Part shown: positions 1 to 64,000 of the stretch, in pieces
How the letters are laid out: each line of letters opens with the position of its first letter
How positions within the stretch are numbered: the stretch's first letter is position 1
Source of the DNA: Promethearchaeota archaeon
GTDB lineage: Archaea > Asgardarchaeota > Lokiarchaeia > Sigyniarchaeales > SOKP01
DNA length: 64,000 bases
Direction: 5' to 3'
NCBI GenBank assembly: GCA_016840085.1
Contig: JAEOTA010000055.1
Span: 1-64,000 of the forward strand
Notes under the pieces: generated by a model
The model's database searches: none
Seen by the model: only the letters and a program-made list of their open reading frames with translations
What the model was told of the DNA's origin: nothing
Translations under genes and position numbers: made by a program

Positions 1-70
1 ATTTTTATAAATTCTGATTATTAGATTATATATCGTTAAATTTATTAGAAAGAAGTGATTATATTAATAC

Positions 71-1378
71 ATGCATGTAAATAATATATCTCCATATTCG
101 TTTAAAACATCTGGAGTTAAATCACTTCTTTCCAACCATTATATGCTCGCATTTTTTAAAAAGTTTTGTGATGTAACTGTTTCTCGCACTTGGAAGTTCA
201 AAAGAGCTAAAAACGCAAGATATGAGGATAAGGACTTTTTGAAGGTGTTCTTCTTTTCTGAAATTATCGGTAGATCAATTCATGATACCAGTGAAATGCT
301 TAACGAGCACCTATTAAAAAGTAGAAAAGGAAGACGCAAATCTTTCACTGACGGAAGGAAAAGACGTATAATTCCACATCAAACAGAAGTAAACAAGTAC
401 CTTCGCAAATTTGGATTGAATAAGGCACGTGAGATTCTGCGGACTTGTTTGGATTCTCAATTAACGGAAGCTTTGAGGCTTAGACTTATCTCAAAAAAAG
501 TCAATGTGATCATCGACTTCACAGAACATCCTTATTATGGACAACGTGAGGATAAAATGATAAAGGGCACTAATCGACAGAAAGGGACGAAGAAAATGCG
601 GCATTATCTCGGGTTCTCGATTTTGTCGAAAAATGTTCATCTTTATGCCGGATTGGAACACGTGGCTAAAGGACAATCTAAAATACCCATAATCCTTGAA
701 TTCCTTGATCATGTACTCGATCTCGGATTTGAGTTGAACTACGTATTAATGGATCGGGAATTTTATAGAGCAATACTCTTACATGAAATAAAGGCCAAGA
801 ATGGGAATGTTTTAATTCCAACCAAGCAATATAAAAAAGTTCGGGGAATAATCGAAGCCTACATAAAGGGAAAAGGAAATCGGGTGCGAAGATACACGTT
901 TTCCAGCGCCACTGAAGCAAAGCACCGATTTTATCAGCATGTTTACCTGATAATAAAAGCGAAACGCGGATTCACTCTTCAGGGCGTGAAACGAGACTAT
1001 CGAATGGGGAAAATATCTTTAGACGATGCCCGGAAGCGGGTATTTGCCATCATGACTACCGAGAAACCCAAAGGAAAGACAAGTTCTTGGGCGTCCCGCA
1101 CTTCATTATTTTATCGACGACGATGGTTGATCGAAACGGGATTCAGCGACTTAAATCGGATTAATCGTAGATGGAAATCCAATCACGATAACTTGCGATA
1201 TTTTGACATGCTGGCAAGACTACTGCTTTATAATTCGTGGAAAATGAACAAAAAATTGATCAAAAATGCCGGAACTCAAGAAGGAAAAACAAGAAAATGG
1301 ACGCTAGCTCAAAATCAAGATTATTTGAAGCAGCTATTTCTAACATCGGGGAAAAAATCACGGGAGGTGATTGGTTAA
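71..1378 (+). mobile_element. IS4-superfamily (ISH3-like) DDE transposase
   Basis: IIDFTEHPYYG (D1), VLMDREFY (D2), YRRRWLIETGF (Y-2-R-3-E signature); terminal repeats not identified. Confidence 0.85.
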
Positions 1379-1462
1379 ATTTAAAATAATGTCGGCTCTC
1401 CGAACACGGAAAATAATAGAAAAAAAAATAAATACTTGAATACTAACTATAAAAAAAAGAAG

Positions 1463-2692
1463 TTAGGTATGTAATAAGATCTTCGCATTCTTCTGCCATT
1501 CATTTACCATTTTCGAAGATGCTCCATTTATCTTAGACGATAACTCATCGGGATCTGCCTCTATTAGCTCGTTAATCGAAGTAATACCTTGTGCGTGTAA
1601 GTTTTCCATAGATCCTTTACCAATGCCCTTTACTTTTATTAGTGGTATTTCATCCATACCCCGCCCAGTATTTTCGGCTACTGGTTCAGATTCTTCGTAC
1701 AATGATTCAATTTCAAAGTCCAACCCTTTCGATTGCGGCATGTCAACTGTATCGGTGTCACTAACTCCAACTCCAGTAATATAGAATTCACATTCTTCAG
1801 GCGGAAGATCAGGTGCATCTACAATTACTGCCCTTCGCTTTAAAGAATTATTAGCTGAGAATCCCTTCGTCTTAAACATGACTCGGAAGTGACATCCGTG
1901 CGCCACAATATTTCCTCCTATCGCATCGTTGCCTGAAAACATTCCCATCATTCTTGTAGCGACTTGATTGGTAAGCAGCACCGCACAATTATAGGTTTCA
2001 GCGATTCGAGATAAGGCGTGAATCATTCCATTTAATACTGCTTGGCGGGGAGCAAGTTTCCCAATACCCACATATTCTGATCGGAGCAATGCCATGAGAC
2101 TATCAATAACAAGTAACCGAGCAACACGCGTCTTACAGATTGTTTCTGCTTTCTGGATCATCTGGGATTGATGGTCTGAAGAGTAAATTCTAGCATGGTA
2201 AATCTTAGATAACACCTCTTTGGGATTCAGTTCAAACCGTTTTGCGATACGCTTGATCTTCTCCTTTGAGAATGTATTTTCAGTATCAATATAGGCTACG
2301 CTTCCATTTAGTCCGCCTCTACTTTCTGGTAATTGAACAGTCACAGAAATTGTATGAGCTAATGCGGTCTTTCCCGACTTAAAAGGTCCATATACTTCGG
2401 TAAGCTTTCCGGTTTGAACGCCACCCCCTAAAATTCGATTAAGCTCAGAAGAGCCTGTTGTAATTAACTCTGTATTTTCGCTAATTTGAGACGCAGAGGT
2501 AAATTCGGTCATACCTAACGCGTTTCGAGCATTCCATATGAGCTTTTTGGCAGTTTTTTCTCCTAAGCCGTCAATATTTGCCACAATTAAATGGGGAGAC
2601 ATCGCTAGTGCTTCAGCGGTACTAATGCCGTTTTCCTGAAGGAGCTTGATTTGTCGTGAGTTGATTGATTTCACATCATTTAAATCTGACAT
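1463..2692 (-). CDS. radA: RadA/Rad51-family recombinase paralog with an extra C-terminal HhH domain
   Basis: N-terminal HhH, Walker A GPFKSGKT, YIDTENTF, Walker B LLVIDS, LLTNQV, IGGNIVAH; C-terminal VKGIGKGS HhH; GGTGA SD upstream. Confidence 0.9.
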   Translation of the reverse strand: MSDLNDVKSINSRQIKLLQENGISTAEALAMSPHLIVANIDGLGEKTAKKLIWNARNALGMTEFTSASQISENTELITTGSSELNRILGGGVQTGKLTEVYGPFKSGKTALAHTISVTVQLPESRGGLNGSVAYIDTENTFSKEKIKRIAKRFELNPKEVLSKIYHARIYSSDHQSQMIQKAETICKTRVARLLVIDSLMALLRSEYVGIGKLAPRQAVLNGMIHALSRIAETYNCAVLLTNQVATRMMGMFSGNDAIGGNIVAHGCHFRVMFKTKGFSANNSLKRRAVIVDAPDLPPEECEFYITGVGVSDTDTVDMPQSKGLDFEIESLYEESEPVAENTGRGMDEIPLIKVKGIGKGSMENLHAQGITSINELIEADPDELSSKINGASSKMVNEWQKNAKILLHT

Positions 2693-2752
2693 TGTTTTTT
2701 TCTTATCACCTATTTATGTGTAATTTGAATTGATATAGGATCATAATAAGAC

Positions 2753-2769
2753 TATTTAAAAGAAAAAAA
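2753..2769 (-). promoter_or_regulatory. T-rich BRE-position + TATA promoter motif upstream of radA
   Basis: Minus strand TTTTTTTCTTTTAAATA, ~60 nt before the ATG. Confidence 0.65.
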
Positions 2770-2818
2770 GAGAAGTAAAAAAGAGAAATACTATCTATTC
2801 TCCCAGATAAAAAATAGG

Positions 2819-3196
2819 TTATTCCTTAAGTATTAATTTTAGATTCTCAATATATTCTTTAGGAGAGATGCCATGTACTAATGCTTTATGAAGCATCCTA
2901 ATATTTACTTTTTCTATACCATTTTCTTCATAGATAGAAAGAAGATCTTTTTGAATTGCTTTTAAAATCTTTAACACAGAGAATTCAGAACGCTTATATT
3001 GACCAAAATATCCACCAAATGCGATAAATAAATTAGCTATAAGGTCAAGATCTTCTCTGGCAAATTTTTTATAACATTCAACGCACACAATTCCATAGTT
3101 AACTCCAGTTTGATAAAAAGTAGCTCTTTGTCTAATTTCTTTTCTACAGATAAAACACTTTATTTGATGATCATAATTTTGTGCTTTAGTTATCAT
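2819..3196 (-). CDS. Small Zn-finger protein
   Basis: CFIC...CVEC. Confidence 0.7.
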   Translation of the reverse strand: MITKAQNYDHQIKCFICRKEIRQRATFYQTGVNYGIVCVECYKKFAREDLDLIANLFIAFGGYFGQYKRSEFSVLKILKAIQKDLLSIYEENGIEKVNIRMLHKALVHGISPKEYIENLKLILKE

Positions 3197-3215
3197 GAAA
3201 ATTTATTAGTTTTAT

Positions 3216-3232
3216 TATATTTAAATAAAAAA
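3216..3232 (-). promoter_or_regulatory. T-rich promoter motif
   Basis: Minus strand TTTTTTATTTAAATATA, ~20 nt before the ATG at 3196 (leaderless spacing). Confidence 0.65.
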
Positions 3233-3282
3233 TTAGGTGTAGAACACCAAAAAAAGACGATAGAAATGAATTTAATCTTAGA

Positions 3283-3993
3283 TTAGAGCCATACAAATCC
3301 GGTATTCTCTATCTTATAGCACAGCTCCCATTGAGCATCTCCACAACTAATTTTCATCTTCTTTTTGTGACTATTGAACAATTTTAATAAATGAATGTGT
3401 AACACATCCAATCGACTATAGAGTTTATGAAGAAAAGGTCTTTGCTGTTCCGCTTTCATATCAAACGAGACTTCATGAAGCAGTATCAAATGAATCTTTT
3501 TTCTAATACAATATAACAATAACGGTGATAAAACCTCGTCATAAAATAAATCGATAATATTGGTACTATCTCTTATTTCTGAATGGGTAGAGAGTTCAAG
3601 TCGTAAATGATGGGAAATGTTGTCGATTACTATAAACTTTACATCAGGGGGTAATTCTGATTCAACATCTATAAAATGACGAAGTACTTGGGCTTGATCT
3701 CTATACGAATTAAAGCATTTTCCTTTTGGAATCACATATATATTACTTTCCAAATATTCTAGCTTTTCATTCCTTGCGTTAAAAAGTGAGTGTAATCGTT
3801 TTTTAGGGAATAATTCACTGGCTTGAACCCAGATACATGAGTGTTCATACGGTTTCTGTAAGGTAAGAAAATTACCTATTAAATAAAGGGCTAAGGTAGT
3901 CTTGCCTGTTCCTGACTCTCCTGAAATATTCACGATGATACTGCGAGAAATATGCGAAAATAACTCACTTAAGACTATAGGAGCTGAAATCAT
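3283..3993 (-). CDS. RadB/Rad51-paralog-like RecA-fold ATPase
   Basis: Walker A GESGTGKT, Walker B FIVIDNIS, no N-terminal HhH. Confidence 0.75.
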   Translation of the reverse strand: MISAPIVLSELFSHISRSIIVNISGESGTGKTTLALYLIGNFLTLQKPYEHSCIWVQASELFPKKRLHSLFNARNEKLEYLESNIYVIPKGKCFNSYRDQAQVLRHFIDVESELPPDVKFIVIDNISHHLRLELSTHSEIRDSTNIIDLFYDEVLSPLLLYCIRKKIHLILLHEVSFDMKAEQQRPFLHKLYSRLDVLHIHLLKLFNSHKKKMKISCGDAQWELCYKIENTGFVWL

Positions 3994-4350
3994 CTATTTC
4001 CCATCCAATAATTCAAGAATTTCTTCTTTTAGTCTATCTATTTCTTTTTCCCGCTGAGAAATAGGCTGTTCCTTATCTTTTTTTCCTGATGATGAAGCAT
4101 TAGTATTGAACAAGCCCTGAAGTATAAGTAGGGTTAATAATTCATTACTCTGAAAATTATATCCAGTAGCCTTTCCACTTAGGAATCTAAGTCCATTAGA
4201 GCCAAGACCGTGTTTTCTCAGCTTAAAAAACATAAAACCCGCAATAAATAAGACAATAATAATTATCCCAAATAGAGGATTTCGCTGATAAAACAATACG
4301 AATGCGACAATCAATATGAAATAACAAAACAATTTTGCCATATTATTCAC
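3994..4350 (-). CDS. Small membrane protein (2 TM, charged C-terminal helix)
   Basis: Two hydrophobic segments; abuts or overlaps both neighbours. Confidence 0.7.
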   Translation of the reverse strand: MNNMAKLFCYFILIVAFVLFYQRNPLFGIIIIVLFIAGFMFFKLRKHGLGSNGLRFLSGKATGYNFQSNELLTLLILQGLFNTNASSSGKKDKEQPISQREKEIDRLKEEILELLDGK

Positions 4351-5098
4351 CTGAAAATTTATCTATATCAGGAGCATTAACTTCCATATATTCACCATAT
4401 AATACCCCTACTCTTTTTTCTTCCCTATTTTTCCTTACATTTTTATAAATTGTATACCATAGCAGACAGATATATTTCAACACCACAAACACGACTCCGA
4501 TCAAGAAGTAATATATAAACTCAAGTGAGAAATCAATCGTAAATAAATCTACCAGTATCCATACCAATCCAAATGAAGAACATAATAAAATAACTTGAAA
4601 AAATGATTGTGAAGGATTTTTTTGAAACGTTACTGCTATATTTTTAAGATCTACTGTGGATGGTCTCACTCCTAATAATACCGACACACAGATTATCCCG
4701 CTCACTATCCTATAAAGCGGTTTTGCTGACATATCAAGGGCTATTTCAAGCAAAAAGAAAAATACAATTACCCCTACCAGTAAGGGAGCAATTCCAATTA
4801 ATAATGATTGAATAAATGAGACTTTTTGTGGTCTCTCTAGCGCAACTGATCCATGTGGATCTACCCTTCCAGTCATTTTATTTCTGTAATTTACCTCCAC
4901 TCTTTTGACTGGCACACCGGTAATAAGACATAATGTAGCATGCGCAGCTTCATGAATAGCAACTCCAATAAATCCAAGGACACTAAACGCGGTTTTATAT
5001 TTACCCTTGGTCTGATGATATAGCAATTCAAGGCCATACCCTACTACGAATGCTATTGGCAACCAAAAAAAGGTGAATACGAGGACTTTTTCAAACAT
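4343..5098 (-). CDS. M50/M50B-like intramembrane metalloprotease
   Basis: HEAAH within a TM helix, IAP motif, PSxxD, multiple TM segments. Confidence 0.7.
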   Translation of the reverse strand: MFEKVLVFTFFWLPIAFVVGYGLELLYHQTKGKYKTAFSVLGFIGVAIHEAAHATLCLITGVPVKRVEVNYRNKMTGRVDPHGSVALERPQKVSFIQSLLIGIAPLLVGVIVFFFLLEIALDMSAKPLYRIVSGIICVSVLLGVRPSTVDLKNIAVTFQKNPSQSFFQVILLCSSFGLVWILVDLFTIDFSLEFIYYFLIGVVFVVLKYICLLWYTIYKNVRKNREEKRVGVLYGEYMEVNAPDIDKFSGE

Positions 5099-5119
5099 GA
5101 TCCCTATAGAATATGAGAA

Positions 5120-5134
5120 AATATAAAGGAAAAA
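5120..5134 (-). promoter_or_regulatory. T-rich promoter motif
   Basis: Minus strand TTTTTCCTTTATATT, ~22 nt before the ATG at 5098. Confidence 0.6.
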
Positions 5135-5235
5135 CCAAAATTTCCTATCCTAAAGTTGTGATCTTATAATCCGTAGACGATGTATATATAATGCTTAATA
5201 ATATAAGATATTATACTTAGAATTCATAAACTAAA

Positions 5236-5438
5236 GGGAACTATTGAGTATACTGGAAATAGATTACCACTGTTTAAACTGGTCGAGGATTCTCCCGCAA
5301 CCAGATCATGGTGGGGTGATGCACGAAACGAAAAAATTGATACATTTTGAAAATTCAGTTTTCGTGAAAGTATGGTAGAACGCTTTTCCTCATAGATCCT
5401 GATCCAGAGGATAATATTTAAAAGGCAAATAGGTTCCC
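5236..5438 (+). ncRNA. Candidate structured 5' leader RNA of the atypical TFB gene
   Basis: Closing stem GGGAACTATT 5236-5245 / AATAGGTTCCC 5428-5438 plus several internal stems. Confidence 0.4.
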
Positions 5439-5467
5439 ATATATTTCTTAGGAAACTATACAAAATA

Positions 5468-6697
5468 GTGACCAAGGTTATGGCTTCATATAAAACACAA
5501 GAATTTGAGACCGGATTAGTAGGGCTTTCATCCCTAAAATGTGATATGTGTGGTTCGGAAGATATTGTTGAAGATATGGGCTCCTATATCTGTAGAGATT
5601 GTGGGATCGTGCTTGAGATCCGAAAATTGCAGTATGATAGGCCCTATAATACTGATATCATTCATCATTCTCCGCATGTAGGGGCTACCCAGGTAGGAAC
5701 CATTCGGGAGCGGCTTAGTTCTAAGCATTCCGTACAGCTCCAACGAATAAATAAAAAACAATTGGAACAGTCTAACTATGAGAATGTGAAACGAAAGATT
5801 GGGAAAAAGATTTCCGATCTGTTTACGAAACTTGAATTACATGACTCTGGAGCGTCCTTAAAGCAGTATATTTATACACAGTGTCTAAGAGTATATAATA
5901 GTTTTAGACCAGGAACGAAGTATAGAAGTGTTGAGAAGTTAGTTCCAGTGGTGATGTACTATTGTTTAAAGCTTAGAAGTATTGCGCGACCAGAGACCGA
6001 TTTTATAGATACTAGTGAAATAACCAAAAAGGAATTTAATCATTTTAAGATCCAAGTAAAGCATTTTCTTCCCAAGTATAATGAGTATAATCGGCAGATG
6101 GTTATTCTTCAAAAAATTAGTTATATCCAAGCCGAATTTAATTTGGATAGGGCATTTAATCTATTCACTAGGAAAGTCCTATATAAACTGTGGGGACTTA
6201 TCAAAAATACAAAAGATGATGTCGTAGCAGGGCTCTGTGCATCGATTTCGGCTCTATGCGCCTATCAAGATATATTAAATGTGAATTCCATTTGCAATCT
6301 GCTGGGTATCAGGATGAGTACCATTCAAAGCCAAGTGAAAAAGAATTTCTTTACTCGATTCAGAGTCGAGGGATTTGTAAGTCTGGTAAAATCTTCCGAC
6401 TTATTGGTAAAAATTATGGAAAAGTTAGGAATACTGGAAGGAGCAGAAGAACCTTGTGATATTGTGGAGATAAAGCTGGGACACGCAAAACGTATATTTA
6501 ACAATAATGATTCAATTGAATACTATCTATTTGCGATAAGAGATGAGGATAATAACGTAATGCTTGCCAAGTTAGACGTGTTTAAGCCATATCAGAGATT
6601 TGAGACGGTTGATAGTGTTGAAGTCAGTAACTTGCCACAATTCAATATGGTTTTCAGAACGTATTCAAAAGGCAAAGGTCCACCCTTTAAAAGTTGA
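5468..6697 (+). CDS. tfb: Atypical transcription factor IIB (TFB) paralog
   Basis: TFIIB Zn ribbon CDMC...CRDCGIVL, two cyclin-like repeats, divergent C-terminal HTH, extra ~90-aa tail; start GTG 5468 or ATG 5480. Confidence 0.75.
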   Translation: MTKVMASYKTQEFETGLVGLSSLKCDMCGSEDIVEDMGSYICRDCGIVLEIRKLQYDRPYNTDIIHHSPHVGATQVGTIRERLSSKHSVQLQRINKKQLEQSNYENVKRKIGKKISDLFTKLELHDSGASLKQYIYTQCLRVYNSFRPGTKYRSVEKLVPVVMYYCLKLRSIARPETDFIDTSEITKKEFNHFKIQVKHFLPKYNEYNRQMVILQKISYIQAEFNLDRAFNLFTRKVLYKLWGLIKNTKDDVVAGLCASISALCAYQDILNVNSICNLLGIRMSTIQSQVKKNFFTRFRVEGFVSLVKSSDLLVKIMEKLGILEGAEEPCDIVEIKLGHAKRIFNNNDSIEYYLFAIRDEDNNVMLAKLDVFKPYQRFETVDSVEVSNLPQFNMVFRTYSKGKGPPFKS

Positions 6698-6786
6698 TAA
6701 TTTTTATAGTTCAAATATCTACCTTTCTAATTACTTCTTTTTTCTCTTTCTCTTTTCTTATTGTTAACTATAGGTGGACAATCTGG

Positions 6787-6804
6787 TTTTTTTATTTAAA
6801 TATA
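6787..6804 (+). promoter_or_regulatory. T-rich promoter motif
   Basis: TTTTTTTATTTAAATATA, ~46 nt before the ATG at 6850. Confidence 0.65.
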
Positions 6805-6849
6805 TCCACACCTAGAGTATTGTAATTCATACCTTAAGGATGATTTATC

Positions 6850-9780
6850 ATGAACCTAAAAAAGTCGATTTTTACTATCATTATAGTATTATTATTTGTA
6901 CGTTCTATTATCTGTATTGCACCCCAGAAGAACAATTATTCCGAAGCTATGCAATATAACGATGTGAACAGCTCTCTTAAGACCTCCTCTACGACAAACG
7001 GGGAAATCATTCAGGAGGTCTTCTCTGCTAAAAACAGTCAATTCCAAAGCGAAGGATATTATACTCAAATGTTTGATTCTTCACTTCAAGCGACATATTA
7101 TGGGCTATATGTTTTAGATACGATTGGGAAATTAGGGGATATTAACACGACTGAAGTTCTCACTCATATCATGTCGTTTTATGATCCTGATTCAAAGTTG
7201 TTTATGGATAACTATTCCTATAGATATCTTGATACCGACTTTTCGCAAGTATATTATCCGTTAAGCACGCAATTAGAAGTGAATTGTTATGCGGTACTTT
7301 CATTAGACTTACTGGACTCTCTTAATTTGATCGATACTTCAGAGATGATCTCGTATCTATGGGAGTGTTATAATACTGATACTTCGGGTTTCATCGGGCA
7401 AAAATATGACACAAGTTTGGAAGAAGGATTTAAAATTTCGACCATGGATAATACTTATTTTGCGGTGTATGCCTTGGATCTTCTAATGGATGATTGGTCT
7501 CAACATGGTACTGAAAGAGATGAAATTGTCCAATTTATAAATGATCTACAGATATCCCAAGGATCAGGGTGGATGGTAGGGGGGTTTCTTAATGATATGA
7601 ATTCCTCATTAGATAGTATTAATCCCTTATTTGAGCCAAATCTCCTCAGCTCTTATTACTGCATTAAGACTTTGAAGCTATTTGGCATGGAAGATAGTAT
7701 TAACAAGCCTAACTTTCACTCCTTTTTAGATACATTATATGATTCTACCAACTATTATTTTAGAATATCGCAAATGGATTATGGAATTGAATATGCTAAT
7801 ATTGTCGCTACTGCACTTGGATTGGAGCTTTCCGATATTACTTCGTATCCAAATATCAACCGAGAGAATGTGATTACATTTTTATTAAATAATCGCAATT
7901 CGTGGGGAATCTGGGATTCATCGACCTTACTTGATCATCATGAGCTAATTGATACTTTTCAAATTGTGAGAGTGTTAAATAATACCGAAGAAATTTCACG
8001 ATTAAATGAAGGAGATAAATCTCAAATAAGCGGTGCGGTATCTAAATATTATAGCTACAATGGATTTGCGCCCTTATCAGAAGATTATATGACCATGGAT
8101 TTAATACATAGCATCGTATCTTCTTATAAATTATATGATAAGCTCTCAGATCTGGATATCAGCCAATTATATAGTGATATTACCTCTTCCTATAATCCCT
8201 TCGGTTCATGTCGATTTGTAGAATATATTACAAAAGGGAAGTCATTTACTGGCCTTCGCTCACGACCGTATGAATTCTATACTACAGGATACAAGAATTA
8301 TGTGGATGAGATTAACGTGCTTATTTCCCATAAAGCTACCTTTCATGCACTTACATCTTTACGCGAGATATTTAAACTTGATGATTTTTCCCTAAGCTAT
8401 GATCTTCATGACTTATTGGACGATATCATTGCTTCCCAGTTTCTAAATGACTCTTATTATAACAGTTTTGGGGGATTTACCTATTGGGAGCCCTATAATC
8501 CAATATTTTCTGAGTTCTTAAGCAAGAATGTATATTTCTTTTATACCTATTATGCCGTTCGAAACATGGAACTTTTAGGGAACTATCTCGGGTTAGGAGA
8601 TCTTACTCAACTATCCTTTGATATAGATGCCCTTTATTGTTTTATTGATAGAAAAATAGTAGAATCTGCTACTTATGTATATCTTGATCCTGGATATACT
8701 TCAAATGTAGAAGATATCTTGGAACAGACCTATTATATGATTTACATCCTTAAAGCGTTGGACTTATATAATAAGAATACTCAGAAGACCAAGAATTATG
8801 TGTTAGATCATCTGGATTATTCTAATATTAAAAATATCTATTATTCCTATAAAATCTCAGAGATTTTGGACCTAAACATAGAATTTAATTCGATACCTAT
8901 CCAAAATTTAATGAAAGCGATATATTCAGAGGATTTATACGAATTTTATCTAACTTCAGCCCATCAGGTAATTGATCATGATATTTTATATTGGATATGC
9001 GATTTGGCAAAAAATAGTGAAGTGATTATTAATATAGAATATCCAGAAGTTGTCTCATTAGGAGAATTTATACCCTTTACTGCGAATGTTCAAAATCTAA
9101 TCATCGATGATTTTGGCTCCTACATTACCCTAAAATGCATACATGAGAAATTAGGCACAATTTTGTTTGATAAGCTAGAAGGTAATGAATTTACCAAAGA
9201 TGTGTATGTCCCTATAGAAAAGGATTACTATCCTGAAATCGCTTTAAGGTTAGAGGCATATGAGGGATTTAGAAAACTTAGTGAACAAAATATTACCGTA
9301 TATACCGACTATAGCATAACTCATCACCTGACAACCGAGGTGATAAATAGTTCTGTATATCTTGAAATAAATGGAACGTATAAAACGAGTCTAAAAGAGT
9401 ATAACACGTCATACGGACAGGCATATTCGCTTGTCTATGGAGAATCGTTTCTGGAAGAAAAATTCTTCTATCGCCACGATTTCGAAAATTATAGTTTATT
9501 TTCCATGAGCTACGATGTTAATTTTAAATTCCGATATACGTTTGAAATTTATCTTTCAGACGGGATAAATAACGAATGGATATGTCTTGGCAATTATACC
9601 TTTTATAAAGGAGAAATCAAACCCGATGATGAGGTGCCTGACGATCCTTTTGATGGACATAATCCAAATTATGAGGATGAACTTTTACAAACGATTCCTG
9701 TTATCACTATATTAACCTTAATCCCTGGAAGTGTTATAGTACTTACTACGGTGAGAACTAAAAAATTAAAGAAACGATAG
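6850..9780 (+). CDS. Large secreted/membrane-anchored protein with prenyltransferase/squalene-cyclase-like alpha-alpha toroid repeats
   Basis: N-terminal hydrophobic segment, repeated GGF...TY(Y/F)AV..L.LL units, C-terminal TM and basic tail. Confidence 0.65.
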   Translation: MNLKKSIFTIIIVLLFVRSIICIAPQKNNYSEAMQYNDVNSSLKTSSTTNGEIIQEVFSAKNSQFQSEGYYTQMFDSSLQATYYGLYVLDTIGKLGDINTTEVLTHIMSFYDPDSKLFMDNYSYRYLDTDFSQVYYPLSTQLEVNCYAVLSLDLLDSLNLIDTSEMISYLWECYNTDTSGFIGQKYDTSLEEGFKISTMDNTYFAVYALDLLMDDWSQHGTERDEIVQFINDLQISQGSGWMVGGFLNDMNSSLDSINPLFEPNLLSSYYCIKTLKLFGMEDSINKPNFHSFLDTLYDSTNYYFRISQMDYGIEYANIVATALGLELSDITSYPNINRENVITFLLNNRNSWGIWDSSTLLDHHELIDTFQIVRVLNNTEEISRLNEGDKSQISGAVSKYYSYNGFAPLSEDYMTMDLIHSIVSSYKLYDKLSDLDISQLYSDITSSYNPFGSCRFVEYITKGKSFTGLRSRPYEFYTTGYKNYVDEINVLISHKATFHALTSLREIFKLDDFSLSYDLHDLLDDIIASQFLNDSYYNSFGGFTYWEPYNPIFSEFLSKNVYFFYTYYAVRNMELLGNYLGLGDLTQLSFDIDALYCFIDRKIVESATYVYLDPGYTSNVEDILEQTYYMIYILKALDLYNKNTQKTKNYVLDHLDYSNIKNIYYSYKISEILDLNIEFNSIPIQNLMKAIYSEDLYEFYLTSAHQVIDHDILYWICDLAKNSEVIINIEYPEVVSLGEFIPFTANVQNLIIDDFGSYITLKCIHEKLGTILFDKLEGNEFTKDVYVPIEKDYYPEIALRLEAYEGFRKLSEQNITVYTDYSITHHLTTEVINSSVYLEINGTYKTSLKEYNTSYGQAYSLVYGESFLEEKFFYRHDFENYSLFSMSYDVNFKFRYTFEIYLSDGINNEWICLGNYTFYKGEIKPDDEVPDDPFDGHNPNYEDELLQTIPVITILTLIPGSVIVLTTVRTKKLKKR

Positions 9781-9787
9781 TATGTGA

Positions 9788-9802
9788 TTTTTCCTTTTTA
9801 TG
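9788..9802 (+). promoter_or_regulatory. T-rich promoter motif (variant)
   Basis: TTTTTCCTTTTTATG, ~23 nt before the ATG at 9825; may also terminate the upstream gene. Confidence 0.45.
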
Positions 9803-9824
9803 TGCTTAGTTTATTTTTATACTG

Positions 9825-10436
9825 ATGAGTTTCGAATCACAATTCTTGGAGATCAGTAACCAGAACGGAAGGTATATTAAGAAAATACTTAGCCTATTGC
9901 GGCAGATGTTAGACGTATTAAGCCGATTTAAGAATGACTATACGAAGAAATTTAATATTACCAAATTTGCGGAATATTTACACATTAGCTCAACAGATAT
10001 GAATGAAATAATCTCTCTTATTATAGAATATCAAGATATATTTCACACAATCTTTAAAGACTATAAACTGCTCAAAAAAAGGGAAGGCACTCAACACTAT
10101 TTGGTGGTTCAAAAACTAAAAAAACAGCCAATTATTATTAGCTTTACACCCTTCCAATTAGAAGTGTTAAATGATATCTATTATTGGTTTAAAGTGGTCC
10201 ACAAAGGGAAGGGATTTAATATAGAACAATCCAACCCTCTTGCTCAAAAGCTACACACCTTACTCGAAACCCATCCTGTTCTTTTTATTATAGCCCAAAA
10301 TAGATTAGTCTATCTTTCTGATATAGGGCAGAAAATCGGAGATATGCTTATTTCGTATAATAAAAGTAGTAAGCAGGTCACTGAGTTTATCATCGAGAAT
10401 TATATAATTAAAGTGGAGAAGAATGGGGGAACTTGA
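9825..10436 (+). CDS. Hypothetical protein, possible winged-helix domains
   Basis: FNITKFAEYLHIS HTH-like segment; overlaps the hef start. Confidence 0.6.
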   Translation: MSFESQFLEISNQNGRYIKKILSLLRQMLDVLSRFKNDYTKKFNITKFAEYLHISSTDMNEIISLIIEYQDIFHTIFKDYKLLKKREGTQHYLVVQKLKKQPIIISFTPFQLEVLNDIYYWFKVVHKGKGFNIEQSNPLAQKLHTLLETHPVLFIIAQNRLVYLSDIGQKIGDMLISYNKSSKQVTEFIIENYIIKVEKNGGT

Positions 10437-12546
10437 AACAAATCTTGCTAATTCATCATCCTTAGTAAATGGTAAAAACCTTGAAATACGGAAATATCAG
10501 ACTGAAATTGCAAGTAAATGTATAAATAAGAACTCGTTAGTAGTGCTGCCTACCGGATTAGGAAAAACAATAATCGCGGTGTTGGTGGCAAGTAAGACAT
10601 TAAAGATATATCCACCACAGAGTAAAATAATCATTCTTGCTCCTACAAGACCGTTAATTAATCAACATTATGATACGTTTATAAAATTTCTCACTCTTCC
10701 TGAAGATACCTTTTCGGTATTAACAGGAAAAGTAAATCCCCAAGATCGAGCGGAAATATTTAATGATTCTCAAATAATATTCTACACTCCTCAGACCTTA
10801 CGAAATGATTTAATACATGAGAAATATACCCTTGAACATACTGCTCTCATTATCTTTGATGAGGCTCATCATGCTTCAGGAGACTATCCCTATACTATGA
10901 TTGCCGAGAAATTCATGGAACAGAATCCCGATGGTACTATTTTAGGTTTAACCGCATCTCCAGGTGCATCAAAACAAAAGGTCAACATGCTATGTGAAAA
11001 TCTATTTATATCTCAGGAGAATATCCATATACGCACCCGAAAGGATAAAGATGTGAAGAATTATCTCAAACCAATGGATATCTATAAAATTGGAGTAAAT
11101 TTAACCGAATTAATGAGCTATGCATATCAGCTTATTAATGATGTCTTAGAGGAACGCTTACATTATCTTTCTCAGCTTAATTTTTTGGAAGCTAAGGGAG
11201 AGCCGTTATATTCCCACATTATTAGAAAAGATTTGTTGCGATTAAATGGTGAATTAGTGGCCTCCCTAAAAAATGGAGATACTACCGGTATATATAGTGC
11301 CCTTTCCATTAATGCTCAGGGCTTAATACTCTTTCATATGCAAGAATTAATTGAGCAGCAAGGACTCGATGTATTATTACACTATCTTGAGAAAATGTAT
11401 AAAGATGCCAAGAAAAGAAATAGTTCTAAAGCAGTACGAGTGTTAGCAGGAGATTATCGGTTAAATAAACTGTTTTTAGAACTTACCAAAAATAATAATT
11501 TTACTCCTGAAAACTTGATTCATCCCAAATATCAAGTGTTAATGAAGGTAATTTTAGATGAGCTGAGAACTAATCCTGCATCCCGTATTTTAGTATTCGT
11601 GAAACTTCGGGATTCCGTCAAAAATATTGTAAAAAAGCTTAAAACGGTACAAGGGATACATGCTGTCCGATTTGTAGGACAGGCAACCAAATCTAAAGAT
11701 GATAAAGGATTATCCCAAAGACAGCAAATTGAGATTCTGGAGCAATTCAAAAATGGTACGTATAATGTCTTAGTAAGCACTAATGTAGGAGAGGAAGGCT
11801 TAGATATTGCGGAATGCGATTTAGTGGTATTTTATGATGTAGTTGCATCTGAAATTCGACTTATCCAACGTAAAGGACGGACTGCACGGCATAGGCAAGG
11901 TCGAGTGATAATTTTGTATTGTAAGGAAACTCATGATGAGATATATCTTAGAATTGCATTAAGTAAACTCAGACGAATGAACGTTACTCTGAAAAAGCCT
12001 GAACAATTCCATGAGCGACCTGAAGATCCCCTAAAGGATATGGACATAGAACCAGAAATAGAAAATACCGAGATATCGCCACAAGGAGTAAAAAGAGGAG
12101 ATACAAAGCAAGTACAGTCAAATCTTCGAGCGTTTTTACTTCTTAAGAAGGAAGAGATTAAAATCAAGATAAGTTCTCATCTTTCAATGAAATATGGAAT
12201 ACGTAGACAATTAGAACACAATCACCTTAGATTTGAAATTACAGAAACAGATCTTCATATTATCTTATTAAATAAAGTGTTAATTCAAATTTACCCACCT
12301 GATAAAATTACTGATCCTACCTTTCTTTCCGAGTTAGACAGGTTTCAGGAGCTTTGCGAATTATTAATTGTCATTTTTGATTTCATTACTTTTAGTGAAG
12401 AAATTGAAGGTGAAAAACGGTTACTTCGAGAAAAACTAATGAAATTTGGAAAAGATAATCAGCTTCATGTAATATGTATAGATACCGAAGAAGAACTTTC
12501 ATTTATTATTAAGAATATATTAGACACTCAGAAAGAGGGGATATAA
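10423..12546 (+). CDS. hef: Hef/FANCM-family SF2 helicase with a degenerate ERCC4-like C-terminal domain
   Basis: RKYQ, LPTGLGKT, DEAHH, GLTASPG, TNVGEEGLDI, QRKGRTAR. Confidence 0.88.
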   Translation: MGELETNLANSSSLVNGKNLEIRKYQTEIASKCINKNSLVVLPTGLGKTIIAVLVASKTLKIYPPQSKIIILAPTRPLINQHYDTFIKFLTLPEDTFSVLTGKVNPQDRAEIFNDSQIIFYTPQTLRNDLIHEKYTLEHTALIIFDEAHHASGDYPYTMIAEKFMEQNPDGTILGLTASPGASKQKVNMLCENLFISQENIHIRTRKDKDVKNYLKPMDIYKIGVNLTELMSYAYQLINDVLEERLHYLSQLNFLEAKGEPLYSHIIRKDLLRLNGELVASLKNGDTTGIYSALSINAQGLILFHMQELIEQQGLDVLLHYLEKMYKDAKKRNSSKAVRVLAGDYRLNKLFLELTKNNNFTPENLIHPKYQVLMKVILDELRTNPASRILVFVKLRDSVKNIVKKLKTVQGIHAVRFVGQATKSKDDKGLSQRQQIEILEQFKNGTYNVLVSTNVGEEGLDIAECDLVVFYDVVASEIRLIQRKGRTARHRQGRVIILYCKETHDEIYLRIALSKLRRMNVTLKKPEQFHERPEDPLKDMDIEPEIENTEISPQGVKRGDTKQVQSNLRAFLLLKKEEIKIKISSHLSMKYGIRRQLEHNHLRFEITETDLHIILLNKVLIQIYPPDKITDPTFLSELDRFQELCELLIVIFDFITFSEEIEGEKRLLREKLMKFGKDNQLHVICIDTEEELSFIIKNILDTQKEGI

Positions 12547-13079
12547 TGGAAGATATTGCGTGGGAAAAAGATCAGACTCCTTATTATGTATTTCCCTGTT
12601 CAAAATGTCGGCAATATATGTATGTGAAGACTACACAAAAGACCAAGAAATGTCTGCGATGTGGCAGAGCTCATAAAGTAGAACACATACAAGATTCTAG
12701 TGAACTTGTGAACGGGATTAGTACTGCGGTAGAGGTAGTGAAAGCACGACAGAATGAATTAGCAATACAGACATTAGGGGATATTCCAGACTTAAGAGCG
12801 GCACATGATTTTAAAGTAGCTCGTTCACATTCTACTCCAAAAGAGGAAAAGGATATTGAAAGAGGTGAAAATGGGTTTTTAGAGAAATATAAGAAAATTC
12901 TTCTTAAAATCTCCTCATTGTATCACAAATTTCCATTATATGTTATAGAAGTTATGGCAGATAATTTTGGGATCCCTTCTTCTGAGATCAAGATCTTAAC
13001 CCGTAGTCTTCTTAAAGAGGGGATAATAATTAAGATAAACTCTAATTCCTATAGATTAAATGTAGAGAAACTACAATAG
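12546..13079 (+). CDS. DUF1922-like Zn-ribbon protein with a C-terminal wHTH-like region
   Basis: CSKC...KKCLRCGR; coupled to the hef stop. Confidence 0.65.
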   Translation: MEDIAWEKDQTPYYVFPCSKCRQYMYVKTTQKTKKCLRCGRAHKVEHIQDSSELVNGISTAVEVVKARQNELAIQTLGDIPDLRAAHDFKVARSHSTPKEEKDIERGENGFLEKYKKILLKISSLYHKFPLYVIEVMADNFGIPSSEIKILTRSLLKEGIIIKINSNSYRLNVEKLQ

Positions 13080-13289
13080 GTCTAGGACTCTTTTCCTCGC
13101 CTTAGCAGATCTTCTAATAGCATCAGCGAATTCTTGTCGCAGAATTGTCTGATATACGGGATGGGTTTCGTTAAAAGGAATTTCTTCATTTCCGGTATAA
13201 ATAAATGCAGTATGAGGTAATCCAGTAAGCTGAGAAAAAGAGATCATGGCTTTCTTTAGATCGATAACTTTTTCTTCTGAAATCTCCAA
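13071..13289 (-). CDS. Small hypothetical protein
   Basis: 72-aa ORF, frame open up to ~13334; own promoter motif at 13382-13395. Confidence 0.55.
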   Translation of the reverse strand: MEISEEKVIDLKKAMISFSQLTGLPHTAFIYTGNEEIPFNETHPVYQTILRQEFADAIRRSAKARKRVLDLL

Positions 13290-13381
13290 TTTAACATTAT
13301 TTTGGTGTCTTTTTTCTAATATTTTGGAACTCAGTTATTTTCACTCTATTCTGATTATTTATAGGAAAGAGTAGTCAAATA

Positions 13382-13395
13382 CATTTAAAGAAAAA
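13382..13395 (-). promoter_or_regulatory. T-rich promoter motif
   Basis: Minus strand TTTTTCTTTAAATG. Confidence 0.55.
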
Positions 13396-13434
13396 GAAAT
13401 AATAATAATAAAAATATTCTAACGAGAAATAAGA

Positions 13435-13731
13435 CTATTTCTGTTCTAATTTTTCTAATAGTTTTTTTAAATGAAGCTTCATAAAATATCGCTCACTTTC
13501 CGCAAATTCACACTTCTGCTTTTCAGATAAATTTCTACAATTGAGCAATATCGCATGGATCTTTTCGAGGGTAATAATATTTTCATCGCAAATCTGTTCA
13601 ATATTTTCCTTGGGGATTATTTCAGTCTCAGAATTATCGAGTCCTTGATTTATAATTCTTTTCTTAGATAAAGATTCTCTTATTTGTCGAGTTTGATTAT
13701 CTTCAGTTTTAGAATTCATAATACGGCTCAA
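13435..13731 (-). CDS. Small hypothetical helical protein
   Basis: 98-aa ORF; promoter motif at 13813-13827. Confidence 0.55.
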   Translation of the reverse strand: MSRIMNSKTEDNQTRQIRESLSKKRIINQGLDNSETEIIPKENIEQICDENIITLEKIHAILLNCRNLSEKQKCEFAESERYFMKLHLKKLLEKLEQK

Positions 13732-13812
13732 TTATTTCTCTCCAATAATCCTTTTGTAAAAATTAATTCCTTAGAATCCATACTATATCTAATTGTAATG
13801 ATTGGTAAATTT

Positions 13813-13827
13813 CTTATAAAGAAAAAA
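13813..13827 (-). promoter_or_regulatory. T-rich promoter motif
   Basis: Minus strand TTTTTTCTTTATAAG. Confidence 0.65.
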
Positions 13828-13911
13828 TTTCAGTCTTAATCAATTTTTGTAAATGCTAGGCTAGGCATTTGGGATAATAAAAAAGATAAAAAAAAAGAAT
13901 TTAATATGATT

Positions 13912-15906
13912 TTAATAAGAAATTATCTGCTTTTTAGAACGGATTTTGGTTATAATAGCGATAATAGCAACTCCACTAATTAGCGCAATAAGGATGCTTG
14001 TCGTGCCATAATCCAAGCCAATTGCAGCAGGGCTTACCTTTTTTATAGTAACCGATTCAGAGGCAAGATGTCCTAACGTGTCATTCGCATAGAACGTAAT
14101 CGTGATATCACCTTTAGCTACAGCTTTCCATGCGGCTTTTTCTATTTTTTCACTTGGAGTAGCAGCAGTAAAATTGGTAACACCGCCATCAAGAGAATAC
14201 CATATCGTATCTAAGTGAGGATCGGTGACGTTTAATTCAAAGCGAAATGCGCTACTAATTTTTTTATCAGCAATAGGTTTATTGATAACAATGACTGGAG
14301 CTTGAGTATCTTTTGATACAATCACCTCAGCAGAGCCCGTATTTTCAGCTTTATCATTTGCATAAAATGTTAGGGTAATGTTACCATCAGAAAAGGCGTC
14401 CCACGCAGCTTGATCAATTATTCCACTAAATTCAGTAAAGTATTTATCTACTCCTCCATCAAGCGTATACCACATATCCCATAGATAATCTTCGTCGATA
14501 GAGAGATCAAAATTTGGGGCATCGTCGAAAGCATCCCCTGGATTAGGTGAATTAATTGTGATTACTGGACTGGCATCATCAACAATAGGCAAATAATCTA
14601 TGCCCGTACCAAAATTATGTGGGACATCTCCAATCCCATCTTTTGGACTGGTATCTGTGCCGGTATAATTATCCCAGTAATTTCCAATCATTGTGTTGTT
14701 CCAATCATTATTGGCTCCATTATCAACTGCATGTTTACCATTCCTATGAAAGAAATTTTCATAGAATAAGTTATTTTCAGAAGGCATATCAAGTTCTGCT
14801 CCATTCATAGTATTATCGTGTATAACATTTCCACTAATGTTATTAAACCGCGAATCCTCGAAAATTATTCCATTTTCTGTGTTATCGTATATATCGTTTT
14901 CCAAGATTGTGTTGAAATGACTATCCCATAGATAAAATCCGTTCAAGGTATTGTTAAATACAGTATTTTCTGTAAGATCATTATTTTCACATCCTATTAA
15001 ATGAATTCCATACGCTGAATTGTTATTGATAATATTCTCTGTAATATGGTTAAAATCACTCCCCCCTACAAAGATACTATAACCGCCGGTGGTTCTCGTA
15101 ACAGTATTCCTTAAGATGTCGTTGTCATCAGAAGAATATAACCCTATTCCTCTATAACAATTATCTATTTCATTTCCTTCCACACTGTTGTTACTAGCAC
15201 CCAATAATAAAATTCCAAAATCATCTTTGATGTCATATATATTATTTCCTGAAATTTCATTCAAAGAGCCCACTTCAATTAATATTCCATAGTCCATGTC
15301 AAAGACACTATTATTTGAAATCATGTTATTATTACTATCCTCTCCACATATCCCTCCTCCTGTTATAATTGAATTTATTATGTTTGATGAGAAAGAGCTA
15401 TTATAACACGCCCAAAAATCTATTCCCCAAAAATTATTGTTAGAACAATTATTCTCGATGATATTTCCATTAGTAACATTATTTAGATCGAGTCCGGAAT
15501 ATCCATTATAAAGCGTGCAATTTCGAAGGGTAAAATATGCCTTGGAATTATCAATTCTTATGCAGAAACCCCCAAGACCATCTATTATTAAATTTTCGAG
15601 TAAATAAGGATCCACATTAGTACCTGAACCACTACACCAATCTTCACTTGCAGCTTCTTCCCATGTATAATCTCCAAAACCAAGATCATCAATGTAAATG
15701 GGAAGAGTTATGGCAGAACTCTTCAACTTATTATTATCATCAACTTTAATGCCTTCAGTAGTTATGGTATTGGATTTAAAACTAAATAAGAATAATAATA
15801 TCAGTGAAAATACTACAGCCGTGATTTTTTTTCTTTTTTCAATTTTTTTTTTATGCAATGGTTTCACCACATTGAGTATGTTATAAAATAAGATTATTAA
15901 TTGCAT
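13912..15906 (-). CDS. NosD/right-handed beta-helix surface protein with C-terminal Ig-like repeats and TM anchor
   Basis: GI.L..S.NN.I..N repeats, GNYWDNY, ITFYAND repeats, C-terminal TM; true start probably downstream of 15906. Confidence 0.85.
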   Translation of the reverse strand: MQLIILFYNILNVVKPLHKKKIEKRKKITAVVFSLILLFLFSFKSNTITTEGIKVDDNNKLKSSAITLPIYIDDLGFGDYTWEEAASEDWCSGSGTNVDPYLLENLIIDGLGGFCIRIDNSKAYFTLRNCTLYNGYSGLDLNNVTNGNIIENNCSNNNFWGIDFWACYNSSFSSNIINSIITGGGICGEDSNNNMISNNSVFDMDYGILIEVGSLNEISGNNIYDIKDDFGILLLGASNNSVEGNEIDNCYRGIGLYSSDDNDILRNTVTRTTGGYSIFVGGSDFNHITENIINNNSAYGIHLIGCENNDLTENTVFNNTLNGFYLWDSHFNTILENDIYDNTENGIIFEDSRFNNISGNVIHDNTMNGAELDMPSENNLFYENFFHRNGKHAVDNGANNDWNNTMIGNYWDNYTGTDTSPKDGIGDVPHNFGTGIDYLPIVDDASPVITINSPNPGDAFDDAPNFDLSIDEDYLWDMWYTLDGGVDKYFTEFSGIIDQAAWDAFSDGNITLTFYANDKAENTGSAEVIVSKDTQAPVIVINKPIADKKISSAFRFELNVTDPHLDTIWYSLDGGVTNFTAATPSEKIEKAAWKAVAKGDITITFYANDTLGHLASESVTIKKVSPAAIGLDYGTTSILIALISGVAIIAIITKIRSKKQIISY

Positions 15907-16037
15907 TTAAGATTATTTAAATCTCTTCTTACAAAAAATTCTTGATTCCTCAGATCTCATAATTCTTTTGGATAATATTAAAAACCATGCAAATGTGAAA
16001 TTACTGCAATTTATCCAAAATCACACTGTTATAAATC

Positions 16038-16203
16038 TTATTCATTCTTAGAAACTGTATTAATACATCTGTTACAAATATATGCTCTATATTTAGAATG
16101 ATAAAAAAATATCTACTCCAATAGAGCATATCCTTTTACAATTATTACAGCGACACCTTTCTCCATAATTGAAACGACCATAGTCATCATATATCTTTGT
16201 CAT
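16038..16203 (-). pseudogene. Uncalled 54-aa Zn-finger gene split by one extra T in a T7 run
   Basis: ATG overlaps the helicase TGA (ATGA); MTKIYDDYGRFNYGERCRCNNCKRICSIGVDIF, then +1 frame YHSKYRAYICNRCINTVSKNE*. Confidence 0.6.
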
Positions 16204-18656
16204 AAACTTTTCTTTCTTGTTTTTGCTGCTCCTTCGATAATTTTCTTACATAATTTAATACCTAATCCTGTTTTCTGATGTAAGATGTAGGGATTTTCTT
16301 GGCGTACCTTTGTTGCGGTGTGATACCCTACATTAAACAAAATTCGCGCTCGAACCCGAGCAACATCATGCAATCGCATTACCAAGTCAAATAACTCTTC
16401 TCGGATTCCGTATTTAATACGGATTCTCAAGGTTTCCGCCATCTCAGATACTCTTGATAGCTTGTTCTTAAGATCATATCCATTCGTGCTCAGATTATTG
16501 GCAATTTTCCCGATAAATGAGACAATGCGTTCTAAATTATCCTTCACAGAATATAGATCTCCTGCCATAATATTATAGCGTTCTAAAATTTCCTCAATCG
16601 GCTCCTCATCTGCCCATTCTAAGAGAGGTTGGAGCATATGATAGTCTTTCACGCGATATTCTGCTTTCAGCACATCATAGGCTTCCTTTATAAGCTGCTG
16701 GAAGGTACTAATTTCATTATTTTCGAGTTTATATCTAATCATTATCCCCGAAACAGGATATAAGTATAATCTGATTATTAGTTTTCCGAATTGAGAGCAG
16801 GTGAGTAACCCCTTTTTATCCCTCATAATAAGTCCCTTTTCAAACAGATAAGATAAGATATATTGGTTTTTGATGCTTTTTGGGATGATCGAATTAATAT
16901 ATTTTTGTAAGGACGGATCTGGTAATTCAATTAAATATAGTAAAAATAAGGTGATATGAGTACAAAAGTGAAATGAAAACTCATCATTCGCAAAATTATC
17001 AGACATACCGTTTTGGAAGCCGCATGAACAGTGAATGCCTGTTTCAATATCAAATTGGCAGAAATAGACTCCATAATCGGTTTTTACGTGTCCAGCAAGG
17101 GTAGAGTTATTAAAATGAGATAACTTTATCTGATAATGAGATTGTTGTAATTCTTGAACGCTTTGAGGATCAGAGTGCAACTTTAAAATATTTTGAGGAG
17201 TAATCTCTCTAATCATTAATAACTGCTCGATAGGAATATGTTCTTGTATCATTTTGTGTTTAATCCCAAACCAAAAATACGTCTTTTCAAAAAACTCTTT
17301 TAACTTCTCAATAGAGATATGTTTCTCTTCAAATACCCGTAATAACACTTGCTCTTGTAACGTATTAACCTTATTTAATCCTGATTCTAAATTATTATAT
17401 CTGGGAATGAGATCATGGAGTGGCGGTTGGACATTAAAAAAGTGATCCTCCACCCATAATTTTTCGTCCATATTCTTTACGAGGATAATGCCATATCCCA
17501 CTGAATCGAGTCCAGGTCGTCCGGCTCTTCCTAATATTTGGAACACTTCATTGGCAGAAAACGGTTTAAAATAACTGAACCCATCTCCATTTTCAAAATA
17601 TCCGGTATAATTAGTAATATTATGTCCTGATCTCACATATTTCTTAAAATCCTTAAGGATAACTGCTCGTGCGGGGGTATTAATTCCTGCGGATAAGGTG
17701 GTTGTACAACATACTACTTTAATTATCCGTTTTCGAAAATTATCCTCGATAAGTTTTCTTTCACGCGGTAGGAGCCCTGCATGGTGAAATGCAATTCCGC
17801 ATTTAATTACCTTTTTTAAATCTTGATGTCCACCCTTCATGGAATCAAGATGCGTTTCTAATGCTTTACATACAGTTAGTTCTGCATCCTCCAGATATTT
17901 TTTTACTAACATTCGTAGAGATTCTGCGCTCTGCTGGGCACTTCGTCGCTTATTGACAAAGATGAGTACTTGACCATTTTTATCCAAAATAGATTTTACA
18001 GTACGTTTTATTGTAGAGTCTTTATTTTGGGTTATTTCAATTTTATAATGTAACGGCACAGGACGCGCATCAGACTTAATAAGGGTGGTTCTATTACCTA
18101 ATGAGGAGAGCCACGTATTGAAAAACTCAGGATTCGCAATCGTCGCACTTAACCCGATAATTTGAGGGTTATGGAGAAATTCATTTAAACGGACGATTAA
18201 GGATTCTAATCTGGGACCTCTATCCGATTCTGATATGATATGAATCTCATCAATAATTATAATTGAGATTTCATAAATCCACTCTTTATCATAGAAATTC
18301 CGTAATAGTGAATCACATTTTTCATAGGTGGTCACAATAATATCTGCTTTAGAAAGCTTTGAATCATCGATATCATAATCTCCTATAGATAATTCTACTT
18401 TTATACCGAATCGTCCATACCCCTTCTTAAAATGGAAATATTTCTCTGTTGCCAATGCTTTATACGGCACTAAATAGACCGATTTCCCAAAGTTTTGAAA
18501 CACATTATTAGCAGCACAGATTTCTCCTATTAAGGTTTTTCCACTACCAGAAGGGGCACACACTAAAAACGATTTTCTGAAGAACAATCCCTTTTTGATG
18601 GCCTCTTTTTGAATATCTCTCAATTCAAAAATGCGATTTTCGAATAATACCCGCAA
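16200..18656 (-). CDS. Ski2-like Hel308/Hjm helicase paralog with a SWIM Zn-finger insertion
   Basis: APSGSGKT, DEIH, GLSAT, TTTLSAGINTPA, QILGRAGRPG, C-terminal HhH-like region; CSC...CTH insert; frame open upstream to an ATA at 18752. Confidence 0.85.
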   Translation of the reverse strand: MRVLFENRIFELRDIQKEAIKKGLFFRKSFLVCAPSGSGKTLIGEICAANNVFQNFGKSVYLVPYKALATEKYFHFKKGYGRFGIKVELSIGDYDIDDSKLSKADIIVTTYEKCDSLLRNFYDKEWIYEISIIIIDEIHIISESDRGPRLESLIVRLNEFLHNPQIIGLSATIANPEFFNTWLSSLGNRTTLIKSDARPVPLHYKIEITQNKDSTIKRTVKSILDKNGQVLIFVNKRRSAQQSAESLRMLVKKYLEDAELTVCKALETHLDSMKGGHQDLKKVIKCGIAFHHAGLLPRERKLIEDNFRKRIIKVVCCTTTLSAGINTPARAVILKDFKKYVRSGHNITNYTGYFENGDGFSYFKPFSANEVFQILGRAGRPGLDSVGYGIILVKNMDEKLWVEDHFFNVQPPLHDLIPRYNNLESGLNKVNTLQEQVLLRVFEEKHISIEKLKEFFEKTYFWFGIKHKMIQEHIPIEQLLMIREITPQNILKLHSDPQSVQELQQSHYQIKLSHFNNSTLAGHVKTDYGVYFCQFDIETGIHCSCGFQNGMSDNFANDEFSFHFCTHITLFLLYLIELPDPSLQKYINSIIPKSIKNQYILSYLFEKGLIMRDKKGLLTCSQFGKLIIRLYLYPVSGIMIRYKLENNEISTFQQLIKEAYDVLKAEYRVKDYHMLQPLLEWADEEPIEEILERYNIMAGDLYSVKDNLERIVSFIGKIANNLSTNGYDLKNKLSRVSEMAETLRIRIKYGIREELFDLVMRLHDVARVRARILFNVGYHTATKVRQENPYILHQKTGLGIKLCKKIIEGAAKTRKKSL

Positions 18657-18768
18657 TATTTTTTCTTCAGGAATATATTTGAAAATTTCTTTATTTTTAT
18701 GAGAATCAATTTTCTTCCCTTCAATTTTAGCAGTAAAATCTGTAAGACTTATCCTACTTCCCCCTCTC

Positions 18769-19029
18769 TTAATATGGATTTGTCCATTTATTCATGATTT
18801 GTTTAAAGGTGTCCGAATCACGTGAAATCTCAATACTTTTGATAACACCGATATTTCGTATTTCCAACTTTGAATTAAGATAGCATATTAACGCATGAAG
18901 AGGATTGCCATGGATATGAATGTGGGGAAAATAGATTAAGTGTGTAGAAGCCATATTTCTTATAATAGAGAGTTCTACCCCGATCTCAAATTCCTTCTGA
19001 CATAAAGGACATTGTATGGGTTTTTTCAC
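18769..19029 (-). CDS. Small Zn-binding protein
   Basis: CPLC...HIHIHG...H; first gene of the helicase operon. Confidence 0.65.
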   Translation of the reverse strand: MKKPIQCPLCQKEFEIGVELSIIRNMASTHLIYFPHIHIHGNPLHALICYLNSKLEIRNIGVIKSIEISRDSDTFKQIMNKWTNPY

Positions 19030-19125
19030 TTTTTGTTTTACATTTTCTTCATTTTTTATCTTTCCAGATACAATTATATTATTTCATCTCTCTTTAGTGT
19101 GCTGTAATAATTACATGGTCTACTC

Positions 19126-19141
19126 AATATAAAGAAAAAAA
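19126..19141 (-). promoter_or_regulatory. T-rich promoter motif of the Hel308-like operon
   Basis: Minus strand TTTTTTTCTTTATATT. Confidence 0.65.
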
Positions 19142-19165
19142 TTCGATACTTATTGATTAAAAGGT

Positions 19166-19285
19166 GGCTCCTGCCAGCAAGACGCAAAAGAGCGTCGTAA
19201 AATACAATAGGGGGAGGAGGGCGAAATTTGAGTGTAAGAATTTACACTACCAAAAGACAAAAATCCAGGGTGTCTGACAGGAGCC
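19166..19285 (-). ncRNA. Candidate ~120-nt structured small RNA
   Basis: 12-bp terminal stem (G.U wobble only on the minus strand), two internal hairpins, C-rich single-stranded segment, U-tract after the stem, upstream promoter motif at 19340-19353. Confidence 0.55.
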
Positions 19286-19339
19286 TTTTTTAAGTTGTTG
19301 AATTACCATTTTTGTCCTATTTTATAATACTATTGGATA

Positions 19340-19353
19340 CTTATAAATAAAAA
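19340..19353 (-). promoter_or_regulatory. T-rich promoter motif pointing at the candidate sRNA
   Basis: Minus strand TTTTTATTTATAAG. Confidence 0.5.
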
Positions 19354-19364
19354 TTTTTGTATAG

Positions 19365-19380
19365 TTTTTTTCTTTATAAA
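19365..19380 (+). promoter_or_regulatory. T-rich promoter motif of the membrane-complex operon
   Basis: TTTTTTTCTTTATAAA; spacing favours ATG 19406 as a leaderless start. Confidence 0.65.
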
Positions 19381-19390
19381 GTGAGGGTAT

Positions 19391-21187
19391 ATGTATATTC
19401 TACCTATGACAGAACATGAAAGGTTAGGTGATAGTTCTTTAGATTTAACTAACTTTGAGACCAAAGAAGAAGATAAAGATCCTAAAAATACTGAGACTCC
19501 TTTCAATGCTAGTGCTGCAGTGCGAAAAGGTATTACAACGTTAAAATATGTGGGACCGGTTACTGCTGAACGATTACTTCTACGAGGATTTGACTCGATT
19601 GAGAAGATTGCTCATAGTACGGTGGCTCAAGTATCTGAAGTTGAGGGGATCGGAGAGAAATCAGCTCAGAAGATTATCGAAGCTGCGAAAGCATATAGTA
19701 ATCTTAAGACCCTAAATGAATATTCTACTGTTGATCACTCTGAACTACCTCACTATGAGGATAAAATAGCTGAATATGACGAACAAGAAAAAAACTATGA
19801 AAATAAAGCAGAGGATTTAGAGTATGATATTGAGCCTGTAGACGATATGAAGGAATTTGAACCGTGGTTTGATGATAAGTATAAAATGTCACGCCTAGGA
19901 AAAAGTTATCCTCCTCCTAATAGAGTAAGTTCCACAATAGAACCTGTGGTGCCTACCACTGTTCATGAAGAGAGTAGATCCCATGAAGTTATTGAAGAAG
20001 ATAACCTCACTAAGGGTCAAGAAACGATTAGAGAACTTGTTGGAATTCACTCTGAAAAAATAAAAGCTAATGAAAGGCAGGAGCTTCTTACTCGAGTACA
20101 ATCAGAATTAAAATCCTTAGAATATCAAATCCTTCCTAAATCTGGAACATTATTTACTGCCGTTGATGTAATTGCAGTAAAACAGCTCAAAGTGAGTGAG
20201 ATATTGGGATTATTGCTTATTCTCCCGATCAAGCTTAGTTCCTTCACAGGAACTCTAAAAATATCTCAGAATCATATAGATTATAAGGGTAATGTAAAAA
20301 ATGATGAGCTTTCAATTAAGAAGGTACTCACTACCTATCTTACCAAATTATCTACGATACGTCAAGTTATTGTAAAGGACTTAATGAATTCAGGGCAATT
20401 TTCTTGGATGCTTCAACAATTTTTAAAACTTGATATATCAGTTGAGAAATCAGTTATCTTTAAGAAAGTTTTATTTCGAAATGGTCCATTACAATATAAA
20501 ATATTGCTTGAACCCTTATTAGTATGTCCCAGTACTGTTGGTTTCTTAGATAAAGTTATCCCCTTTGCCTATCATAAATCTAGCAATATTCATATCATCG
20601 GGATATCTCAGCTCTCACAATTATTTGAATTTTTAGAGCGTAAGTATTCTCTCATAGAAGATTTTTCTGACAAAGAGGACTTAGCAGTTGAATATGATAA
20701 TGCACGAGATGATTTTATTGAAAAGATACGCTTTTTTTCTATTCCTATCTTTTGTTTTGGGTTTGTATCTCTGCTGGTCATGCTTTTTCAGGGATTTTTT
20801 CTGCTAGAGTTTATAAAAACACTAGGATATTGTATCATTAGCGTGTATTTAGGTGTCATAACCTTAATATATATTAGATATCTAAGAATTAAATCTACAT
20901 TGTTCGAGAAAGCATCCTTGCCGTATTATAGCCGTACTTTAGATGACTCAACCCTTATTTTAATCAGCGAACAGCTTTCCACGGAACTGATGGCTCAGTT
21001 TTCCTATGAATGTGTTGATGCCACTGTTGAAACTCAAGTTATTTCCCAATTAGAAGAAGCACATGCCGAAGATCTGTATACTAAATCTAAAATCAGAGAA
21101 GTAGTGCATAACGACAAATTTTTTGAGGGACAGTCAGCCAAGAAAGAAAAAATTATTCGAAAATACAGTTCATTTTTAGAGGAGTAG
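19391..21187 (+). CDS. Membrane-anchored (HhH)2 DNA-binding protein
   Basis: LKYVGPVTAERL / VEGIGEKSAQKI HhH pair, acidic linker, VDVIAVK segment, two C-proximal TM helices; likely start 19406. Confidence 0.7.
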   Translation: MYILPMTEHERLGDSSLDLTNFETKEEDKDPKNTETPFNASAAVRKGITTLKYVGPVTAERLLLRGFDSIEKIAHSTVAQVSEVEGIGEKSAQKIIEAAKAYSNLKTLNEYSTVDHSELPHYEDKIAEYDEQEKNYENKAEDLEYDIEPVDDMKEFEPWFDDKYKMSRLGKSYPPPNRVSSTIEPVVPTTVHEESRSHEVIEEDNLTKGQETIRELVGIHSEKIKANERQELLTRVQSELKSLEYQILPKSGTLFTAVDVIAVKQLKVSEILGLLLILPIKLSSFTGTLKISQNHIDYKGNVKNDELSIKKVLTTYLTKLSTIRQVIVKDLMNSGQFSWMLQQFLKLDISVEKSVIFKKVLFRNGPLQYKILLEPLLVCPSTVGFLDKVIPFAYHKSSNIHIIGISQLSQLFEFLERKYSLIEDFSDKEDLAVEYDNARDDFIEKIRFFSIPIFCFGFVSLLVMLFQGFFLLEFIKTLGYCIISVYLGVITLIYIRYLRIKSTLFEKASLPYYSRTLDDSTLILISEQLSTELMAQFSYECVDATVETQVISQLEEAHAEDLYTKSKIREVVHNDKFFEGQSAKKEKIIRKYSSFLEE

Positions 21188-21190
21188 GCT

Positions 21191-21841
21191 ATGACTCAAA
21201 AAGATGCGTTTAAGAAGTGTTTTGTCATAGGGCTTATATTATTCTTAGCATCATTATTCTTGGAATGGTATTCCTTTTACATATATGGTAATTCCCATGA
21301 GCTTATAGTTTCAGGACATTTTACCATGGTCTTCGGATGGTCGATAAAGACAACCCAACCGAACACCCTTGCTAACTTATATAAACAATATGAAATTCCT
21401 GAATCATTTTTCATTGCTATTATTTCAATTGTCATTATTATTATTGCGATGTATGAGGTACTTTTCAGAGATATTGATACGGACAAAAAACGCGAAAATA
21501 TTACAACATCGGCATGGATTATTATCTGTGTATGGGCACTCCTCATACTATATTTTTTTATATTTCCCTTCTTATTTTTTATTCCTAAAGATCTCAGCTT
21601 TCCCTTCGCATATTATGAGGATGTGCAGACTCATTCCTTTCATTTTTGTGCGATCGGTCCTGGTTATATAACACAGATTATTGCATTTATTTTAACTACT
21701 CCTTATGTTGCGTTTCATTATCAAACTATACGACGGTTTGAAAAGGAAGAAAAAACCGTCGAGATGACCATATTGAATGCTCAAGAGCCACTGGATTTAG
21801 ATAAATTACTTGCCGAAGAGGAGGTAAAGTTAAAATCATAA
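21191..21841 (+). CDS. 4-TM membrane protein
   Basis: Four hydrophobic segments; GGAG SD; operonic spacing. Confidence 0.7.
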   Translation: MTQKDAFKKCFVIGLILFLASLFLEWYSFYIYGNSHELIVSGHFTMVFGWSIKTTQPNTLANLYKQYEIPESFFIAIISIVIIIIAMYEVLFRDIDTDKKRENITTSAWIIICVWALLILYFFIFPFLFFIPKDLSFPFAYYEDVQTHSFHFCAIGPGYITQIIAFILTTPYVAFHYQTIRRFEKEEKTVEMTILNAQEPLDLDKLLAEEEVKLKS

Positions 21842-21858
21842 ATCCTACGCTGTTAAGC

Positions 21859-22698
21859 ATGAAGCTGAAAAATTTGATTTTAGCATGCACGCGGACCCGT
21901 AATTACAAGAAATTAGCGGTGGTGGGGATGATTCTTACCAGTAATAAACTCAACGAGTTCGGTATTAAGTTAGGAATGAGACCGTGTAATAAGAATAAAG
22001 GTGAGAAAATTTTTGAGTATATGATGATGATAAATGAGGTATTTTTGAAGAATCTCAAGATCCCGATTTTTCCTGATGAGATCCTCTATTCACTACAAGA
22101 ATGTGAGCAGGTATTTTTAAAAACACGGGGAGAAATTCCGCGTGAATATGTGAAACGAATTTTTGCTAATTATTTCGAATTAACTAAAATAGATATTCCA
22201 AATTTACATGAAAAACTACAATTCGAAGATCTTACTATGACTACTCCAGGTAATTTATTTTCATTTGTATCCTCTATGGCGCAGAAAAAAAGAACTAATG
22301 ACGATTTCCTTCGACCCTTATTATTGCAAAAGATTCAACAACAAGAGACTCAATTGCAAAAAGAATATGCGACAAGAATGGATGTCCATAAATTGGAGTC
22401 AGCAATTCATTTAAAGCATATGAAAGATAATCTTACCAACCATAAAAGTAAGAAAATCACCGTTCAGGGCACTCTCAAGGATAATATTTCTTATCAACGT
22501 TCACAAACCCATATCTTTTCCTATTTCATCTTTGGAGTAGGGCTGTTATTCTTCCTATATGGCGTATTACTGTTATTACAGATGATACTGCAACCCAGTA
22601 CAATAGATATGTTTGGACTGTTAATTCCAATATGCTTTGTGCCTTGTATTGTGCTCTATGTACTCTATAAAAAATATAATAAAGAGGGTGGCAATTAG
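21859..22698 (+). CDS. Protein with a soluble N-terminal domain and two C-terminal TM helices
   Basis: Hydropathy pattern; operonic spacing. Confidence 0.7.
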   Translation: MKLKNLILACTRTRNYKKLAVVGMILTSNKLNEFGIKLGMRPCNKNKGEKIFEYMMMINEVFLKNLKIPIFPDEILYSLQECEQVFLKTRGEIPREYVKRIFANYFELTKIDIPNLHEKLQFEDLTMTTPGNLFSFVSSMAQKKRTNDDFLRPLLLQKIQQQETQLQKEYATRMDVHKLESAIHLKHMKDNLTNHKSKKITVQGTLKDNISYQRSQTHIFSYFIFGVGLLFFLYGVLLLLQMILQPSTIDMFGLLIPICFVPCIVLYVLYKKYNKEGGN

Positions 22699-22701
22699 GA
22701 T

Positions 22702-25700
22702 ATGATAGAAGCTGAATTCTCAAAGAAGAAATATATCATGGAAAAGATACAGGATGATAAAGCGAAAAAGGATTATCTTGATATTTGGAGAACCGTCCCT
22801 CAGCTAAAGGATATTAATATCAGATTTTCGAGTATCAGAGCTTTATCACTTATACTCTTAGTGATATTTATCATGATTATAACATATAGTGCAGGTGTAG
22901 ATCAATTTATTGCGTTTAGCCTAGGAATACTATTCTTACTTTTCTTTATCGTTGCTTTTTATGATCAATGCTATACTTTTGTAAATCTCATTTCATTTGC
23001 CTTTAGAAAATCTTTCACGTTTAATCCTTTTTCCCACATTACTTTTTGGCAGAGAAAAGGAGAGCAATCTACCTTATTTATTACCAATAAAGATGATTTA
23101 ACTCATATTGCCTTACAACTATTTAAAGTAGAAGTCATCCCTGAAAATGTACATGAAACTACCAATACCTATATTAAAGCATTAAGTAATCTTGGAAAAC
23201 TAATACCGTTCACCTATCAGGTTGTTCATATTCCCGTGATTCACTTTGCTAAAGATATTAATCGGCAAGTTCAGTCGGGATCGCAAGAATCCTATAAGAC
23301 CTATATTTATTTTTGTATTCATAGTAGTAATCACGGGTTTCTGAGACAATTTAAAATAGATCTCTTACAAAATAAAATAAATGAATATCAATCCATCTTT
23401 CGAAATTTATTCGCCTCAAATTTTCATCATTTTCAAATCAGATTACTTTCAGGTAATGAGTTAATAAATGGCATCCGGACATTTGTCATGAAAGAAGATA
23501 TTCTTAACAAACCTTCTGAACATCCCCCTAGTACCCACAACAACGCCATAGGAGCATTTAAAATTTTATGTATCGCGTCTATGGTACTTTATATAGATAT
23601 ATTTCTTACTATTTGTGGTCTGTTTTTCTATGTTATTCCCATTAATTTTGGGGTGGTATTTTGTATCATCGGATTATGGTGGCGAGGCTTGTTATTTCAC
23701 AGTTCTCAGATGTTATTTCTTGACAAAACAGAGTGTAAGATTATATATCCCTTTTCAGATATTAGATTTTATTTTTATAACCGAATTCCTAACAGTCTAT
23801 TTCTTCATATCCAGAATCAGATGTTGGTAAATATTAAGATCAATAATTTATATGAGTATCGTCCTTTCCTTATTGCCCATGCAAATAAATTCACTCAATC
23901 TGCAATGATTCAAAAGGTGCCATTTGCCTATACAGTGTGTAATACCCCCATAAACTTGGACCAATTCGAGAAAAAAGAAATCTTTAAGCATCTTAATATT
24001 AAGACGCAGCATTGGTTTGATTATGAACGTAATTATATTTGGGATTATTATTCCAAGGAAAAGATCAGGAGAAAAGCTAAGGAGGTTGTCAAAGAGGGTG
24101 AGAAATGGGCCACTATGCGCTCTGGTATATGGAAGTCCATGCTCACCTTAGCAGTCTCAAATCGTATGTATACAAGACGAGTAAAAGTACGAGATATGCT
24201 TCATTTAGAACTTGAATTGAAGAATAAAAATAGCGCAATCGCCCATGCCTTTGTATCCAGCTTTAATGGGTTACGACTCAAGCCCCTTCAAACACGAAAG
24301 TTGATCTCCGGATATTTATGCTCTACTCTTAAGACTTATACATATCGATTAAGCGGTACACACTTACAATATTTAATATTACAGGGAAAGACCTTAAATA
24401 AGCTGGTTGAAATTGCAGACGACTATAAAAAAGGAGTAGAGACACAAATAGGGGCAGAATTTAATACTCCTTTACATCTGGAAAATTTTATTACTCTCGG
24501 CCATACCATTAATACAGAGATTCTAGAAGCGGAAGTTCCTTTTGGGCTTATGTTAGACCAGCTTAAGCAGCTATTAATCGTAAATGGAGCCTTTAATGAC
24601 AGAGAACATGCGTCCATGAAAATTGTTGCGGAATTAATACAAGCAAAGGTTCCTTCCCTAGTATTTGATTTCTCAGGCAGATGGTCGAAACTGATATCTT
24701 ATTTTGAAGGAACCCAATTCGAAAAAGAGCTGGTATACTTCAAGTTGGGGAGCTCTTTTAGTCTCGATCCCCTTCGATCAGACATCCCTTATGATCTTAA
24801 CAATAGCAAATATCAAGAGTTCTTATTTGACGTGTATGGGTTAGCGTTTGGAAAAAATAAAAGAACTGTTGAAATGTTTAGGAATACCATTTTAAAGAAT
24901 CCTGAAATGGATCTTCCTTCCCTTAATTTAGAGATCAGGACTCAAAGTGATTGGGAGAGACGACCGCCAGATCCTGTCCTAGGATCAATGTTTTCTGATC
25001 TCACTCAAGAGGATTTAACCTTATGCTTGAGTGCCACAACTTCTAAAATAAAAGCGTGTGATTTTATCAAGACAGATAAGACGGTAATCGTAGATCTCTC
25101 GATTACAAACGAGTTTAGGACTCAGTTATTTTTTGCATTCTTAATTCTTTCTAAGATTATTCACTATATTACCGTCAATGGTGAGTATCATCCAAAAATT
25201 ATCATCATGCCTACCATTGATATATTTTTCGATTCTCGATATATAACTACACAATCCCATTATGGAAAGATCGATAAATTCTTAGGGACTTTACAGCAAA
25301 AAGGGTTTGGGTTGATATGTTCGGCAAATCAAGTGCATTCTTTACACCAGAACGTGTGTACCTATTTCCCTAACATTATGGCATTTAAAGCTGTAGATAA
25401 TCGTGATATTATGCTCTTAAAGAATTTAATGAACCTGCAAGAACTGGTAGGAACCGGCTATTATAGTTCCAAACGGAATAATACCTACCAAATTGAGTAT
25501 CTTAAAAATCTTAATAAGTGCAGAGCATTAATTAAAAGAGGAGATATCTTTCAAGTCTTTCCCGTGCTATTAGAATATGAGGATATTATAAAGAAAAGAC
25601 CACTTCCCTATGAAGAGATTATTCCGTTTATGAGGGGGCAGGGGTATGACTTACGGGATGCCGAAAAGAAGCTTATGGAACATGCCCATCAGACTCTTTT

Positions 25701-26487
25701 TGAGATTGATTTGGGCAATTATATGGGTTATCTTGATGAAGTGAGGCACTTCTTAGAAGCTATAAGAAAAATTGAAAGAATAGGGAATGTATATAAGACA
25801 AAATTAAAAGAAGAATTATTGAAATTTATTACCCCAAAGGCTAAACAGAGAGGGGTGAAAAAAGAACATATCACTAAATTGCGTGATATAGTACTCGAAA
25901 TTCTTATTAAACATCGCTATTTGGTAGAAGATCATCCCCGAAAAGCGAGCGGTTCGCAGTCCATCCGTACCTCATATCGTGTTGGAGATCAATATGATAT
26001 TGCGTTGCAAGATTATTTTCAGGCACAGAAAAGACTTCATGGTGACATACACGTGGAGGTCATGGAAAAAGAAGCCGAGATGCCCGCTCCTTTTCAGCAC
26101 AGGAATTTTATTATCCAGAAAGGACGTCTGAAAAGGGCATTGCAGCGGGAATTATCAGATTTCTATCATGAGTTATATTTGATTTGGGAAGCACTGAAAC
26201 TCGGTCAGCACGAAAAAGCATTAAAAATAGAACATGATATAATTAGAAGATATCTTATCAAAGTATATACGCACTTTCATAATATAGACGATCTCGTTAC
26301 AAACAATCAATTGGATACATTTTACAATTTTCTTTGTTCCTTTGAGAACTTTCCCTTTACTAAGAAAGATCTACAAGATCATGCCAACACTTTTCGAATC
26401 ATAACATTCGAAAGGGATGATCCAGAGCAGTTATACTATACCATTAAAAAATTTTTTGAAGATATTCAAATCTTTATTTATAGTTAA
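22702..26487 (+). CDS. Large membrane-anchored VirB4/HerA-like protein with degenerate Walker motifs
   Basis: ITLGHTI...LLIVNG, SLVFDFSGRW, FSLDPL, TVIVDLS, KGFGLICSANQ in HerA/VirB4 order; no GKS/T and no DE. Confidence 0.6.
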   Translation: MIEAEFSKKKYIMEKIQDDKAKKDYLDIWRTVPQLKDINIRFSSIRALSLILLVIFIMIITYSAGVDQFIAFSLGILFLLFFIVAFYDQCYTFVNLISFAFRKSFTFNPFSHITFWQRKGEQSTLFITNKDDLTHIALQLFKVEVIPENVHETTNTYIKALSNLGKLIPFTYQVVHIPVIHFAKDINRQVQSGSQESYKTYIYFCIHSSNHGFLRQFKIDLLQNKINEYQSIFRNLFASNFHHFQIRLLSGNELINGIRTFVMKEDILNKPSEHPPSTHNNAIGAFKILCIASMVLYIDIFLTICGLFFYVIPINFGVVFCIIGLWWRGLLFHSSQMLFLDKTECKIIYPFSDIRFYFYNRIPNSLFLHIQNQMLVNIKINNLYEYRPFLIAHANKFTQSAMIQKVPFAYTVCNTPINLDQFEKKEIFKHLNIKTQHWFDYERNYIWDYYSKEKIRRKAKEVVKEGEKWATMRSGIWKSMLTLAVSNRMYTRRVKVRDMLHLELELKNKNSAIAHAFVSSFNGLRLKPLQTRKLISGYLCSTLKTYTYRLSGTHLQYLILQGKTLNKLVEIADDYKKGVETQIGAEFNTPLHLENFITLGHTINTEILEAEVPFGLMLDQLKQLLIVNGAFNDREHASMKIVAELIQAKVPSLVFDFSGRWSKLISYFEGTQFEKELVYFKLGSSFSLDPLRSDIPYDLNNSKYQEFLFDVYGLAFGKNKRTVEMFRNTILKNPEMDLPSLNLEIRTQSDWERRPPDPVLGSMFSDLTQEDLTLCLSATTSKIKACDFIKTDKTVIVDLSITNEFRTQLFFAFLILSKIIHYITVNGEYHPKIIIMPTIDIFFDSRYITTQSHYGKIDKFLGTLQQKGFGLICSANQVHSLHQNVCTYFPNIMAFKAVDNRDIMLLKNLMNLQELVGTGYYSSKRNNTYQIEYLKNLNKCRALIKRGDIFQVFPVLLEYEDIIKKRPLPYEEIIPFMRGQGYDLRDAEKKLMEHAHQTLFEIDLGNYMGYLDEVRHFLEAIRKIERIGNVYKTKLKEELLKFITPKAKQRGVKKEHITKLRDIVLEILIKHRYLVEDHPRKASGSQSIRTSYRVGDQYDIALQDYFQAQKRLHGDIHVEVMEKEAEMPAPFQHRNFIIQKGRLKRALQRELSDFYHELYLIWEALKLGQHEKALKIEHDIIRRYLIKVYTHFHNIDDLVTNNQLDTFYNFLCSFENFPFTKKDLQDHANTFRIITFERDDPEQLYYTIKKFFEDIQIFIYS

Positions 26488-26499
26488 AGAGGATATAAT

Positions 26500-26865
26500 A
26501 TGGAAAAGCAGAAATCACAAGATGAGATGTTATCTAATTCATTAGAGAAAGTAATTTTTAATAAAGAAGAGTTGGAAAATTTAAAACGGAATATAGATCG
26601 TCTTAGCAAAAGTCAGTGTAAGCCTATCGAATTAAAAAGGCAAATACTGGATTACCGAGCTGATTTATTAGAGAGAATACAACGTGTATTTCAGTTCTAT
26701 CACAATTCTTTTATTACAAAATCAGATAGTAAAGAAAAACAGAAAGTATACACTGAACTTAAAGAAAAAAATGAACTATTGGAAAAAAAAGATAAAATAT
26801 TTGAAGATCTTGGTAAAAAAATCTCTACCATCTGTCAAAAAATAAGAATCCAATTACAGAATTAA
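26500..26865 (+). CDS. Small coiled-coil protein
   Basis: K/E/L-rich heptads; GAGGA SD. Confidence 0.65.
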   Translation: MEKQKSQDEMLSNSLEKVIFNKEELENLKRNIDRLSKSQCKPIELKRQILDYRADLLERIQRVFQFYHNSFITKSDSKEKQKVYTELKEKNELLEKKDKIFEDLGKKISTICQKIRIQLQN

Positions 26866-26957
26866 CTTTTAGCTACTGTTTTTTATGGATAAGATACGGC
26901 TCTCTTAAAAATATTAAGAGTTATTTAAAAGCACAATTACCCATAAAACTCTATCAA

Positions 26958-26975
26958 TTTTTTCATTTAAATATA
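26958..26975 (+). promoter_or_regulatory. T-rich promoter motif
   Basis: TTTTTTCATTTAAATATA, ~48 nt before the ATG at 27023. Confidence 0.55.
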
Positions 26976-27022
26976 CACATCAAATTTTAAGTTAACCATA
27001 GTTATCATTTGAAAATGACAAA

Positions 27023-28959
27023 ATGTTATCACAAGAAACGGTTTCTGACTCTAAAATATCATTAAATGAGTTGTTCCCTACTTACACAAATCAATTCTTA
27101 CAACCCTTTAAAGATATTATTGATCCGAATATCCATGAGGATATGTGCCTTGATTTTAATATAAGTGATAGAAAACATACCCATAAAAAAAGCCCAATTT
27201 TAAGATTAGCACATCCGGAGGATGCCAAAGAAATAACAGGAATTTATAAAGAACTGTACAATGGGACATATCCTTATAAGGAAATGGAAAATGTTCAAGA
27301 AGTTAGAAAGATGATTATGGATCCAACAATACAATGGATAATATATCAAGATCCATCTTATAATATAGCAGGATGCATAACTTTTGTCTTAGATTTTGAG
27401 AACAAACGGGGATATATTCGAGGTTTTATGCTTAGAAAGGAATATCAAGGATATGTTGATATCACTAAAGCTATGATTGGATCTATGATAAGCATGTGCC
27501 ATAAATATAAAGATAAGATTTATACATGGTTTGTTGAAAATCGAACTGCTCATGCAAAATCCCAATATTCAATGTGGGTTTGTGGAATGGCTCCTCTAGG
27601 GTTTTACCCTAATAAGGATATTTTTCTAGGAGAAGTAGAATCCGATTTAATGCAGGTTTTATATGATGAGAGGGCATTACGCCAATATAGATCCCCAAAA
27701 ATTCCTACAATAATTCCTGCTGCGAAAAAGTGTTATTTATACTCTCATGAACGATATTATTTAGGAGAGTATAAAATAAATTCTCCTAAAATTACTCTTG
27801 ATTACAAGAAGATAAAAACTTTACAGTCAAAATTAAAAAGAACTATACAAAAAGATGATTTTGGGTATGAAACTATTACATTTTCATTTGAGAATATAAA
27901 ATCTTCATTTCAATTTCTATATACTCCAACAGTATCAAATTTTGAAAAAACTAGATACAAAGTCGCATCTTTAGAAGAATTATTTGTGTTTGTCCAGGAA
28001 TTTATGAAATGGAAAAAAAAATTAGGAGTTCGTTATTGTGAAGTATTTATCTCAGCTTACCACCCTGCACATCAACAAATTTTTTATGATGTGGGATTGG
28101 TTCCACGAGGTTATGTGCCTAGTTGGATGTTTAATAATAAAGATGGTGTGTTTGAGGATTTTATTCTCTTTAATTGGTATAATGGACAAATTAATGACAA
28201 AATGCAGCTAATCCAAGAAGGATGGGCTCTGCTTAATGTTTTTCAATTTGAGAGTTCACATTCTATAGCTAAGGAAAAAAAATTTTCAACTAATTCTATT
28301 AATAATAGGACCATAGAACTAAAAAGGAAAATTAGATGTGGTTTAACATCGCCTATAGCATTAAAATCATTTTTAATGGGAGGATTATTTTTATACTTAA
28401 CATTGATAGGCGTTAGTATATTGGTTGCTCAACTAGTAGGAGATTTTTCACTTTTAGCCCATACAATCAGTTCTCTTGGTTCAAATCGGATTACTCCTTA
28501 TCCATCTCTTTTTAATGGAGCATGTATAATTGGGGGGTTCAGTACTATTATTTTTAATATCTTATGGTTTAACCAAATATCTTCTTATTTTATCTATTCT
28601 AAAAAGAGATCTTCTATTTTTACTTCTGGTTTTTTAACGGGAATCATTGGAAGTGTATGCTATATATTGGTTGGAATTTTTAGTCTTGATCGAGCAGGGC
28701 CAAACGGGATCATACATGGAATATTTGCAATCTTAGCATTTACAGGATTTGTATCTTCAATTTTTATATCCAGTCATTACCTTGTTTTTTACTCACACCA
28801 GACTCCAAAATTCATCGGAGTAATTGGATTAGTCGGACCTCTGTTTGCTTCATTTTTCAATTGTATTATTATAACCCATTTTTAGAATGGATGCTGTTAT
28901 TTTCCATTCTTACAGCTTTAATTCCTCAATTTTTCTTAGTTAAGATTTCATTAACATAA
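27023..28959 (+). CDS. Tandem GNAT-like domains fused to a DUF998-like membrane domain; frameshift near the 3' end
   Basis: LRLAHPEDAKEI GNAT start; HTISSLG and H..FA..AF DUF998-like motifs; called ORF stops at 28885 but the -1 frame continues PFLEWMLLFSIL... to 28959. Confidence 0.6.
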
Positions 28960-28985
28960 CAATCTTTGGTTCTATTATATTATTT

Positions 28986-29798
28986 TTATTTTTTATATAA
29001 GCCAAAGAAAATAATCAGAAAAACAAAAATGTCTACTAATTCAGCTAATATGATATACATTGCTACTTCCCCCAAAATGTTCTGCATAAGAGGTCGAAAA
29101 ATGTTTGAAAACAAGTAAAAAAGAAATCCAAGTGTTAAGATCCCGGGTTTAACTACGGTAAGACGTTTTAATCTGTAAGCTAAGAAAAAAATGTATACAA
29201 TTCCTATCAATGAGGGGATAACAATAGCAGGTAAAATCATACCCATAGTTGTATTATTTGGAGCTATTATTACTACAATGGATTCAACACAGACAATAAT
29301 TAGTATTATTGCAACTCGCAATTTATTCATATATTCTTTATCTTTTAACTTTTGAAACCTATCTTCTAATCTAAAAAAGATAATTTCAAGACCTAGGTAA
29401 ATTAAAGGTGCTACTTCGAAAATAATTATAAAAAATCTGAATTTTAGAAATAGTAAGACTATATCATCGTTAAATGTAAAAAAGGTAAGATCCCAAAGTA
29501 TATCGATTGCTTTTCCAAAAATTAGAATAAGGAAGAACAATCCTAACAAGAAAGGGATATCAGATAAATATTGTGCTTCTTGTTTAAACCATTTATGAAA
29601 TAAATAAAAAACAGTGATAATTAAGATTATAATTCTGATGGAAATTATCAAAACAACTTCAAATGCTCCTTCATAGTCTTGAAAAGCTTGAATAATAAGT
29701 GCCCAATTAATATAATAGAATATACTAACCCCAATAATGGCTAAAGTAACACAAATGATTAGACTTAATTGATATAGCCCTTTTTTTGATATTCCCAT
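28986..29798 (-). CDS. Multi-pass membrane protein
   Basis: About 7-8 hydrophobic segments. Confidence 0.75.
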   Translation of the reverse strand: MGISKKGLYQLSLIICVTLAIIGVSIFYYINWALIIQAFQDYEGAFEVVLIISIRIIILIITVFYLFHKWFKQEAQYLSDIPFLLGLFFLILIFGKAIDILWDLTFFTFNDDIVLLFLKFRFFIIIFEVAPLIYLGLEIIFFRLEDRFQKLKDKEYMNKLRVAIILIIVCVESIVVIIAPNNTTMGMILPAIVIPSLIGIVYIFFLAYRLKRLTVVKPGILTLGFLFYLFSNIFRPLMQNILGEVAMYIILAELVDIFVFLIIFFGLYKK

Positions 29799-29911
29799 AT
29801 ATATTGATATAATCTAATAAATTTAAATTGAACCAAAAAAAAAAATTACAAATCCAAATTAAAAATCAATTTTTATCAAAAAGATAAGATCTCATTTTTT
29901 TATTGACATTA

Positions 29912-31054
29912 TCATCTTCGCCTTTTTCGAAATAAATTTTTAATGGTCTCTATTTGACTCTTATTTGGATCCTTTTCAATTTGATTATGAATTAATTTTA
30001 AAAACTCAAATGGAGAAGTACCAATTTTTTCTAAAAATTCAATTACTTCTTGTTCTTTAAATTTATTTTCAAGAATTAATGGTGCTACAATTCTGAGAGT
30101 TCTTAACCATTTTTTCCGCGATTGAGGATTTTGACGTACTAGTTCTGCATACTGATAGGCATATAGAATACCTCCATATCTGTTGAAATCATAAAAAGTA
30201 GCAGCATGAACTACATTGCAATTAGTTAAAAGTGGATCAGCATGTCCTTTTTTAATGTAATTCTTAGATTCTACTAGATTAATTACATCTTCTTCTCTAT
30301 AAGGAATTACATGATAGGGTAATATTACTCTTGGAATTCTTCCATGATTAATATCTTCCTCTGTTAAATAACATTTTCTATCCTTATCATCAAATGTAGG
30401 ATTATCTATTATCTCTGGTCTCCATTTTCTTATGATTTCTTCTTGTGGTATCTCAAAAAAGTACCTGAATATTTGATCTGGAGAATATCCAAATAATACA
30501 TATGGTATTTCATTTTTTATAGCTTCTTTTACGATAATACTGTGGATTAAGTCTGAGCAATAATCACATATATATCGAGTTAAAAAAATATCATTAGATT
30601 TATGGTTTAGAAAAAGGTATCTGTAAAGTTTAGTAAATGTAGTAGCCACATTTTCGACCATTATATGGTCCACTTGTATCTTGCTTAATGTATCTTTTAT
30701 ATTTTCCTTAGCAATATTTGTCATATAACCTGTATCTGAAGTTACTGCTAATGGTTTCAAATCAAGCCCATTAACCAAGTAATCCAAAAGGGCTGTGGAA
30801 TCTTTTCCGCCTGAGTAACCAACTACACATTCATATTTCACTTTCCTATGATTATTTGCCATTTTCAATATTATGTTATTCCAATCAATAATTGCATTTT
30901 GCCTTCTCTCAGTATTAATTATTGAACGGGACCAATTAACATTTTTATGATCTGGATTAGCACAAAACTCGCATACACCATCTAAATTAAGGTGCACACC
31001 TAGAAATCCATCAGGCAAAATGCAATTTCCACAGATACTTTGTTGTTCAATCAT
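29912..31054 (-). CDS. PP-loop N-acetyl-sugar amidotransferase-like protein
   Basis: N-terminal CxxC...CxxC, VVGYSGGKDS, CDYC. Confidence 0.75.
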   Translation of the reverse strand: MIEQQSICGNCILPDGFLGVHLNLDGVCEFCANPDHKNVNWSRSIINTERRQNAIIDWNNIILKMANNHRKVKYECVVGYSGGKDSTALLDYLVNGLDLKPLAVTSDTGYMTNIAKENIKDTLSKIQVDHIMVENVATTFTKLYRYLFLNHKSNDIFLTRYICDYCSDLIHSIIVKEAIKNEIPYVLFGYSPDQIFRYFFEIPQEEIIRKWRPEIIDNPTFDDKDRKCYLTEEDINHGRIPRVILPYHVIPYREEDVINLVESKNYIKKGHADPLLTNCNVVHAATFYDFNRYGGILYAYQYAELVRQNPQSRKKWLRTLRIVAPLILENKFKEQEVIEFLEKIGTSPFEFLKLIHNQIEKDPNKSQIETIKNLFRKRRR

Positions 31055-31100
31055 ATACTCTCTTTATCCTCACAGTTTTTAATTGTAAACAAATTGAGAG

Positions 31101-31154
31101 TATATAAAGAAAAAAATATGCAAATTACACCGAATCACTTTTTTCTTTATATAT
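31101..31154. promoter_or_regulatory. Back-to-back pair of T-rich promoter motifs
   Basis: Minus 31101-31116 TTTTTTTCTTTATATA and plus 31139-31154 TTTTTTCTTTATATAT, each facing a divergent gene. Confidence 0.7.
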
Positions 31155-31204
31155 AGATGAATGACTAATTGATCAATTTTTAAAAATAATAAAAGAGGTA
31201 AAAA

Positions 31205-32362
31205 ATGGTTCAAGTTTTATATGAAACTGAAAAAGATATAATTAAAGTTAGGGAATCCCATGATATCAAAGAGATTAATAAAGTGTTACATTCTATTTTA
31301 TTTGTACCAGATGTTAGAGTAAAACAGAATATAATCGAAGAATTATGTAGATATTTAACTTTTAAATTATCTAATCCAGAATACAAACTTAAGGCATTTA
31401 TTGCTCAAAATGGTTTAGAAATTTGTGGATTCGTTATATGTCAGATCGATCCATATTATACAAGTTATAGTAGAAAATGTGGTATATTTGGTTGGCTTCA
31501 TGCAAAAAATCTTAATATATGCAAAGAACTGATGAGAGAATGCGAATTATTCATAAAGAAGCATAAAGTTAGAAAATTGAGGGGAAATATTAATTTTCCA
31601 AAGAATCTTGGTGGGATTGGTATTCAAACTAGTGGATTTAACCAACAAATTCTTTATGGTGTAGCATTTAATAGCCCCCAATCTAAAGTTATAGACTATC
31701 TAGAAGAGTTAGGATATATCAGAGAATCTCAATATACATGTGTATATGTTGCACAAAAGACATGGGAAAAAGGTAAACGAATTGACAAAGATATAGTATT
31801 TAAATATGTTAACTTAAAGAAGTTATATGATTTAGTAGATGAAATAAGAGCATTGGCAAATAACTCATTTCATGAAATATTACCTGATGCATCAGGAAGA
31901 AATCGAATCTATGAATTTTTTGAAGCGTTTAAACAAATCCCTAAATCTTGGTATAGAATTCAATATGACTTCAATCCAAAAAGCTATTCAGATATCCCAC
32001 ACTTTATTGAAGCATGGGAATCATGCGATCTTAAAAAAATTGAACCTTTAGCTCCGATGGCTTTTGATAGAAAAACAGGGGAATTAGTAGGTATTTTGCT
32101 TGGACTTCCAGATTTATATGAATCATGGATTGGAGATCCTATTACTCGTGTGAATGTAGACACAGCAATGGTTAAAAAAGGTTATTTTGGAAAGGGGATT
32201 TTTTCAGCATTGAATAATCTTGGTCAATTAACTGCGAATTTATTTGGAGTAAATTATTTTGAAGGTACTGCAATTTGGTCTAATAACTCTAGAGCAATTG
32301 ATACTATCTTTCCTCATTGTACTCCAATTCGTAAGCATTATGTAATGCAAAAAAGAATTTAA
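31205..32362 (+). CDS. Tandem GNAT-fold protein (YghO-like)
   Basis: GIFGW, LRGNINF, VGILLGLPD, YFGKGI acetyl-CoA-loop-like motif. Confidence 0.6.
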   Translation: MVQVLYETEKDIIKVRESHDIKEINKVLHSILFVPDVRVKQNIIEELCRYLTFKLSNPEYKLKAFIAQNGLEICGFVICQIDPYYTSYSRKCGIFGWLHAKNLNICKELMRECELFIKKHKVRKLRGNINFPKNLGGIGIQTSGFNQQILYGVAFNSPQSKVIDYLEELGYIRESQYTCVYVAQKTWEKGKRIDKDIVFKYVNLKKLYDLVDEIRALANNSFHEILPDASGRNRIYEFFEAFKQIPKSWYRIQYDFNPKSYSDIPHFIEAWESCDLKKIEPLAPMAFDRKTGELVGILLGLPDLYESWIGDPITRVNVDTAMVKKGYFGKGIFSALNNLGQLTANLFGVNYFEGTAIWSNNSRAIDTIFPHCTPIRKHYVMQKRI

Positions 32363-32416
32363 ATAAATTAAATATCAATTATCCCATTAGTTTTCCATTC
32401 ACTTTATTTTACATTT

Positions 32417-32710
32417 TTGCAAAATAGTTTAATAATAGTGCTGTTTATATTATTCTTGACAAAAATTTTTATCATGATATTTATGAAAAACATTAATACA
32501 GAATACTATTGTCCAAGGTGTCAATCGAGAGATGTCATTGATTATGGGGATTATATTCACTGTCTCAATTGTGAATTAGATTTTAATAAAGAATTAATAG
32601 GACAGATTGATGATGAAGATATATTATCGCGTCAAGAATTAGGAGGCTTTACTAAAGCATTTGAGGATGATTTTGAGCGTCCTAAAAAACGTAAGAAGCC
32701 TTTGGAATAG
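32417..32710 (+). CDS. Small Zn-ribbon protein
   Basis: CPRC...CLNC; a downstream ATG is the likely start. Confidence 0.65.
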   Translation: MQNSLIIVLFILFLTKIFIMIFMKNINTEYYCPRCQSRDVIDYGDYIHCLNCELDFNKELIGQIDDEDILSRQELGGFTKAFEDDFERPKKRKKPLE

Positions 32711-32759
32711 TAAAATAAAATTAGATTTGAATCAACTTAACTTATTTAAAGACAATCTA

Positions 32760-33389
32760 TCAAAGTTCAATTTCCTCTCCTATAGAAAGAAACTTAGAAA
32801 TGATGGTATTTTTTCTCAAAAGTTCTATTAATTTTCGAGCTTCTTCTTCTTTCTCATAGTTAAAATGATATGGAATAACTAATTTTGGTGAAATTAGCTT
32901 TAGAAATTCTAAATAATCCTCAAAATTGCTCTCAAAACAAGCAATAAAGCATAGATCGATGCTGTTTTTAAGTGTTTTTATGTCACTTGAAAAATTTGCT
33001 GAATCTGCAGTATGTAGGATTTTGTAATCGTCGATAACGATTAAATAAGCTACACATCCCGGTGCTTTCCAACAATCATTTTCAAATACTTCTACATATC
33101 CATTAGTAAGATCAATTTTTGAAGTTGGTTCAATAAGAATAAAATCGATGTTTAGTTCTTCAAATACACAAAGAGGGCCATATATCTCAAGTTCTTTCCC
33201 TTCTATTGAGAAATTATTTTGGATCTCCTGTAATTTTTCTTGATTAACATGGTCTGAGTGATGATGAGTTAAAAAGATTTTTTCGATTCCTGTAGTTGGC
33301 TCTCTCAAGAAAGTTGGATCAATAATAATATGATCTTGTTTACCAATGAGTTCTACACATGCGTTTCCTAAAAAGCGAATATTAACCAT
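32760..33389 (-). CDS. MBL-fold metallo-hydrolase
   Basis: IIIDP, THHHSDH, HTAD, IPYH. Confidence 0.85.
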   Translation of the reverse strand: MVNIRFLGNACVELIGKQDHIIIDPTFLREPTTGIEKIFLTHHHSDHVNQEKLQEIQNNFSIEGKELEIYGPLCVFEELNIDFILIEPTSKIDLTNGYVEVFENDCWKAPGCVAYLIVIDDYKILHTADSANFSSDIKTLKNSIDLCFIACFESNFEDYLEFLKLISPKLVIPYHFNYEKEEEARKLIELLRKNTIISKFLSIGEEIEL

Positions 33390-33419
33390 ATATTATATCA
33401 CTATAAATTTGGATTTCTA

Positions 33420-34640
33420 TCATTCTTGAAAATAAGTTGTGGATTTTTTTTCTTCTGGAAATTTTTTTGTATAACATCTAAGTGGATAATCATTTGGTAT
33501 TGCCGCAAGACAACGATTGCAAGAGATACAAGCGGCAGCCTCTTGCTTTCCTTCTTTAATATTTTTTACAAGAAATGGTTCCCTTATAAATGGACGTGAC
33601 ATAGATATGAAATTAGCATATTTATTTTTTATTATCTCTTCCATAGCGGCTTTATTTCTCAAACCACCAACCAGGATTAAGGGAACATCTCCCATAACTG
33701 GTTTAATCATTTTTGCTGCTTCGAGATTATATGCTTCCTCAAAATCATATTTTCCGACCATATCTTGATATATTTGTTCTGTCATTGTTTTCAGATAATC
33801 TGGAACAAATTGTACAATTTCTTTTACGGGAACCTTCCCCCGGCACATGTTAAATACAGCATACGTTGATGAACCACAGCTTATTTCTATAGCATCAATT
33901 CCTAGTTTTACTAACCACTCAGAATATTTTGTTGCTAATGGTGGAGTTATACCTTCTGTAGGAGTATAATCATTGGCATTTAATTTTATCAAAAGTGGTA
34001 TGTCTGCTGGTAAAATTTTTTTAGTTTTAGTTATAATTTCCTTCAAGTATCGAAATCTTTTTTCGTCAGAACCACCCCAATCATCTTGTCTGCAATTGTA
34101 GAAAGGAGATAGAAATTGATTGATTAAATAACCATGAGCAGCATGTAATTGGACTGCATCTGCACCAGTTTCAACTGCACGTCTTGCAGCTTTGATAAAA
34201 GCTTCTATAGATTCTTGAATATCTTCCTCAGTCATTTCTCTTGAATAATCTATTGAAATAGGGTTTATTATATCTCCAGAGGGCCCCATAGGAGTTGTTC
34301 CTATTAATCTATTAAAAGTTTGCAAACCAGCGTGTACTATCTGAAATGCAACTTTCCCATCTTCTTCATGTATAATATCAACAATCTTTTTCAGGCCAGG
34401 AATTAAGTCATCATTATATATTCCTGTTTGATGTTTAAATGCTTGGCCTAAAGGATGAATATACATGTATCCGGGAATGATTAATCCAACTTCCCCTTTC
34501 GCAAGAGTTCTGTGCAGTTTTACCAACTCATTAGTAACTTCACCATTATCTTTTGCCATATTTTCTATTGTTGCTGATCGTACAAATCGGTTTTTTACTT
34601 CCATTTTACCAATTTTCAGAGGTTCAAACAAAATTGACAT
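33420..34640 (-). CDS. NADH:flavin oxidoreductase (old yellow enzyme family)
   Basis: KNRFVRSA, HAAHGYLINQFLSP, C-terminal CISCNRC. Confidence 0.9.
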   Translation of the reverse strand: MSILFEPLKIGKMEVKNRFVRSATIENMAKDNGEVTNELVKLHRTLAKGEVGLIIPGYMYIHPLGQAFKHQTGIYNDDLIPGLKKIVDIIHEEDGKVAFQIVHAGLQTFNRLIGTTPMGPSGDIINPISIDYSREMTEEDIQESIEAFIKAARRAVETGADAVQLHAAHGYLINQFLSPFYNCRQDDWGGSDEKRFRYLKEIITKTKKILPADIPLLIKLNANDYTPTEGITPPLATKYSEWLVKLGIDAIEISCGSSTYAVFNMCRGKVPVKEIVQFVPDYLKTMTEQIYQDMVGKYDFEEAYNLEAAKMIKPVMGDVPLILVGGLRNKAAMEEIIKNKYANFISMSRPFIREPFLVKNIKEGKQEAAACISCNRCLAAIPNDYPLRCYTKKFPEEKKSTTYFQE

Positions 34641-34745
34641 ATAAATTCGCCCAATCTAATTTTATTTTAAGTAATTAATCTCTGACATTATTTATATCTT
34701 GCAGAATTCAATAAACATTAAATTTAATTGATTTTTGTATAGATT

Positions 34746-35153
34746 ATGTCTGAACCTAATCCACTTAAATCGAAAGGATTTCACCCATTTGGTGATTTAA
34801 TTGGGTTTGAATTTACTGAATTGAAAAAAGGATATTCTCAATGCGTTTTAAAGATAGATAAGAACCACTTTAATCCACATAAAACTGTTCATGGAGGTGT
34901 TATGTATTCAATGGCAGATACTGGTATGGGAGGTGCCTTATATTCTTTATTAGAAAAAGATGAACTGTGTGCAACAGTAGAACTTAAAATTACCTATTTT
35001 AAACCTGTTAGAGAAGGAACTATTATTTGTAATACAAAAGTAATTCATAGGGGGAAATCATTTGGTGTTCTAGAATCGGAAATTATAAATGGTGAAATAC
35101 TGGTTTCTAAAGCATATGGAACCTTTTCAATTTTTAAGGTTAAAAAAGAGTAA
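34746..35153 (+). CDS. PaaI-family thioesterase
   Basis: NPHKTVHGGVMYSMAD. Confidence 0.9.
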   Translation: MSEPNPLKSKGFHPFGDLIGFEFTELKKGYSQCVLKIDKNHFNPHKTVHGGVMYSMADTGMGGALYSLLEKDELCATVELKITYFKPVREGTIICNTKVIHRGKSFGVLESEIINGEILVSKAYGTFSIFKVKKE

Positions 35154-35239
35154 TTACTAATTTTAAACTCCTTTATACTTTATATTTTAAAAATAAATCT
35201 TATTCTTAGTAATTAAACAACAAAAAATATGATAAAAAA

Positions 35240-35590
35240 ATGAAAGGAAAGGCTTATCGAGTAATTGAAGATTATGATTCTGATTACACCGAACCGCTTG
35301 TAATTACTAAAGGTGAAATTTTAACAATTGGAGAAAAAGAAAGTGAATGGTCAGGTTGGATTTGGTGTACTAATAAATTTGGTAAACGCCGTTGGGTACC
35401 TGAAAATTATCTTGAAATTCATGGTAATACATGTAAAGCAAGACAAGATTATGAAGCAACAGAACTCTCCGTTAAGATTGGTGAGAGACTGATCGCTGAA
35501 AAAGAAGAAGCTGATTGGATTTGGGCAACTAATGAAAGAGGAAAAAGTGGTTGGGTACCTTTAAGAAATATAAAAATTCTTAAAAAATAA
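35240..35590 (+). CDS. Tandem SH3-domain protein
   Basis: DYD...L...KGE...GW.W...WVPENYL, repeated twice. Confidence 0.8.
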   Translation: MKGKAYRVIEDYDSDYTEPLVITKGEILTIGEKESEWSGWIWCTNKFGKRRWVPENYLEIHGNTCKARQDYEATELSVKIGERLIAEKEEADWIWATNERGKSGWVPLRNIKILKK

Positions 35591-35609
35591 TCTTAGTAAG
35601 ATAAAAAAA

Positions 35610-36665
35610 TTAATTTAGCAAGTTTTGAACGAATTTTTTAATTTTTTCTATTGCTTCCTTAGATTCAGGCAATTCAGGAGTATTTTGAAACACATGTAAT
35701 GTGTCATCCCACGTTTGCATAGTAATATCAACCCCGGCTTCTTTTGCGCGTTTAAAAAATCTTCTAGAGTCATCAAAAAGCATTTCACTAGTACTTGCTT
35801 GAATCAATATAGGAGGTAATCCTTTTAAATTCGCATAGAGAGGAGAAACAGAAGGATCAAGAGGATTCTTCCCTGCTAAATGTGAATGAATCCACCATAT
35901 ATATCCTAAATCACCGAGAATAACATCAGTATAACAATTTTTTATTACAGATTGACCTTTTTGTGCCATATCTGTTGAAGGGGAAAGGCAAACTGCTCCA
36001 GCGGGTAGAGTTATTCCAGCATCTCTTAGTTTCAGGAGAGTCAAAAGGGTGTAATATCCCCCTGCAGAATCTCCAGAAATAATGATATGATTAGACTCAA
36101 TTCCAGATGATAGGAGCCATTTGTAAGCTGAAACACAATCCTCCAAAGCTGCAGGGTGAGGGTCCTCAGGAACAAGACGATAATTTATACTTAATACCCT
36201 TATATTGGTAAATTTTGTCAATTCCAATGTAAATAACTTATGAGTATTAACAGACCCCATGATATGGCCTCCCCCATGGATATATAAAATAGCTCGATCT
36301 TTACTTGACCCCGGATATGCGTGCTATTCAGCAGGCACACGATTTGCTTTAACTGGTTCTACAATTGCATCTTCTGGAATTGGAGTTAATTGTTGTTTAT
36401 AGTCTGTACTATATTCATAATAAAACCGTAAATGTTTTGTTAATAATAACATCTCTTCCATCGATAACATACCTTTTACATCTTCTCCATTTAGCCAATG
36501 TCGGTTTAAATCACCAACCTTTTTCCAAAGAGGTCGATAATCTTCTATTTTATAACCTGTTTCCTCAAAAAATGCGTTATTCGCTACGTTCTGTATTTGT
36601 TTACGTTGTTCAATTATTTTATGAATCTCAGTACGATGAATTTTTGATATATCTACAATTGGTAT
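35610..36665 (-). pseudogene. HSL-family alpha/beta esterase interrupted by an in-frame TAG
   Basis: HGGG, GDSAG, HVF; frame continues upstream of 36260 through VPAE*(TAG 36324-36326) to ~36665. Confidence 0.7.
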
Positions 36666-36689
36666 GTGTCTTCACTTCTTTTTTATGTA

Positions 36690-38354
36690 CTATCTTTTAG
36701 AATACAAATCTTTATACTCTGTACGTATTAATTTTTTATTAAGTTTCCCTACACTGGTCCGAGGGATAGATTCTACAAATAAAATTTCATCAGGAAGTTG
36801 CCATTTAGCAAAAATGTTAGAAAGATATTCTAGAATTTCATCCTTACTCGTAGATTCAAAGCCTGCACGCAATACTATTAAAGCAAGAGGTCTTTCATCC
36901 CATTTTGGGTGTGGAATTCCTACAACAGAAGCTTCTAGAATTGCTTGATGTGAAACCAAAGTATTCTCCATATCGATCGAACTTATCCATTCACCTCCAC
37001 TTTTAATAACATCTTTTATTCTATCTGTAATCTTTAAAAATCCCTCAGAATCAAGAGATCCCGCATCACCACTTTTATAATATCCATCTTCAGTAAAATT
37101 TCCTTTTGTCTCAGGAGCATTATAATAGTTTGTGGTAATCCAAGGTCCACGTAAAAGTATTTCTCCTGAAGATTGTCCATCATGAGGAAGCTCATTTCCG
37201 CTTTCATCGACTAATTTAATATCTAATCCTGACGTGATTAGACCTTGTTTTTTCTTTAGATTCCATAATTCTGCTTCTGATAATTCTTTTTTTAGCCAAG
37301 GTTTAAATAAATTAAGTGTGGTTATTGCCATTGCTTCTGTAGAGCCATAAGAATGAATGATTTCACCACCAGTTTCCTCCCAAAATCCACGCATCAACGC
37401 AATAGGTGGTTCTGAACCTCCACAAATGAATCGTGTCTTAGAAAGATCAGGTTTTTGAGGCATTTTTCTTATTATTTCGAGCATTGACATGTATACAGCA
37501 GGAACAGCGCCCGATACTGTAACATTTTCCTGAACCATAATATTAGTAAGTTCTTCAAGATCATCTAAAGTCCATCTTCCAGAAAAGATGAGTTTAGCAC
37601 CGGCATAAGTGGCAGCTTGTGGTTTAGACCATCCAACCACATGAAACATCGGAACCAATTGGAAGACTACATCATTCATATTCATTGAGAATTGAGCTGT
37701 AAACATCATTGCTTGTAGATATACATTACGGTGCGAATAATACACGCCTTTTGGTTTTCCAGTAGTACCAGTCGTATAATTGGCAGCATACGCAGAATTC
37801 TCATCCAAATTTGGCCAATTATACTCTGGTGAGGCTTCATGTAATAGATCTTCATAACTATAAAGATGTCTGAGTGTTGTTTGTATTTCACTTAAATCTT
37901 TTTCAGTAATAATAATATATGCTCTTATGTTTTTACATAATGGCACAATAGATTCAGCTACGGTGATTAAATCTTCATCAACAATTATGAAGCTCGTACC
38001 TGAATGATTCACAACATACGCTAAATCTTTGGGTGCAAGCCTTAAATTTAATGAGACCATTACAGCTCCTATTCCTGGAAGCCCATAATAAATTTCAAAG
38101 TGATGATGACTATTCCATGCCAAAACTCCCACTCTATCTCCTATCTTTACTCCAATAGACTTTAAGCTATTTGCAAGACGTTTCATTCTTTCATAAGAAT
38201 CTTTATATGTATACCGAAACAAAGTTCCATCAAGTTTTCTGCTAACAATCTCTTGTCTTGCAAAATTTCTTATTCCTTGTTTCATAAGGTTAATTACATT
38301 AAGTTGATAATTCTCTTTTGGGTCTTCAGCAGGAAACCCCTTTACTATTTTCAT
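36690..38354 (-). CDS. Fatty-acyl-CoA ligase (AlkK-like)
   Basis: YTTGTTGKPKG, YGSTE, SGD, DRIKDVIKSGGEWISS. Confidence 0.9.
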   Translation of the reverse strand: MKIVKGFPAEDPKENYQLNVINLMKQGIRNFARQEIVSRKLDGTLFRYTYKDSYERMKRLANSLKSIGVKIGDRVGVLAWNSHHHFEIYYGLPGIGAVMVSLNLRLAPKDLAYVVNHSGTSFIIVDEDLITVAESIVPLCKNIRAYIIITEKDLSEIQTTLRHLYSYEDLLHEASPEYNWPNLDENSAYAANYTTGTTGKPKGVYYSHRNVYLQAMMFTAQFSMNMNDVVFQLVPMFHVVGWSKPQAATYAGAKLIFSGRWTLDDLEELTNIMVQENVTVSGAVPAVYMSMLEIIRKMPQKPDLSKTRFICGGSEPPIALMRGFWEETGGEIIHSYGSTEAMAITTLNLFKPWLKKELSEAELWNLKKKQGLITSGLDIKLVDESGNELPHDGQSSGEILLRGPWITTNYYNAPETKGNFTEDGYYKSGDAGSLDSEGFLKITDRIKDVIKSGGEWISSIDMENTLVSHQAILEASVVGIPHPKWDERPLALIVLRAGFESTSKDEILEYLSNIFAKWQLPDEILFVESIPRTSVGKLNKKLIRTEYKDLYSKR

Positions 38355-38550
38355 GAGTAATTCACTTCAGATTTTAATAAATACTATCAATATTTGTAAT
38401 TTAATTTATTTTATTAGTACACGATTTTTACGATAGTGAATTTTCTTCTATTTTTTTCAGCATATTCAATTTTTTTTTCTTACTTTACCAAATTAATAAA
38501 TACTAATTTATCAATAATATGAGTATTTTTAACAAAATCATTATAATAAA

Positions 38551-39711
38551 ATGAGACCTGAATCTAAGAGAAAAGTAATTCTAGCAATATTTGGTATTCT
38601 GTTTATTACTTTATTATTCAATTTCATTCTTTTAAACTTTAATGAGATTATCCAGGTAGGAAAATTCGATTCGAGTGATGATGAGAAATTGCAACAAATT
38701 TTAAACAAATGGGAAGCTAGTATTAGACGCCCTGTTGGAAATATTCCTAAATGTGTTTTTGTTGGAGATGCAAATAATGATGAGTATAATGATATTGCAA
38801 CCGCAAATCTTCATGGTTATGATATTTCATTGTTAGTATGGAATGATACATCTAGTGATTGGGACCCACATTTTGAATTAGCTACTGGAATAGGTTCTTA
38901 TGGTGTTTATATAGGAGATGCCAATAATGATGGTAAAAATGATCTTGTATCCGCAAATTGGGCGAGCGATCATGTTTCAGTATTAGTATGGAATGATACA
39001 TTAAATGGTTGGGAAGAAATGATAAATATTGAAGTTGGATTATGTCCACATTTTATCCAAGTAAAAGATGCTAATAATGATGGTTTTAATGACATTATAA
39101 CCGCAAATGATCATATTAATAGAGCAACTATTTTACTTTGGAATCAAACTTTAAAAGACTGGGACTCGCCAATAACAAGAAGTGTAGGGGATAATCCATG
39201 GAATGTAGTGGTTGAAGATGTTAATAATGACGGATATAATGATATTATCACAGCAAATACTATGGGTGATAGCGTTTCACTAATATTGTGGAACTCAAGT
39301 AAAGGAGATTGGGACTGTTCAATTGAGAAACAAGCTGGAAATATTCCTCATTGGGTTTGTGTGGGAGATGCAAATAATGATGGACACAATGATATTATCA
39401 TATCAAGTCATGATTCTTTTGCTATTTCTTTATTTTTATGGAATGATGAAATCAATGACTGGGATTCTCAAATCTCTATGGATATAGAGGGTAATCCTGA
39501 AACTATCTTTATCGGTGATGCGAATAATGATGGATATAATGATATTATAACTGACAGTAGCTATAATAATATATTAATTATTTTATGGCGTGGCAAAACC
39601 AATAATGAATTTATAATTCCGGGGTATGAACTGATTATTATATTTTGCCTTATTTTTGTTGTTTCAAAATTCTTATTTAAAGAAATTAGTAAGAAAATTA
39701 AGTTTTTTTGA
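38551..39711 (+). CDS. FG-GAP/VCBS beta-propeller surface protein
   Basis: Six GDANNDG.NDI-type repeats, N-terminal TM, C-terminal IPGY + TM + basic tail. Confidence 0.85.
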   Translation: MRPESKRKVILAIFGILFITLLFNFILLNFNEIIQVGKFDSSDDEKLQQILNKWEASIRRPVGNIPKCVFVGDANNDEYNDIATANLHGYDISLLVWNDTSSDWDPHFELATGIGSYGVYIGDANNDGKNDLVSANWASDHVSVLVWNDTLNGWEEMINIEVGLCPHFIQVKDANNDGFNDIITANDHINRATILLWNQTLKDWDSPITRSVGDNPWNVVVEDVNNDGYNDIITANTMGDSVSLILWNSSKGDWDCSIEKQAGNIPHWVCVGDANNDGHNDIIISSHDSFAISLFLWNDEINDWDSQISMDIEGNPETIFIGDANNDGYNDIITDSSYNNILIILWRGKTNNEFIIPGYELIIIFCLIFVVSKFLFKEISKKIKFF

Positions 39712-39714
39712 AAT

Positions 39715-40548
39715 TTAGTAAATCTTTGGTTGTTCAGAAGGATTTCCTAACATTTCCATCATTTGTTCTTGAATATTATCAAAATGTCCTGGTAGTACTT
39801 TTTGAATATAAAAAGCTTCAGCCGCTTTTAAGCCAACTTTTCTTCCCATAGTTGTTGCTATAGAACGGAAAAGTCTTATAGCATATTTAGAAAGTTTCTT
39901 TATATCTTCTGGACTTACATCATACGGTGAAATATCTGGGGAGAAAAATTGTGCTATTAGTTCTAAAGTTCCTTCAAATTTCAAGGCAGCTTGAATCTTT
40001 TTATCGAAAGTAGAAGAGATATCAACAAAGCAATTTGGTTGATGACCAAGTATCCCCATAAACCATATATCAGAACAATGAAATGGCTCTATACCCTCCT
40101 TAATCTGTTCGGTGTATAATAATGGAAACATCGCAAAAGTTCCTGCTTCTGCTGCCATTCGTCCTACAATTAAATGATCAGGATGTACCTCATAGGATGC
40201 CCATGGATCAAGAGTTACGACTCTATCTGCTTTGAATTTTCTAACATAATAGACAAGCCTTTCACGTAATTCTAAACCATTCATTAATCCTCCATCTGGA
40301 AAATCTAGAATTATAGTTTCTTTTACTCCTAGAATTTCATTAGCAGCCTTAAGTTCTTTTTCACGTAATGCTGCAACTTGTTCTTTTGTGATTTCAGATC
40401 TTAAAGAACCTACTTCTCCTCTTGTGCAACAAAGGGTGATTATATTATGACCTTGTTCAGCCCATTTAGCTATTGTTCCTGCACTATAATAGGTTAAATC
40501 ATCAGGGTGGGCAAAAATTGCTAAAATATTCAACAATTTCGATTCCAT
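39715..40548 (-). CDS. PIG-L family deacetylase
   Basis: AHPDD, TRGE.G, HPDH. Confidence 0.9.
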   Translation of the reverse strand: MESKLLNILAIFAHPDDLTYYSAGTIAKWAEQGHNIITLCCTRGEVGSLRSEITKEQVAALREKELKAANEILGVKETIILDFPDGGLMNGLELRERLVYYVRKFKADRVVTLDPWASYEVHPDHLIVGRMAAEAGTFAMFPLLYTEQIKEGIEPFHCSDIWFMGILGHQPNCFVDISSTFDKKIQAALKFEGTLELIAQFFSPDISPYDVSPEDIKKLSKYAIRLFRSIATTMGRKVGLKAAEAFYIQKVLPGHFDNIQEQMMEMLGNPSEQPKIY

Positions 40549-40685
40549 TTAAATCACTCTTATTTGTAATTTATTGATTGATCTTAAAAATTATTCCAAG
40601 TATATTTATTATCGTAAAATTAAAATAATGTTTTAATAATATCATACTATTTAAGGTTTAATTGGATAATTAGGAATTATTTGCT

Positions 40686-41534
40686 ATGTGTAAGTTTTGT
40701 AGAAAGCATGCAGAAGGGTATGGAAAATGGTATTTAAATCCTAAATCATATTCAGAGGAATTGTTTTATAAGTTATCACTTTTGGATCGCATTTTAGGAA
40801 GAGAATCTAAGAAAGTTAGAAAAGCAATAAATGGAGCAGATTCTGCGTGGTTTCCACTTCCCACCTCAAAGCTGCTAAATAAACTTGATTGGGCTAAAAT
40901 TCCTGTCTTTGGTCGGTTAGTTAAAATGTATGGAAATTATCTAACTATACATAGCCATTCTGGTCAGGTTGTTCCCTTAGAAGATGCTTTAAAGATTGTA
41001 GATTTGAGTTATGATCATGTAGTATATCCCTGTATGTGTAAACGGATTTTTAAAGGTCAGGATGAATTTAAATGTTTGAATTTTGGTCCACTTACAGATA
41101 TTCAAAGGAAAGATCCTAGAGCTTGGAAAGAAATAAAGCTTAGTCCGGAAGAAGCAAAAGAAAAATTAGAACAATTTTCAGAAAAAGGATATATACATTC
41201 TGTTTTCTGGTGGTATGACCTACCACAAACAGTTTGTATTTGTAACTGCGATAGTAAGTATTGCTATGCGTCAAGACCAAAGATGTGGTATGATATAACT
41301 AACTCCTACAGAAAAGCAGAATATGTAGCGGAAGTTAATCGTGATCTATGTATTAGCTGTGGAAATTGTATTAACAGGTGTCAATTTGGGGCTATAAGTT
41401 TAGATAAGGATGATCGTGCAGTGGTCGATCCTTCATTTTGTTTTGGTTGTGGGCAATGTAGATCTGTATGTGAAGAAGATGCTATTAGTTTGATCGATAG
41501 AAATACTCATTTAATAGCAAGTAAAATTTGGTAG
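40686..41534 (+). CDS. 4Fe-4S dicluster protein
   Basis: CNC motif plus two CxxCxxCxxxC motifs. Confidence 0.85.
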   Translation: MCKFCRKHAEGYGKWYLNPKSYSEELFYKLSLLDRILGRESKKVRKAINGADSAWFPLPTSKLLNKLDWAKIPVFGRLVKMYGNYLTIHSHSGQVVPLEDALKIVDLSYDHVVYPCMCKRIFKGQDEFKCLNFGPLTDIQRKDPRAWKEIKLSPEEAKEKLEQFSEKGYIHSVFWWYDLPQTVCICNCDSKYCYASRPKMWYDITNSYRKAEYVAEVNRDLCISCGNCINRCQFGAISLDKDDRAVVDPSFCFGCGQCRSVCEEDAISLIDRNTHLIASKIW

Positions 41535-41537
41535 AGT

Positions 41538-41813
41538 GTGATAAAATTTATGGTTAAATTCAAATATAATTCTAAAAAGTGCGATTTACCGTATGAACCA
41601 GAGGAATTACGCCCTACAAAATGCTTAAAATGCCTAGAAGTTTGCCCACATAACCTCCTTATGTTTGTTCCATTGAAAGAAAAGGATAGAGATGGGGCAC
41701 CTAAGAAATTTAAAATTCATATGATTTTTAAATCATTTGCTAAAAAATTTTGTCCTGGTTGCTTAAAATGCGTTGAAATTTGTCCAACTCAAGCTATAAG
41801 AATAAAATTTTAA
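41538..41813 (+). CDS. Small ferredoxin-like protein
   Basis: CLKCLEVCP; CPGCLKCVEICP. Confidence 0.8.
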   Translation: MIKFMVKFKYNSKKCDLPYEPEELRPTKCLKCLEVCPHNLLMFVPLKEKDRDGAPKKFKIHMIFKSFAKKFCPGCLKCVEICPTQAIRIKF

Positions 41814-42613
41814 GTGAGAAATTCAAATAATGCTTTTAGAAATAAATCTGGTTCATGAGGAAAAATTGCATGAGCACTATACTCAAAAAATACAAGCTTA
41901 GCTCTAGGGATTAACTCACCTAATATTTCTCCATTTTGGGATGGAACGAGAATATCTTTTTTACCTTGCATCATCAGGGTTGGAATATCCATTTTTTTTA
42001 GTCTCCTACAAGTATTAAAATTTAACATTGCCTTTACTTGTCTCGCATAACTACTAAATGGAATACGACATTTGAGAATTTTTTGAATTTTATCATTAAT
42101 ATATTCAGGATTGTTTTTAATAAAATCCCTGGTAAATGCTAGTGGTATAGTAGACTTAGCCATTCTTTCTGGTGTTAAATCTTCAATTGCACCTATTAGC
42201 AATTTATAAACAGCAAGATCTGGAGGAATCGATTTTCTTCCCCCACACGCTGTACCCCAGAGAATGAGTTTTTCAACCTTTTGGGGATAATTTAAGGCTA
42301 CTTCCTGAGCAATCATTCCCCCCATCGAAAATCCAAGGATATGAGCACACTCAATATTTAAGACATTCATTAATCCCGCTGTATCATCAGCCATCATTTT
42401 TAGAGTAAATTCCCCCTCAGGTATATCAGTTTGACCTGCTCCTCTGTTATCAAATAAGATAACTTTAAATTTTTTTGAAAGCTCATCGATCAGGAGTTTA
42501 TCCCATATCCTAAGACAAAAAGACAGTCCCGTTATCATTACAATCGGAAATCCATCTCCATGAACTTCATAATGCATATTTATATCATTGACTTTTACTT
42601 TAGGCAAATTCAA
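41810..42613 (-). CDS. Alpha/beta hydrolase
   Basis: DNRGAG, GFSMGG, catalytic D/H positions. Confidence 0.9.
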   Translation of the reverse strand: MNLPKVKVNDINMHYEVHGDGFPIVMITGLSFCLRIWDKLLIDELSKKFKVILFDNRGAGQTDIPEGEFTLKMMADDTAGLMNVLNIECAHILGFSMGGMIAQEVALNYPQKVEKLILWGTACGGRKSIPPDLAVYKLLIGAIEDLTPERMAKSTIPLAFTRDFIKNNPEYINDKIQKILKCRIPFSSYARQVKAMLNFNTCRRLKKMDIPTLMMQGKKDILVPSQNGEILGELIPRAKLVFFEYSAHAIFPHEPDLFLKALFEFLT

Positions 42614-42691
42614 TCAACTTTGAGGTTTTTTAGCTCTACATTCGCTTTTCTTTAAAAAAAATAGAATATAAAACCTTGAATCCTAATATAA

Positions 42692-43615
42692 TTAGCTAAT
42701 AGAGATTCCAAGGTCCTTTAATAAGGGAGTTAGAAATCCATAATAAAAGTCTTTAATATGTAAAATTTTATCTAAATATACATTCAAGAATTCTCGGATT
42801 TCATAGTTGATGTCATTAATATCAATAAAATTATATTCGGGTTCAATATAAATTTCATCTAAATTTAAAGGTTTTAATTGCTTCTTGATCAAATGATATA
42901 TAAATTCGATGAATGCTTTATCAACCAGCTCTTCTTCTTCTTCTTTTAATTCATACACATCATGAGCTATTTTATCTTTTAATCCTCGAATTGCATGAAT
43001 TAAATCCTCAAGTTCTCTATGTAAATTCAATGCTTTAATTTTTTCTGGCATTTCTTTACTTTTAAAATCTTCTACATTAGAATTGATATAATCTTCTAAA
43101 TTTGAGAAAAAGTGAATCACGAACTTGAAAGAGTCTTCAGTCTTAGCATTCTTCCATTCTTTATAAGGAGTTCCCCAATGTTCGAAATTTATCTCATCTA
43201 AAACGTCTTTAATTTTTTTTTTAATATTATCAACTTTTTCTATAAAGTAATCTGATTTGTCCATATAAGGTTTTTCATGTATATAATAATTGTATTTATA
43301 CTCTTTTCCAAATTCCTTAAATGCACCTCTCTTTATTACACGATGGTGTTCTTCATCTACTTCTTTCTTGCCAATCTCTGCTGCAAACTTAATAATATAT
43401 CCACAGTCAGGACAATATGTTATCCATGAACCTCGAATTGTAGTAAAAGGTTTAATAACAACTTGATGAGTTTCATTTAGAATACTTGTAAGTTCTCCTT
43501 CAGCCTCTGGAGTATCAAAATGAGTCTTTTCAAAATGAAATGATTCTGGAATGAATTTAAAACTACAAATTGGACATGTGATTTTTTCTTTCAAGGGAAA
43601 TTTATTTACTTTCAT
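42692..43615 (-). CDS. Zn-ribbon protein with a possible degenerate HEPN-like domain
   Basis: CPIC...CPDC; IRGLKDKIAH. Confidence 0.55.
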   Translation of the reverse strand: MKVNKFPLKEKITCPICSFKFIPESFHFEKTHFDTPEAEGELTSILNETHQVVIKPFTTIRGSWITYCPDCGYIIKFAAEIGKKEVDEEHHRVIKRGAFKEFGKEYKYNYYIHEKPYMDKSDYFIEKVDNIKKKIKDVLDEINFEHWGTPYKEWKNAKTEDSFKFVIHFFSNLEDYINSNVEDFKSKEMPEKIKALNLHRELEDLIHAIRGLKDKIAHDVYELKEEEEELVDKAFIEFIYHLIKKQLKPLNLDEIYIEPEYNFIDINDINYEIREFLNVYLDKILHIKDFYYGFLTPLLKDLGISIS

Positions 43616-43814
43616 AATTTTTCAAAGAATTTTGGTAACAATAATATGTATTCTATTTACAACAAAGTAATTATCTTGGTATATTTAAAAATTTTATCTG
43701 GTTTACATCATGAATTGAAAAACAAAAATGATGAAAAGTAATTGAATACTGATATTAGAAAACTCAGAATTCGATTTATCTTAAAATTATGATTAATATA
43801 TAATATAAAAGGAA

Positions 43815-44660
43815 TTATATACTAACTAATCTTGTCATGTTTGCGCTAATTTCCCACAATCTTTTAGCATATTCCTCATTATAAGACTCTTCAGAAGACT
43901 CTTTAGGCTCTTTTTTTATAAAATATTTGCCAGTAACTCCTTCTATATCTAGAGACGAAGCTAAATATATAGACGTTTCAGCCCCTTTTTCCGGACTTTT
44001 AAAAAAGAGTTTTGCAAATCCTCGACTAAAGGCAGAGTGATCTCGACTTAAATTACTATTTACAACACCAGGATGAACAGCATTAACAGTTACACCAGTT
44101 CCCTCTAATCTTCGGTTTAATTCATAGGTAAATAGCATCGCTGCTAATTTTGAAACACCATATACTTTAAATAAACGATATTTCTTGTCTTCACTCTGAA
44201 GATCATCAAAATCCATTTTTGCCATTCTATGCGCTGCAGAAGTTACATTAATAATACGGCTTGGAGCACTATTTTTTAATATATCAAGTAGTAAATTTGT
44301 CAACAAAAAGGGAGCAAGATGATGCACAGCAAAATTCATTTCAATTCCATCAACTGATAATGTACGCTTCGAAAGCATAACTCCGGCATTATTAATTAAC
44401 ACATGTAAATATTGATATTTATTCTTGAATTCTGCTACTAGTTTGCGAATGGATTCTTGAGATGACAAATCACATAAAAATAGATCTACATCTTTATTAC
44501 CTGTGAGTTCAATGATTTCTTTTTGTGCTTTTTCTCCACGTTCTTCATTTCGACAAATCATGATTATTGTGGCACCCATTTCTGCTAAACCTATTGCTGT
44601 AGCTTTTCCAATGCCTGAATTTGCTCCGGTAATCATACAAATTTTTCCTTCCATGCTCAT
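43815..44660 (-). CDS. SDR oxidoreductase (retinol dehydrogenase-like)
   Basis: TGANSGIG, NNAG, YGVSK, HPG. Confidence 0.92.
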   Translation of the reverse strand: MSMEGKICMITGANSGIGKATAIGLAEMGATIIMICRNEERGEKAQKEIIELTGNKDVDLFLCDLSSQESIRKLVAEFKNKYQYLHVLINNAGVMLSKRTLSVDGIEMNFAVHHLAPFLLTNLLLDILKNSAPSRIINVTSAAHRMAKMDFDDLQSEDKKYRLFKVYGVSKLAAMLFTYELNRRLEGTGVTVNAVHPGVVNSNLSRDHSAFSRGFAKLFFKSPEKGAETSIYLASSLDIEGVTGKYFIKKEPKESSEESYNEEYAKRLWEISANMTRLVSI

Positions 44661-44920
44661 TATTTACAACTCTTGCTTAATTTCTATATTCTTTTTGATA
44701 GTTCAAAATCTAACTGAACTATTAAACAATTTGATTATTTTTTAAAAAAAAATTGTTATCCATGGGTTATCCACAAGTATAATTTCTATTGGTGTTCTTA
44801 TTTAGTGGTATTCGAAGAATAGAACTGATATTGATGTAGTTGAGGTTATTAGAGCGAAAAAGGGCTTAGTTGAATAAAATATAAAAGAATTTTGAGATAT
44901 CTCCTATTATTCCATATAAT

Positions 44921-45238
44921 TTATAAAAAAAGTTCCCATTCTTTTATTGACAATTGAATTAATTTAGTCTCCATCTCATTTTTTATCTTGTCTAATCGTT
45001 CTTTGCTTTCCTTCACTTTTTTCCAAATAAAGTCTTCTATTTTCTCAATAGTTATGTCTTTTTTATCTAATTGTTCAAGGAGCTGATTACAGATCGACAT
45101 TCTTTTTAAATACAAATCATAAGCTTCTTTAGATAAGTTAGCTATTAAATTTGGGTGATACATTTCTTTTATTTTAAAAATTTTTTCTCCTATTTTAGTT
45201 AGAGAAATTAATTCCCTTAAGTCATCTGAATCCGTCAT
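44921..45238 (-). CDS. Hypothetical protein
   Basis: 105-aa ORF downstream of the FAD-binding gene. Confidence 0.6.
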   Translation of the reverse strand: MTDSDDLRELISLTKIGEKIFKIKEMYHPNLIANLSKEAYDLYLKRMSICNQLLEQLDKKDITIEKIEDFIWKKVKESKERLDKIKNEMETKLIQLSIKEWELFL

Positions 45239-45249
45239 TTTTTATCATT

Positions 45250-47319
45250 TTATTTGTTTTTTAAAAATTCTTTCCATACATTTTCAAACCATCCAAATTC
45301 ACTAGGTATCTCTCTTACATCCTCCCATTCAATAAGCATTTTTCCATTTTTTAGTTGAATTGTTTGGATTTGTTTTGATAAATCCAGATTATTATGTATA
45401 AATTTATATTCCCTAAGACTACCAGGAGGTTCAATATATGTCTCGGATAATGATTTATTTAATTTATCTCTTACAATCAAGTATGAACCTCTGCTTCTCC
45501 CAAATAAGAGATGATAGTCTATTAATGTTTTTAAGAAGAATAATTGCGTAAGAAGGGCATCTTTAATTCTAAAAAAATCCATGATTTCAACATTAGTCTT
45601 CAATCCGATTAAATTTACTAAATTATTCAATTGAATTTGGACCTTGGAAATCTCCTGTTTAAGATTTTTTAGAGGACGAATAATTGAACCATATTTTGAC
45701 ATTCGATTTTGAATCTGAATTAAGAGTCTTTCAGGAGTTAGAAAGTTTTCAGATTTAGAAGGATCATTTTTTATTATTTGTGAAATTTTACTAAATAACT
45801 CAGTCATCTCTCCTTTTACTTTATTTTGAAATCTTTCAGGATTTATTGATGGAATATTGCTATATATTTGAGTTATTTTTTGAGCAGTTCTCAATCCCCC
45901 AACTTGTCCCGAGTTTAATGCAGCACCACCAGGTCTGTGAATACCATGACTCCCATTAATTTCTCCAATTGCAAAAAGATGTTTTACTGTTGTTGTCTCC
46001 CACCATATATCACAGGATACACCACCATTTAGGTGTTGGTTACAAACGGCGATTTCAAGAGGTTCAGAAGTTAAGTCGATATTATTGTTCTTATAAATTA
46101 AGATTGCTTGATCATTTAATTTTCTAAGACGTTCAATAGGTTTATCTCCCATTGCATTAGATTTAGTTAAATAATCCTTTGCATCTTGGAACAGATTATC
46201 AAAACTAAAGTAATTAGGATTTTGTGTGAAATCTAAGAACACACGTCTGTTTAACTTTTCTGATTCATGATATACTGCCAGATCAATTAATGAAGAACCA
46301 AAATTATCAATTCGCATAGAATTAAAAGGCCATTGATATCCTTTTAAGAATATGGCTCTCGAAAGTTCTTCAAAAGATGGAAAGATATCATAAAGAAATT
46401 CCTTTTCTGTACCATTTTCATCAATAGAAAAGTATCGTGGAATTACTTGTTGATATGAACCTGAAAGATTCCAACGAAATTTAGTCGATGCTAATCCGAA
46501 TTGTGATTCTGTTAAATTTTGAAGTTTACATCCTGCTTCAATTGCTAGACTTGTCGTTCCTCTCTGGGATTTTGGATACACAGTATTTTTATATAATATC
46601 GCAGGACCACCAGTAGCTATAATTAGATTTCTTGCTTTAAAAATTTCTATTGAATCTATTAAAGTCTCTATATTTTTATCTGGGTTTAGCATATCTGTTT
46701 TAATGCAAATAATCCCAACTGCTTCAGGCTTCTCAGTTGTATTATCAAGAATAATTTTAATCGCATAATACTTATCAAAAATTGTAATATGTTTATCTTG
46801 AACCGCTCTTAATAAGCATTTCCCCATTTCTCGGGAAGTTAAAGGTCCTATAGATGTAGCTCTCTGTCTTGGATCGTTATCTGTTTTATATCCTACAAAA
46901 CCCCCATACTTATCATGAGGAAAAGGCACTCCTAATTGAACTAAATGAAAAAATTCTCTAATGGAGTTTGAAGCTTCGATTAAAGCTATGTCACCGTGCA
47001 TTGCTCCTCCAGCGCAGAGATCTTTCGCCATTTCATAAGGTGAATCTGGCTGATCTCCATAAATTGACATTTTATAATAAGTTTGTTTATCAGAACCCGC
47101 ATTAAAAGAAGTCCCGCCACCTAAATTATCAGTAACAATGGCAATTTCATCAGGAGGAATGCCTTCCATTACTAAATGAAGAGCACAATTTAATCCTGCT
47201 GCTCCTGAACCTATAATAATTGAATTAAATTCTTTAATATCTAATTTTTCCAGATTTATTTTTATATCTCCCATTTTTTGTCCCATTGCTTTATATACGG
47301 TGAATATGAAAACCCCCAT
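45250..47319 (-). CDS. FAD-binding protein (SdhA/NadB-like flavoprotein fold)
   Basis: IIGSGAAG, ATGG, QHLNGG, LFAIGE, RPGGAAL; true start probably a downstream ATG (~47286/47274). Confidence 0.8.
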   Translation of the reverse strand: MGVFIFTVYKAMGQKMGDIKINLEKLDIKEFNSIIIGSGAAGLNCALHLVMEGIPPDEIAIVTDNLGGGTSFNAGSDKQTYYKMSIYGDQPDSPYEMAKDLCAGGAMHGDIALIEASNSIREFFHLVQLGVPFPHDKYGGFVGYKTDNDPRQRATSIGPLTSREMGKCLLRAVQDKHITIFDKYYAIKIILDNTTEKPEAVGIICIKTDMLNPDKNIETLIDSIEIFKARNLIIATGGPAILYKNTVYPKSQRGTTSLAIEAGCKLQNLTESQFGLASTKFRWNLSGSYQQVIPRYFSIDENGTEKEFLYDIFPSFEELSRAIFLKGYQWPFNSMRIDNFGSSLIDLAVYHESEKLNRRVFLDFTQNPNYFSFDNLFQDAKDYLTKSNAMGDKPIERLRKLNDQAILIYKNNNIDLTSEPLEIAVCNQHLNGGVSCDIWWETTTVKHLFAIGEINGSHGIHRPGGAALNSGQVGGLRTAQKITQIYSNIPSINPERFQNKVKGEMTELFSKISQIIKNDPSKSENFLTPERLLIQIQNRMSKYGSIIRPLKNLKQEISKVQIQLNNLVNLIGLKTNVEIMDFFRIKDALLTQLFFLKTLIDYHLLFGRSRGSYLIVRDKLNKSLSETYIEPPGSLREYKFIHNNLDLSKQIQTIQLKNGKMLIEWEDVREIPSEFGWFENVWKEFLKNK

Positions 47320-48097
47320 CTATATCTAAAACAGATCCTGTAGAGAATGGTAGCAATCCCTGAACAATTGCAATAACAGGCTTAGCAATATCAAGTGGTT
47401 CACCCCATCTTTTAATTGGGGAAACACCTTCGCTAATTAATTTATCATATCTCTCTGAAATATGTTTTGGTTCAGTTAGAGGTGTCTTAATAATACCCGG
47501 AGATATCTCATATGTGGGAATATCAAACTCGGCTAATCTAACAGCAAATAATTGTGTCATCATCCGCATCCCTGCCTTCGAAATGCAGTACTCCCCTCTA
47601 TTAATTGAGGCGGTATATCGATTTATAGAAGATATATTAATGATATAGGGGTGATATTTATCTTTTATTTTCGTTTTAAGCTCAATCATCCATTTTGCGA
47701 GTGCTTGAGTTAAAAAAAATGGACCTTTCAGATTAATATCCATTACTCTATCATATGATTCTTCTGTCACATCTAAAAGATCTCCCCGTTTAATTGGCCC
47801 TACTCCCGCATTATTCACTAAAACATCTATTCTTCTAAACTTCTGCTTAATTTTATTGAGTAATTTCTCGCGATCTTCTCTTTTACTCACATCAGCCTGA
47901 ATATATAGACTTTTCTCTTTTAAATCTTCTTTATAAATTTTTTTAAGAATATTTTTATATTCTTCAGATAATTCTTTTGTTGATGCCCCATTTATTACTA
48001 CTGAAAATCCTATTTTTGCCAGTTCTAAAGCTATTGCTTTTCCTATCCCTTGAGTGCTGCCTGTAATTAGAGCAACTTTTATTTTATCTTGATCCAT
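47291..48097 (-). CDS. SDR oxidoreductase (3-ketoacyl-reductase-like)
   Basis: TGSTQGIG, NNAG, YCISK, DGG. Confidence 0.9.
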   Translation of the reverse strand: MDQDKIKVALITGSTQGIGKAIALELAKIGFSVVINGASTKELSEEYKNILKKIYKEDLKEKSLYIQADVSKREDREKLLNKIKQKFRRIDVLVNNAGVGPIKRGDLLDVTEESYDRVMDINLKGPFFLTQALAKWMIELKTKIKDKYHPYIINISSINRYTASINRGEYCISKAGMRMMTQLFAVRLAEFDIPTYEISPGIIKTPLTEPKHISERYDKLISEGVSPIKRWGEPLDIAKPVIAIVQGLLPFSTGSVLDIDGGFHIHRI

Positions 48098-48206
48098 AAC
48101 ATATTATTTATTTGACAGTATTAAAATTGTTATTGTATTTAAAAGAATAAATATTAGAAAATATCTATCATAGTATATTAAAATAAAAATTTTTGAATGA
48201 TTCATA

Positions 48207-49901
48207 ATGAGACGATTTGCCAGTATTGATTTTTTACGTGGTATAGCAATAGCGTTAATGATCTTTTTGCATACTATCCTTCATGTGTTAGATATTGATA
48301 CACTACTTAATGAAATAAATAATATCCCCGCTGCTAATATTGTTGCATTTATTGTATTACCTTTCTTAGGAGGGTTGGCAGGTTTTTTCTTAATGGTTTC
48401 TGCCATTGGAAATATGATAAGTATGTATCGACACTTACAAGCAGGGAGAAGCATTAGGGACTTAGTTATCAGACAGATAATGGGAGGTGTTTTATTACTA
48501 ATTTTTGCTATGATTTCTGAGAGTATACTTGGTATTCATGGAGCAATTCCAAATCTCATGAAAAGTTTAGATGATCCATCTGCTTGGAATTGGCAAGTAA
48601 TACTTTATCGTGCTTACCACTTTGAAACAATCCATACTATAGCATGGTGTATTATCCTAAATGGTGTTGTTCAAGGTATCCTTTCAAGAAAAGGTAGCTG
48701 GGAGAATCCTTCAAAGCTAATAAATATTTATCTCCTTTTAATAGGGATTATTATCGTTCTTACCCCAATAATGTGGTGGCTTGTGGATTTGATAATCCCT
48801 GGTTATCCGTGGGCTATAGATCCTGACACAGGGGTTCATGTTCAATATCCATACTTAGGGAAATCAGAATGGTGGGAATTTATAACACTGTTCTTTTTCA
48901 ATGCCTTTGCAGGAAGAGAAGAACCGATCTTTCCTTATTTAGCAGTATCTTTTATTGGTAGCATCATTGGCATCCGCTTAGCTCAAAAAAGAGAAGAAGT
49001 GCCACGAAGATTTCCCAAGCGAACAATGCAATATGGTATTATTATGTTTTTCATTGGTATCATCGGTCTTATCGTCACGCTTATCCTTTTAATGGACGTA
49101 ATTGGCATGGATGCAACTTTGAACGTTTATAAGGGACTTGCGTTCCATCGAAATTGGGTACCTAATAATCCAGATATTAATAACTCTGTGATACTCTATG
49201 GATGGTTATTTCAATTCATGGCTTTAAACGGAACAGCTATCTGCCTTATTATGGTAGTAGTACGTGTCGTAGAATTTCGAGGTCGAGGCAAGGAGTTCGC
49301 TGATAAAACTCGATTTATCCGTAGATTTGGGTTTGTTGCCTTCACACTTTACAATATTCAGTGGTTGTATTTTGTTTCCCATTTTATTGTTTCTACATTA
49401 ATTTATGGTGAACCTTACAAATTGCTTGACTGGGGTGGAGTATTTATTACTATGGGTATAACATTTTTAATGTTGGAAGGAATCTTACTTCTCTGGGAAA
49501 AAATAAAATACACTGGAAGCTTAGAATGGTGTATGGGTACAATTGCAACCCAAATCATCCCTGCTAGGAAGTCAGAAAAGAAATGGTGGCAAGCAGGACA
49601 ATTAAATGTCGAGGAAGCTTTTTATAATGCCGAGTGGTTGAATGTTATTGAGAAGGACGAGGTCCGTCATGATATTAAGGCAGATTCAAAATTGGCATAT
49701 AAATTATCTTGGTTCGGTTTTCTATTTGCTCCTATATCATTAATAACATTTTTAATAGCAAGAGGATCTGTAAATACAGAACAAGAAAATAAATTCAATA
49801 AAAGAGCAAAAATCATTTCATTAGTAGGATTGATATTCTTTTTTGCTTGGATGATACCGTTCCTATTCTTTAGCTTGTCAGATCTCGGAATTTCTCTATA
49901 A
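48207..49901 (+). CDS. DUF1624/HGSNAT-like membrane acyltransferase-family protein
   Basis: RFASIDFLRGIAIALMIFLH, PIFPY, many TM segments. Confidence 0.7.
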   Translation: MRRFASIDFLRGIAIALMIFLHTILHVLDIDTLLNEINNIPAANIVAFIVLPFLGGLAGFFLMVSAIGNMISMYRHLQAGRSIRDLVIRQIMGGVLLLIFAMISESILGIHGAIPNLMKSLDDPSAWNWQVILYRAYHFETIHTIAWCIILNGVVQGILSRKGSWENPSKLINIYLLLIGIIIVLTPIMWWLVDLIIPGYPWAIDPDTGVHVQYPYLGKSEWWEFITLFFFNAFAGREEPIFPYLAVSFIGSIIGIRLAQKREEVPRRFPKRTMQYGIIMFFIGIIGLIVTLILLMDVIGMDATLNVYKGLAFHRNWVPNNPDINNSVILYGWLFQFMALNGTAICLIMVVVRVVEFRGRGKEFADKTRFIRRFGFVAFTLYNIQWLYFVSHFIVSTLIYGEPYKLLDWGGVFITMGITFLMLEGILLLWEKIKYTGSLEWCMGTIATQIIPARKSEKKWWQAGQLNVEEAFYNAEWLNVIEKDEVRHDIKADSKLAYKLSWFGFLFAPISLITFLIARGSVNTEQENKFNKRAKIISLVGLIFFFAWMIPFLFFSLSDLGISL

Positions 49902-50048
49902 GAAAATTGAATACTTTGAAAAGGGCTCTGGAAACGTCAAAAAAATGTGGAAAAAACGTATAATATTGAATAAAAAAGTATTTTTTAAATCTAAATTTTT
50001 TTTTATTAACTTTAACTGAAATTATTGTTTTAGACGAAGCCTACTAAG

Positions 50049-52082
50049 ATGAATGAAATCAAGAAAGGTATGAATGAAGAAGAAATTGAAAATTATGTGA
50101 AAGAAGTTCTTGAACATATGAGTTTGAAAGAAAAAGTCTATCAAATGATTGGAAATGGTCTAATCCTAAAAGTATTGAAAGATAGAGGAGTAGGAAGACG
50201 AGTATATGATGGAGCGGGTTCAAAAAAATTTAAAATTCCTTCATTCAAATTTACTGATGGTCCTCGAGGAGTAGTTATTCCTGGTTCTACTTGTTTTCCA
50301 GTATCAATAGCTCGTGGAGCATCATGGGATGTTAATTTGGAACAAAATATAGGAAATGTGATTGGAAAAGAAGTTCGAGCACATGGAGGTAATCTTTTTG
50401 GAGGTGTGTGCATTAACCTTTTACGACATCCTTCTTGGGGAAGGGCTCAAGAAACATATGGAGAAGATCCTTTTTTAATAGGGGAATTTGGTGCTGCCTT
50501 AACTCGTGGTGTGCAAAAGCATAATGTTATGGCAACTGCTAAACACTTTGCAGCAAATAGTATTGAAACCGCTCGATTTAAAGTAAATGTAAAAATTGAT
50601 GAACGAACGCTCCGTGAGGTTTATCTCCCTCACTTCAAACGCTGTGTAGAGGAGGGATGTGTCACTATAATGACTGCTTATAACAAAGTTCGTGGAGAAT
50701 ACTGTGGACATAATAAATATTTATTGAGAAATATTTTGAAAAGTGATTGGAATTTTCAGGGATTCGTTCATTCTGATTGGATGCGTGGTGTTAAAAGCAC
50801 CATGGGAGGAATCACTGGGGGGTTAGATGTAGAAATGCCACGAGCTAAATATTATAAATATAGAAAAGTAAAAAAAGCTCTACAACAAGGTAATATTTCA
50901 CAAGCCATGATTGATGAAGCTGCTGGACGGGTTATGCGAACAATTCTCCACTATGTTACAAAGGAAGATCCCCAAACATATGAGCCTGCCTTAATTGGAT
51001 GCGAAGAACATTGTAAGATTGCATTAGAAGCAGCAGAAAAGAGTATGGTATTACTAAAAAATGAGCAAAATATTTTACCACTAAATAAAAATAAAATTAA
51101 ACGAATGGCGATTTTTGGTCGATTAGCTATTATTAAAAACACTGGAGATCATGGTAGTAGTAATGTGTCTACCAAATATGTTATAACTCCATTAAAAGGT
51201 ATTCAAAATTACTTAGGAGATTCAATTCAAATACTATATAATGAAGGATCAGATAAAGAAAGTGTGAAATCTGTAGCTAAAGAAGTGGACGCAGCAATTT
51301 TAATTGTTGGTTTGGATCATAAGGATGAAGGAGAATTTATTCGTGAACTCAAAATTGGTGGAGATCGAGAGAATTTATCCTTACATGATAATGAAATAGA
51401 ATTAATTAAATTAGTAGCATCTGAAAATCAAAATTGTGTTGTTGTATTAATTGGAGGAAGTGCTATCATCATGGAAGAATGGAAAGATCAAGTCCCTGTG
51501 ATTTTAATGGCGTGGTATTCTGGCATGGAAGGAGGAAACGCTTTAGCAAGGATCATTTTTGGAGATGTCAACCCAGGAGGAAAACTTCCTTTTACAATTC
51601 CAAAAGATCCAAATCATTTACCTTTTTTTGATAAAGATGCAGATGAAATTGAGTATGGATATTATCATGGATATACTCTTTTTGAAAAAAGTGGCTTTGA
51701 ACCAGCCTTTGCTTTTGGTTTTGGATTAACCTATACCTCATTTAATTATAACAATTTACAAGTTGATGTAAATGATGAAAAAGTTCTAGCTTCAGTAGAA
51801 GTTAAAAATACGGGAAAAACTGCTGGCGATGAAATAATCCAATTATATATTGGATTTGAACAATCTCAAATCGACAGACCTGTAAAACTATTAAAAGGAT
51901 TTACTCGCGTTCATCTGGAACCGAATGAGAATAAACATGTAATGATTGAGGTTTCAAAAGAAAATCTTGCGTGGTATAATCCAAATTCGAAATCATGGGA
52001 GGTTGAACAGATAACATACACTCTTTATATGGGAGGTTCATCCCGCGCTAAAGATCTATTATCTACTCAGTTTACCTTATGA
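50049..52082 (+). CDS. GH3 beta-glucosidase
   Basis: DGPRG, GRAQETYGEDP, KHF, SDW nucleophile, FN3-like C-terminus. Confidence 0.92.
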   Translation: MNEIKKGMNEEEIENYVKEVLEHMSLKEKVYQMIGNGLILKVLKDRGVGRRVYDGAGSKKFKIPSFKFTDGPRGVVIPGSTCFPVSIARGASWDVNLEQNIGNVIGKEVRAHGGNLFGGVCINLLRHPSWGRAQETYGEDPFLIGEFGAALTRGVQKHNVMATAKHFAANSIETARFKVNVKIDERTLREVYLPHFKRCVEEGCVTIMTAYNKVRGEYCGHNKYLLRNILKSDWNFQGFVHSDWMRGVKSTMGGITGGLDVEMPRAKYYKYRKVKKALQQGNISQAMIDEAAGRVMRTILHYVTKEDPQTYEPALIGCEEHCKIALEAAEKSMVLLKNEQNILPLNKNKIKRMAIFGRLAIIKNTGDHGSSNVSTKYVITPLKGIQNYLGDSIQILYNEGSDKESVKSVAKEVDAAILIVGLDHKDEGEFIRELKIGGDRENLSLHDNEIELIKLVASENQNCVVVLIGGSAIIMEEWKDQVPVILMAWYSGMEGGNALARIIFGDVNPGGKLPFTIPKDPNHLPFFDKDADEIEYGYYHGYTLFEKSGFEPAFAFGFGLTYTSFNYNNLQVDVNDEKVLASVEVKNTGKTAGDEIIQLYIGFEQSQIDRPVKLLKGFTRVHLEPNENKHVMIEVSKENLAWYNPNSKSWEVEQITYTLYMGGSSRAKDLLSTQFTL

Positions 52083-52115
52083 TAAAAAGAATTGGGTTTT
52101 CTCTTCTTAATTTAT

Positions 52116-53141
52116 CTACAATTTCTCTATTATCTCCTTTTTACCTGTTTCTGAAGATTTATATAATGCTGATACTAAAATTAAAGCTTTAGAGCTTTCT
52201 TCTATTGTATTCAAGTATGGTTTGTCTTTTAGAACCCAATCACCAAACGCTTTTACTGACCTCCCAAAGTGGGAAAATCCTTTTGTATCTTTTTTAATTT
52301 TATATTTTCTAATCCCTTTCCAAGTTAATGAAGATTTTGGCCAAGGTCCCCTATAGTAGCATCTCCCTTTCTTTCCAAAAATTTCTAATTCTACTTTTTC
52401 TTTAAACTTATCATAAGGTGGTGTAATGAACGTTGAATCATTAATTTGAGCATGAACCCCATTTTCAAATTCTATTATACCTAAGGCAAAGTCTTCTACT
52501 TCAATATTTTTGAACTTCTTGTTATCAATTTTTCCTATTACTGATTTGGGTTCACCAAAAGCCCATATCATAATATCAACCATATGTGACCCCTGAGTTA
52601 ATAGAGTTCCACCACCAGCGGTTTCTTTTTTTATCCTCCAAGGTCCCCTTTCATAATAAGATTCATCTCTGCTGAAAAATAAATTACAATTGGCATAATA
52701 TATTTCATCTAAATATCCTCCTTGAATAGCTCTGACTAAACGATAACAATTATGATCATATCTATAATTATAATTGAATCCCAATTTTAAATCAGGATAT
52801 TGAAGATCTAAGTCCCTAATTTTTCTAGCATCATCTACCGAAACTCCAACAGGTTTTTCACATAGTACATGCTTTCCATGTTCAAAAGCTTGTTTTATCA
52901 TAGGTCTATGGAGATGATGAGGTGTAGATATATAAACAGCATCTATTTCTTCATTTCTATACATTTCTTCAATATCAATACACGCATTTTTTTTACCAGC
53001 TATTTTAATTGCTCTATTAATGTTTAAGTCTGCAGCAGCAACGATTTTAGTGTTTTTTATTATTCTTGACGCAAGTTTATACATCCCAGTTATCCACCCG
53101 CAACCTATTACCCCGACTTTAATGAAATTTTTAGTTTTCAT
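52116..53141 (-). CDS. Gfo/Idh/MocA oxidoreductase
   Basis: GVIGCG, HVLCEKP, GGG.L...GSH..D. Confidence 0.9.
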   Translation of the reverse strand: MKTKNFIKVGVIGCGWITGMYKLASRIIKNTKIVAAADLNINRAIKIAGKKNACIDIEEMYRNEEIDAVYISTPHHLHRPMIKQAFEHGKHVLCEKPVGVSVDDARKIRDLDLQYPDLKLGFNYNYRYDHNCYRLVRAIQGGYLDEIYYANCNLFFSRDESYYERGPWRIKKETAGGGTLLTQGSHMVDIMIWAFGEPKSVIGKIDNKKFKNIEVEDFALGIIEFENGVHAQINDSTFITPPYDKFKEKVELEIFGKKGRCYYRGPWPKSSLTWKGIRKYKIKKDTKGFSHFGRSVKAFGDWVLKDKPYLNTIEESSKALILVSALYKSSETGKKEIIEKL

Positions 53142-53156
53142 TTTACTTCACCACTC

Positions 53157-53792
53157 TTATTGTCCTTCTAATACCCATTTTACAGAATTTCTTATGATTT
53201 CCCGAAAGATTTCATTTTTTAAAGATTTGGCTTGGTGACCTAAAGCACAGAATGCAACTTTCCCTTTACCATAGGTTTTTACCCAAATAATTGGTTCAGG
53301 ATCAGGATCTTCTTCATCATGATAATAAGCTTCTGCTAAAACTTTCATATCTCCTTTCATAGAGAAATCATGTCTATAAGGTTCATCAAAAAAAGTAAAG
53401 TCATCCAAATTTGCTGTGATAGGGTGTTCTTTATCTAAGATTTTTATGTCTATATTACACTTCGTTTTATGCCCTATAAAACGCCCTCCAATCATTTCAT
53501 AATATTTGGGATGCTCTTTAAAAGAAGCTGAAGCACCATGTAATCCTATAAATCCTTTTCCGCTGGCAATAAAATCTAACACATTTTTTTCTTGTGCTTC
53601 AGTAAATTCACCGAATTGCGTAAAAAAGATAGTTGTATCATATTCAAAAAATTCTCTATTATTATTAAAGATCTCGACATCTTTATAATTATCAACGAAA
53701 TAATCATTCAAAATGTCTTGAAAATAGGAATATGTCTTACTACTAAAAAAATATCTACCTCTTTGACACAGTAAAATCTTCTTTTTCCCCAT
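53157..53792 (-). CDS. ThuA-like protein
   Basis: GKGFIGLH, HPIT, DEPY, YGKGKV...LGH. Confidence 0.85.
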   Translation of the reverse strand: MGKKKILLCQRGRYFFSSKTYSYFQDILNDYFVDNYKDVEIFNNNREFFEYDTTIFFTQFGEFTEAQEKNVLDFIASGKGFIGLHGASASFKEHPKYYEMIGGRFIGHKTKCNIDIKILDKEHPITANLDDFTFFDEPYRHDFSMKGDMKVLAEAYYHDEEDPDPEPIIWVKTYGKGKVAFCALGHQAKSLKNEIFREIIRNSVKWVLEGQ

Positions 53793-53850
53793 AAATCATC
53801 ATAAGAAAAAATGAAAAGTTCTTTATTAAGGGTTCTCTAAATATAAACTA

Positions 53851-55221
53851 ATGAATTCAAATCCTAAGCATACACAATTTGAATCTTTCAAGTATAAAAC
53901 TCTTAGAGATTTAGAGATAAAAGTTCATGAATTAGGATTAGAAATTCCAATCAGTAATGATTTTGAAGTTTTAAAGCAAAATATAAATGCTGATAATTGG
54001 ATAATTCCAAACAGGTTATCAATACAACCGATGGAAGGTTTTGATTCAAATCTAAATGGTTCACCGGGTGTCTTAACTTATCGACGGTATGAAAGATATG
54101 CAAAAGGCGGTGCTGGTTTAATTTGGTTTGAGGCAACTGCAATTAATAAAGATTGCCAATCAAATCCTCATCAATTAATGCTCTCAATGGAAAATTCCAA
54201 AGAATTTGAAGATTTAGTTTCAAATACACGGGAAATTTGCAATAGGACTTTAAATGAATTAGGATTCAAACAGAAGTGTGTTTTAATATTACAATTAAAT
54301 CATTCGGGAAGATATAGCGTAAGAGAGGGTAAAAAATTTCCAATTCGCGCCTACCATAATTCTGAATTAGATAATTCAAGAGGCCTTTCAGTAAAAGATG
54401 GTATTATAATAACTGACAATGATTTGGAAAGTTTAGAAGATATTTGGGTTCAAAAGGCTCTTTTAGCAAAAGAAGTAGGTTTTGATGGAGTAGATATTAA
54501 GTCCTGTCATGGTTATTTAATCCATGAATTATTAAGTTCAAGAGTGCGTGTGAATTCTATTTATGGCGGTGAATCTTTAGATAATAGAGCGAAGTTTTTC
54601 CTAAACATTATTTACAAATTGAAAAAAGAGCTTGCAAATAACACAGATTTTTTAATAACTACAAGAATGAGCTTATATGATGGAATACCTTATCCTAATG
54701 GATTTGGAGTAAAAAATATTGTAAATGAAGTCTTTCCAGCATCAATCGATCTTTCCGAACCATTGGAATTAATCAAGAGACTTTATAACCTTGGTATGAG
54801 ATTGATTAACATTACCGTCGGTAATCCACATTATAAACCTCACATTACAAGACCATTTGATATACCTACAAAAGGAGGAAATCTACCAAATGAACATCCC
54901 CTATATGGAGTAAATAGGCTTATTAGGTTAACATCTTTGATTAAGCAGCAAATACCTGAAGATATAAAAATAATTGGCTCAGGCTATTCTTATTTACGTC
55001 AATTTGCCGGTAATATAATTGCGGGGTTAATTCATGAAAATAAAGTCGATATTTGTGGATTTGGTAGAATGGCCTTAGCAAATCCTAACTTTCCAAAACA
55101 AATTTTTCAAGAAGGATTTATTGATAAGAAACAAGTTTGTATAACCTGTTCAAAATGTTCTGAACTTATGAAAATAGGGAATAATGTAGGCTGTGTTTCA
55201 AGAGATCCTCAATACCAATAG
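53851..55221 (+). CDS. Flavin oxidoreductase (OYE-like)
   Basis: IQPMEG, KSCHGYL..ELL, CITCSKC. Confidence 0.85.
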   Translation: MNSNPKHTQFESFKYKTLRDLEIKVHELGLEIPISNDFEVLKQNINADNWIIPNRLSIQPMEGFDSNLNGSPGVLTYRRYERYAKGGAGLIWFEATAINKDCQSNPHQLMLSMENSKEFEDLVSNTREICNRTLNELGFKQKCVLILQLNHSGRYSVREGKKFPIRAYHNSELDNSRGLSVKDGIIITDNDLESLEDIWVQKALLAKEVGFDGVDIKSCHGYLIHELLSSRVRVNSIYGGESLDNRAKFFLNIIYKLKKELANNTDFLITTRMSLYDGIPYPNGFGVKNIVNEVFPASIDLSEPLELIKRLYNLGMRLINITVGNPHYKPHITRPFDIPTKGGNLPNEHPLYGVNRLIRLTSLIKQQIPEDIKIIGSGYSYLRQFAGNIIAGLIHENKVDICGFGRMALANPNFPKQIFQEGFIDKKQVCITCSKCSELMKIGNNVGCVSRDPQYQ

Positions 55222-55564
55222 CTTTTTTATCTAATTTTTATTATTATTAGAAGCTTTTCTAATGGTTCGAACTTTTTGAAAAGTTATGCATCAAGAACTA
55301 TATATGTAATTGAATCTAGATTATAATTAATAAACAACCAAAAAAAAAGGTCAAAAAAATGAGAAAAAATACAAAAAAAGCATTAGTTAATGCTGGTATG
55401 AATCAAGTTTTTCGAGCTTTAACCAGATAAATTTTTTTCTTTATTCTTTTTTTATTCTATTTTTAATTGTAATTTCATATTCTTTAAGTCTTAATATATT
55501 ACTTTCTTGTCAAAATCCCTGAGAGGACCTGTTTTTAAATATTAGGAAATATTCATTAGGGATA

Positions 55565-57901
55565 ATGGAGATATTTAGCACCAATAAAAAATCAGTAATA
55601 GTTTTGATTTGTTCAACTGTTATCATACTAATTGTCATTTCTTGTTGGAAAATTATTATTTCAAGCAGTATCGGTGGGTTTCTTATAATTTTCCTTTTTG
55701 GAATTTATACTTTATCATCTATTAATTTATTCAATAACATTCTAATCTTATTGTTTGCAATCTATTTACTATTCAAAATATATAATCTAAATTCAAATCA
55801 TAATTCTAAAAAGAAAAAATTCCCAAAGTTATTTTTCGTATTTCTAATCTTAATTCTACCACAATTTTTTATCCCTAAACAGGATTACTCAGAGCCTAAG
55901 ATTAGTCAAGGGCAGTGGGAATTTTCAATGAGAACTAATTTCAATCGCACTATTGATTTATTTGAGACATTTAATGCTACAAGTGGATTTAGGCAACGAC
56001 AAGAAATATATTTGAATGATAGTAAAAATAGTGATGACATATATGCACAGGCTGCTCGTGTGTATTTAGGTTTAAATGTTAGCGAGGAGAGTTTTGAAAA
56101 TTCTCTTTATAAGATAAATAATTTTAAGGATTGTTTAGATTTTAGATTGAATTCTCTCTTACGTTTGATATATTTTGATATAAATAAGGACATTTTAGGG
56201 TCAACAATAAGAAACAGGATTATTGATGCCCTTGGTAAAACTAAATATTGGTATACAGAACCGACAAGAGACGATATGATATTTTATACAGAAAATCATC
56301 AGATTCTCTTTCATACAGCAGAATTACTCATTGGACAACTTTTTCCGAATGATACTTTTGTTAATTCAGGGATGACAGGTATTGAACACGTAAATCATGC
56401 AATACCTTTAATTAAAAGATGGCTTGATTGGCGTGCACAATTCGGTTTTGCAGAATGGCATTCAAACACATATTATACAGAAGATATTGCTGCATTAGTT
56501 AATCTAGTCGACTTTTCTGAAGATCCAGTGGTTGTGTATAAAGCTGCTATGGTAATGGATATCATTGCTTTTGATTTTGCCAATAATTATTATAAAGGTA
56601 GATATGCTACTACTCATGGTCGCGCCTATGATAGATCAAAATTAGGAACTAGTGCTGTATCACCCGCTTCAAGAGATAGCACTTCTGAATCAGCATGGAT
56701 TATGCTTGGAATCGGAGAACACAATCCTAATGATAACCATAATCTTGCCGCAGTTGCTTTAGGTACAAGTGATCATTATGCTCCTCCACCTATTTTAGAG
56801 GATATAGCAAATAATGCAACTTTATATAATGAACATAAGGAACGAAACAGTATTAATATGGATGAAGGTTCTTTATATGATATAGAGTACAATGAAGAAG
56901 ATTTAATGTTCTGGTTGGGTATGTCTGCAGTTCTACCACCACAAACAATAGAAGATGTATTTAATCTAGTAGAGAAATATAATATAAAATCAGATAATAT
57001 GTATGGTCCAAAATTAATTTCTGATTTTTTTAAAACATCTGCCTTTTTACACGGTATTCCACTAAATAAATATTCTGAGAAATTAAAACTCATTACCCAA
57101 GGTATTTGTTTGGAGACCTCAAATACTTATACATATAGAACTCCTTATTATCAGCTTTCTGGCTCTCAGGACCACCAAAAGGGGATGAATAGCTATCAGG
57201 AACATATCTGGCAAGCTTCCTTAGATGATAGTGCATTTGTATATACCAATTCTCCAGGAGGTCTCACTAAGGATTTTGAACAAGAATATGTAGGGGGATG
57301 GAATCCTCGTGCGACATTATATAAAAATATGGGAATTATCCAATATGACCGTGAAACGCTTCCATTAGAGGGAGAACTGCTTCTCTATTTTTTAAACCTC
57401 TTTACTGGTAAAAAGTTTTACCAGCACGCATATTTTCCTCGCTGGGCTTTTGATGAGTGGGAACAACATGGTAAATGGACATTTGGTGCCAGAGAGGATG
57501 GGTACATTGCTTTATATTCCTATAAAAATACTAAATGGGTTTCAAATTATGAACTTCGAGTAAATGATTATAAAAATGTATGGATAATAGAGTTAGGCAG
57601 TATTGATGAATATAGTTCCTTTAATCAATTTATATCAGAGATTTCACAATCTCAAGTAAAAATAATTCCTCAAGCGCTAGGTTATTATGTGCAATATAAT
57701 TCACCTTCTCAAGGTTTGGTAAGTGTAACTTGGAATAATCCTATGTATGTTAATGATAATGAAATTGAATTGGGACCTTATCCTCGTTTTAACAATGAAT
57801 ACTGTTATCAAGATTTTGGAACTAAAACAACAATTATCGAATTCGAAAATCAAAGGTTAGAGCTAAATTTTAGCAATTATTCAAGAATATACAATGATTA
57901 A
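55565..57901 (+). CDS. Membrane-anchored protein, possibly a heparinase II/III-like polysaccharide-lyase fold
   Basis: N-terminal TM helices, TENHQ and EWHSNTY motifs, helical region followed by a beta-rich region. Confidence 0.45.
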   Translation: MEIFSTNKKSVIVLICSTVIILIVISCWKIIISSSIGGFLIIFLFGIYTLSSINLFNNILILLFAIYLLFKIYNLNSNHNSKKKKFPKLFFVFLILILPQFFIPKQDYSEPKISQGQWEFSMRTNFNRTIDLFETFNATSGFRQRQEIYLNDSKNSDDIYAQAARVYLGLNVSEESFENSLYKINNFKDCLDFRLNSLLRLIYFDINKDILGSTIRNRIIDALGKTKYWYTEPTRDDMIFYTENHQILFHTAELLIGQLFPNDTFVNSGMTGIEHVNHAIPLIKRWLDWRAQFGFAEWHSNTYYTEDIAALVNLVDFSEDPVVVYKAAMVMDIIAFDFANNYYKGRYATTHGRAYDRSKLGTSAVSPASRDSTSESAWIMLGIGEHNPNDNHNLAAVALGTSDHYAPPPILEDIANNATLYNEHKERNSINMDEGSLYDIEYNEEDLMFWLGMSAVLPPQTIEDVFNLVEKYNIKSDNMYGPKLISDFFKTSAFLHGIPLNKYSEKLKLITQGICLETSNTYTYRTPYYQLSGSQDHQKGMNSYQEHIWQASLDDSAFVYTNSPGGLTKDFEQEYVGGWNPRATLYKNMGIIQYDRETLPLEGELLLYFLNLFTGKKFYQHAYFPRWAFDEWEQHGKWTFGAREDGYIALYSYKNTKWVSNYELRVNDYKNVWIIELGSIDEYSSFNQFISEISQSQVKIIPQALGYYVQYNSPSQGLVSVTWNNPMYVNDNEIELGPYPRFNNEYCYQDFGTKTTIIEFENQRLELNFSNYSRIYND

Positions 57902-57919
57902 AATGAAAGGTGGTAAATT

Positions 57920-58783
57920 TTGAAACTCAGAGATTATTTAAAATCGTTTAAACCGGCAATAAAGGGCAGTATAATGGTTTTTATTGGCATATTCCTTTCT
58001 CGTAAAGGCATGAGTATTGAAATTTTTACTACAAATGTTATGTTTGGTCCTCTTGCATATTTATTCTTAGCTTTATCAGGAATCATAGCAATAAAAATAC
58101 TCCAGATCGCAGAGAATCCCTCTTACGATGGTCGAGTTTCTATTCACCAAGCAAAATTCCTGCTTGGAATAATTTATCTTATTGGATTTATCTTAACAAT
58201 TACTAATGTGATTATAAACTCTACCATCTATTATCTTAATATTCTTGTAATAGCTTTTGTTGTTCCACTTGGTATTCTCTGGGTTGCTTTAGGTTACTAT
58301 GCTTTTAAGATTAAGAAAAATAGTGAGTTGATTAAAATGATGGTTACAAGTCTTATATTTTCGCTAGGGATACTTTATGGCGCACTACTACATTCCATAT
58401 TAATTCCATTATTTGTGTATTTCTTCTTTCTAACCGTTTCTTTTTTGCAACTATCACGAGAATTAGTAAAAGATCTACCAAACAGAGATCAACCTGAAGG
58501 AGTGGTAATAATCAAAAGAGGAGATGATATGTATAATAGTCTTAAATCCTCTTTAATTCTCCAATTTTTAGCTATTACTTTTTTTATACTACCAGTTTTC
58601 ACAAATATTGCATATCCGCTCTTATATCTCTTCCTTATGGTTGTTGGCGTAATTATTACTGGATTAGCATCTATTTTAACATTGAAAAGTTTATTTGAAA
58701 GAAAATTGTTCAATAACATTGGACTAATATTAAAAATTGGAATACTTATAGAACTAATCACTTTTATACTAATAGGTAGCTAG
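57920..58783 (+). CDS. UbiA-family prenyltransferase-like membrane protein (degenerate)
   Basis: Multiple TM, SRELVKDL resembles the DGGGP-synthase REIxKD motif; first Asp-rich motif absent. Confidence 0.5.
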   Translation: MKLRDYLKSFKPAIKGSIMVFIGIFLSRKGMSIEIFTTNVMFGPLAYLFLALSGIIAIKILQIAENPSYDGRVSIHQAKFLLGIIYLIGFILTITNVIINSTIYYLNILVIAFVVPLGILWVALGYYAFKIKKNSELIKMMVTSLIFSLGILYGALLHSILIPLFVYFFFLTVSFLQLSRELVKDLPNRDQPEGVVIIKRGDDMYNSLKSSLILQFLAITFFILPVFTNIAYPLLYLFLMVVGVIITGLASILTLKSLFERKLFNNIGLILKIGILIELITFILIGS

Positions 58784-58920
58784 ACGTCCAATAATTTAAA
58801 AACTTTTGAATATTCAAAAAATAAAAAATTAAGAGAAGTATAGTAATTACTAATTTCATTTATTCCGTCTTAAACAGTAAAATTATTAATAGTATAGAAG
58901 GTTTATTAACTATTAAAAAA

Positions 58921-60033
58921 ATGAAAGGATTATCAATAATGATACCTAAACGAACTAAAAGGATTACTTCAGAATGGCTTAATTCAGTTCTTCATAACTC
59001 GGGATATTTTAAAGATGTCAATATCAAATCAATTTCGAGGGAACCATGGGGTGCAGGCGAAGGATTTGTGAGTGATATGGCAAGATTAACAATAACATAT
59101 GACAAGGAATCTCCTGAACTCCCGAAAACTATGATTGTAAAAATGCCAACAACTTTTAGAACCGCTTTAGCAATCGCACTTCAATATAATCTTTATGAAA
59201 AGGAGATAAGATTTTATATCGATGTAGCACCAAAAAGCCCTATACGAGTTCCTGAACTTATATATTCCGATATTGATTCAGAAAATAAAAAATACATTCT
59301 CATCCTTGAAGATTGTTCGTGTTATACGCAGATAGACCAGATTGAAGGTTTGAATCAAGAGCAAACGAAACTTACGATAGATGCTATAGCAGAATTTCAT
59401 GCACGATGGTGGGATGCTCCAGATCTTTATTCTTTTGAGTGGATTTCTAAACCAAGGGATAAATATGCAATGGCTTTAATTGATACCTATCGTACTGACT
59501 GGGATCTCTCAATAAAATCTGAAGAATTCAAAGAAATCCTCCCCGAAGGTGGTCAAAAAGTCGGAGAAAAGATATCGGAACAGTTCCAATGGTTAGTTGA
59601 GGATATTCCAGATGATAATTTGACTATTGCTCACTTTGACTTTCGAGTAGACAATTTATTTTTCGATTTTGAGAATAAAGAAAATCCTATAATAGTATTT
59701 GATTGGGGATCAGCAATTATTAACGGAGGTATTCTGGATATTGCATATTTGTTAGGAGAAAGTTTAAAAATTGATTTGAGACGGAAGATTGAAAAGGAAA
59801 TGGTTAAACATTATATAAAAAGACTTGAAGAAAAAGGCATAACAGGTTTTGATTTTGATTATGCTTGGGATTTTTACTTAAGATCTTTAATGTGTTATGC
59901 GTATATACCTGTTTTAGGATATACACAGTTGGATAGAAGTGATCCAAGGGCAATGGAATTATTTAAGACAATAACAATAAGGCAGTTTACAGCCATAATC
60001 GATAATGATGCGACAAGTGTGTGTCCATCTTAA
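58921..60033 (+). CDS. APH/ecdysteroid-kinase-like phosphotransferase
   Basis: GEGFVS, VK, E..FY, LED, HFDFRVDN, DWG. Confidence 0.85.
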   Translation: MKGLSIMIPKRTKRITSEWLNSVLHNSGYFKDVNIKSISREPWGAGEGFVSDMARLTITYDKESPELPKTMIVKMPTTFRTALAIALQYNLYEKEIRFYIDVAPKSPIRVPELIYSDIDSENKKYILILEDCSCYTQIDQIEGLNQEQTKLTIDAIAEFHARWWDAPDLYSFEWISKPRDKYAMALIDTYRTDWDLSIKSEEFKEILPEGGQKVGEKISEQFQWLVEDIPDDNLTIAHFDFRVDNLFFDFENKENPIIVFDWGSAIINGGILDIAYLLGESLKIDLRRKIEKEMVKHYIKRLEEKGITGFDFDYAWDFYLRSLMCYAYIPVLGYTQLDRSDPRAMELFKTITIRQFTAIIDNDATSVCPS

Positions 60034-60175
60034 CACTACAATCTACATTTTTTCTTAAAATCCTAATATTTATGTTAATCTTCTATTTATTTATCCTAAA
60101 ATGAAAAAATTTAATTTAACATAGAAGATTTATTCAAAATTAATTTAGATTTAACTTTTTTAAAAGGTTATAATA

Positions 60176-61060
60176 ATGCCGAAAGCATATGTAAATAATA
60201 TAGAGATTGAATATGATACTTTTGGAGACCCTTCGTCAAAGCCGTTATTACTAGTAATGGGACTTGGTGGTCAGATGATTGCTTGGACAGAAGAATTGTG
60301 TGAAGTGTTGGTAAACCAAGGATTCTATGTTATTAGATTCGATAACCGAGATGTTGGATTATCAACAAAATTTGAAGAGGCTGGTATGCCAAATTTGCTG
60401 GAAATATATACTGCCATCGCAAGGGGAGAAAAAGTTGAAGTGTCATATACATTAGAGGATATGGCAGATGATGCAATTGGTGTTTTGGATGAGTTAAATA
60501 TAGGTAAAGCACACATCTGTGGTGCTTCCATGGGAGGAATGATAGCACAAATTATAGCATATAGACATCCTTCTAGAGTTCTAAGCCTTACTTCAATAAT
60601 GAGTACTACAGGAAATCCTGATTTACCACAACCCACAGATGAATTAATCCAGGAATTATTTGCGCCGCTCCCTATGGAGCGTGAGGCTAGTATTGAAGAA
60701 GGTGTAAGACGTGGCCGCCTTATATATGGAAATTTTCCTTATAATGAAGAACAAGCTCGTGAATTGAGGATAAAAGCATATGATCGTTGTTTTTACCCTC
60801 AAGGTACTATGCGCCAAGCAGCGGCAATTGCAGTAAATGGGAATAGAAAATCCAAATTAGCATCAATAAACGTTCCTACACTTGTAATTCATGGAAGAGA
60901 GGATCCGCTTGTTCCTGTTGAAGGTGGAAAAGATACCGCAGAAGCAATACCTGGTGCAGAATTGTTAATTATAGAGGGAATGGGGCATAGTTTTCCTCCA
61001 GAAGTAGCACCTCAAATTGTAGAAGCAATAGTTGCTAATACAGCCAAAGCTGACAACTAA
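60176..61060 (+). CDS. Alpha/beta hydrolase
   Basis: DNRDVG, GASMGG, HGREDPL, GMGH. Confidence 0.9.
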   Translation: MPKAYVNNIEIEYDTFGDPSSKPLLLVMGLGGQMIAWTEELCEVLVNQGFYVIRFDNRDVGLSTKFEEAGMPNLLEIYTAIARGEKVEVSYTLEDMADDAIGVLDELNIGKAHICGASMGGMIAQIIAYRHPSRVLSLTSIMSTTGNPDLPQPTDELIQELFAPLPMEREASIEEGVRRGRLIYGNFPYNEEQARELRIKAYDRCFYPQGTMRQAAAIAVNGNRKSKLASINVPTLVIHGREDPLVPVEGGKDTAEAIPGAELLIIEGMGHSFPPEVAPQIVEAIVANTAKADN

Positions 61061-61071
61061 TAATCTCAAAT

Positions 61072-61800
61072 TTAAATTTTTTTTTTATTTTTCCACCAGT
61101 GTGGAAGTTCTATTGGTTTTAATTCACCATAATCTAATAACAGAATATGATCTTCTTCAAATGTAAAGGCAAACCCTCCAAGAAATTTGACCCACCTCTC
61201 GTCTGGAGGAAGTCCAAACCATCCAAATCTAAAACTCATCAAGTGCCAATCATGAGTAATATAAATATCTAAACCCTTTTCAGGGGCATCTTTAAGTTGA
61301 TTCCATATAAGATGAGCTGAATTTTGAGCATATTGTATAAACGGTGTCCATTCCTCGGGAAGATAAAAACCAGCAGCCCAACGGAATAAAAGTTCTTTAA
61401 AATGATAGTTTTTAAATTGCTCTAAAAAAGATCGATTATCAATTCCAATATCATATAGAGGAGCAAATTCTCCTTTTAATTCGCTTTTCCCCCCTTTGTT
61501 TAAAAACCCTTTATGAATATTTTCTGCTGTTTCTTCACATCGCCATATTATACTATGAAAAATCCTAATTGGTCTGTGTTTAGGTAGATTTTCACCAAAT
61601 TTTTCTGCAGCAGCATGACCTTCTGGAGTTAGTCTTAATTTATGGACTTTATCTAGGAATTCTGGTTCTGGTTCATTTCTATGAGAATGCCTCAAGATCA
61701 AAATTAATTTTGAATCTTCAGAAAATTTACTAAGTCCATTGATGATACTACGCGCATGATTAGTCCAGTCGCTAGTGTTCCAAATCTTTTCAATATTCAT
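61072..61800 (-). CDS. Histidine phosphatase family protein
   Basis: LRHS, LT.EG, S...RC.ETA, THD. Confidence 0.8.
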   Translation of the reverse strand: MNIEKIWNTSDWTNHARSIINGLSKFSEDSKLILILRHSHRNEPEPEFLDKVHKLRLTPEGHAAAEKFGENLPKHRPIRIFHSIIWRCEETAENIHKGFLNKGGKSELKGEFAPLYDIGIDNRSFLEQFKNYHFKELLFRWAAGFYLPEEWTPFIQYAQNSAHLIWNQLKDAPEKGLDIYITHDWHLMSFRFGWFGLPPDERWVKFLGGFAFTFEEDHILLLDYGELKPIELPHWWKNKKKI

Positions 61801-61850
61801 ATGATATCAATAATAGAATTTTTTTAAGAATATAAATTAAGAATATAATT

Positions 61851-63377
61851 TTAAAATTGAGACCAGATTTTCATATCATACCACATTTCTCGTTCTTTCT
61901 TTAATGGATCTTCCCATATTTGTATATTGTTGTCAAATACGATTGTAGCTCTTCTTTTATTGTCATACTGTGGCCATGTAGGAATATTTTTATGATTTGG
62001 ATCTCCTTTCCTAGCAAATGAAGTCCATACATCCATCATTTTCGCTGATAATATTTCAGTATCTTTTGATTTTTTAGGAATTATCCCATAATCTTTATCC
62101 CAAAACCTATTAAATACAAAAGCAATATCTAAAGCATGCATAGCACCAAATTTTCCACCTTGAAACGTAGATTCCCATGAAAAAAGGTACATATACGTAT
62201 TTTTTTGATAATTACTATGGAACTCTGCAAATTTAATTGCAGGGATATGGAATCTTGAATCTGTAATAAACGCATCAATAATGTCTTGAGGTTTTGATGA
62301 TAAATTGTTTTCTTCTCTTGATTCTTTATAAGAATTAATAACAAATTCAACCATATTTTCATCTTCTCCAAGATATCGCAGAGCACTTTTTATTAACTTA
62401 GGTAGTGCCTTTGCTTCCAACTCTTTGAAATTAGGATTAATGAAATGCCAGAATTTCCATTCCTCAAGATTTGTTCCAATAATTAAGTCAATCCCCTTAG
62501 CAAATCCTTTTTTTATAGCTTTTAATGGATGTTCTGGTAGATTTTTACTATCAACATATGGTCCAAAGGCAAGATAAATTCCTTTGGAATTAGCTTTTTG
62601 TTGTATTTTATAAGAAGCGTCTACAATTTTTTCAGTAGGAAGTTTTCGAAGCTTTTCTAATTCATCTGGTTTTAAATTAAGTTCTTCTAATAACCATTTT
62701 GTAACTGTTTTTCTATCCGAAAGTTTATAACCTTGAGGCATAGCTCTTCCACTTTGCGCTATTACTCGATGAAATAATCCCTTAGCTTTCGGCATTGCCA
62801 TTAGTATGCATACTGATTGACCCCCAGCACTTTCACCAAAAATAGTAATATTTTCTGGGTCTCCGCCAAAAAATTCAATATTTCGACGAATCCATTTTAG
62901 AGCAGCAATTTGATCCAACAAGTCAATATTTCCTGGAACATTAGGTAAAACTAAATTTGCAAACGCACCCAAACGATAATTTATGGTAACTAATACCACA
63001 TTACCTCGTCGTGTTAAATTGATTGGATTAATCCGAGAACCAGATCCATACAAAAAACTACCACCATGAATCCACACCATCACTGGACGTTTCTCAGCAT
63101 CTACTCCTGGTGTCCAGATATTTAAAATCAAAGAATTAGCCTCGTCTTGTTTAGGATAAGGTTCAGGTGTAATTGCCGTTATTGGTTGTGGAACTTCTGG
63201 CCCAAATTTTAACGCTTCTAATACACCATCCCACGATTTTTTTAGTATTGGAGCATTTAATCTCAATTCACCAATGGGTGGTTCAACATAAGGAATTCCC
63301 TTAAAAACTAATATATTATTATCGATATATCCTTGCAACCTCCCCGCTTCTGTCTCAATAATATCAGTTTTCTTCAT
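61851..63377 (-). CDS. Type-B carboxylesterase
   Basis: FKGIPY, WIHGG, FGESAGG, AMH. Confidence 0.92.
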   Translation of the reverse strand: MKKTDIIETEAGRLQGYIDNNILVFKGIPYVEPPIGELRLNAPILKKSWDGVLEALKFGPEVPQPITAITPEPYPKQDEANSLILNIWTPGVDAEKRPVMVWIHGGSFLYGSGSRINPINLTRRGNVVLVTINYRLGAFANLVLPNVPGNIDLLDQIAALKWIRRNIEFFGGDPENITIFGESAGGQSVCILMAMPKAKGLFHRVIAQSGRAMPQGYKLSDRKTVTKWLLEELNLKPDELEKLRKLPTEKIVDASYKIQQKANSKGIYLAFGPYVDSKNLPEHPLKAIKKGFAKGIDLIIGTNLEEWKFWHFINPNFKELEAKALPKLIKSALRYLGEDENMVEFVINSYKESREENNLSSKPQDIIDAFITDSRFHIPAIKFAEFHSNYQKNTYMYLFSWESTFQGGKFGAMHALDIAFVFNRFWDKDYGIIPKKSKDTEILSAKMMDVWTSFARKGDPNHKNIPTWPQYDNKRRATIVFDNNIQIWEDPLKKEREMWYDMKIWSQF

Positions 63378-63470
63378 GGTATTAACCGTTATTTTCTATG
63401 GAGTATAATTATATCTAAAATTTATCTTAATTGATTTTAATTGACAGCTTTATCAAATAGTACTACAAGT

Positions 63471-64000
63471 TTATTCTTCTATTTCTTGCTTTTCTTTATT
63501 TTGAACTCGTCTTTTTATTACCGCTAGTCGTTTTCTCCTAATTTTATCATAAGCATACAGTTTAGGATGTAATTTAATATCTAAATAACCGACTATTAAT
63601 AAGATAATGGCTAATATCACATTCATAAATCCAATTAATTCATATGAATCTAAGTAAATAACACTAATAGCTAAACCCCCCATTTGTAAGAATGCAGTTG
63701 AAATCAAAGGCCCAAGTACTTGTGAAGACGCCTGAAGATTAATAGCCCATCCACTTACAACTCCTTGTTGGTCTGGATCGACCGCTTTAGTGATATTTGC
63801 AGAAATAAGTGGTCTCATCAAAGCTAACATAAATGCAAATACTAAAACAAATGGGAAAACCATCCAAAATTCATATAAATAGGGGTAGATTATGAAAGTG
63901 ATGATTGCTAAAACAAAAGTAATAATTAAAATTCGTTTTTCACCTAACTTTCTAAGTAGTGGTCTTATAAGAATTAATCCATATATTAAAAGACCAACGC
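63471..64000 (-). CDS. MFS transporter, 3' part (runs off the window)
   Basis: Hydrophobic helices, QQGVVSG, GPLI; frame appears open towards the window end. Confidence 0.7.
   Translation of the reverse strand, partial: VGLLIYGLILIRPLLRKLGEKRILIITFVLAIITFIIYPYLYEFWMVFPFVLVFAFMLALMRPLISANITKAVDPDQQGVVSGWAINLQASSQVLGPLISTAFLQMGGLAISVIYLDSYELIGFMNVILAIILLIVGYLDIKLHPKLYAYDKIRRKRLAVIKRRVQNKEKQEIEE

Follow-up and report, generated by a model that had tools for sequence, protein, structure and literature searches.

A conserved chromosomal gene cluster of Asgard archaea combines dedicated recombination genes with membrane proteins and a VirB4 homologue

The window analysed here is a stretch of 64,000 nucleotides from a Lokiarchaeia-type (Promethearchaeia) genome. 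Between positions 1463 and 28885 it holds a chromosomal gene cluster in which paralogues of recombination enzymes lie together with membrane proteins (Table 1). All genes that the initial annotation had listed were found in place. Our search of the literature returned no published description of the cluster.

Table 1. Genes and other features of the cluster, with the observations on which each assignment is based.
Feature	Position	Strand	Basis or remarks
RadA paralogue (RadA2, 409 aa)	1463..2692	-	N-terminal HhH, Rad51 core, extra C-terminal HhH
Small Zn-ribbon protein (125 aa, two CxxC pairs)	2819..3196	-	motif
RadB/KaiC-like RecA-fold ATPase (236 aa)	3283..3993	-	Walker A GESGTGKT
Small membrane protein of 118 aa with two TM helices near the N-terminus	3994..4350	-	hydropathy
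Intramembrane zinc metalloprotease-like protein (251 aa, about 5 TM)	4343..5098	-	invariant HExxH, APS..D
Divergent TFB-like protein (409 aa)	5468..6697	+	Zn ribbon and weak first cyclin repeat
Large surface protein (976 aa)	6850..9780	+	N-terminal signal/anchor, alpha/alpha-toroid domain, C-terminal TM anchor
Soluble protein (203 aa)	9825..10436	+	stop overlaps start of Hef-like helicase gene
Hef/FANCM-like helicase paralogue (707 aa)	10423..12546	+	helicase only
DUF1922 Zn-ribbon protein (177 aa, two CxxC pairs)	12546..13079	+	Pfam DUF1922 E 2.2e-7
Small protein (98 aa)	13435..13731	-	own promoter-motif copy at 13827(-)
Beta-helix (NosD-like) surface protein	13912..15906	-	Pfam Beta_helix, NosD
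Hel308-like Ski2-type helicase (818 aa)	16200..18656	-	CxC...CxH (SWIM-type) insert
Small Zn-finger protein (86 aa)	18769..19029	-	CPLC and His cluster; opens helicase transcription unit
Divergent promoter region	19127..19379	.	two copies of extended motif TTTTTTCTTTATA[TA], one per strand
Membrane-anchored (HhH)2 protein (598 aa)	19391..21187	+	N-terminal HhH, middle domain, C-terminal TM hairpin
Polytopic membrane protein (216 aa, 3-4 TM)	21191..21841	+	hydropathy
Membrane protein (279 aa)	21859..22698	+	soluble N-domain and C-terminal TM hairpin, hydropathy
VirB4-like protein (1261 aa)	22702..26487	+	fold of both halves
Coiled-coil protein (121 aa)	26500..26865	+	last gene of membrane operon
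Membrane protein (620 aa)	27023..28885	+	soluble N-domain and C-terminal DUF998 multi-TM domain, Pfam DUF998 E 1.8e-10

RadA2 has an intact Walker A motif (GPFKSGKT) and matches Pfam Rad51 with 237 bits, HHH_5 at residues 350-399 and NCBIfam RadA with 324 bits. It is 44% identical to the canonical RadA, which is encoded on contig C78 (313 bits). RadA2 falls into a clade separate from the canonical RadAs, and the cluster-linked RadAs of other families likewise fall outside the canonical clade. This placement matches the second Asgard RadA clade of Matsuo et al. 2025 (PMC12722695), where two RadA clades are described in several groups; genomic context and the link to a VirB4-like membrane module, reported here, are absent from the portion of that paper available to us. 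The RadB/KaiC-like ATPase matched NCBIfam RadB under the cut-off (E 3.5e-10) and, weakly, Pfam AAA_22, AAA_25 and KaiC, and equivalent small RecA-fold genes occur in the clusters of G075, G038 and G047. For the 125-aa Zn-ribbon protein, Pfam and further family searches gave no match, and syntenic orthologues were found in three genomes (G008, G192, G210).

The Hef-like helicase reached 568 bits with NCBIfam Hef (cut-off 610) over model positions 7-526 of 781, without an ERCC4 match in Pfam or a recognisable nuclease domain. A full canonical Hef lies on contig C83 (772-aa frame, 852 bits) and a third paralogue on C47. Translationally coupled to the Hef-like gene is the DUF1922 Zn-ribbon gene, syntenic in 31 of 45 related loci. 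The Hel308-like helicase scored 340-417 bits with Hel308-type NCBIfam models, far under their cut-offs, and matched Pfam archaeal helicase domain 4; it is the top Hel308-type match in its own genome. In other Asgard families a canonical Hel308 and a Hel308-like paralogue coexist as distinct types (G038, G043). The initial annotation had seen a second-copy-like toolkit in these genes. This description holds for radA, hef and tfb, of which separate canonical copies lie elsewhere in the genome, but not for the Hel308-like gene, since four genomes of the family, that of the window among them, yielded no canonical Hel308.

The TFB-like protein matched the TFIIB Zn ribbon of Pfam under the cut-off (E 3e-5) and NCBIfam TFIIB (E 8.7e-5). 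TFIIB also accounted for eight of the nine matches listed in a PDB profile search, including the top seven (E 0.008-0.21), and four cysteines are invariant in the alignment. The gene for the 118-aa membrane protein is translationally coupled to its neighbours and has orthologues at the equivalent position. In the metalloprotease-like protein, H49, E50, H53, P146, S147 and D150 are invariant; ESM features gave a high score for Peptidase_M50B, which we take as a lead only. Homologues of this protein adjoin VirB4-like or RadA genes in four genomes (G171, G008, G147, G043). The large surface protein, with a Pfam Prenyltrans match (E 3.6e-13) and TM helices at 6-24 and 948-966, is syntenic in 27 of the 45 loci. 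The 203-aa soluble protein is syntenic in 29, with no family match in Pfam and further family searches, and orthologues of the 98-aa protein occur in 22. The DUF998 gene lies at the edge of the conserved unit. The beta-helix surface protein belongs to a family that is multi-copy in this genome; it is missing at the equivalent position in all ten syntenic genomes, with weak paralogues in 4 of the 45 loci. We therefore ruled it out as a cluster member and regard it as a lineage-specific insertion.

The membrane operon (19391-26865) encodes an HhH membrane protein, two TM proteins, a VirB4-like protein and a coiled-coil protein. In the (HhH)2 protein, a RadA N-domain-like part matches Pfam HHH_5 (E 2.4e-13) and TM helices lie at 448-498; its matches in a PDB profile search are confined to the HhH part (RadA, Topo V). 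The 216-aa and 279-aa membrane proteins are each syntenic in 29 of the 45 loci; the former had no family match in Pfam and further family searches, and the latter neither a PDB nor a family match in profile searches. The coiled-coil protein is recognisable in closer relatives only (11/45 loci). Hydropathy predicts a cytoplasmic location for all large domains of the (HhH)2, 279-aa and VirB4-like proteins. A role of the HhH protein as a surface DNA receptor was rejected, since its HhH domain is predicted to be cytoplasmic.

The 1261-aa protein consists of a TM hairpin, the first part of an N-domain, a second TM hairpin, the remainder of the N-domain, a HerA/FtsK-type C-domain with a degenerate P-loop, and a helical and winged-helix tail. 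TrwK/VirB4 was the sole significant match of the N-half model (pLDDT 78; Foldseek E 3.5e-10; VIA Z 27.5 over 328 residues), the next unrelated match having a Z of 8.2. The C-half model (pLDDT 76) matched HerA (E 1.8e-9) as well as TrwB and VirB4, and ESM features pointed to DUF87/TrwB/CedB. Judged by its predicted fold, the protein is a VirB4 homologue with both N- and C-domains. Searches of Pfam, NCBIfam, PADLOC and PHROGs and PDB profile searches recognised no VirB6/CedA/TedA-like channel, VirB2/CedA1-like pilin, relaxase or coupling protein.

Most transcription units share a promoter motif. In addition to the divergent pair (Table 1), extended copies lie at about 2767(-), 3232(-), 5134(-), 6788(+), 13827(-) and 26959(+). 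The pattern was derived from the cluster's own sites and then counted genome-wide. Across 4.68 Mb there are 24 copies of TTTTTTCTTTATA[TA], of which 13.8-31.2 kb of the window accounts for 5 (0.16 expected). For the extended motifs, the whole genome has 30 copies; seven of these lie within 0.7% of its length, each located 25-111 nt upstream of the start codon of a cluster gene. Plain TATA cores were not enriched in the cluster. Among orthologues, the motif was present upstream of the Zn-finger/helicase unit in 29 of 29, of the large surface protein gene in 12 of 16 and of the DUF998 gene in 11 of 20 cases. The shared motif noticed earlier is enriched beyond chance and conserved.

The linkage on which the initial annotation had built extends across Asgard genomes: gene order is kept across Promethearchaeia, and the linkage recurs in other families. 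The order from the TFB-like to the DUF998 gene is preserved in nine genomes of three genera. Complete 10-kb flanks on either side were available for 19 loci; the VirB4-like operon occupies one flank in 16 of these, and the Hef-like gene the other flank in 16. At least eight further Asgard families have VirB4-like, Hel308-like and RadA-paralogue genes next to one another. VirB4-like genes adjoin Hel308-like and/or RadA-paralogue genes in families f9, f11, f14, f17, f21 and f28, whereas in f14 and f18 they adjoin Hef-like genes; the module genes of f9 and f28 are united in a single, tightly coupled operon. RadA2 can also lie apart from the cluster, as in G210 (160 kb away) and G147 (on a different contig). 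The sister genomes G138 and G144 (98-99% complete) have lost the VirB4-like, RadA2, Hel308-like, Hef-paralogue and TFB-like genes together and retain canonical RadA and Hef, and in G204 the cluster is decaying.

Could ordinary housekeeping repair genes simply lie beside membrane genes by chance? The Hel308-like gene, as the only Hel308-type helicase found in the window's family, would fit such a reading. However, it is already contradicted by the joint loss of five genes and the linkage across families, and the canonical RadA and Hef encoded elsewhere, as well as the conserved motif common to the units, speak against it too. We consider it highly improbable. Conserved gene order, the linkage in further Asgard families, the joint loss and the conserved promoter motif common to the units support one conserved unit, in which a dedicated recombination set is coupled to a T4SS/Ced-type VirB4 homologue and membrane proteins. 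We read the cluster as the Lokiarchaeia-type (Promethearchaeia) form of a chromosomal module that occurs across the Asgard archaea.

Alternatively, the cluster might be a conjugative or other mobile element that has integrated, or what remains of one, with recombination genes of its own. VirB4 homologues are the hallmark of conjugative systems, the cluster directly adjoins an IS (DDE transposase, 71-1378) where the contig starts, and VirB4-like genes are multi-copy in several genomes, with the extra copies in varied contexts. However, the contig shows no tyrosine integrase (none had been visible to the initial annotation either), no tRNA, no att-like repeat and no GC shift, and ordinary metabolic genes occupy the one readable flank. 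Moreover, the genera compared agree in gene order and in neighbouring genes, the VirB4-like protein has a degenerate P-loop, its family occurs across Asgard families, in two of which (f9 and f28) the genes form a tightly coupled operon, and neither an att-bounded form with an integrase nor a circular one was found in the 45 loci examined. These observations support a chromosomal cluster that is not an integrated element, the latter being the least probable of the explanations considered.

The P-loop of the VirB4-like protein reads NGxxxxRE or GGSxxER, with arginine in place of the Walker A lysine in every member examined, and GxxxxGK[ST] occurs in none of 112 long family representatives. Since the lysine is absent family-wide, it cannot be assumed that this protein drives translocation as VirB4 and CedB do. 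A purely intracellular, membrane-anchored repair or recombination complex, with no DNA crossing the membrane, would agree with this. An inactive VirB4-like ring and the HhH protein would tether chromosomal DNA (broken ends, stalled forks or, FtsK-like, chromosome dimers at division), to be processed by the paralogous RadA and the helicases. The predicted cytoplasmic location of all soluble domains and the lack of a channel or pilin homologue in the searches named above fit as well, and the N-terminal TM helices, HerA/FtsK-type domain and winged-helix-like tail recall FtsK. On the other hand, the N-domain is that of VirB4, a hallmark of machines that transfer DNA or protein across the envelope; the large surface protein is syntenic and has the same promoter motif; and dispensability in near-complete genomes fits accessory exchange better than core chromosome maintenance. 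On balance we find such a complex rather unlikely.

A HerA/VirB4-like scaffold with SF2 helicases could, furthermore, sense or degrade incoming DNA at the membrane as a defence or exclusion system against mobile elements, comparable to HerA-Sir2, HerA-DUF4297 or Hachiman-type systems. The C-half model matches defence-type HerA complexes, the Hel308-like helicase scores 151 bits on HamB models, the membrane-operon proteins diverge fast (31-44% identity within a genus versus 75% for the helicase), and multi-copy VirB4-like genes would suit this role. Yet effector domains such as nuclease, Sir2 or TIR were not found, the membrane proteins have no PADLOC match, the partners are recombinases with intact ATPase motifs, and the chromosomal position is fixed, with ordinary metabolic flanks instead of a variable island. 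Defence therefore seems improbable.

We tentatively suggest that in this module a platform of type IV secretion ancestry holds a dedicated homologous-recombination set at the cytoplasmic side of the membrane. By analogy with Ced and Ted, its most likely role, at a little under even confidence, would be to import chromosomal DNA, or to exchange it between cells, for recombinational repair; this is the best reading, but unproven. Instead of acting as a motor, the VirB4-like ring might serve, with its TM partners, as a static dock or portal. The HhH protein would bind DNA that reaches or crosses the membrane, and the Hel308-like and Hef-like helicases, whose place is taken by XPD-like helicases in other Asgard families, would then pull and unwind it. 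RadA2, assisted by the RadB-like ATPase, could be loaded on this DNA, which would exchange strands with the chromosome. The set may be switched on jointly through the TFB-like protein and the extended T-run/TATA promoter, and a possible task of the intramembrane protease is to free or remodel a tethered component. The coupling of membrane DNA transfer to strand exchange, as first suggested, gains from the conserved union of VirB4-like and recombination genes and loses from the absent Walker A lysine and the lack of a recognised channel or pilin. If true, it would represent a route by which Asgard relatives of eukaryotes take in or swap DNA. The further claim of a bearing on the origin of eukaryotic recombination programmes is weak: Matsuo et al. 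2025 (PMC12722695) date the duplication that gave Rad51 and Dmc1 later than the split from all Asgard RadA clades sampled.

The proposed functional logic resembles that of bacterial natural transformation (ComEC channel, ComFA helicase, DprA/RecA, ComM or RadA/Sms): a membrane portal, a DNA-pulling helicase, recombinase loading, branch-migration helicases and one dedicated regulator. This is analogy only, as none of the components are homologous and the HhH domain of the module is cytoplasmic, unlike that of ComEA. With the archaeal HerA-NurA-Mre11-Rad50 operon for end resection the module shares a HerA-superfamily ring protein encoded alongside recombination functions that feed RadA. However, NurA, Mre11 and Rad50 are missing, and the ring protein differs from HerA in its membrane anchor, VirB4-type N-domain and lost catalytic lysine.

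Bacterial VirB4/TrwK, from the conjugative type IV secretion systems (R388; PDB 7O42, 8RTB), has the same N-domain fold followed by a HerA/FtsK-type RecA-like domain, and VirB3, separate or fused, sits in type IV secretion systems where the VirB4-like protein has its TM hairpins. The latter differs in the degenerate P-loop, the second hairpin inside the N-domain and a C-terminal tail of about 150 residues. Compared with conjugative systems, the module has no recognisable VirB6, B8, B10, relaxase or coupling protein, and its chromosomal context is conserved.

Ced of Sulfolobales (CedA, A1, A2, B, D, E) and Ted of Thermoproteales (TedA, B, C) are domesticated type IV secretion systems that import DNA (PMC9905601, PMC11868833). 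Sequence similarity between their proteins and those of the module is undetectable, and the relationship exists at the level of fold only. No homologue of CedA/TedA (VirB6-like) or CedA1/TedC (VirB2-like) was recognised, and whereas CedB/TedB is regarded as the motor, the VirB4-like family has arginine for the Walker A lysine throughout. The partners differ too, being a RadA paralogue, RadB-like ATPases and Hel308-, Hef- or XPD-like helicases instead of Rad50 and HerA. Nevertheless, CedB matches one half of the VirB4 N-domain and CedD the other, and in the module these two halves are separated by a TM hairpin. TFB3 co-regulates Ced, Ups and the HerA operon (PMC9905601), so that Ced is controlled together with repair genes by an alternative TFB, and the module has a TFB-like gene in the cluster. 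Ted loci of Thermoproteales contain rad50 and herA-like genes (PMC9905601) and, like the module, have recombination genes at the locus. Finally, Ced, Ted and the Asgard module are all chromosomal, not plasmid-borne, and each combines a membrane-associated VirB4-family protein with small TM proteins.

The genes of the cluster, about 19 in number, keep company well beyond this genome. Nine genomes from three genera retain one order, which runs from the TFB-like gene through the surface protein, the 203-aa protein, the Hef-like helicase, the DUF1922 protein and the Hel308-like helicase to the HhH protein, the TM proteins, the VirB4-like protein and the DUF998 protein (coordinates in the table). 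In several of the nine, the block from RadA2, the cluster's own RadA paralogue, to the protease gene adjoins this order. A comparison centred on the helicase covered 45 species-level loci, 19 of them with full 10-kb flanks; the VirB4-like operon lay on one side in 16 of these 19 loci, and the Hef-like and DUF1922 genes lay on the other in 16 of 19. The beta-helix gene is absent at the equivalent position in other genomes and is therefore an insertion. Only here does it stand between the Hef-like and the Hel308-like unit; its family has many paralogues, on contigs C75, C73, C6, C46, C18, C71 and C47.

Features of the window, with strand and basis or content where reported
Feature	Position	Strand	Basis or content
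IS4-like DDE transposase	71-1378	+	ORF listing and family scans; contig start
RadA paralogue (RadA2)	1463-2692	-	ORF listing and family scans
Zn-ribbon protein	2819-3196	-	ORF listing and family scans
RadB/KaiC-like ATPase	3283-3993	-	minus-strand operon with the next two
2-TM protein, 118 aa	3994-4350	-	same operon
5-TM protein	4343-5098	-	same operon
Low-complexity 83-aa 'ORF'	5224-5475		upstream of TFB-like gene
TFB-like protein	5468-6697	+	ORF listing and family scans
Surface protein, 976 aa	6850-9780	+	
203-aa protein	9825-10436		no assigned family
Hef-like helicase	10423-12546		
DUF1922 Zn ribbon	12546-13079		
98-aa protein	13435-13731	-	
NosD/beta-helix surface protein	13912-15906	-	
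Hel308-like helicase	16200-18656	-	follows the Zn-finger gene
Zn-finger protein	18769-19029	-	
Stem-closed element, ~120 nt	19166-19285		between divergent promoters
Membrane operon	19391-26865	+	598-aa HhH membrane protein, 216-aa and 279-aa TM proteins, 1261-aa VirB4-like protein, 121-aa coiled-coil protein
VirB6-like channel candidate	21191-21841		3-4 TM
VirB4-like protein	22702-26487	+	its TM hairpins are a further channel candidate
DUF998 membrane protein	27023-28885		
Gene of divergent pair	29912-31054		
Divergent promoters	31054-31205		
Gene of divergent pair	31205-32362		
Metabolic flank	>32.7 kb		MBL-fold hydrolase, old-yellow-enzyme type reductase, thioesterase, esterase, acyl-CoA synthetase, PIG-L, ferredoxin-type protein
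Two-SH3-domain small protein	35240-35590	+	within metabolic flank
FG-GAP repeat protein	38551-39711	+	within metabolic flank

Across Asgard archaea, a profile of the VirB4-like C-domain detected the family in 130 of 301 genomes and in 48 of 70 genera. In G038, G047 and G070 (family f21), one operon encodes a RadA paralogue, an M28-type membrane protein, a 2-TM protein, an N-module protein and a C-domain protein, with a Hel308-like helicase and a RadB-like gene alongside. The same neighbours were found in other orders in G043 and G118 (f14), G048 (f17), G007 (f11) and G041 (f18). G112 (f28) as well as G075 and G103 (f9) have one tightly coupled operon of a RadA paralogue, an XPD-like helicase, TM proteins, the VirB4-like protein, a Hel308-like helicase and two small RecA-fold ATPases. 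The Promethearchaeia form is dispersed and expanded. The linkage for which the initial annotation had proposed a synteny check extends across Asgard genomes. This linkage is conserved far beyond chance, and it is highly improbable that the genes are merely chance neighbours.

An integrated conjugative or mobile element would be expected at a variable insertion site, but the neighbours of the cluster are conserved across relatives. As the initial annotation had seen no integrase, so a search of the contig with PF00589 matched no tyrosine integrase; the contig also carries no tRNA and no att-like repeats, the repeats present being short and imperfect. We consider this origin most improbable. The GC content of the window is about 0.33 without a compositional break, and from 32.7 kb onwards the flank consists of ordinary metabolism genes. 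Two products of this flank, the two-SH3-domain and FG-GAP repeat proteins, have eukaryote-like domains typical of Asgard genomes. At the contig start, contigs C89 and C2 repeat the first 19 residues of the transposase at their ends, and C74 has a copy, 55-63% identical, that lies in three pieces; this multi-copy IS probably broke the assembly here. No Rfam RNA family matched anywhere in the window, the stem-closed element included, for which gathering thresholds were applied.

The set is also absent as a whole. G138 and G144, both 98-99% complete, share their genus with the cluster-bearing G210 and G282. No VirB4-like gene was found in either genome, and there was no TFB-like gene. Nor did they contain a RadA2-type gene (the best match, 43-44% identical, is of the canonical type), a Hef paralogue (best match a 790-aa canonical type, 42-44% identical) or a Hel308-like gene (only a Ski2-type helicase in an 893-aa reading frame, 36-39%). 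In G204, a 98% complete relative, the cluster is decaying (C17:129935-141991): a 189-aa remnant is left of the VirB4-like protein, the Hel308-like helicase is down to two fragments (residues 1-166 and 704-809), RadA2 is absent, and the surface-protein and TFB-like genes stand intact beside the remnants. Genomes can therefore do without the module, which behaves as one unit. Our results show a conserved, co-inherited unit that links a membrane platform of VirB4 type to a recombination set of its own. The sister genomes without the whole set are natural knockouts, so that recombination rates can be compared in metagenomic populations.

Upstream of most transcription units of the cluster there is a TATA box with a T-run fused to it, which agrees with the initial annotation that most units share one promoter motif. 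In its loose form, the motif has 253 copies in the genome (0.54 per 10 kb); within the window, eight fall between 2.7 and 27 kb and none beyond 31.2 kb. The strict form TTTTTTCTTTATA[TA] occurs 24 times genome-wide and 5 times here (expected 0.16), and TTTTTT[ACT]ATTTAAATAT 6 times and 2 times, respectively, the pattern having been derived from the cluster itself and then counted there. All seven strict copies are located 25-111 nt upstream of a start codon. A generic promoter can be ruled out, since the T-run/TATA form is enriched ~30-50 fold, whereas plain TATA cores showed no enrichment in the cluster in a genome-wide pattern count. Across the 45 orthologous loci, the density of the loose motif is five times that of the window's own genome, which served as the background for all of them. 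In these loci the motif was present upstream of the Zn-finger/helicase unit (29 of 29), RadA2 (4 of 4), the surface protein (12 of 16), the protease unit (5 of 7) and the DUF998 gene (11 of 20), and never before operon-internal genes or the TFB-like gene. The units of the cluster are probably co-regulated.

The motif also stands ~75 nt upstream of each of two truncated VirB4-like paralogues at contig ends (G000:C20:30544-31962 and C69:195430-196848, in the window's own genome). A third paralogue is likewise cut off (C86:3-380), and the number of such genes in the genome is probably two or three. Just outside the cluster, the strict motif occurs on both strands of the divergent promoters 31054-31205, which serve a syntenic gene pair; one product, of 380 aa, matches PP-loop/HUP weakly, and the other, of 385 aa, has no assigned function. 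Both genes may belong to the cluster regulon.

Judged by sequence comparison, the recombination genes of the cluster are paralogues, with the exception of the Hel308-like helicase. RadA2 has a Rad51 core (Pfam Rad51 ~237-238 bits; NCBIfam RadA NF003301 324 bits, above the cut-off of 259), an intact Walker A motif (GPFKSGKT), an N-terminal HhH and an extra C-terminal HhH. The canonical RadA is encoded on C78 (313 bits versus 238 for RadA2), and the two are 44% identical. In a maximum likelihood tree, RadA2 is no orthologue of canonical archaeal RadA: the canonical copies of families f1 and f21 form one clade (91/98) and the cluster-linked copies two further clades (100/99 and 91/96), the branching order of the three not being settled. 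The tree agrees with the two Asgard RadA clades described by Matsuo et al. 2025 (PMC12722695).

The Hef-like helicase matches positions 7-526 of the 781 of the Hef model and has no ERCC4 domain detectable with Pfam, so that the nuclease and (HhH)2 part is lacking; a complete Hef with nuclease (852 bits) is encoded on C83, and C47 carries a third Hef-like helicase. With 340-417 bits against cut-offs of 887-1216 for the NCBIfam Hel308 models, the Hel308-like helicase falls short of equivalog level, and at 332 bits (cut-off 887) it is the best Hel308-type match in its genome. The initial annotation had expected separate canonical copies elsewhere in the genome. This holds for radA, hef and tfb, the latter with at least ten ordinary genes, but not for hel308, of which no canonical copy was found in four genomes of the window's family, including this one. 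In other families both types coexist: G038 has a canonical Hel308 (906 bits) and a cluster-linked paralogue (369 bits), G043 a canonical one (444+403 bits) and the cluster-linked type (352 bits). Hel308 was likewise missed in 13 of 15 Lokiarchaeota genomes (Batista et al. 2024, PMC10946056).

The 1261-aa VirB4-like protein had no match in Pfam, NCBIfam, PADLOC, PHROGs or a phmmer search of the PDB, and fold comparison alone succeeded. Since sequence libraries did not recognise it, we modelled the protein as two halves, using alignments of homologues from related genomes. The AF2 model of the N-half (residues 96-600; pLDDT 78, pTM 0.79) gave 14 Foldseek matches at E <= 0.001 (best E 3.5e-10); the ten best listed were all TrwK/VirB4 or R388 complexes containing it, and the first unrelated match listed was at rank 15 (E 0.12). 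VIA-align superposed 328 residues on TrwK residues 12-403 (Z 27.5, rmsd 4.3 A), the next unrelated structure scoring Z 8.2. The C-half model (residues 500-1261; pLDDT 76) matched HerA hexamers, DndH-C, TrwB and VirB4 (HerA 4d2i E 1.8e-9, TrwB 1e9s E 2.2e-7, VirB4 4ag5 E 5.8e-7). The models thus combine a predicted VirB4-specific N-domain fold with a predicted RecA-like C-domain of the HerA/FtsK superfamily, and on this basis we identify it as a homologue of VirB4 that lacks the catalytic lysine. A NurA-like reading of the upstream module was ruled out, as Foldseek and VIA-align identified it as VirB4 N-domain.

The family has no Walker A motif of the form GxxGxGK[ST]. A profile search of 1.84 billion representative proteins returned 150 matches at E <= 1e-30, and none of the 112 long ones contained GxxxxGK[ST]. 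At the P-loop position, the window's family of genomes has NGxxxxRE and other families GGSxxER or GGGTNDDRR; in the Walker B region, distant members have DDxE or DDxD after the strand and the window's family IPxIDxFFD. A VirB4-family member long retained without its catalytic lysine raises the question of what role a non-hydrolysing T4SS ring plays. The N-domain consists of two modules that resemble each other, with a second TM hairpin between them. The second of these modules, together with the hairpin, is a gene of its own (~280 aa) in distant Asgard families, directly upstream of a gene for a soluble ~520-aa C-domain protein. Locus L073 (G008:C76, 5435-16374) has another VirB4-like/TFB-like pairing: downstream of a second VirB4-like gene (1279 aa) lie the genes for a 631-aa protein of DUF87/HerA type and for a 1673-aa protein that has a TFIIB repeat and an HTH.

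Among the remaining components, the TFB-like protein has a Zn ribbon below threshold (23.9 bits, cut-off 29) with four invariant Cys. It was missed by PF00382, which finds ten or more other TFB genes in this genome, and profile comparison with the PDB gave weak matches to TFIIB cyclin repeat 1 (E 0.008-0.21). Ten or more TFB genes that have both cyclin repeats make up an unusually large paralogue set for a general transcription factor. The 83-aa 'ORF' is 43% identical over 77 aa to C9:66021-66251, which also lies upstream of a TFB-like paralogue; rather than a gene, this stretch is more likely to be a leader or regulatory region that has been conserved. The 5-TM protein has no above-threshold Pfam match, and ESM features give a high-scoring lead, no more, to a Site-2-protease-like protein (M50B/DUF3267-type). 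An intramembrane metalloprotease is the probable identity, because HExxH and APS..D are invariant in nine homologues and several genomes have the gene next to a VirB4-like or RadA gene. Given the invariant HExxH, its candidacy as VirB6/CedA was dropped. In the HhH protein, the N-terminus resembles the RadA N-domain and the PDB profile match is confined to the HhH part; a PD-(D/E)xK nuclease in the middle domain is unsupported, a single member matching AF1548-like_C at noise level (E 0.041). Neither for the 279-aa membrane protein nor for the protease family did a profile search of the PDB yield a usable match. The cluster might also be suspected of being a defence system, but PADLOC and PHROGs returned nothing for the membrane proteins and no nuclease or other effector domain was seen, which makes this role improbable.

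Pfam, NCBIfam and PDB profile searches identified no VirB6-like channel (CedA/TedA) among the candidates, and the 118-aa two-TM protein, our candidate for a VirB2-like pilin (CedA1/TedC), matched no family. Hydropathy and charge distribution predict that the large domains of the VirB4-like, HhH and 279-aa proteins are all cytoplasmic. The lack of a recognisable channel or pilin, this topology and the dead P-loop favour the main rival explanation, a repair complex tethered to the membrane that transfers no DNA. We hold such a complex to be possible, if doubtful. Since the nearest described systems are Ced and Ted, we favour import or exchange of DNA coupled to strand exchange, a reading to which we give slightly less than an even chance. 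The Hel308- and Hef-like helicases, not the dead VirB4-like ring, would then supply the motor, and the ring would serve as a dock.

A full-text search of the literature on Asgard archaea with VirB4, CedB, DNA import or uptake, and HerA or Hel308 found no description of the cluster. In the literature so covered, the existence of a second RadA clade is the only published part of its story; our analysis adds the architecture seen in Promethearchaeia, the genes' joint loss, conservation of the promoter, the protease and the finding of no canonical Hel308 in the four genomes of the family that were searched. How Asgard archaea exchange and recombine DNA matters for dating the origin of regular recombination between cells relative to eukaryogenesis. 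It is conceivable, although rather unlikely, that Asgard archaea possess a dedicated, co-regulated apparatus for cell-to-cell exchange of chromosomal DNA, in which an ATP-dead, T4SS-derived membrane portal would pass incoming DNA straight to its own RadA paralogue and helicases. If true, a programmed, sex-like recombination pathway would exist in the archaeal lineage from which eukaryotes arose. The cluster offers a concrete, testable gene set that comes with a conserved promoter and a candidate for a transcription factor of its own, and the few cultured Promethearchaeia are a setting where its expression could be examined.

Ced and Ted arose by domestication of T4SS and bring in DNA for recombinational repair (PMC9905601). 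Ced is co-regulated with repair genes by TFB3, and Ted loci carry rad50 and herA-like genes (PMC9905601). CedB and CedD of Sulfolobales each match a different half of the VirB4 N-domain (PMC11868833), and it is this pair that the split N-module and C-domain genes of the distant Asgard families recall.

Follow-up and report, generated by a model that had tools for sequence, protein, structure and literature searches.

A distinct T-run core-promoter class in one island of a Lokiarchaeia genome, and a divergent TFB paralog that may read it

Introduction

In archaeal promoters, the BRE that lies upstream of the TATA box is purine-rich. Alternative TFB paralogs are known, but only subtle differences separate their target promoters from those that the main TFB uses, and thus how such a paralog chooses its promoters is still an open question. 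Among the TFB and TBP paralogs of haloarchaea, the helices are closely related, and the regulons overlap and are dispersed across the genome. In Sulfolobales, TFB3 is associated with a DNA-damage regulon that includes the Ups pili and Ced DNA import, and it is reported to act through its zinc ribbon and coiled coil, in concert with further promoter-bound factors (Feng et al. 2018, PMC6101594). A cell-division regulon of Sulfolobus acidocaldarius TFB2 has been described by Kuo et al. (bioRxiv 10.64898/2026.09.06.749720), and TFB homologs are encoded by viruses and mobile elements of Asgard archaea (bioRxiv 10.1101/2021.07.29.453957).

The DNA considered here is a stretch of 64,000 nucleotides (the window) from a Promethearchaeota archaeon. 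A sequence-only reading of this DNA had proposed that a T-rich motif, placed directly before a TATA box, defines a dedicated promoter class of one gene cluster, which we refer to as the island. A full-text literature search found no description of this promoter class or of the island.

Results

T-run promoters of the island

The island occupies positions 1463 to 32362 of the window (~31 kb) and encodes a spare RadA paralog, an AAA ATPase, Hef-like and Hel308-like helicases, a membrane-protein operon and a small RNA, along with several small uncharacterized zinc-ribbon proteins and a TFB-like protein. No TBP of its own was found in the island, an absence that fits the ordinary TATA box of its promoters. 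All 13 correctly oriented copies of the motif listed by the sequence-only reading are present, each within 4 nt of where that reading had placed it and each pointing at a downstream transcription unit. Its claim that the motif precedes nearly every unit also holds, as T-run promoters head 13 of the ~16 transcription units.

The element consists of T5-7 followed by C (sometimes A or CC). It directly abuts a TATA box of the form TTTAWATA and occupies the 6-8 bp of the BRE position; both site inspection and EM place T at -2 to -7 and C or A at -1 relative to the TATA box. A purine- or A-rich BRE is therefore not what is found at these sites. The TATA box itself conforms to the TTTAWATA type, since TTTWWA is present in all 13 sites and is mostly extended to TTTAWATA. 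The features are listed below; gene calls in this analysis are crude, gaps run from the TATA hexamer to the ATG, and the relatives-only matrix is one built solely from ten related genomes, with a pass threshold of 12 bits.

2756 to 2769, minus strand: T-run promoter TTTTTTTCTTTTAA of the RadA paralog (gene 1463-2692), 14.2 bits with the relatives-only matrix; gap of 62-63 nt, Shine-Dalgarno sequence in the leader, and motif at a gap of 56-62 in 8 species
3220 to 3232, minus strand: T-run promoter with an A junction, leaderless 125-aa gene (2819-3196); gap of exactly 23 nt in 8 species
5122 to 5134, minus strand: T-run promoter with a CC junction, leaderless operon of 4343-5098 (membrane protein), 3994-4350 and 3283-3993 (AAA ATPase), divergent from the TFB-like gene; gap of 23 nt in 10 of 10 species
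5407 to 5425, plus strand: canonical-type promoter of the TFB-like gene, a purine-rich BRE GAGGATAAT and then ATTTAAAAGG; conserved block
5468 to 6697, plus strand: divergent TFB/TFIIB paralog of 409 aa, identified by homology, fold and a conserved altered helix
6787 to 6800, plus strand: T-run promoter with an A junction (A or G in most orthologs), 976-aa gene (6850-9780); kept in 10 species at a gap of 44-58
9788 to 9800, plus strand: T-run promoter with a CC junction and a weak TATA box, TTTTTA, leaderless operon of 9825-10436, the Hef-like helicase (10423-12546) and a DUF1922 protein (12546-13079); gap of 23-26 nt across species
13384 to 13395, minus strand: T-run promoter of a small conserved ORF (13071 to ~13334); in the G005 ortholog the motif lies 47 nt before the ATG, and here the same codon is CTG, 49 nt after the motif
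13815 to 13827, minus strand: T-run promoter of a 98-aa gene (13435-13731); motif at the ortholog in 4 of 9 relatives, with crude start calls
19128 to 19141, minus strand: T-run promoter of an 86-aa zinc-ribbon ORF (18769-19029) and the Hel308-like helicase (16200-18656)
19342 to 19353, minus strand: T-run promoter with an A junction, conserved structured small RNA (~19160-19317); back-to-back with the next promoter
19365 to 19378, plus strand: T-run promoter of a five-gene operon (19391-26865; HhH protein, membrane proteins), kept in 8 species; a second ATG 27 nt downstream fits a leaderless start
26958 to 26971, plus strand: T-run promoter with a CA junction, DUF998 membrane gene (27023-28885); A junction kept in 5 of 6 species, the sole exception being G023 with T
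31103 to 31116, minus strand: T-run promoter of a 380-aa gene (29912-31054), 19.5 bits, gap of 48
31139 to 31151, plus strand: T-run promoter of a 385-aa gene (31205-32362), 19.2 bits, kept in G016 and G023; back-to-back with the preceding promoter across a 22-nt spacer

The last of these marks the right edge of the promoter class, as no upstream region between 32.4 and 64 kb reaches 12 bits. An Rfam search of positions 1-34000 matched no family. Three gene labels of the sequence-only reading need revision: its "radA" is a RadA homolog, though a spare paralog; no protease domain was found in the 251-aa gene that it had called a protease; and its "RadB" has only generic AAA ATPase hits. It had correctly noted that the NosD gene lacks the T-rich motif, and this NosD-like gene is an insertion in this genome only.

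Leaderless TATA spacing, which the same reading had inferred for several of the sites, is borne out by gaps of 23 nt (3220), 23 nt (5122), 24 nt (9788) and 27 nt to the second ATG (19365), which match the genome-wide peak at 23-26 nt. A transcription start some 24-27 nt downstream of the TATA box is supported only indirectly, without start-site data: the gap of 23-24 nt at three leaderless units is kept in 8-10 species and equals the genome-wide leaderless peak.

The genome has a GC content of 29.5%, and one could imagine that the motif is simply a chance product of AT-rich spacers. Consistent with this notion, a degenerate regex for the motif occurs in 565 copies genome-wide, half of them within coding DNA, and its density per kb is about equal in divergent (0.17), convergent (0.19), tandem-sense (0.21) and tandem-antisense (0.16) spacers. 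The regex alone is thus no promoter signal outside the island, and it was rejected as a genome-wide promoter mark. The island copies nevertheless stand out. The pattern TTTT[TC][CA]TTTWWA occurs 13 times in the 2427 nt of island intergenic DNA, whereas 1000 dinucleotide-preserving shuffles of the same spacers gave 0.56 +/- 0.73 copies and never more than 4; for strict matches in the whole window, the count is 13 versus 2.3 in whole-window shuffles. In a sliding 31-kb scan of the 4.68-Mb genome, the interval C50:2000-33000 ranks first for promoter-positioned copies (8 of 78 strict, 11 of 113 loose), and the next independent intervals hold no more than 4. Moreover, the motif recurs at orthologous positions in 8-10 species. 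The chance explanation is therefore already refuted, and the T-run motif of the island is not a composition effect. The caveats attached to the sequence-only reading hold in part, as they do apply to the degenerate regex outside the island.

Conservation of the promoters in related genomes

The expectation that the motif would be conserved upstream of orthologs is met. At the first genes of operons, it is found at a constant gap (23, 24, 60-62 nt, etc.) in 8-10 species even though the flanks do not align, and operon-internal genes score less than 9 bits with the T-run matrix, nearly all less than 6. Gene-specific variants of the junction (A versus C) and of the TATA box are conserved across species as well; for example, the weak TTTTTA of the Hef-like operon persists in 8 of 9 species under comparison, G016 being the exception. 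De novo EM on the island upstream regions yields atTTTTTTcTTTAtATAT in ~86% of regions, and randomly seeded EM over 218 upstream regions from 10 other species yields TTTTTTCTTTAAATA in ~45%. The relatives-only matrix scores at least 12 bits in 9 of the 15 upstream regions of the island, as compared with 33 of 3270 elsewhere (Fisher p 1.7e-14, odds ratio 147). These tests are independent of one another; together, the two EM results, this matrix and the orthologous promoters of fixed spacing support a dedicated promoter class of one cluster, as originally proposed, with co-regulation of its members remaining undemonstrated.

Oligo-T is an archaeal intrinsic termination signal. The T-run might accordingly act mainly through DNA structure or insulation, wherein a rigid oligo(dT) tract excludes archaeal histones and also terminates read-through from the upstream gene, while canonical TFB initiates without sequence-specific BRE contact. 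At eight of the 13 sites a co-directional gene does end 8-93 nt upstream, the small RNA stops at the T7 run of the promoter that follows, and T7 runs are denser in convergent than in divergent spacers (4.75 versus 2.69 per kb). This proposal accounts neither for the confinement of the class to one island nor for the tract's invariable place on the sense strand, where a conserved C (an A at particular genes) forms the junction. It also gives no reason for the spacing, which is constant relative to the TATA box and ATG and not to the upstream stop codon. Furthermore, 5 of the 13 sites are in divergent spacers without an upstream co-directional gene; the site at 5122-5134, for this reason, cannot be a terminator. 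We regard the structural explanation as quite unlikely, and the assignment of the sites as intrinsic oligo-T terminators was rejected given the five divergent sites and the spacing fixed to the downstream ATG. Termination of read-through could be a second role of the other eight.

The order of the island genes is conserved across the genus, wherein the island is accessory; the four genus genomes that lack the TFB-like gene also lack the RadA paralog. This distribution, together with a DDE transposase at 71-1378, the rapid evolution of many island genes (30-47% identity between congeners) and the TFB homologs known from Asgard viruses and mobile elements (bioRxiv 10.1101/2021.07.29.453957), raises the possibility that a mobile element or provirus, equipped with its own TFB and promoter type, gave rise to the island or still constitutes it. 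We consider this origin very unlikely. No relative of the TFB-like factor was found among IMG/VR viral contigs, and a Pfam search of the island found no integrase, capsid or replication genes. Also, the genus-wide gene order and the 73-92% identity of the RadA and Hel308 copies look like vertical descent. A mobile source would in any case concern origin only, and is compatible with the explanation that we favor below.

Promoters elsewhere in the genome

Outside the island, TATA boxes that point at genes have A at -3 to -5 with frequencies of 0.56, 0.47 and 0.45, versus 0.38, 0.34 and 0.37 in the antisense control, and the top-ranking promoter-oriented word genome-wide is TTTAAATA, with A-rich words upstream. 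The purine-type example offered by the sequence-only reading, GATAAAATTTTTAAATA, is present at 43682-43698 on the minus strand. This canonical BRE tendency was obtained from anchored counts and oriented word counts instead of EM, which, when run genome-wide for the canonical promoter, returned merely fuzzy A-rich or T-rich motifs. A position profile relative to start codons gave only a Shine-Dalgarno signal and no sharp TATA position, because 5′ leader lengths vary. tRNA promoters were discarded as a reference set, as the 7 tRNAs that ARAGORN found with the settings used were too few.

The sequence-only reading would have failed had housekeeping genes carried the motif equally often; the housekeeping RadA, Hel308 and Hef homologs elsewhere in the genome score at most 2.8 bits and lack it. 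The near-matches that it had reported outside the cluster exist and are weak, the best reaching 10.1 bits at 48178. About 30 non-island upstream regions also reach at least 12 bits, so the motif is not unique to the island, and these regions are probably mostly chance matches. A five-copy mini-cluster on contig C3 was rejected as an extension of the regulon, as it has no homology to the islands.

Two further genes were considered for the regulon and not added to it. The XPB gene has the T-run motif, and no ortholog of it was present in the 22 genus relatives searched. The RPA gene has a conserved T10-AAATAA promoter without the C, and its membership in the class is uncertain.

A divergent TFB paralog encoded in the island

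In the TFB-like protein, a zinc ribbon is followed by two cyclin repeats; the helix at residues 282-291 is altered (RMSTIQSQVK), and ~110 aa at the C terminus form an extra domain. Establishing its homology required profile-profile and fold comparison, because PDB searches with the single sequence and with a profile matched no chain. The Pfam TFIIB family likewise had no match in the protein, and Pfam Zn_Ribbon_TF scored 23.9 bits, below the cut-off of 29; the ribbon residues C25, C28, C42 and C45 are invariant in 18 TFB-like sequences, so that the four-Cys pattern is intact. Alignment to canonical TFBs by hhalign spans 244 columns (residues 23-291) with a probability of 96.9% and an E value of 1.3e-10. 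The structural model has a pLDDT of 82-92 over residues 100-320, with low confidence (<50) in the B-reader/B-linker region (residues 48-78). In a Foldseek search with this model, each of the 30 best matches was a TFIIB, a TFB or a Brf, with 1AIS and 1D3U among them. We conclude that the protein is a true TFB homolog with two cyclin-fold repeats. A truncated activator of the TFB3 type was rejected as its identity, since both cyclin repeats and the helix-turn-helix are present.

In the BRE-reading helix, RMSTIQxQVK replaces TEVTLRSRYK, and thus the canonical pattern (TEVT-hydrophobic-R-x-R-Y-K) is not met. Residues S284, Q289 and V290 are invariant, and Q287 is at least 90% conserved, in 18 orthologs that are only 40-47% identical overall, and the altered helix is the most conserved stretch of a fast-evolving protein. 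Human TFIIB residues V283 and R286 reportedly contact the BRE (Tsai and Sigler 2000); their equivalents in the TFB-like factor, mapped through 1D3U and human TFIIB, are S and Q.

As the sequence-only reading had noted, the tfb gene itself lacks the T-rich motif, and it has a conserved purine-BRE promoter instead. Twelve TFB-like genes share the conserved upstream block GAGGAAAAG-GTTTAAAA, and in all 12 upstream regions the T-run matrix scores less than 2 bits. One of the 12 genes is a second paralog, at C9:66256, whose helix is similar and which is not surrounded by T-run promoters. G006 has retained only the TFB-like gene and its two neighbors, and each of these neighbors carries the T-run motif.

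In a sister family (G050, G055), the helix differs again, as (T/S)ASTVY, and the only 3-4 clear promoters have the form T8-10 G[CT]TTTTATAA. The factor is present there in four genomes only, two of these on short contigs. Any co-variation of helix and promoter in these sequences is only suggestive, because genomes and clear promoters are few and the EM result is fuzzy.

Discussion

We think it likely, if well short of certain, that the 13 sites form a separate core-promoter class, and that the island TFB paralog reads the T-run/C element and switches the island on as a unit. This reading builds on what is observed: a motif that is restricted to the island and conserved at fixed spacing, and a TFB homolog whose helix is changed and itself conserved. 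Host TBP would bind the TATA box of the T-run promoters, and canonical TFBs would fit the T-run poorly, leaving the island silent. Once the paralog was made from its normal purine-BRE promoter, its changed helix would read T-run/C, set the direction of transcription and recruit RNA polymerase, turning the island on in the manner of an alternative sigma factor. Where transcription starts, that canonical TFB leaves the island silent, that the paralog binds the T-run and that the genes are co-regulated are all inferences, drawn without transcript, start-site or binding data. That the paralog is the reader is probable on the basis of co-location, co-occurrence and the changed helix.

The island-specific class could also be real while its T-run/C is read by another protein, the TFB paralog having a different role. 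Candidates include an activator or repressor encoded in the island, such as a small zinc-ribbon protein or the DUF1922 product, and a host factor bringing canonical TFB to a weak BRE. The evidence from EM, the relatives-only matrix and conservation supports the class itself and does not tie the helix directly to the T-run; several small zinc-ribbon proteins of uncharacterized function are encoded in the island; and the C9 paralog stands without T-run promoters. A precedent is Pyrococcus TFB-RF1, which is reported to be an activator at weak-BRE promoters (PMC5937170). The element, however, abuts the TATA box exactly in the BRE position, which is the place of TFB in 1D3U, so that little space would remain in this groove for another protein. 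The exceptional conservation of the helix and the minimal module of G006, a TFB-like gene with two T-run promoters, also speak against another reader, which we hold to be unlikely without dismissing it.

Direct reading by the island paralog would have a broader implication. We rate at only slightly better than even the chance that Lokiarchaeia have an orthogonal initiation code, wherein the RMSTIQxQVK helix specifically reads a pyrimidine BRE that canonical TFB rejects, and one protein switches on the whole island. If so, production of that protein would activate the spare recombination genes together with the membrane genes and the small RNA. The element is crisp, inverted in composition and limited to the island, and the factor that accompanies it has an altered but conserved helix; thus TFB-BRE specificity becomes directly testable with few proteins and oligonucleotides. 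The motif is also a sequence tag for finding members of the program in any related genome. The island points to a switchable second apparatus for recombination or DNA handling in Asgard archaea, of unknown trigger and purpose.

Compared with the canonical core promoter of the Pyrococcus woesei TBP/TFBc/DNA complex (1D3U), the island promoters have the same TTTAWATA box, a distance of ~24 nt between the TATA hexamer and the start codon of leaderless genes, and an upstream element that abuts the TATA box in the BRE position, with a TFB homolog of one zinc ribbon and two cyclin repeats as candidate reader. They differ in that T5-7 C is pyrimidine, whereas canonical BREs, including those of this genome, favor A at -3 to -5. 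The helix differs as well (RMSTIQxQVK in place of TEVT(L/V)R(S/N)RYK), and the island factor has its additional C-terminal domain.

The TFB3 regulon resembles the island in that a TFB paralog is tied to DNA-repair or DNA-exchange genes, including membrane proteins, for which joint activation has been proposed. In contrast to TFB3 as reported (PMC6101594), the island factor is a full-length protein that has both cyclin repeats and a helix-turn-helix of its own. Its targets are gathered in a single island and have in common a sharply distinct element in the BRE position. S. acidocaldarius TFB2 is likewise a full-length paralog acting on a defined promoter set, which is driven as a wave; its targets have near-identical TATA boxes and similar BREs, the spacing differs, and tfb2 is its own target (10.64898/2026.09.06.749720). 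By contrast, the composition of the island element is inverted, and the promoter of the island factor is of the canonical type. Haloarchaeal TFB and TBP paralogs, as at the Halobacterium hsp5 promoter (PMC2396416), also use duplicated general factors for global or condition-specific gene selection; in the present case, one paralog, one island and one crisp motif occur together. The logic is also that of a bacterial alternative (ECF-type) sigma factor encoded beside its regulon, where a dedicated factor with changed promoter-reading residues has a matching non-standard element and is co-located with its targets. The proteins and promoter architecture are unrelated, and unlike most ECF sigma factors, the island factor appears not to drive its own promoter.

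Evidence for a distinct class of island promoters

The sequence-only reading had listed 13 copies of a motif (T5–7 followed by C or A) that abuts the TATA box in the BRE position, and all 13 are present, each directed at a downstream gene or RNA. Anchored at the TATA box, the 13 sites share the consensus TTTT[TC][CA]TTTWWA, mostly extended to TTTAWATA. The island's intergenic DNA (2427 nt) contains 13 matches, compared with 0.56 ± 0.73 (maximum 4) in 1000 dinucleotide-preserving shuffles of the island's own spacers. When the whole genome was scanned with a sliding 31-kb window, counting only copies directed at a start codon no more than 150 nt away, positions 2000 to 33,000 of the island's contig (C50) ranked at the top, accounting for 8 of the 78 strict copies and 11 of the 113 loose ones, and no independent window held more than four promoter-positioned copies.

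The source assembly has 89 contigs (4.68 Mb, 29.5% GC) and, judged from its relatives, represents a Loki-type Asgard archaeon. A simple codon-usage ORF picker called 4216 genes (83% of the genome), so start codons are approximate. Run with plain settings, ARAGORN recovers only seven tRNA genes, although genome completeness is rated at 98.8%; tRNAs that are split or contain introns likely escape detection. The reservation that the genome's AT-richness might account for the motif is correct for the genome at large, where a degenerate regular expression finds 565 strict copies, half of them in coding DNA, at nearly equal density in divergent, convergent, tandem-sense, and tandem-antisense spacers. 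It does not hold for the island, and the promoter-class claim is therefore made for the island only.

De novo motif discovery gave concordant patterns. EM on 15 island upstream regions recovered atTTTTTTcTTTAtATAT in about 86% of them. For the relatives, we collected 23 to 40 kb around the orthologous TFB-like gene from ten congeneric genomes, whose factors are only 40 to 47% identical to that of the window (with the exception of genome G024, 74%). EM with 40 random seeds on the 218 upstream regions of these relatives yielded TTTTTTCTTTAAATA in about 45% of regions, wherein the T columns reach 0.98 to 1.00 and the C at the junction with the TATA box 0.64. A matrix built from the relatives only and applied to the window's genome scores at least 12 bits in 9 of 15 island upstream regions versus 33 of 3270 elsewhere (odds ratio 147, Fisher p = 1.7e-14), and no upstream region between 32.4 and 64 kb of the window reaches this value. 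Of the 38 promoter-positioned matches of at least 14 bits at all positions, 9 fall in the island, a stretch covering 0.66% of the genome. We regard the existence of a distinct, conserved, and island-restricted core-promoter class as well supported, with only slight doubt remaining.

Conservation and targets of the sites

Island gene order is syntenic across the genus. Upstream of orthologs, where conservation had been suggested as a check, the motif stays at a fixed gap from the ATG of the first gene of each operon, while the flanking sequence on both sides is unalignable.

Conservation of the T-run motif at orthologous promoters (gap, TATA hexamer to ATG)
125-aa gene: gap 23 nt; 8 of 8 species
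251-aa membrane gene: gap 23 nt; 10 of 10 species
203-aa/Hef-like operon: gap 23–26 nt; 8 of 9 species
RadA paralog: gap 56–62 nt; 8 of 8 species
976-aa gene: gap 44–58 nt; 10 of 10 species

Gene-specific variants are conserved as well, namely a junction A at the promoters of the 976-aa and DUF998 genes and a weak TATA box (TTTTTA) at the Hef-like operon. For genes inside operons, scores stay under 9 bits and in nearly all cases under 6. The motif heads 13 of about 16 transcription units, a count that holds because two apparently orphan sites, 13384 and 19128, do have targets. Further features of this region are as follows.

13071–13334 (−), small conserved ORF behind site 13384, signature IPF.E.HP.YQTIL..EFAD
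13912–15906 (−), NosD/beta-helix gene
18769–19029 (−), uncalled 86-aa ORF behind site 19128, followed by the Hel308-like gene
19160–19317 (−), conserved structured RNA of ~130 nt behind the 19342 promoter

The first ORF overlaps the end of gene 12546–13079 by 9 nt, and its start may be non-canonical or lie further downstream, because the ATG of the relatives reads CTG here. The 86-aa ORF has a CPLC zinc-ribbon-like start and is conserved as coding sequence in G024. The RNA, whose 3′ end coincides with the T7 run of the promoter that follows, carries compensatory changes in 8 of 25 predicted pairs (four species) and has no Rfam match. The NosD-like gene lacks the motif, as had been observed, and is an insertion that, of the eleven genomes compared, is confined to this one.

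Promoter or terminator

Oligo-T tracts can also act as terminators, a caveat raised for these sites. A role as terminator only is rejected, since five sites (5122, 19342, 19365, 31103, and 31139) occupy divergent spacers, where no upstream gene runs in the same direction, and the spacing is fixed relative to the downstream ATG. The caveat survives as a possible second role at eight sites, which could additionally stop read-through from the preceding gene. The proposed leaderless TATA spacing is supported indirectly, in that the 23 to 24 nt gap equals the genome-wide leaderless peak for TTTWWA.

Ordinary promoters of this genome look different. Genome-wide, the promoter-oriented word that ranks highest is TTTAAATA, preceded by A-rich words, and the A fraction at −3, −4, and −5 of gene-directed TTTAWATA is 0.56, 0.47, and 0.45, versus 0.38, 0.34, and 0.37 in antisense orientation. 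Island promoters carry T at these A-enriched positions. The housekeeping RadA (C78), Hel308 (C79), and Hef homologs (C83, C47) score 2.8 bits or less with the T-run matrix. Thus, the class marks the island's spare copies rather than repair genes generally.

Back-to-back divergent pairs occur at 31103–31151 and 19342–19378, where 22 and 11 nt, respectively, separate the two promoters (TATAAAGAAAAAA...TTTTTTCTTTATA), and pairs offset by 23 to 38 nt recur in the islands of all relatives. Two initiation complexes may compete at such pairs.

Several similar motifs lie outside the island. The RPA gene (C81:66105–67829) has a T10-AAATAA promoter of 10 to 13 bits without the junction C, conserved in 16 of the 18 genus genomes compared (orthologs L077–L096) in addition to this one; it is possibly an off-island class member or only a look-alike. 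An XPB helicase gene (C22:3334–4653) has a 14.4-bit motif at gap 53, and a search of 22 genus relatives gave no ortholog. A mini-cluster in gene-poor DNA (C3:12182–15046) has five copies of 12 to 18 bits, including a back-to-back pair (12895/12921), and no homology to the islands. Repeated short-contig elements (C10:53–365, C71:60, and C27:9511) carry exact TTTTTCTTTATA copies 45 to 47 nt before small genes and may represent a multi-copy element.

A TFB paralog as candidate reader

The island's TFB paralog would be the protein that reads the T-run promoters.

5468–6697 (+), divergent TFB-like gene
5407–5425, its promoter block

By Pfam, this gene has only a sub-threshold TFIIB zinc-ribbon match, and neither sequence nor profile searches of the PDB gave a match. 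An hhalign comparison between a profile of 18 orthologs and the genome's three canonical TFBs gives a probability of 96.9% (E = 1.3e-10), with a match that spans the zinc ribbon and the two cyclin repeats. The AlphaFold model has pLDDT values of 82 to 92 at residues 100 to 320, and in Foldseek its 30 best matches, among them P. woesei 1AIS and 1D3U, all belong to TFIIB, TFB, or Brf, with low TM-scores.

The second-repeat helix-turn-helix reads RMSTIQSQVK in place of the canonical TEVTLRSRYK. M283, S284, Q289, and V290 are invariant in 18 orthologs, and T285 and Q287 are kept in at least 90% of sequences with about 45% identity elsewhere. Aligned through a canonical TFB with 1D3U and human TFIIB, human V283 and R286, which we take to be BRE-contacting residues, are replaced by S and Q.

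The TFB-like gene itself had been noted to lack a T-run promoter, and indeed the motif is absent upstream of all 12 genes examined, which instead share a conserved GAGGAAAAG-GTTTAAAA block of the purine-BRE type. The genome encodes one standard two-repeat TBP (C53:10283–10804) and one odd TBP-domain protein, both outside the island. In addition to the standard TBP, a single TBP-domain repeat is seen at C19:36612–36833 within a 442-aa open frame. The lack of a TBP in the island fits with its ordinary TATA box.

Four genomes of the genus that are 81 to 95% complete (G004, G008, G013, and G022) have neither factor nor RadA paralog, and G006 keeps only the factor and two neighboring units, both with the motif. 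In G009, a fragmented assembly, the RadA paralog has a 19.6-bit motif at gap 62 and the factor was not found. A second divergent TFB paralog of the window's genome (C9:66256–67503; 42% identical to the island copy, helix GMSTIHAQVK) has the same conserved purine-BRE promoter type and no T-run promoters in its surroundings. Extra factor copies are also seen in G023 and G001.

Within the sister family, G050 carries a homologous island (identities to the window: RadA paralog 64%, Hel308-like gene 36%, factor 22%), and the factors of G050 and G055, both single-contig genomes that may stem from cultured strains, show a third helix type, (T/S)ASTVY(S/T)(H/R). Three or four leaderless promoters of G050, a genome nearly devoid of the genus-type motif, read T8–10 G[CT]TTTTATAA. 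EM gave a fuzzy result on the small number of sequences available. These data hint, without establishing it, that helix and junction base changed jointly. Overall, the TFB paralog is the most economical candidate for the reader, an assignment that we favor by a modest degree in the absence of binding data.

Origin and comparison with known systems

At the contig start, immediately left of the island's RadA paralog, lies one further feature.

71–1378 (+), DDE transposase

No mobile-element hallmark genes other than this transposase were seen, and IMG/VR contains no relative of the factor. An old mobile origin of the island is nevertheless not excluded, because TFBs are encoded by Asgard viruses and mobile elements (bioRxiv 10.1101/2021.07.29.453957).

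A full-text literature search found no description of the T-run promoter class. The targets of Sulfolobus TFB2 differ from those of TFB1 mainly in BRE-TATA spacing (bioRxiv 10.64898/2026.09.06.749720), and the island system does not match this arrangement. Nor does it match the TFB3 system, which is reported to act via its zinc ribbon and coiled coil (PMC6101594).

Follow-up and report, generated by a model that had tools for sequence, protein, structure and literature searches.

Alternative TFBs are known in archaea, but a clear TFB paralog with a BRE-type specificity of its own has so far been hard to pin down. The closest known cases to the protein described here are TFB3 of the Sulfolobales and TFB2 of Sulfolobus. 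TFB3 is truncated, being devoid of the B-reader and the second repeat, and works together with TFB1 (PMC6101594, PMC6101591). The BRE and TATA elements used by TFB2 resemble those of TFB1, with an altered spacing (bioRxiv 10.64898/2026.09.06.749720). As a general rule, the helix-turn-helix (HTH) of the second repeat enters the major groove that lies upstream of TATA (PMC4581349).

The window analyzed here is a stretch of 64,000 nucleotides from a Promethearchaeota archaeon. It encodes a full-length TFB-type protein of 405 residues, which we call TFBL (ORF 5480-6697, + strand). No account of this family or of its gene cluster was found in the literature. An earlier note on this DNA had the gene begin at 5468. 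The GTG at this position lies inside the Shine-Dalgarno-like TAGTGA; the MATYKT N-terminus of the homologs and the conserved Shine-Dalgarno-like ATAGTGATCAAA over the GTG place the start at ATG 5480 instead. The gene and the parts of its product are as follows:

5466..5473, + strand: Shine-Dalgarno-like TAGTGACC, which includes GTG 5468; the ATAGTGATCAAA block is invariant in alignment A4
5480..6697, + strand: TFBL coding sequence with stop codon, a divergent TFB paralog; homologs start with MATYKT
5534..5614, + strand: TFIIB-type Zn ribbon, residues 19-45, with C21/C24/C38/C41 (PF08271, invariant Cys, alignment with the canonical TFB ribbon)
5615..5767, + strand: B-reader/B-linker equivalent, residues 46-96, LQYDRPYN...TQVGT.RER..S (conservation; R-x-[FY] and RER..SP.S aligned)
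5768..6079, + strand: predicted cyclin repeat 1, residues 97-200 (AF2 pLDDT 80-92, fold matches)
6080..6355, + strand: predicted cyclin repeat 2, residues 201-292, with the HTH at its end (AF2, fold matches, profile-profile alignment)
6281..6343, + strand: HTH with recognition helix G276-I-R-M-S-T-I-Q-S-Q-V-K-K288 (translation, alignment to GVTEVTLRSRYKE, conservation)
6356..6694, + strand: family-specific C-terminal domain, residues 293-405, with the end K-G-P-P-F-K-S (alignments A1 and A2, low-confidence AF2 model)

The earlier note had described a Zn ribbon and cyclin repeats, with both cyclin folds kept in contrast to the truncated TFB3, and this was borne out. Pfam matched PF08271 to the Zn ribbon (E 3e-5) with 23.9 bits, a score under the curated cut-off of 29 bits, and the cysteines C21, C24, C38 and C41 were invariant in 48 homologs. 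NCBIfam returned a weak TFIIB match (E 8.7e-5), and Pfam gave no match of the TFIIB repeat PF00382 in TFBL. When the profile of the 48-sequence TFBL family was compared with 11 canonical TFBs from the window's genome, the two were aligned with a probability of 98% and an E-value of 1.9e-13. The alignment paired residues 18-288 with residues 11-286 of 295 and thus ran from the Zn ribbon through the HTH, both repeats included.

In the AlphaFold model, the confident core comprises residues 97-321 (pLDDT 80-92). This predicted core superimposed on human TFIIB with Z 15.8 and an rmsd of 3.7 A over 194 residues, covering both repeats, on P. woesei TFB with Z 15.7, and on Brf1 with Z 14.8, whereas true cyclins gave a good superposition for one repeat only. 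The best Foldseek matches of the model were all TFIIB from pre-initiation complexes; Rrn7 (Z 9.3) and Orc6 (8s0d_F, Z 11.4; 3m03_A, Z 8.0) were found as well. The two-cyclin-repeat arrangement of TFIIB is present in TFBL by profile alignment and fold, not by Pfam. Besides TFBL, the window's genome has a single TBP gene (G000:C53:10283-10804) and about 11 TFB genes of the ordinary kind, and the profile alignment, the model and the fold matches therefore mark TFBL as an extra, very divergent TFB paralog.

The stretch of 50 residues linking ribbon and core (LQYDRPYNEDIIQY..G.TQIGT.RER..SP.S) is the most conserved part of the family, and is predicted to be disordered, with low pLDDT, when the protein is folded alone. 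Its R-x-[FY] and RER..SP.S elements align with the B-reader/linker of canonical TFB, and the rest is divergent. The divergence that the earlier note had ascribed to the B-reader is therefore real, yet this linker block is retained. Sequence and predicted fold support TFBL as a complete alternative TFB, and it may bind TBP-DNA and recruit RNA polymerase.

An extra tail beyond the HTH had also been noted, and TFBL indeed continues for about 113 residues past the HTH, compared with about 9 in canonical TFB. This domain is conserved to the terminal K-[DG]-P-P (alignments A1 and A2). AF2 modeled it with low confidence (pLDDT 59) as one helix and three strands, the ESM Atlas contained no look-alike of it, and on the basis of this model and the Atlas search it has no detectable similarity to anything.

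Among 301 sampled genomes from the phylum, strong TFBL matches occurred in one GTDB family only (55/68 genomes), and a wider set for this family contained TFBL in 98 of 135 genomes. The family consists of Loki-type Asgard archaea, and TFBL is not Asgard-wide, so that the "Asgard TFB clade" of the earlier note was too broad a frame. The one example outside the main family is a distant homolog of 423 aa in genome G288 of the neighboring family f2, which matched the family profile with 97.6% probability. Genomes have between 0 and 5 copies each, and fragments and pseudogenes occur. The window's genome itself has a second, orphan paralog (G000:C9:66268-67488, L039:10001-11233) with 42% identity, whose helix reads GMSTIHAQVKK, with H in place of the first Q; no cluster gene lies within 10 kb of it, and its neighbors include a regulator of the TrmB type along with a CofC-like gene. 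A viral origin of TFBL was considered and dropped, as IMG/VR yielded a Zn-ribbon match only and no TFBL.

JGI labels certain family members "TFIIIB Brf1/TFIIB". This name, the fold matches to Rrn7 and (in the core only) to Brf1, and the C-terminal extension, a feature also of Brf1, could indicate a general Brf- or Rrn7-like specialized factor that serves a gene class unrelated to the cluster, with incidental synteny. We regard this as very improbable. The C-terminal domain resembles nothing detectable, its model being of low confidence. Moreover, TFBL occurs in one GTDB family only and is missing from 37 of the 135 genomes there, varies in copy number to the point of leaving pseudogenes, and co-occurs with the accessory cluster.

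The HTH of TFBL is GIRMSTIQSQVKK, and the window's genome has GVTEVTLRSRYKE at the same place in its own canonical TFBs. The earlier note had quoted the HTH at 6281-6340 exactly, as the translation VNSICNLLGIRMSTIQSQVK confirms, and its canonical comparator agrees with the ..GVTEVTLRSRYKE of these TFBs. Aligned, the recognition helices read G-V-T-E-V-T-L-R-S-R-Y-K-E in the genome's TFBs and G-I-R-M-S-T-I-Q-S-Q-V-K-K in TFBL. The canonical BRE-contact residues (V/T...R-x-R) are not kept; their place is taken by S280, Q283 and Q285. S280 and Q283 would correspond to V283 and R286 of human TFIIB, which reportedly contact bases (Tsai and Sigler 2000).

Among 253 TFBL homologs, the pattern MS[TS][IV]QxQ was present in 184, the chief variation was H or N in place of the first Q, and the canonical R-x-R was absent from every member. 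These alignments support the view that the recognition-helix residues were replaced and then held nearly invariant across the family. The specificity positions of the HTH appear, from this pattern, to be under strong purifying selection.

TFBL lies in a conserved cluster, in which its immediate neighbors are:

4343..5098, - strand: TM251, a putative M50/site-2-protease-like membrane metalloprotease, divergent from TFBL (invariant motifs, M50 matches)
6850..9780, + strand: surface protein of 976 aa, a prenyltransferase toroid with C-terminal anchor, downstream of TFBL (PF00432 E 3.6e-13, synteny)

In the order that recurs among 20 loci, one strand carries a RadA paralog and an operon of a 125-aa Zn protein, a RadB/KaiC-like protein, a 118-aa two-TM protein and TM251. 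The opposite strand carries TFBL, the 976-aa toroid surface protein, orf203-Hef-DUF1922, Hel308 and an HhH-TM/VirB4-like operon. The TFBL-containing gene order is kept in genera g1, g3, g4 and g6. G323, a closed genome, has its cluster split up, with only TM251, TFBL and the surface protein still adjoining. The distant G288 homolog likewise has proteins of the toroid, TM251-like and VirB4-like types encoded close by. Synteny thus supports integral membership of TFBL in the cluster, both across four genera and for a distant neighboring family.

Of 135 genomes, 94 had both TFBL and a member of the surface-protein family, 4 and 10 had one of the two, and 27 had neither. As related genomes are not independent samples and the MAGs are incomplete, this figure is indicative only and overstates the link. 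In genome G195, TFBL (G195:C64:44143-45358, in locus L094) is a pseudogene with a frameshift and stops, one of them falling on the codon for the helix's first Q. Next to it, Hef retains only residues 193-423, Hel308 is a 27-aa remnant, and the HhH-TM and VirB4-like genes are truncated, indicating joint decay.

TM251 has the two features of M50 site-2 proteases, an HExxH in a TM helix and a downstream Asp ligand motif: H49-E50-x-x-H53 and P146-S147-x-x-D150 (PSxxD) are invariant. Peptidase_M50 (PF02163) matched 9 of 18 TM251 members, with a best E-value of 5.7e-6, and for the window's own TM251 Pfam gave DUF4271 only. Against the PDB, RseP-type S2Ps were the only near-matches (E 0.18-0.5).

Some further observations concern the neighbors. 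The surface-toroid family is an expanded one: a genome can carry as many as 4 copies, and some of the open frames span 1,400-2,000 aa. Many of its copies sit alone, remote from TFBL, and stand-alone paralogs exist in TFBL-less genomes. The RadA of the cluster is a paralog: another RadA-type gene (G000:C78:253537-254433) is 43-45% identical to it. The match to this other gene contains one in-frame stop in every genome examined, including the orthologs in G144, G138, G183, G213 and G159, which could mean that the gene is split or carries an insertion, or that two ORFs lie side by side. On its RadA side the cluster is bordered by a DDE transposase (PF01609, window 71-1378, + strand).

With a RadA paralog, a RadB/KaiC-like protein, Hef, Hel308 and a VirB4-like protein as neighbors, TFBL might be thought of as an Orc6-like DNA-binding scaffold with a TFIIB fold, a partner of the recombination and DNA-handling proteins and not an initiation factor; Orc6 is indeed among its fold matches. 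We consider this improbable. TFIIB, TFB and Brf1 all score above Orc6, with both repeats in TFIIB geometry, and the Zn ribbon and B-reader/linker align with canonical TFB. In addition, TFBL has its tightest conserved linkage with the protease and surface-protein genes rather than with those for repair enzymes.

The T-rich sites of the earlier note are present. In the vicinity of TFBL, the promoters are:

5122..5134, - strand: TTTTTCCTTTATA, a T-run promoter for the protease operon that diverges from TFBL; orthologous sites at 14/15 loci
5407..5423, + strand: probable TFBL promoter, a purine-rich BRE-like GAGGATAATA followed by the TATA box TTTAAAA; conserved across genera
6787..6800, + strand: TTTTTTTATTTAAA, a T-run promoter for the surface-protein gene downstream; orthologous sites at 9/13 loci

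Sites of the C-type, defined as T5+C1-2TTTWWA, were found nine times in the non-coding DNA of the first 32.4 kb, compared with 0.54 expected from the non-coding site density of the window's genome (P = 6e-9), and this region holds 6 of the 32 gene-oriented C-type sites of the genome. A survey of 28 loci located the motif ahead of genes that come first in their transcription units: the RadA paralog (9/9), the 125-aa protein (10/11), TM251 (14/15), the surface protein (9/13), orf203 (10/11), HhH-TM (6/6) and Hel308 (5/10). Upstream of the internal genes for the KaiC/RadB-like protein, the 118-aa two-TM protein, Hef and orf279, the same survey detected none, and the internal gene DUF1922 had it in 1 of 11 cases.

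Alignment of 74 sites gave the consensus T6-C-TTTAAATA (T6CTTTAAATA). Positions that the search pattern did not force were conserved too, namely a T and an A lengthening the TATA box to 8 bp and a purine at +13. An A at +29 from the start of the TATA box was present in 82% of the sites, at the spacing expected of an archaeal start site. The 8-bp TATA box and this conserved A indicate a genuine core promoter, with the T-run in its BRE position.

This element is contrary to the local norm of the genome. Purine runs before TTTAWA are gene-oriented genome-wide (114 sense vs 68 antisense) and pyrimidine runs are not (112 sense vs 147 antisense). With spacers of about 80% A+T, no BRE consensus emerged from all TTTWWA sites or from TTTAWA at -27..-35, and only the strand-asymmetry counts are informative. 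Nor could a canonical promoter be derived from tRNA genes, of which aragorn found only 7.

The gene for TFBL does not follow the pattern of its neighbors: the T-run motif was upstream of it in 0 of 22 cases. Its promoter instead has the form GAGGAAAAGG-TTTAAAA, about 60 nt before the ATG, and is kept in this form across genera. The spacer 5236-5438 upstream of TFBL lies largely 5' of the probable promoter, which makes a TFBL mRNA leader unlikely. In genus relatives this spacer contains the conserved palindromes TGACAAAAATGTCA and GAGAAGAAGCCTTCTTTTC, degenerate in the window (alignment A4), which look like operator sites. Elsewhere in the cluster, two T-run promoter copies on the - strand (13384-13395 and 13815-13827) face the region 13080-13900, in which no ORF of at least 100 aa was found; these copies may serve small ORFs or RNAs.

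The reading we favor has TFBL as an alternative TFB, functional and specific to its lineage. It would dock on RNA polymerase through its Zn ribbon and B-reader/linker and bind TBP-DNA through its two cyclin repeats, its recognition helix having shifted from T-E-V-T-L-R-x-R-Y to R-M-S-T-I-Q-x-Q-V and a C-terminal domain having been gained. An ordinary purine-rich BRE/TATA promoter would drive its transcription. Once made or released, TFBL would displace the housekeeping TFB at promoters with T6-C in the BRE position, an element that may be seen as the usual purine run flipped to the template strand. It would then turn on the unit-first genes of the accessory cluster, with the S2P-like protease/RadB-like operon, the RadA paralog, the surface toroid protein, Hef, Hel308 and the VirB4-like membrane operon as targets. 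We infer both the readout of the T-run by the TFBL HTH and the activation of the cluster. As an explanation, this is the best single one, and we hold it tentatively, as coming close to an even chance.

The earlier note had itself named what would speak against such a role, namely persistence of the motif in genomes without this TFB, and one such genome was found. Genome G267 of genus g4 is 99% complete, and its TM251 and surface-protein genes stand back to back with a 205-nt gap in the TFBL slot. Profile, full-length and C-terminal queries found TFBL neither in the slot nor in the whole assembly, and a second TM251 copy likewise has no TFBL neighbor. Three unannotated ORFs, two near the empty slot and one by the second protease copy, were checked, and none is TFB-like. 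The cluster of G267 is apparently intact and keeps T-run sites ahead of both TM251 copies, the surface protein, HhH-TM and Hel308. Identity between the G267 proteins and those of the other loci is only about 38-40%, which argues against a fresh deletion common to the sampled relatives. As G267 is a single MAG, it weakens the model and does not overturn it. In most TFBL-negative genomes the cluster is interrupted by contig ends.

Co-occurrence of the TFBL clade with the motif, a check suggested by the earlier note, gave a mixed picture. Counts of TTTTTCTTTAWATA against the reversed control were 33/9, 22/10, 25/11 and 26/14 in TFBL-positive genomes of genus g1, and 18/7 in G147 and 6/6 in G083, which also have TFBL. 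TFBL-negative genomes gave 14/8, 11/3, 10/6, 6/9 and 3/1. The counts are thus higher in genus g1 and G147, with overlap between the two groups and with phylogeny as a confounder. Outside the cluster, the window's genome has about 26 gene-oriented T5+C-TATA sites, compared with roughly 5 by chance, and a wider T-run regulon is possible. One outside site lies ahead of the gene upstream of a VirB4-like fragment (C20:30613).

The main rival to T-run readout draws on these data. It holds that TFBL is a cluster-linked regulator derived from a TFB, which acts in trans by co-activation, competition or repression in the manner of TFB3 and has an HTH that leaves the T-run unread. This A-tract with one C:G pair would then work through DNA shape, through the housekeeping TFB/TBP or through another binder from the cluster, such as the unannotated 203-aa protein encoded at 9825-10436. 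Retention of the motif in G267, motif counts that do not separate genomes with and without TFBL, and the many sites outside the cluster are all consistent with this, and TFB3 provides the precedent of a TFB paralog that activates without a BRE readout of its own (PMC6101594, PMC6101591). On the other hand, the HTH of TFBL is complete, with apparently strong purifying selection at the specificity positions, and the T-run is located precisely at the binding place of a TFB HTH. No T-run site was present in 16 kb of the G288 cluster, which encodes a TFBL-like protein with a different helix (T-A-S-T-V-Y-S-Y-L-K), and TFBL retains a putative B-reader/linker and the second repeat, which TFB3 is missing. 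Taken together, we judge this rival rather unlikely, if clearly more credible than the scaffold or the Brf-like factor.

For the sigma-like role that the earlier note had proposed, this means that the support is partial. The complete TFB architecture, the fixed helix, the synteny, the T-run at the BRE position, the purine-rich promoter of TFBL itself and the joint decay in G195 speak for it; G267, which keeps cluster and motif without TFBL, and the overlapping motif counts speak against it. A sigma-like role of TFBL for the cluster is plausible.

An alternative TFB reading the T-run might also be controlled after its synthesis, and the protease neighbor hints at regulated release. TFBL, TM251 and the two-TM protein could form an archaeal counterpart of the bacterial switch made of sigma factor, anti-sigma factor and site-2 protease. 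In such a switch, the C-terminal domain with its K-D/G-P-P end would be membrane-held or processed, and proteolysis would free TFBL to act on inverted-BRE T6C-TATA promoters and to start a programme of surface remodelling and DNA uptake/recombination. This extension, drawn by analogy, is speculative, and we think it unlikely.

TFBL, the T6C-TTTAAATA promoters with their TSS-like A at +29, and the purine-rich promoter of TFBL constitute a directly testable natural pairing in the archaeal lineage nearest to eukaryotes. If the T-run reading is correct, this pairing would show retargeting of the TFIIB fold, as in the divergence of TFIIB, Brf and Rrn7. TFBL also offers a starting point for studying how a DNA-handling and membrane cluster, so far undescribed, is regulated.

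Compared with known systems, TFBL shares with canonical TFB/TFIIB (PDB 1AIS, 1D3U, 5IY6) the Zn ribbon, a putative B-reader/linker, two cyclin repeats oriented to each other in the same way and an HTH at the BRE-binding position. It differs in its low identity (about 12-17%), the lack of a PF00382 match, the exchanged recognition helix, the added domain of about 113 aa, and a patchy accessory distribution beside about 11 canonical TFBs. To the S2P-released sigma factors of bacteria (RseP/sigma-E, SpoIVFB/pro-sigma-K) the relation is one of analogy only: the gene of the factor lies by an M50-like protease and a small two-TM protein, and at the sequence level the factor has no homology to sigma. 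With TFB3 of the Sulfolobales, TFBL has in common that a TFB paralog is tied to a gene set of the DNA-damage/DNA-exchange type, but TFBL is complete and has its own HTH. The TFB2 of Sulfolobus acidocaldarius and the haloarchaeal TFB paralogs are, like TFBL, full-length and sigma-like, with a dedicated regulon. Unlike TFB2, TFBL has putative targets that are pyrimidine-rich at the BRE position, a gene located beside them, and an additional domain.
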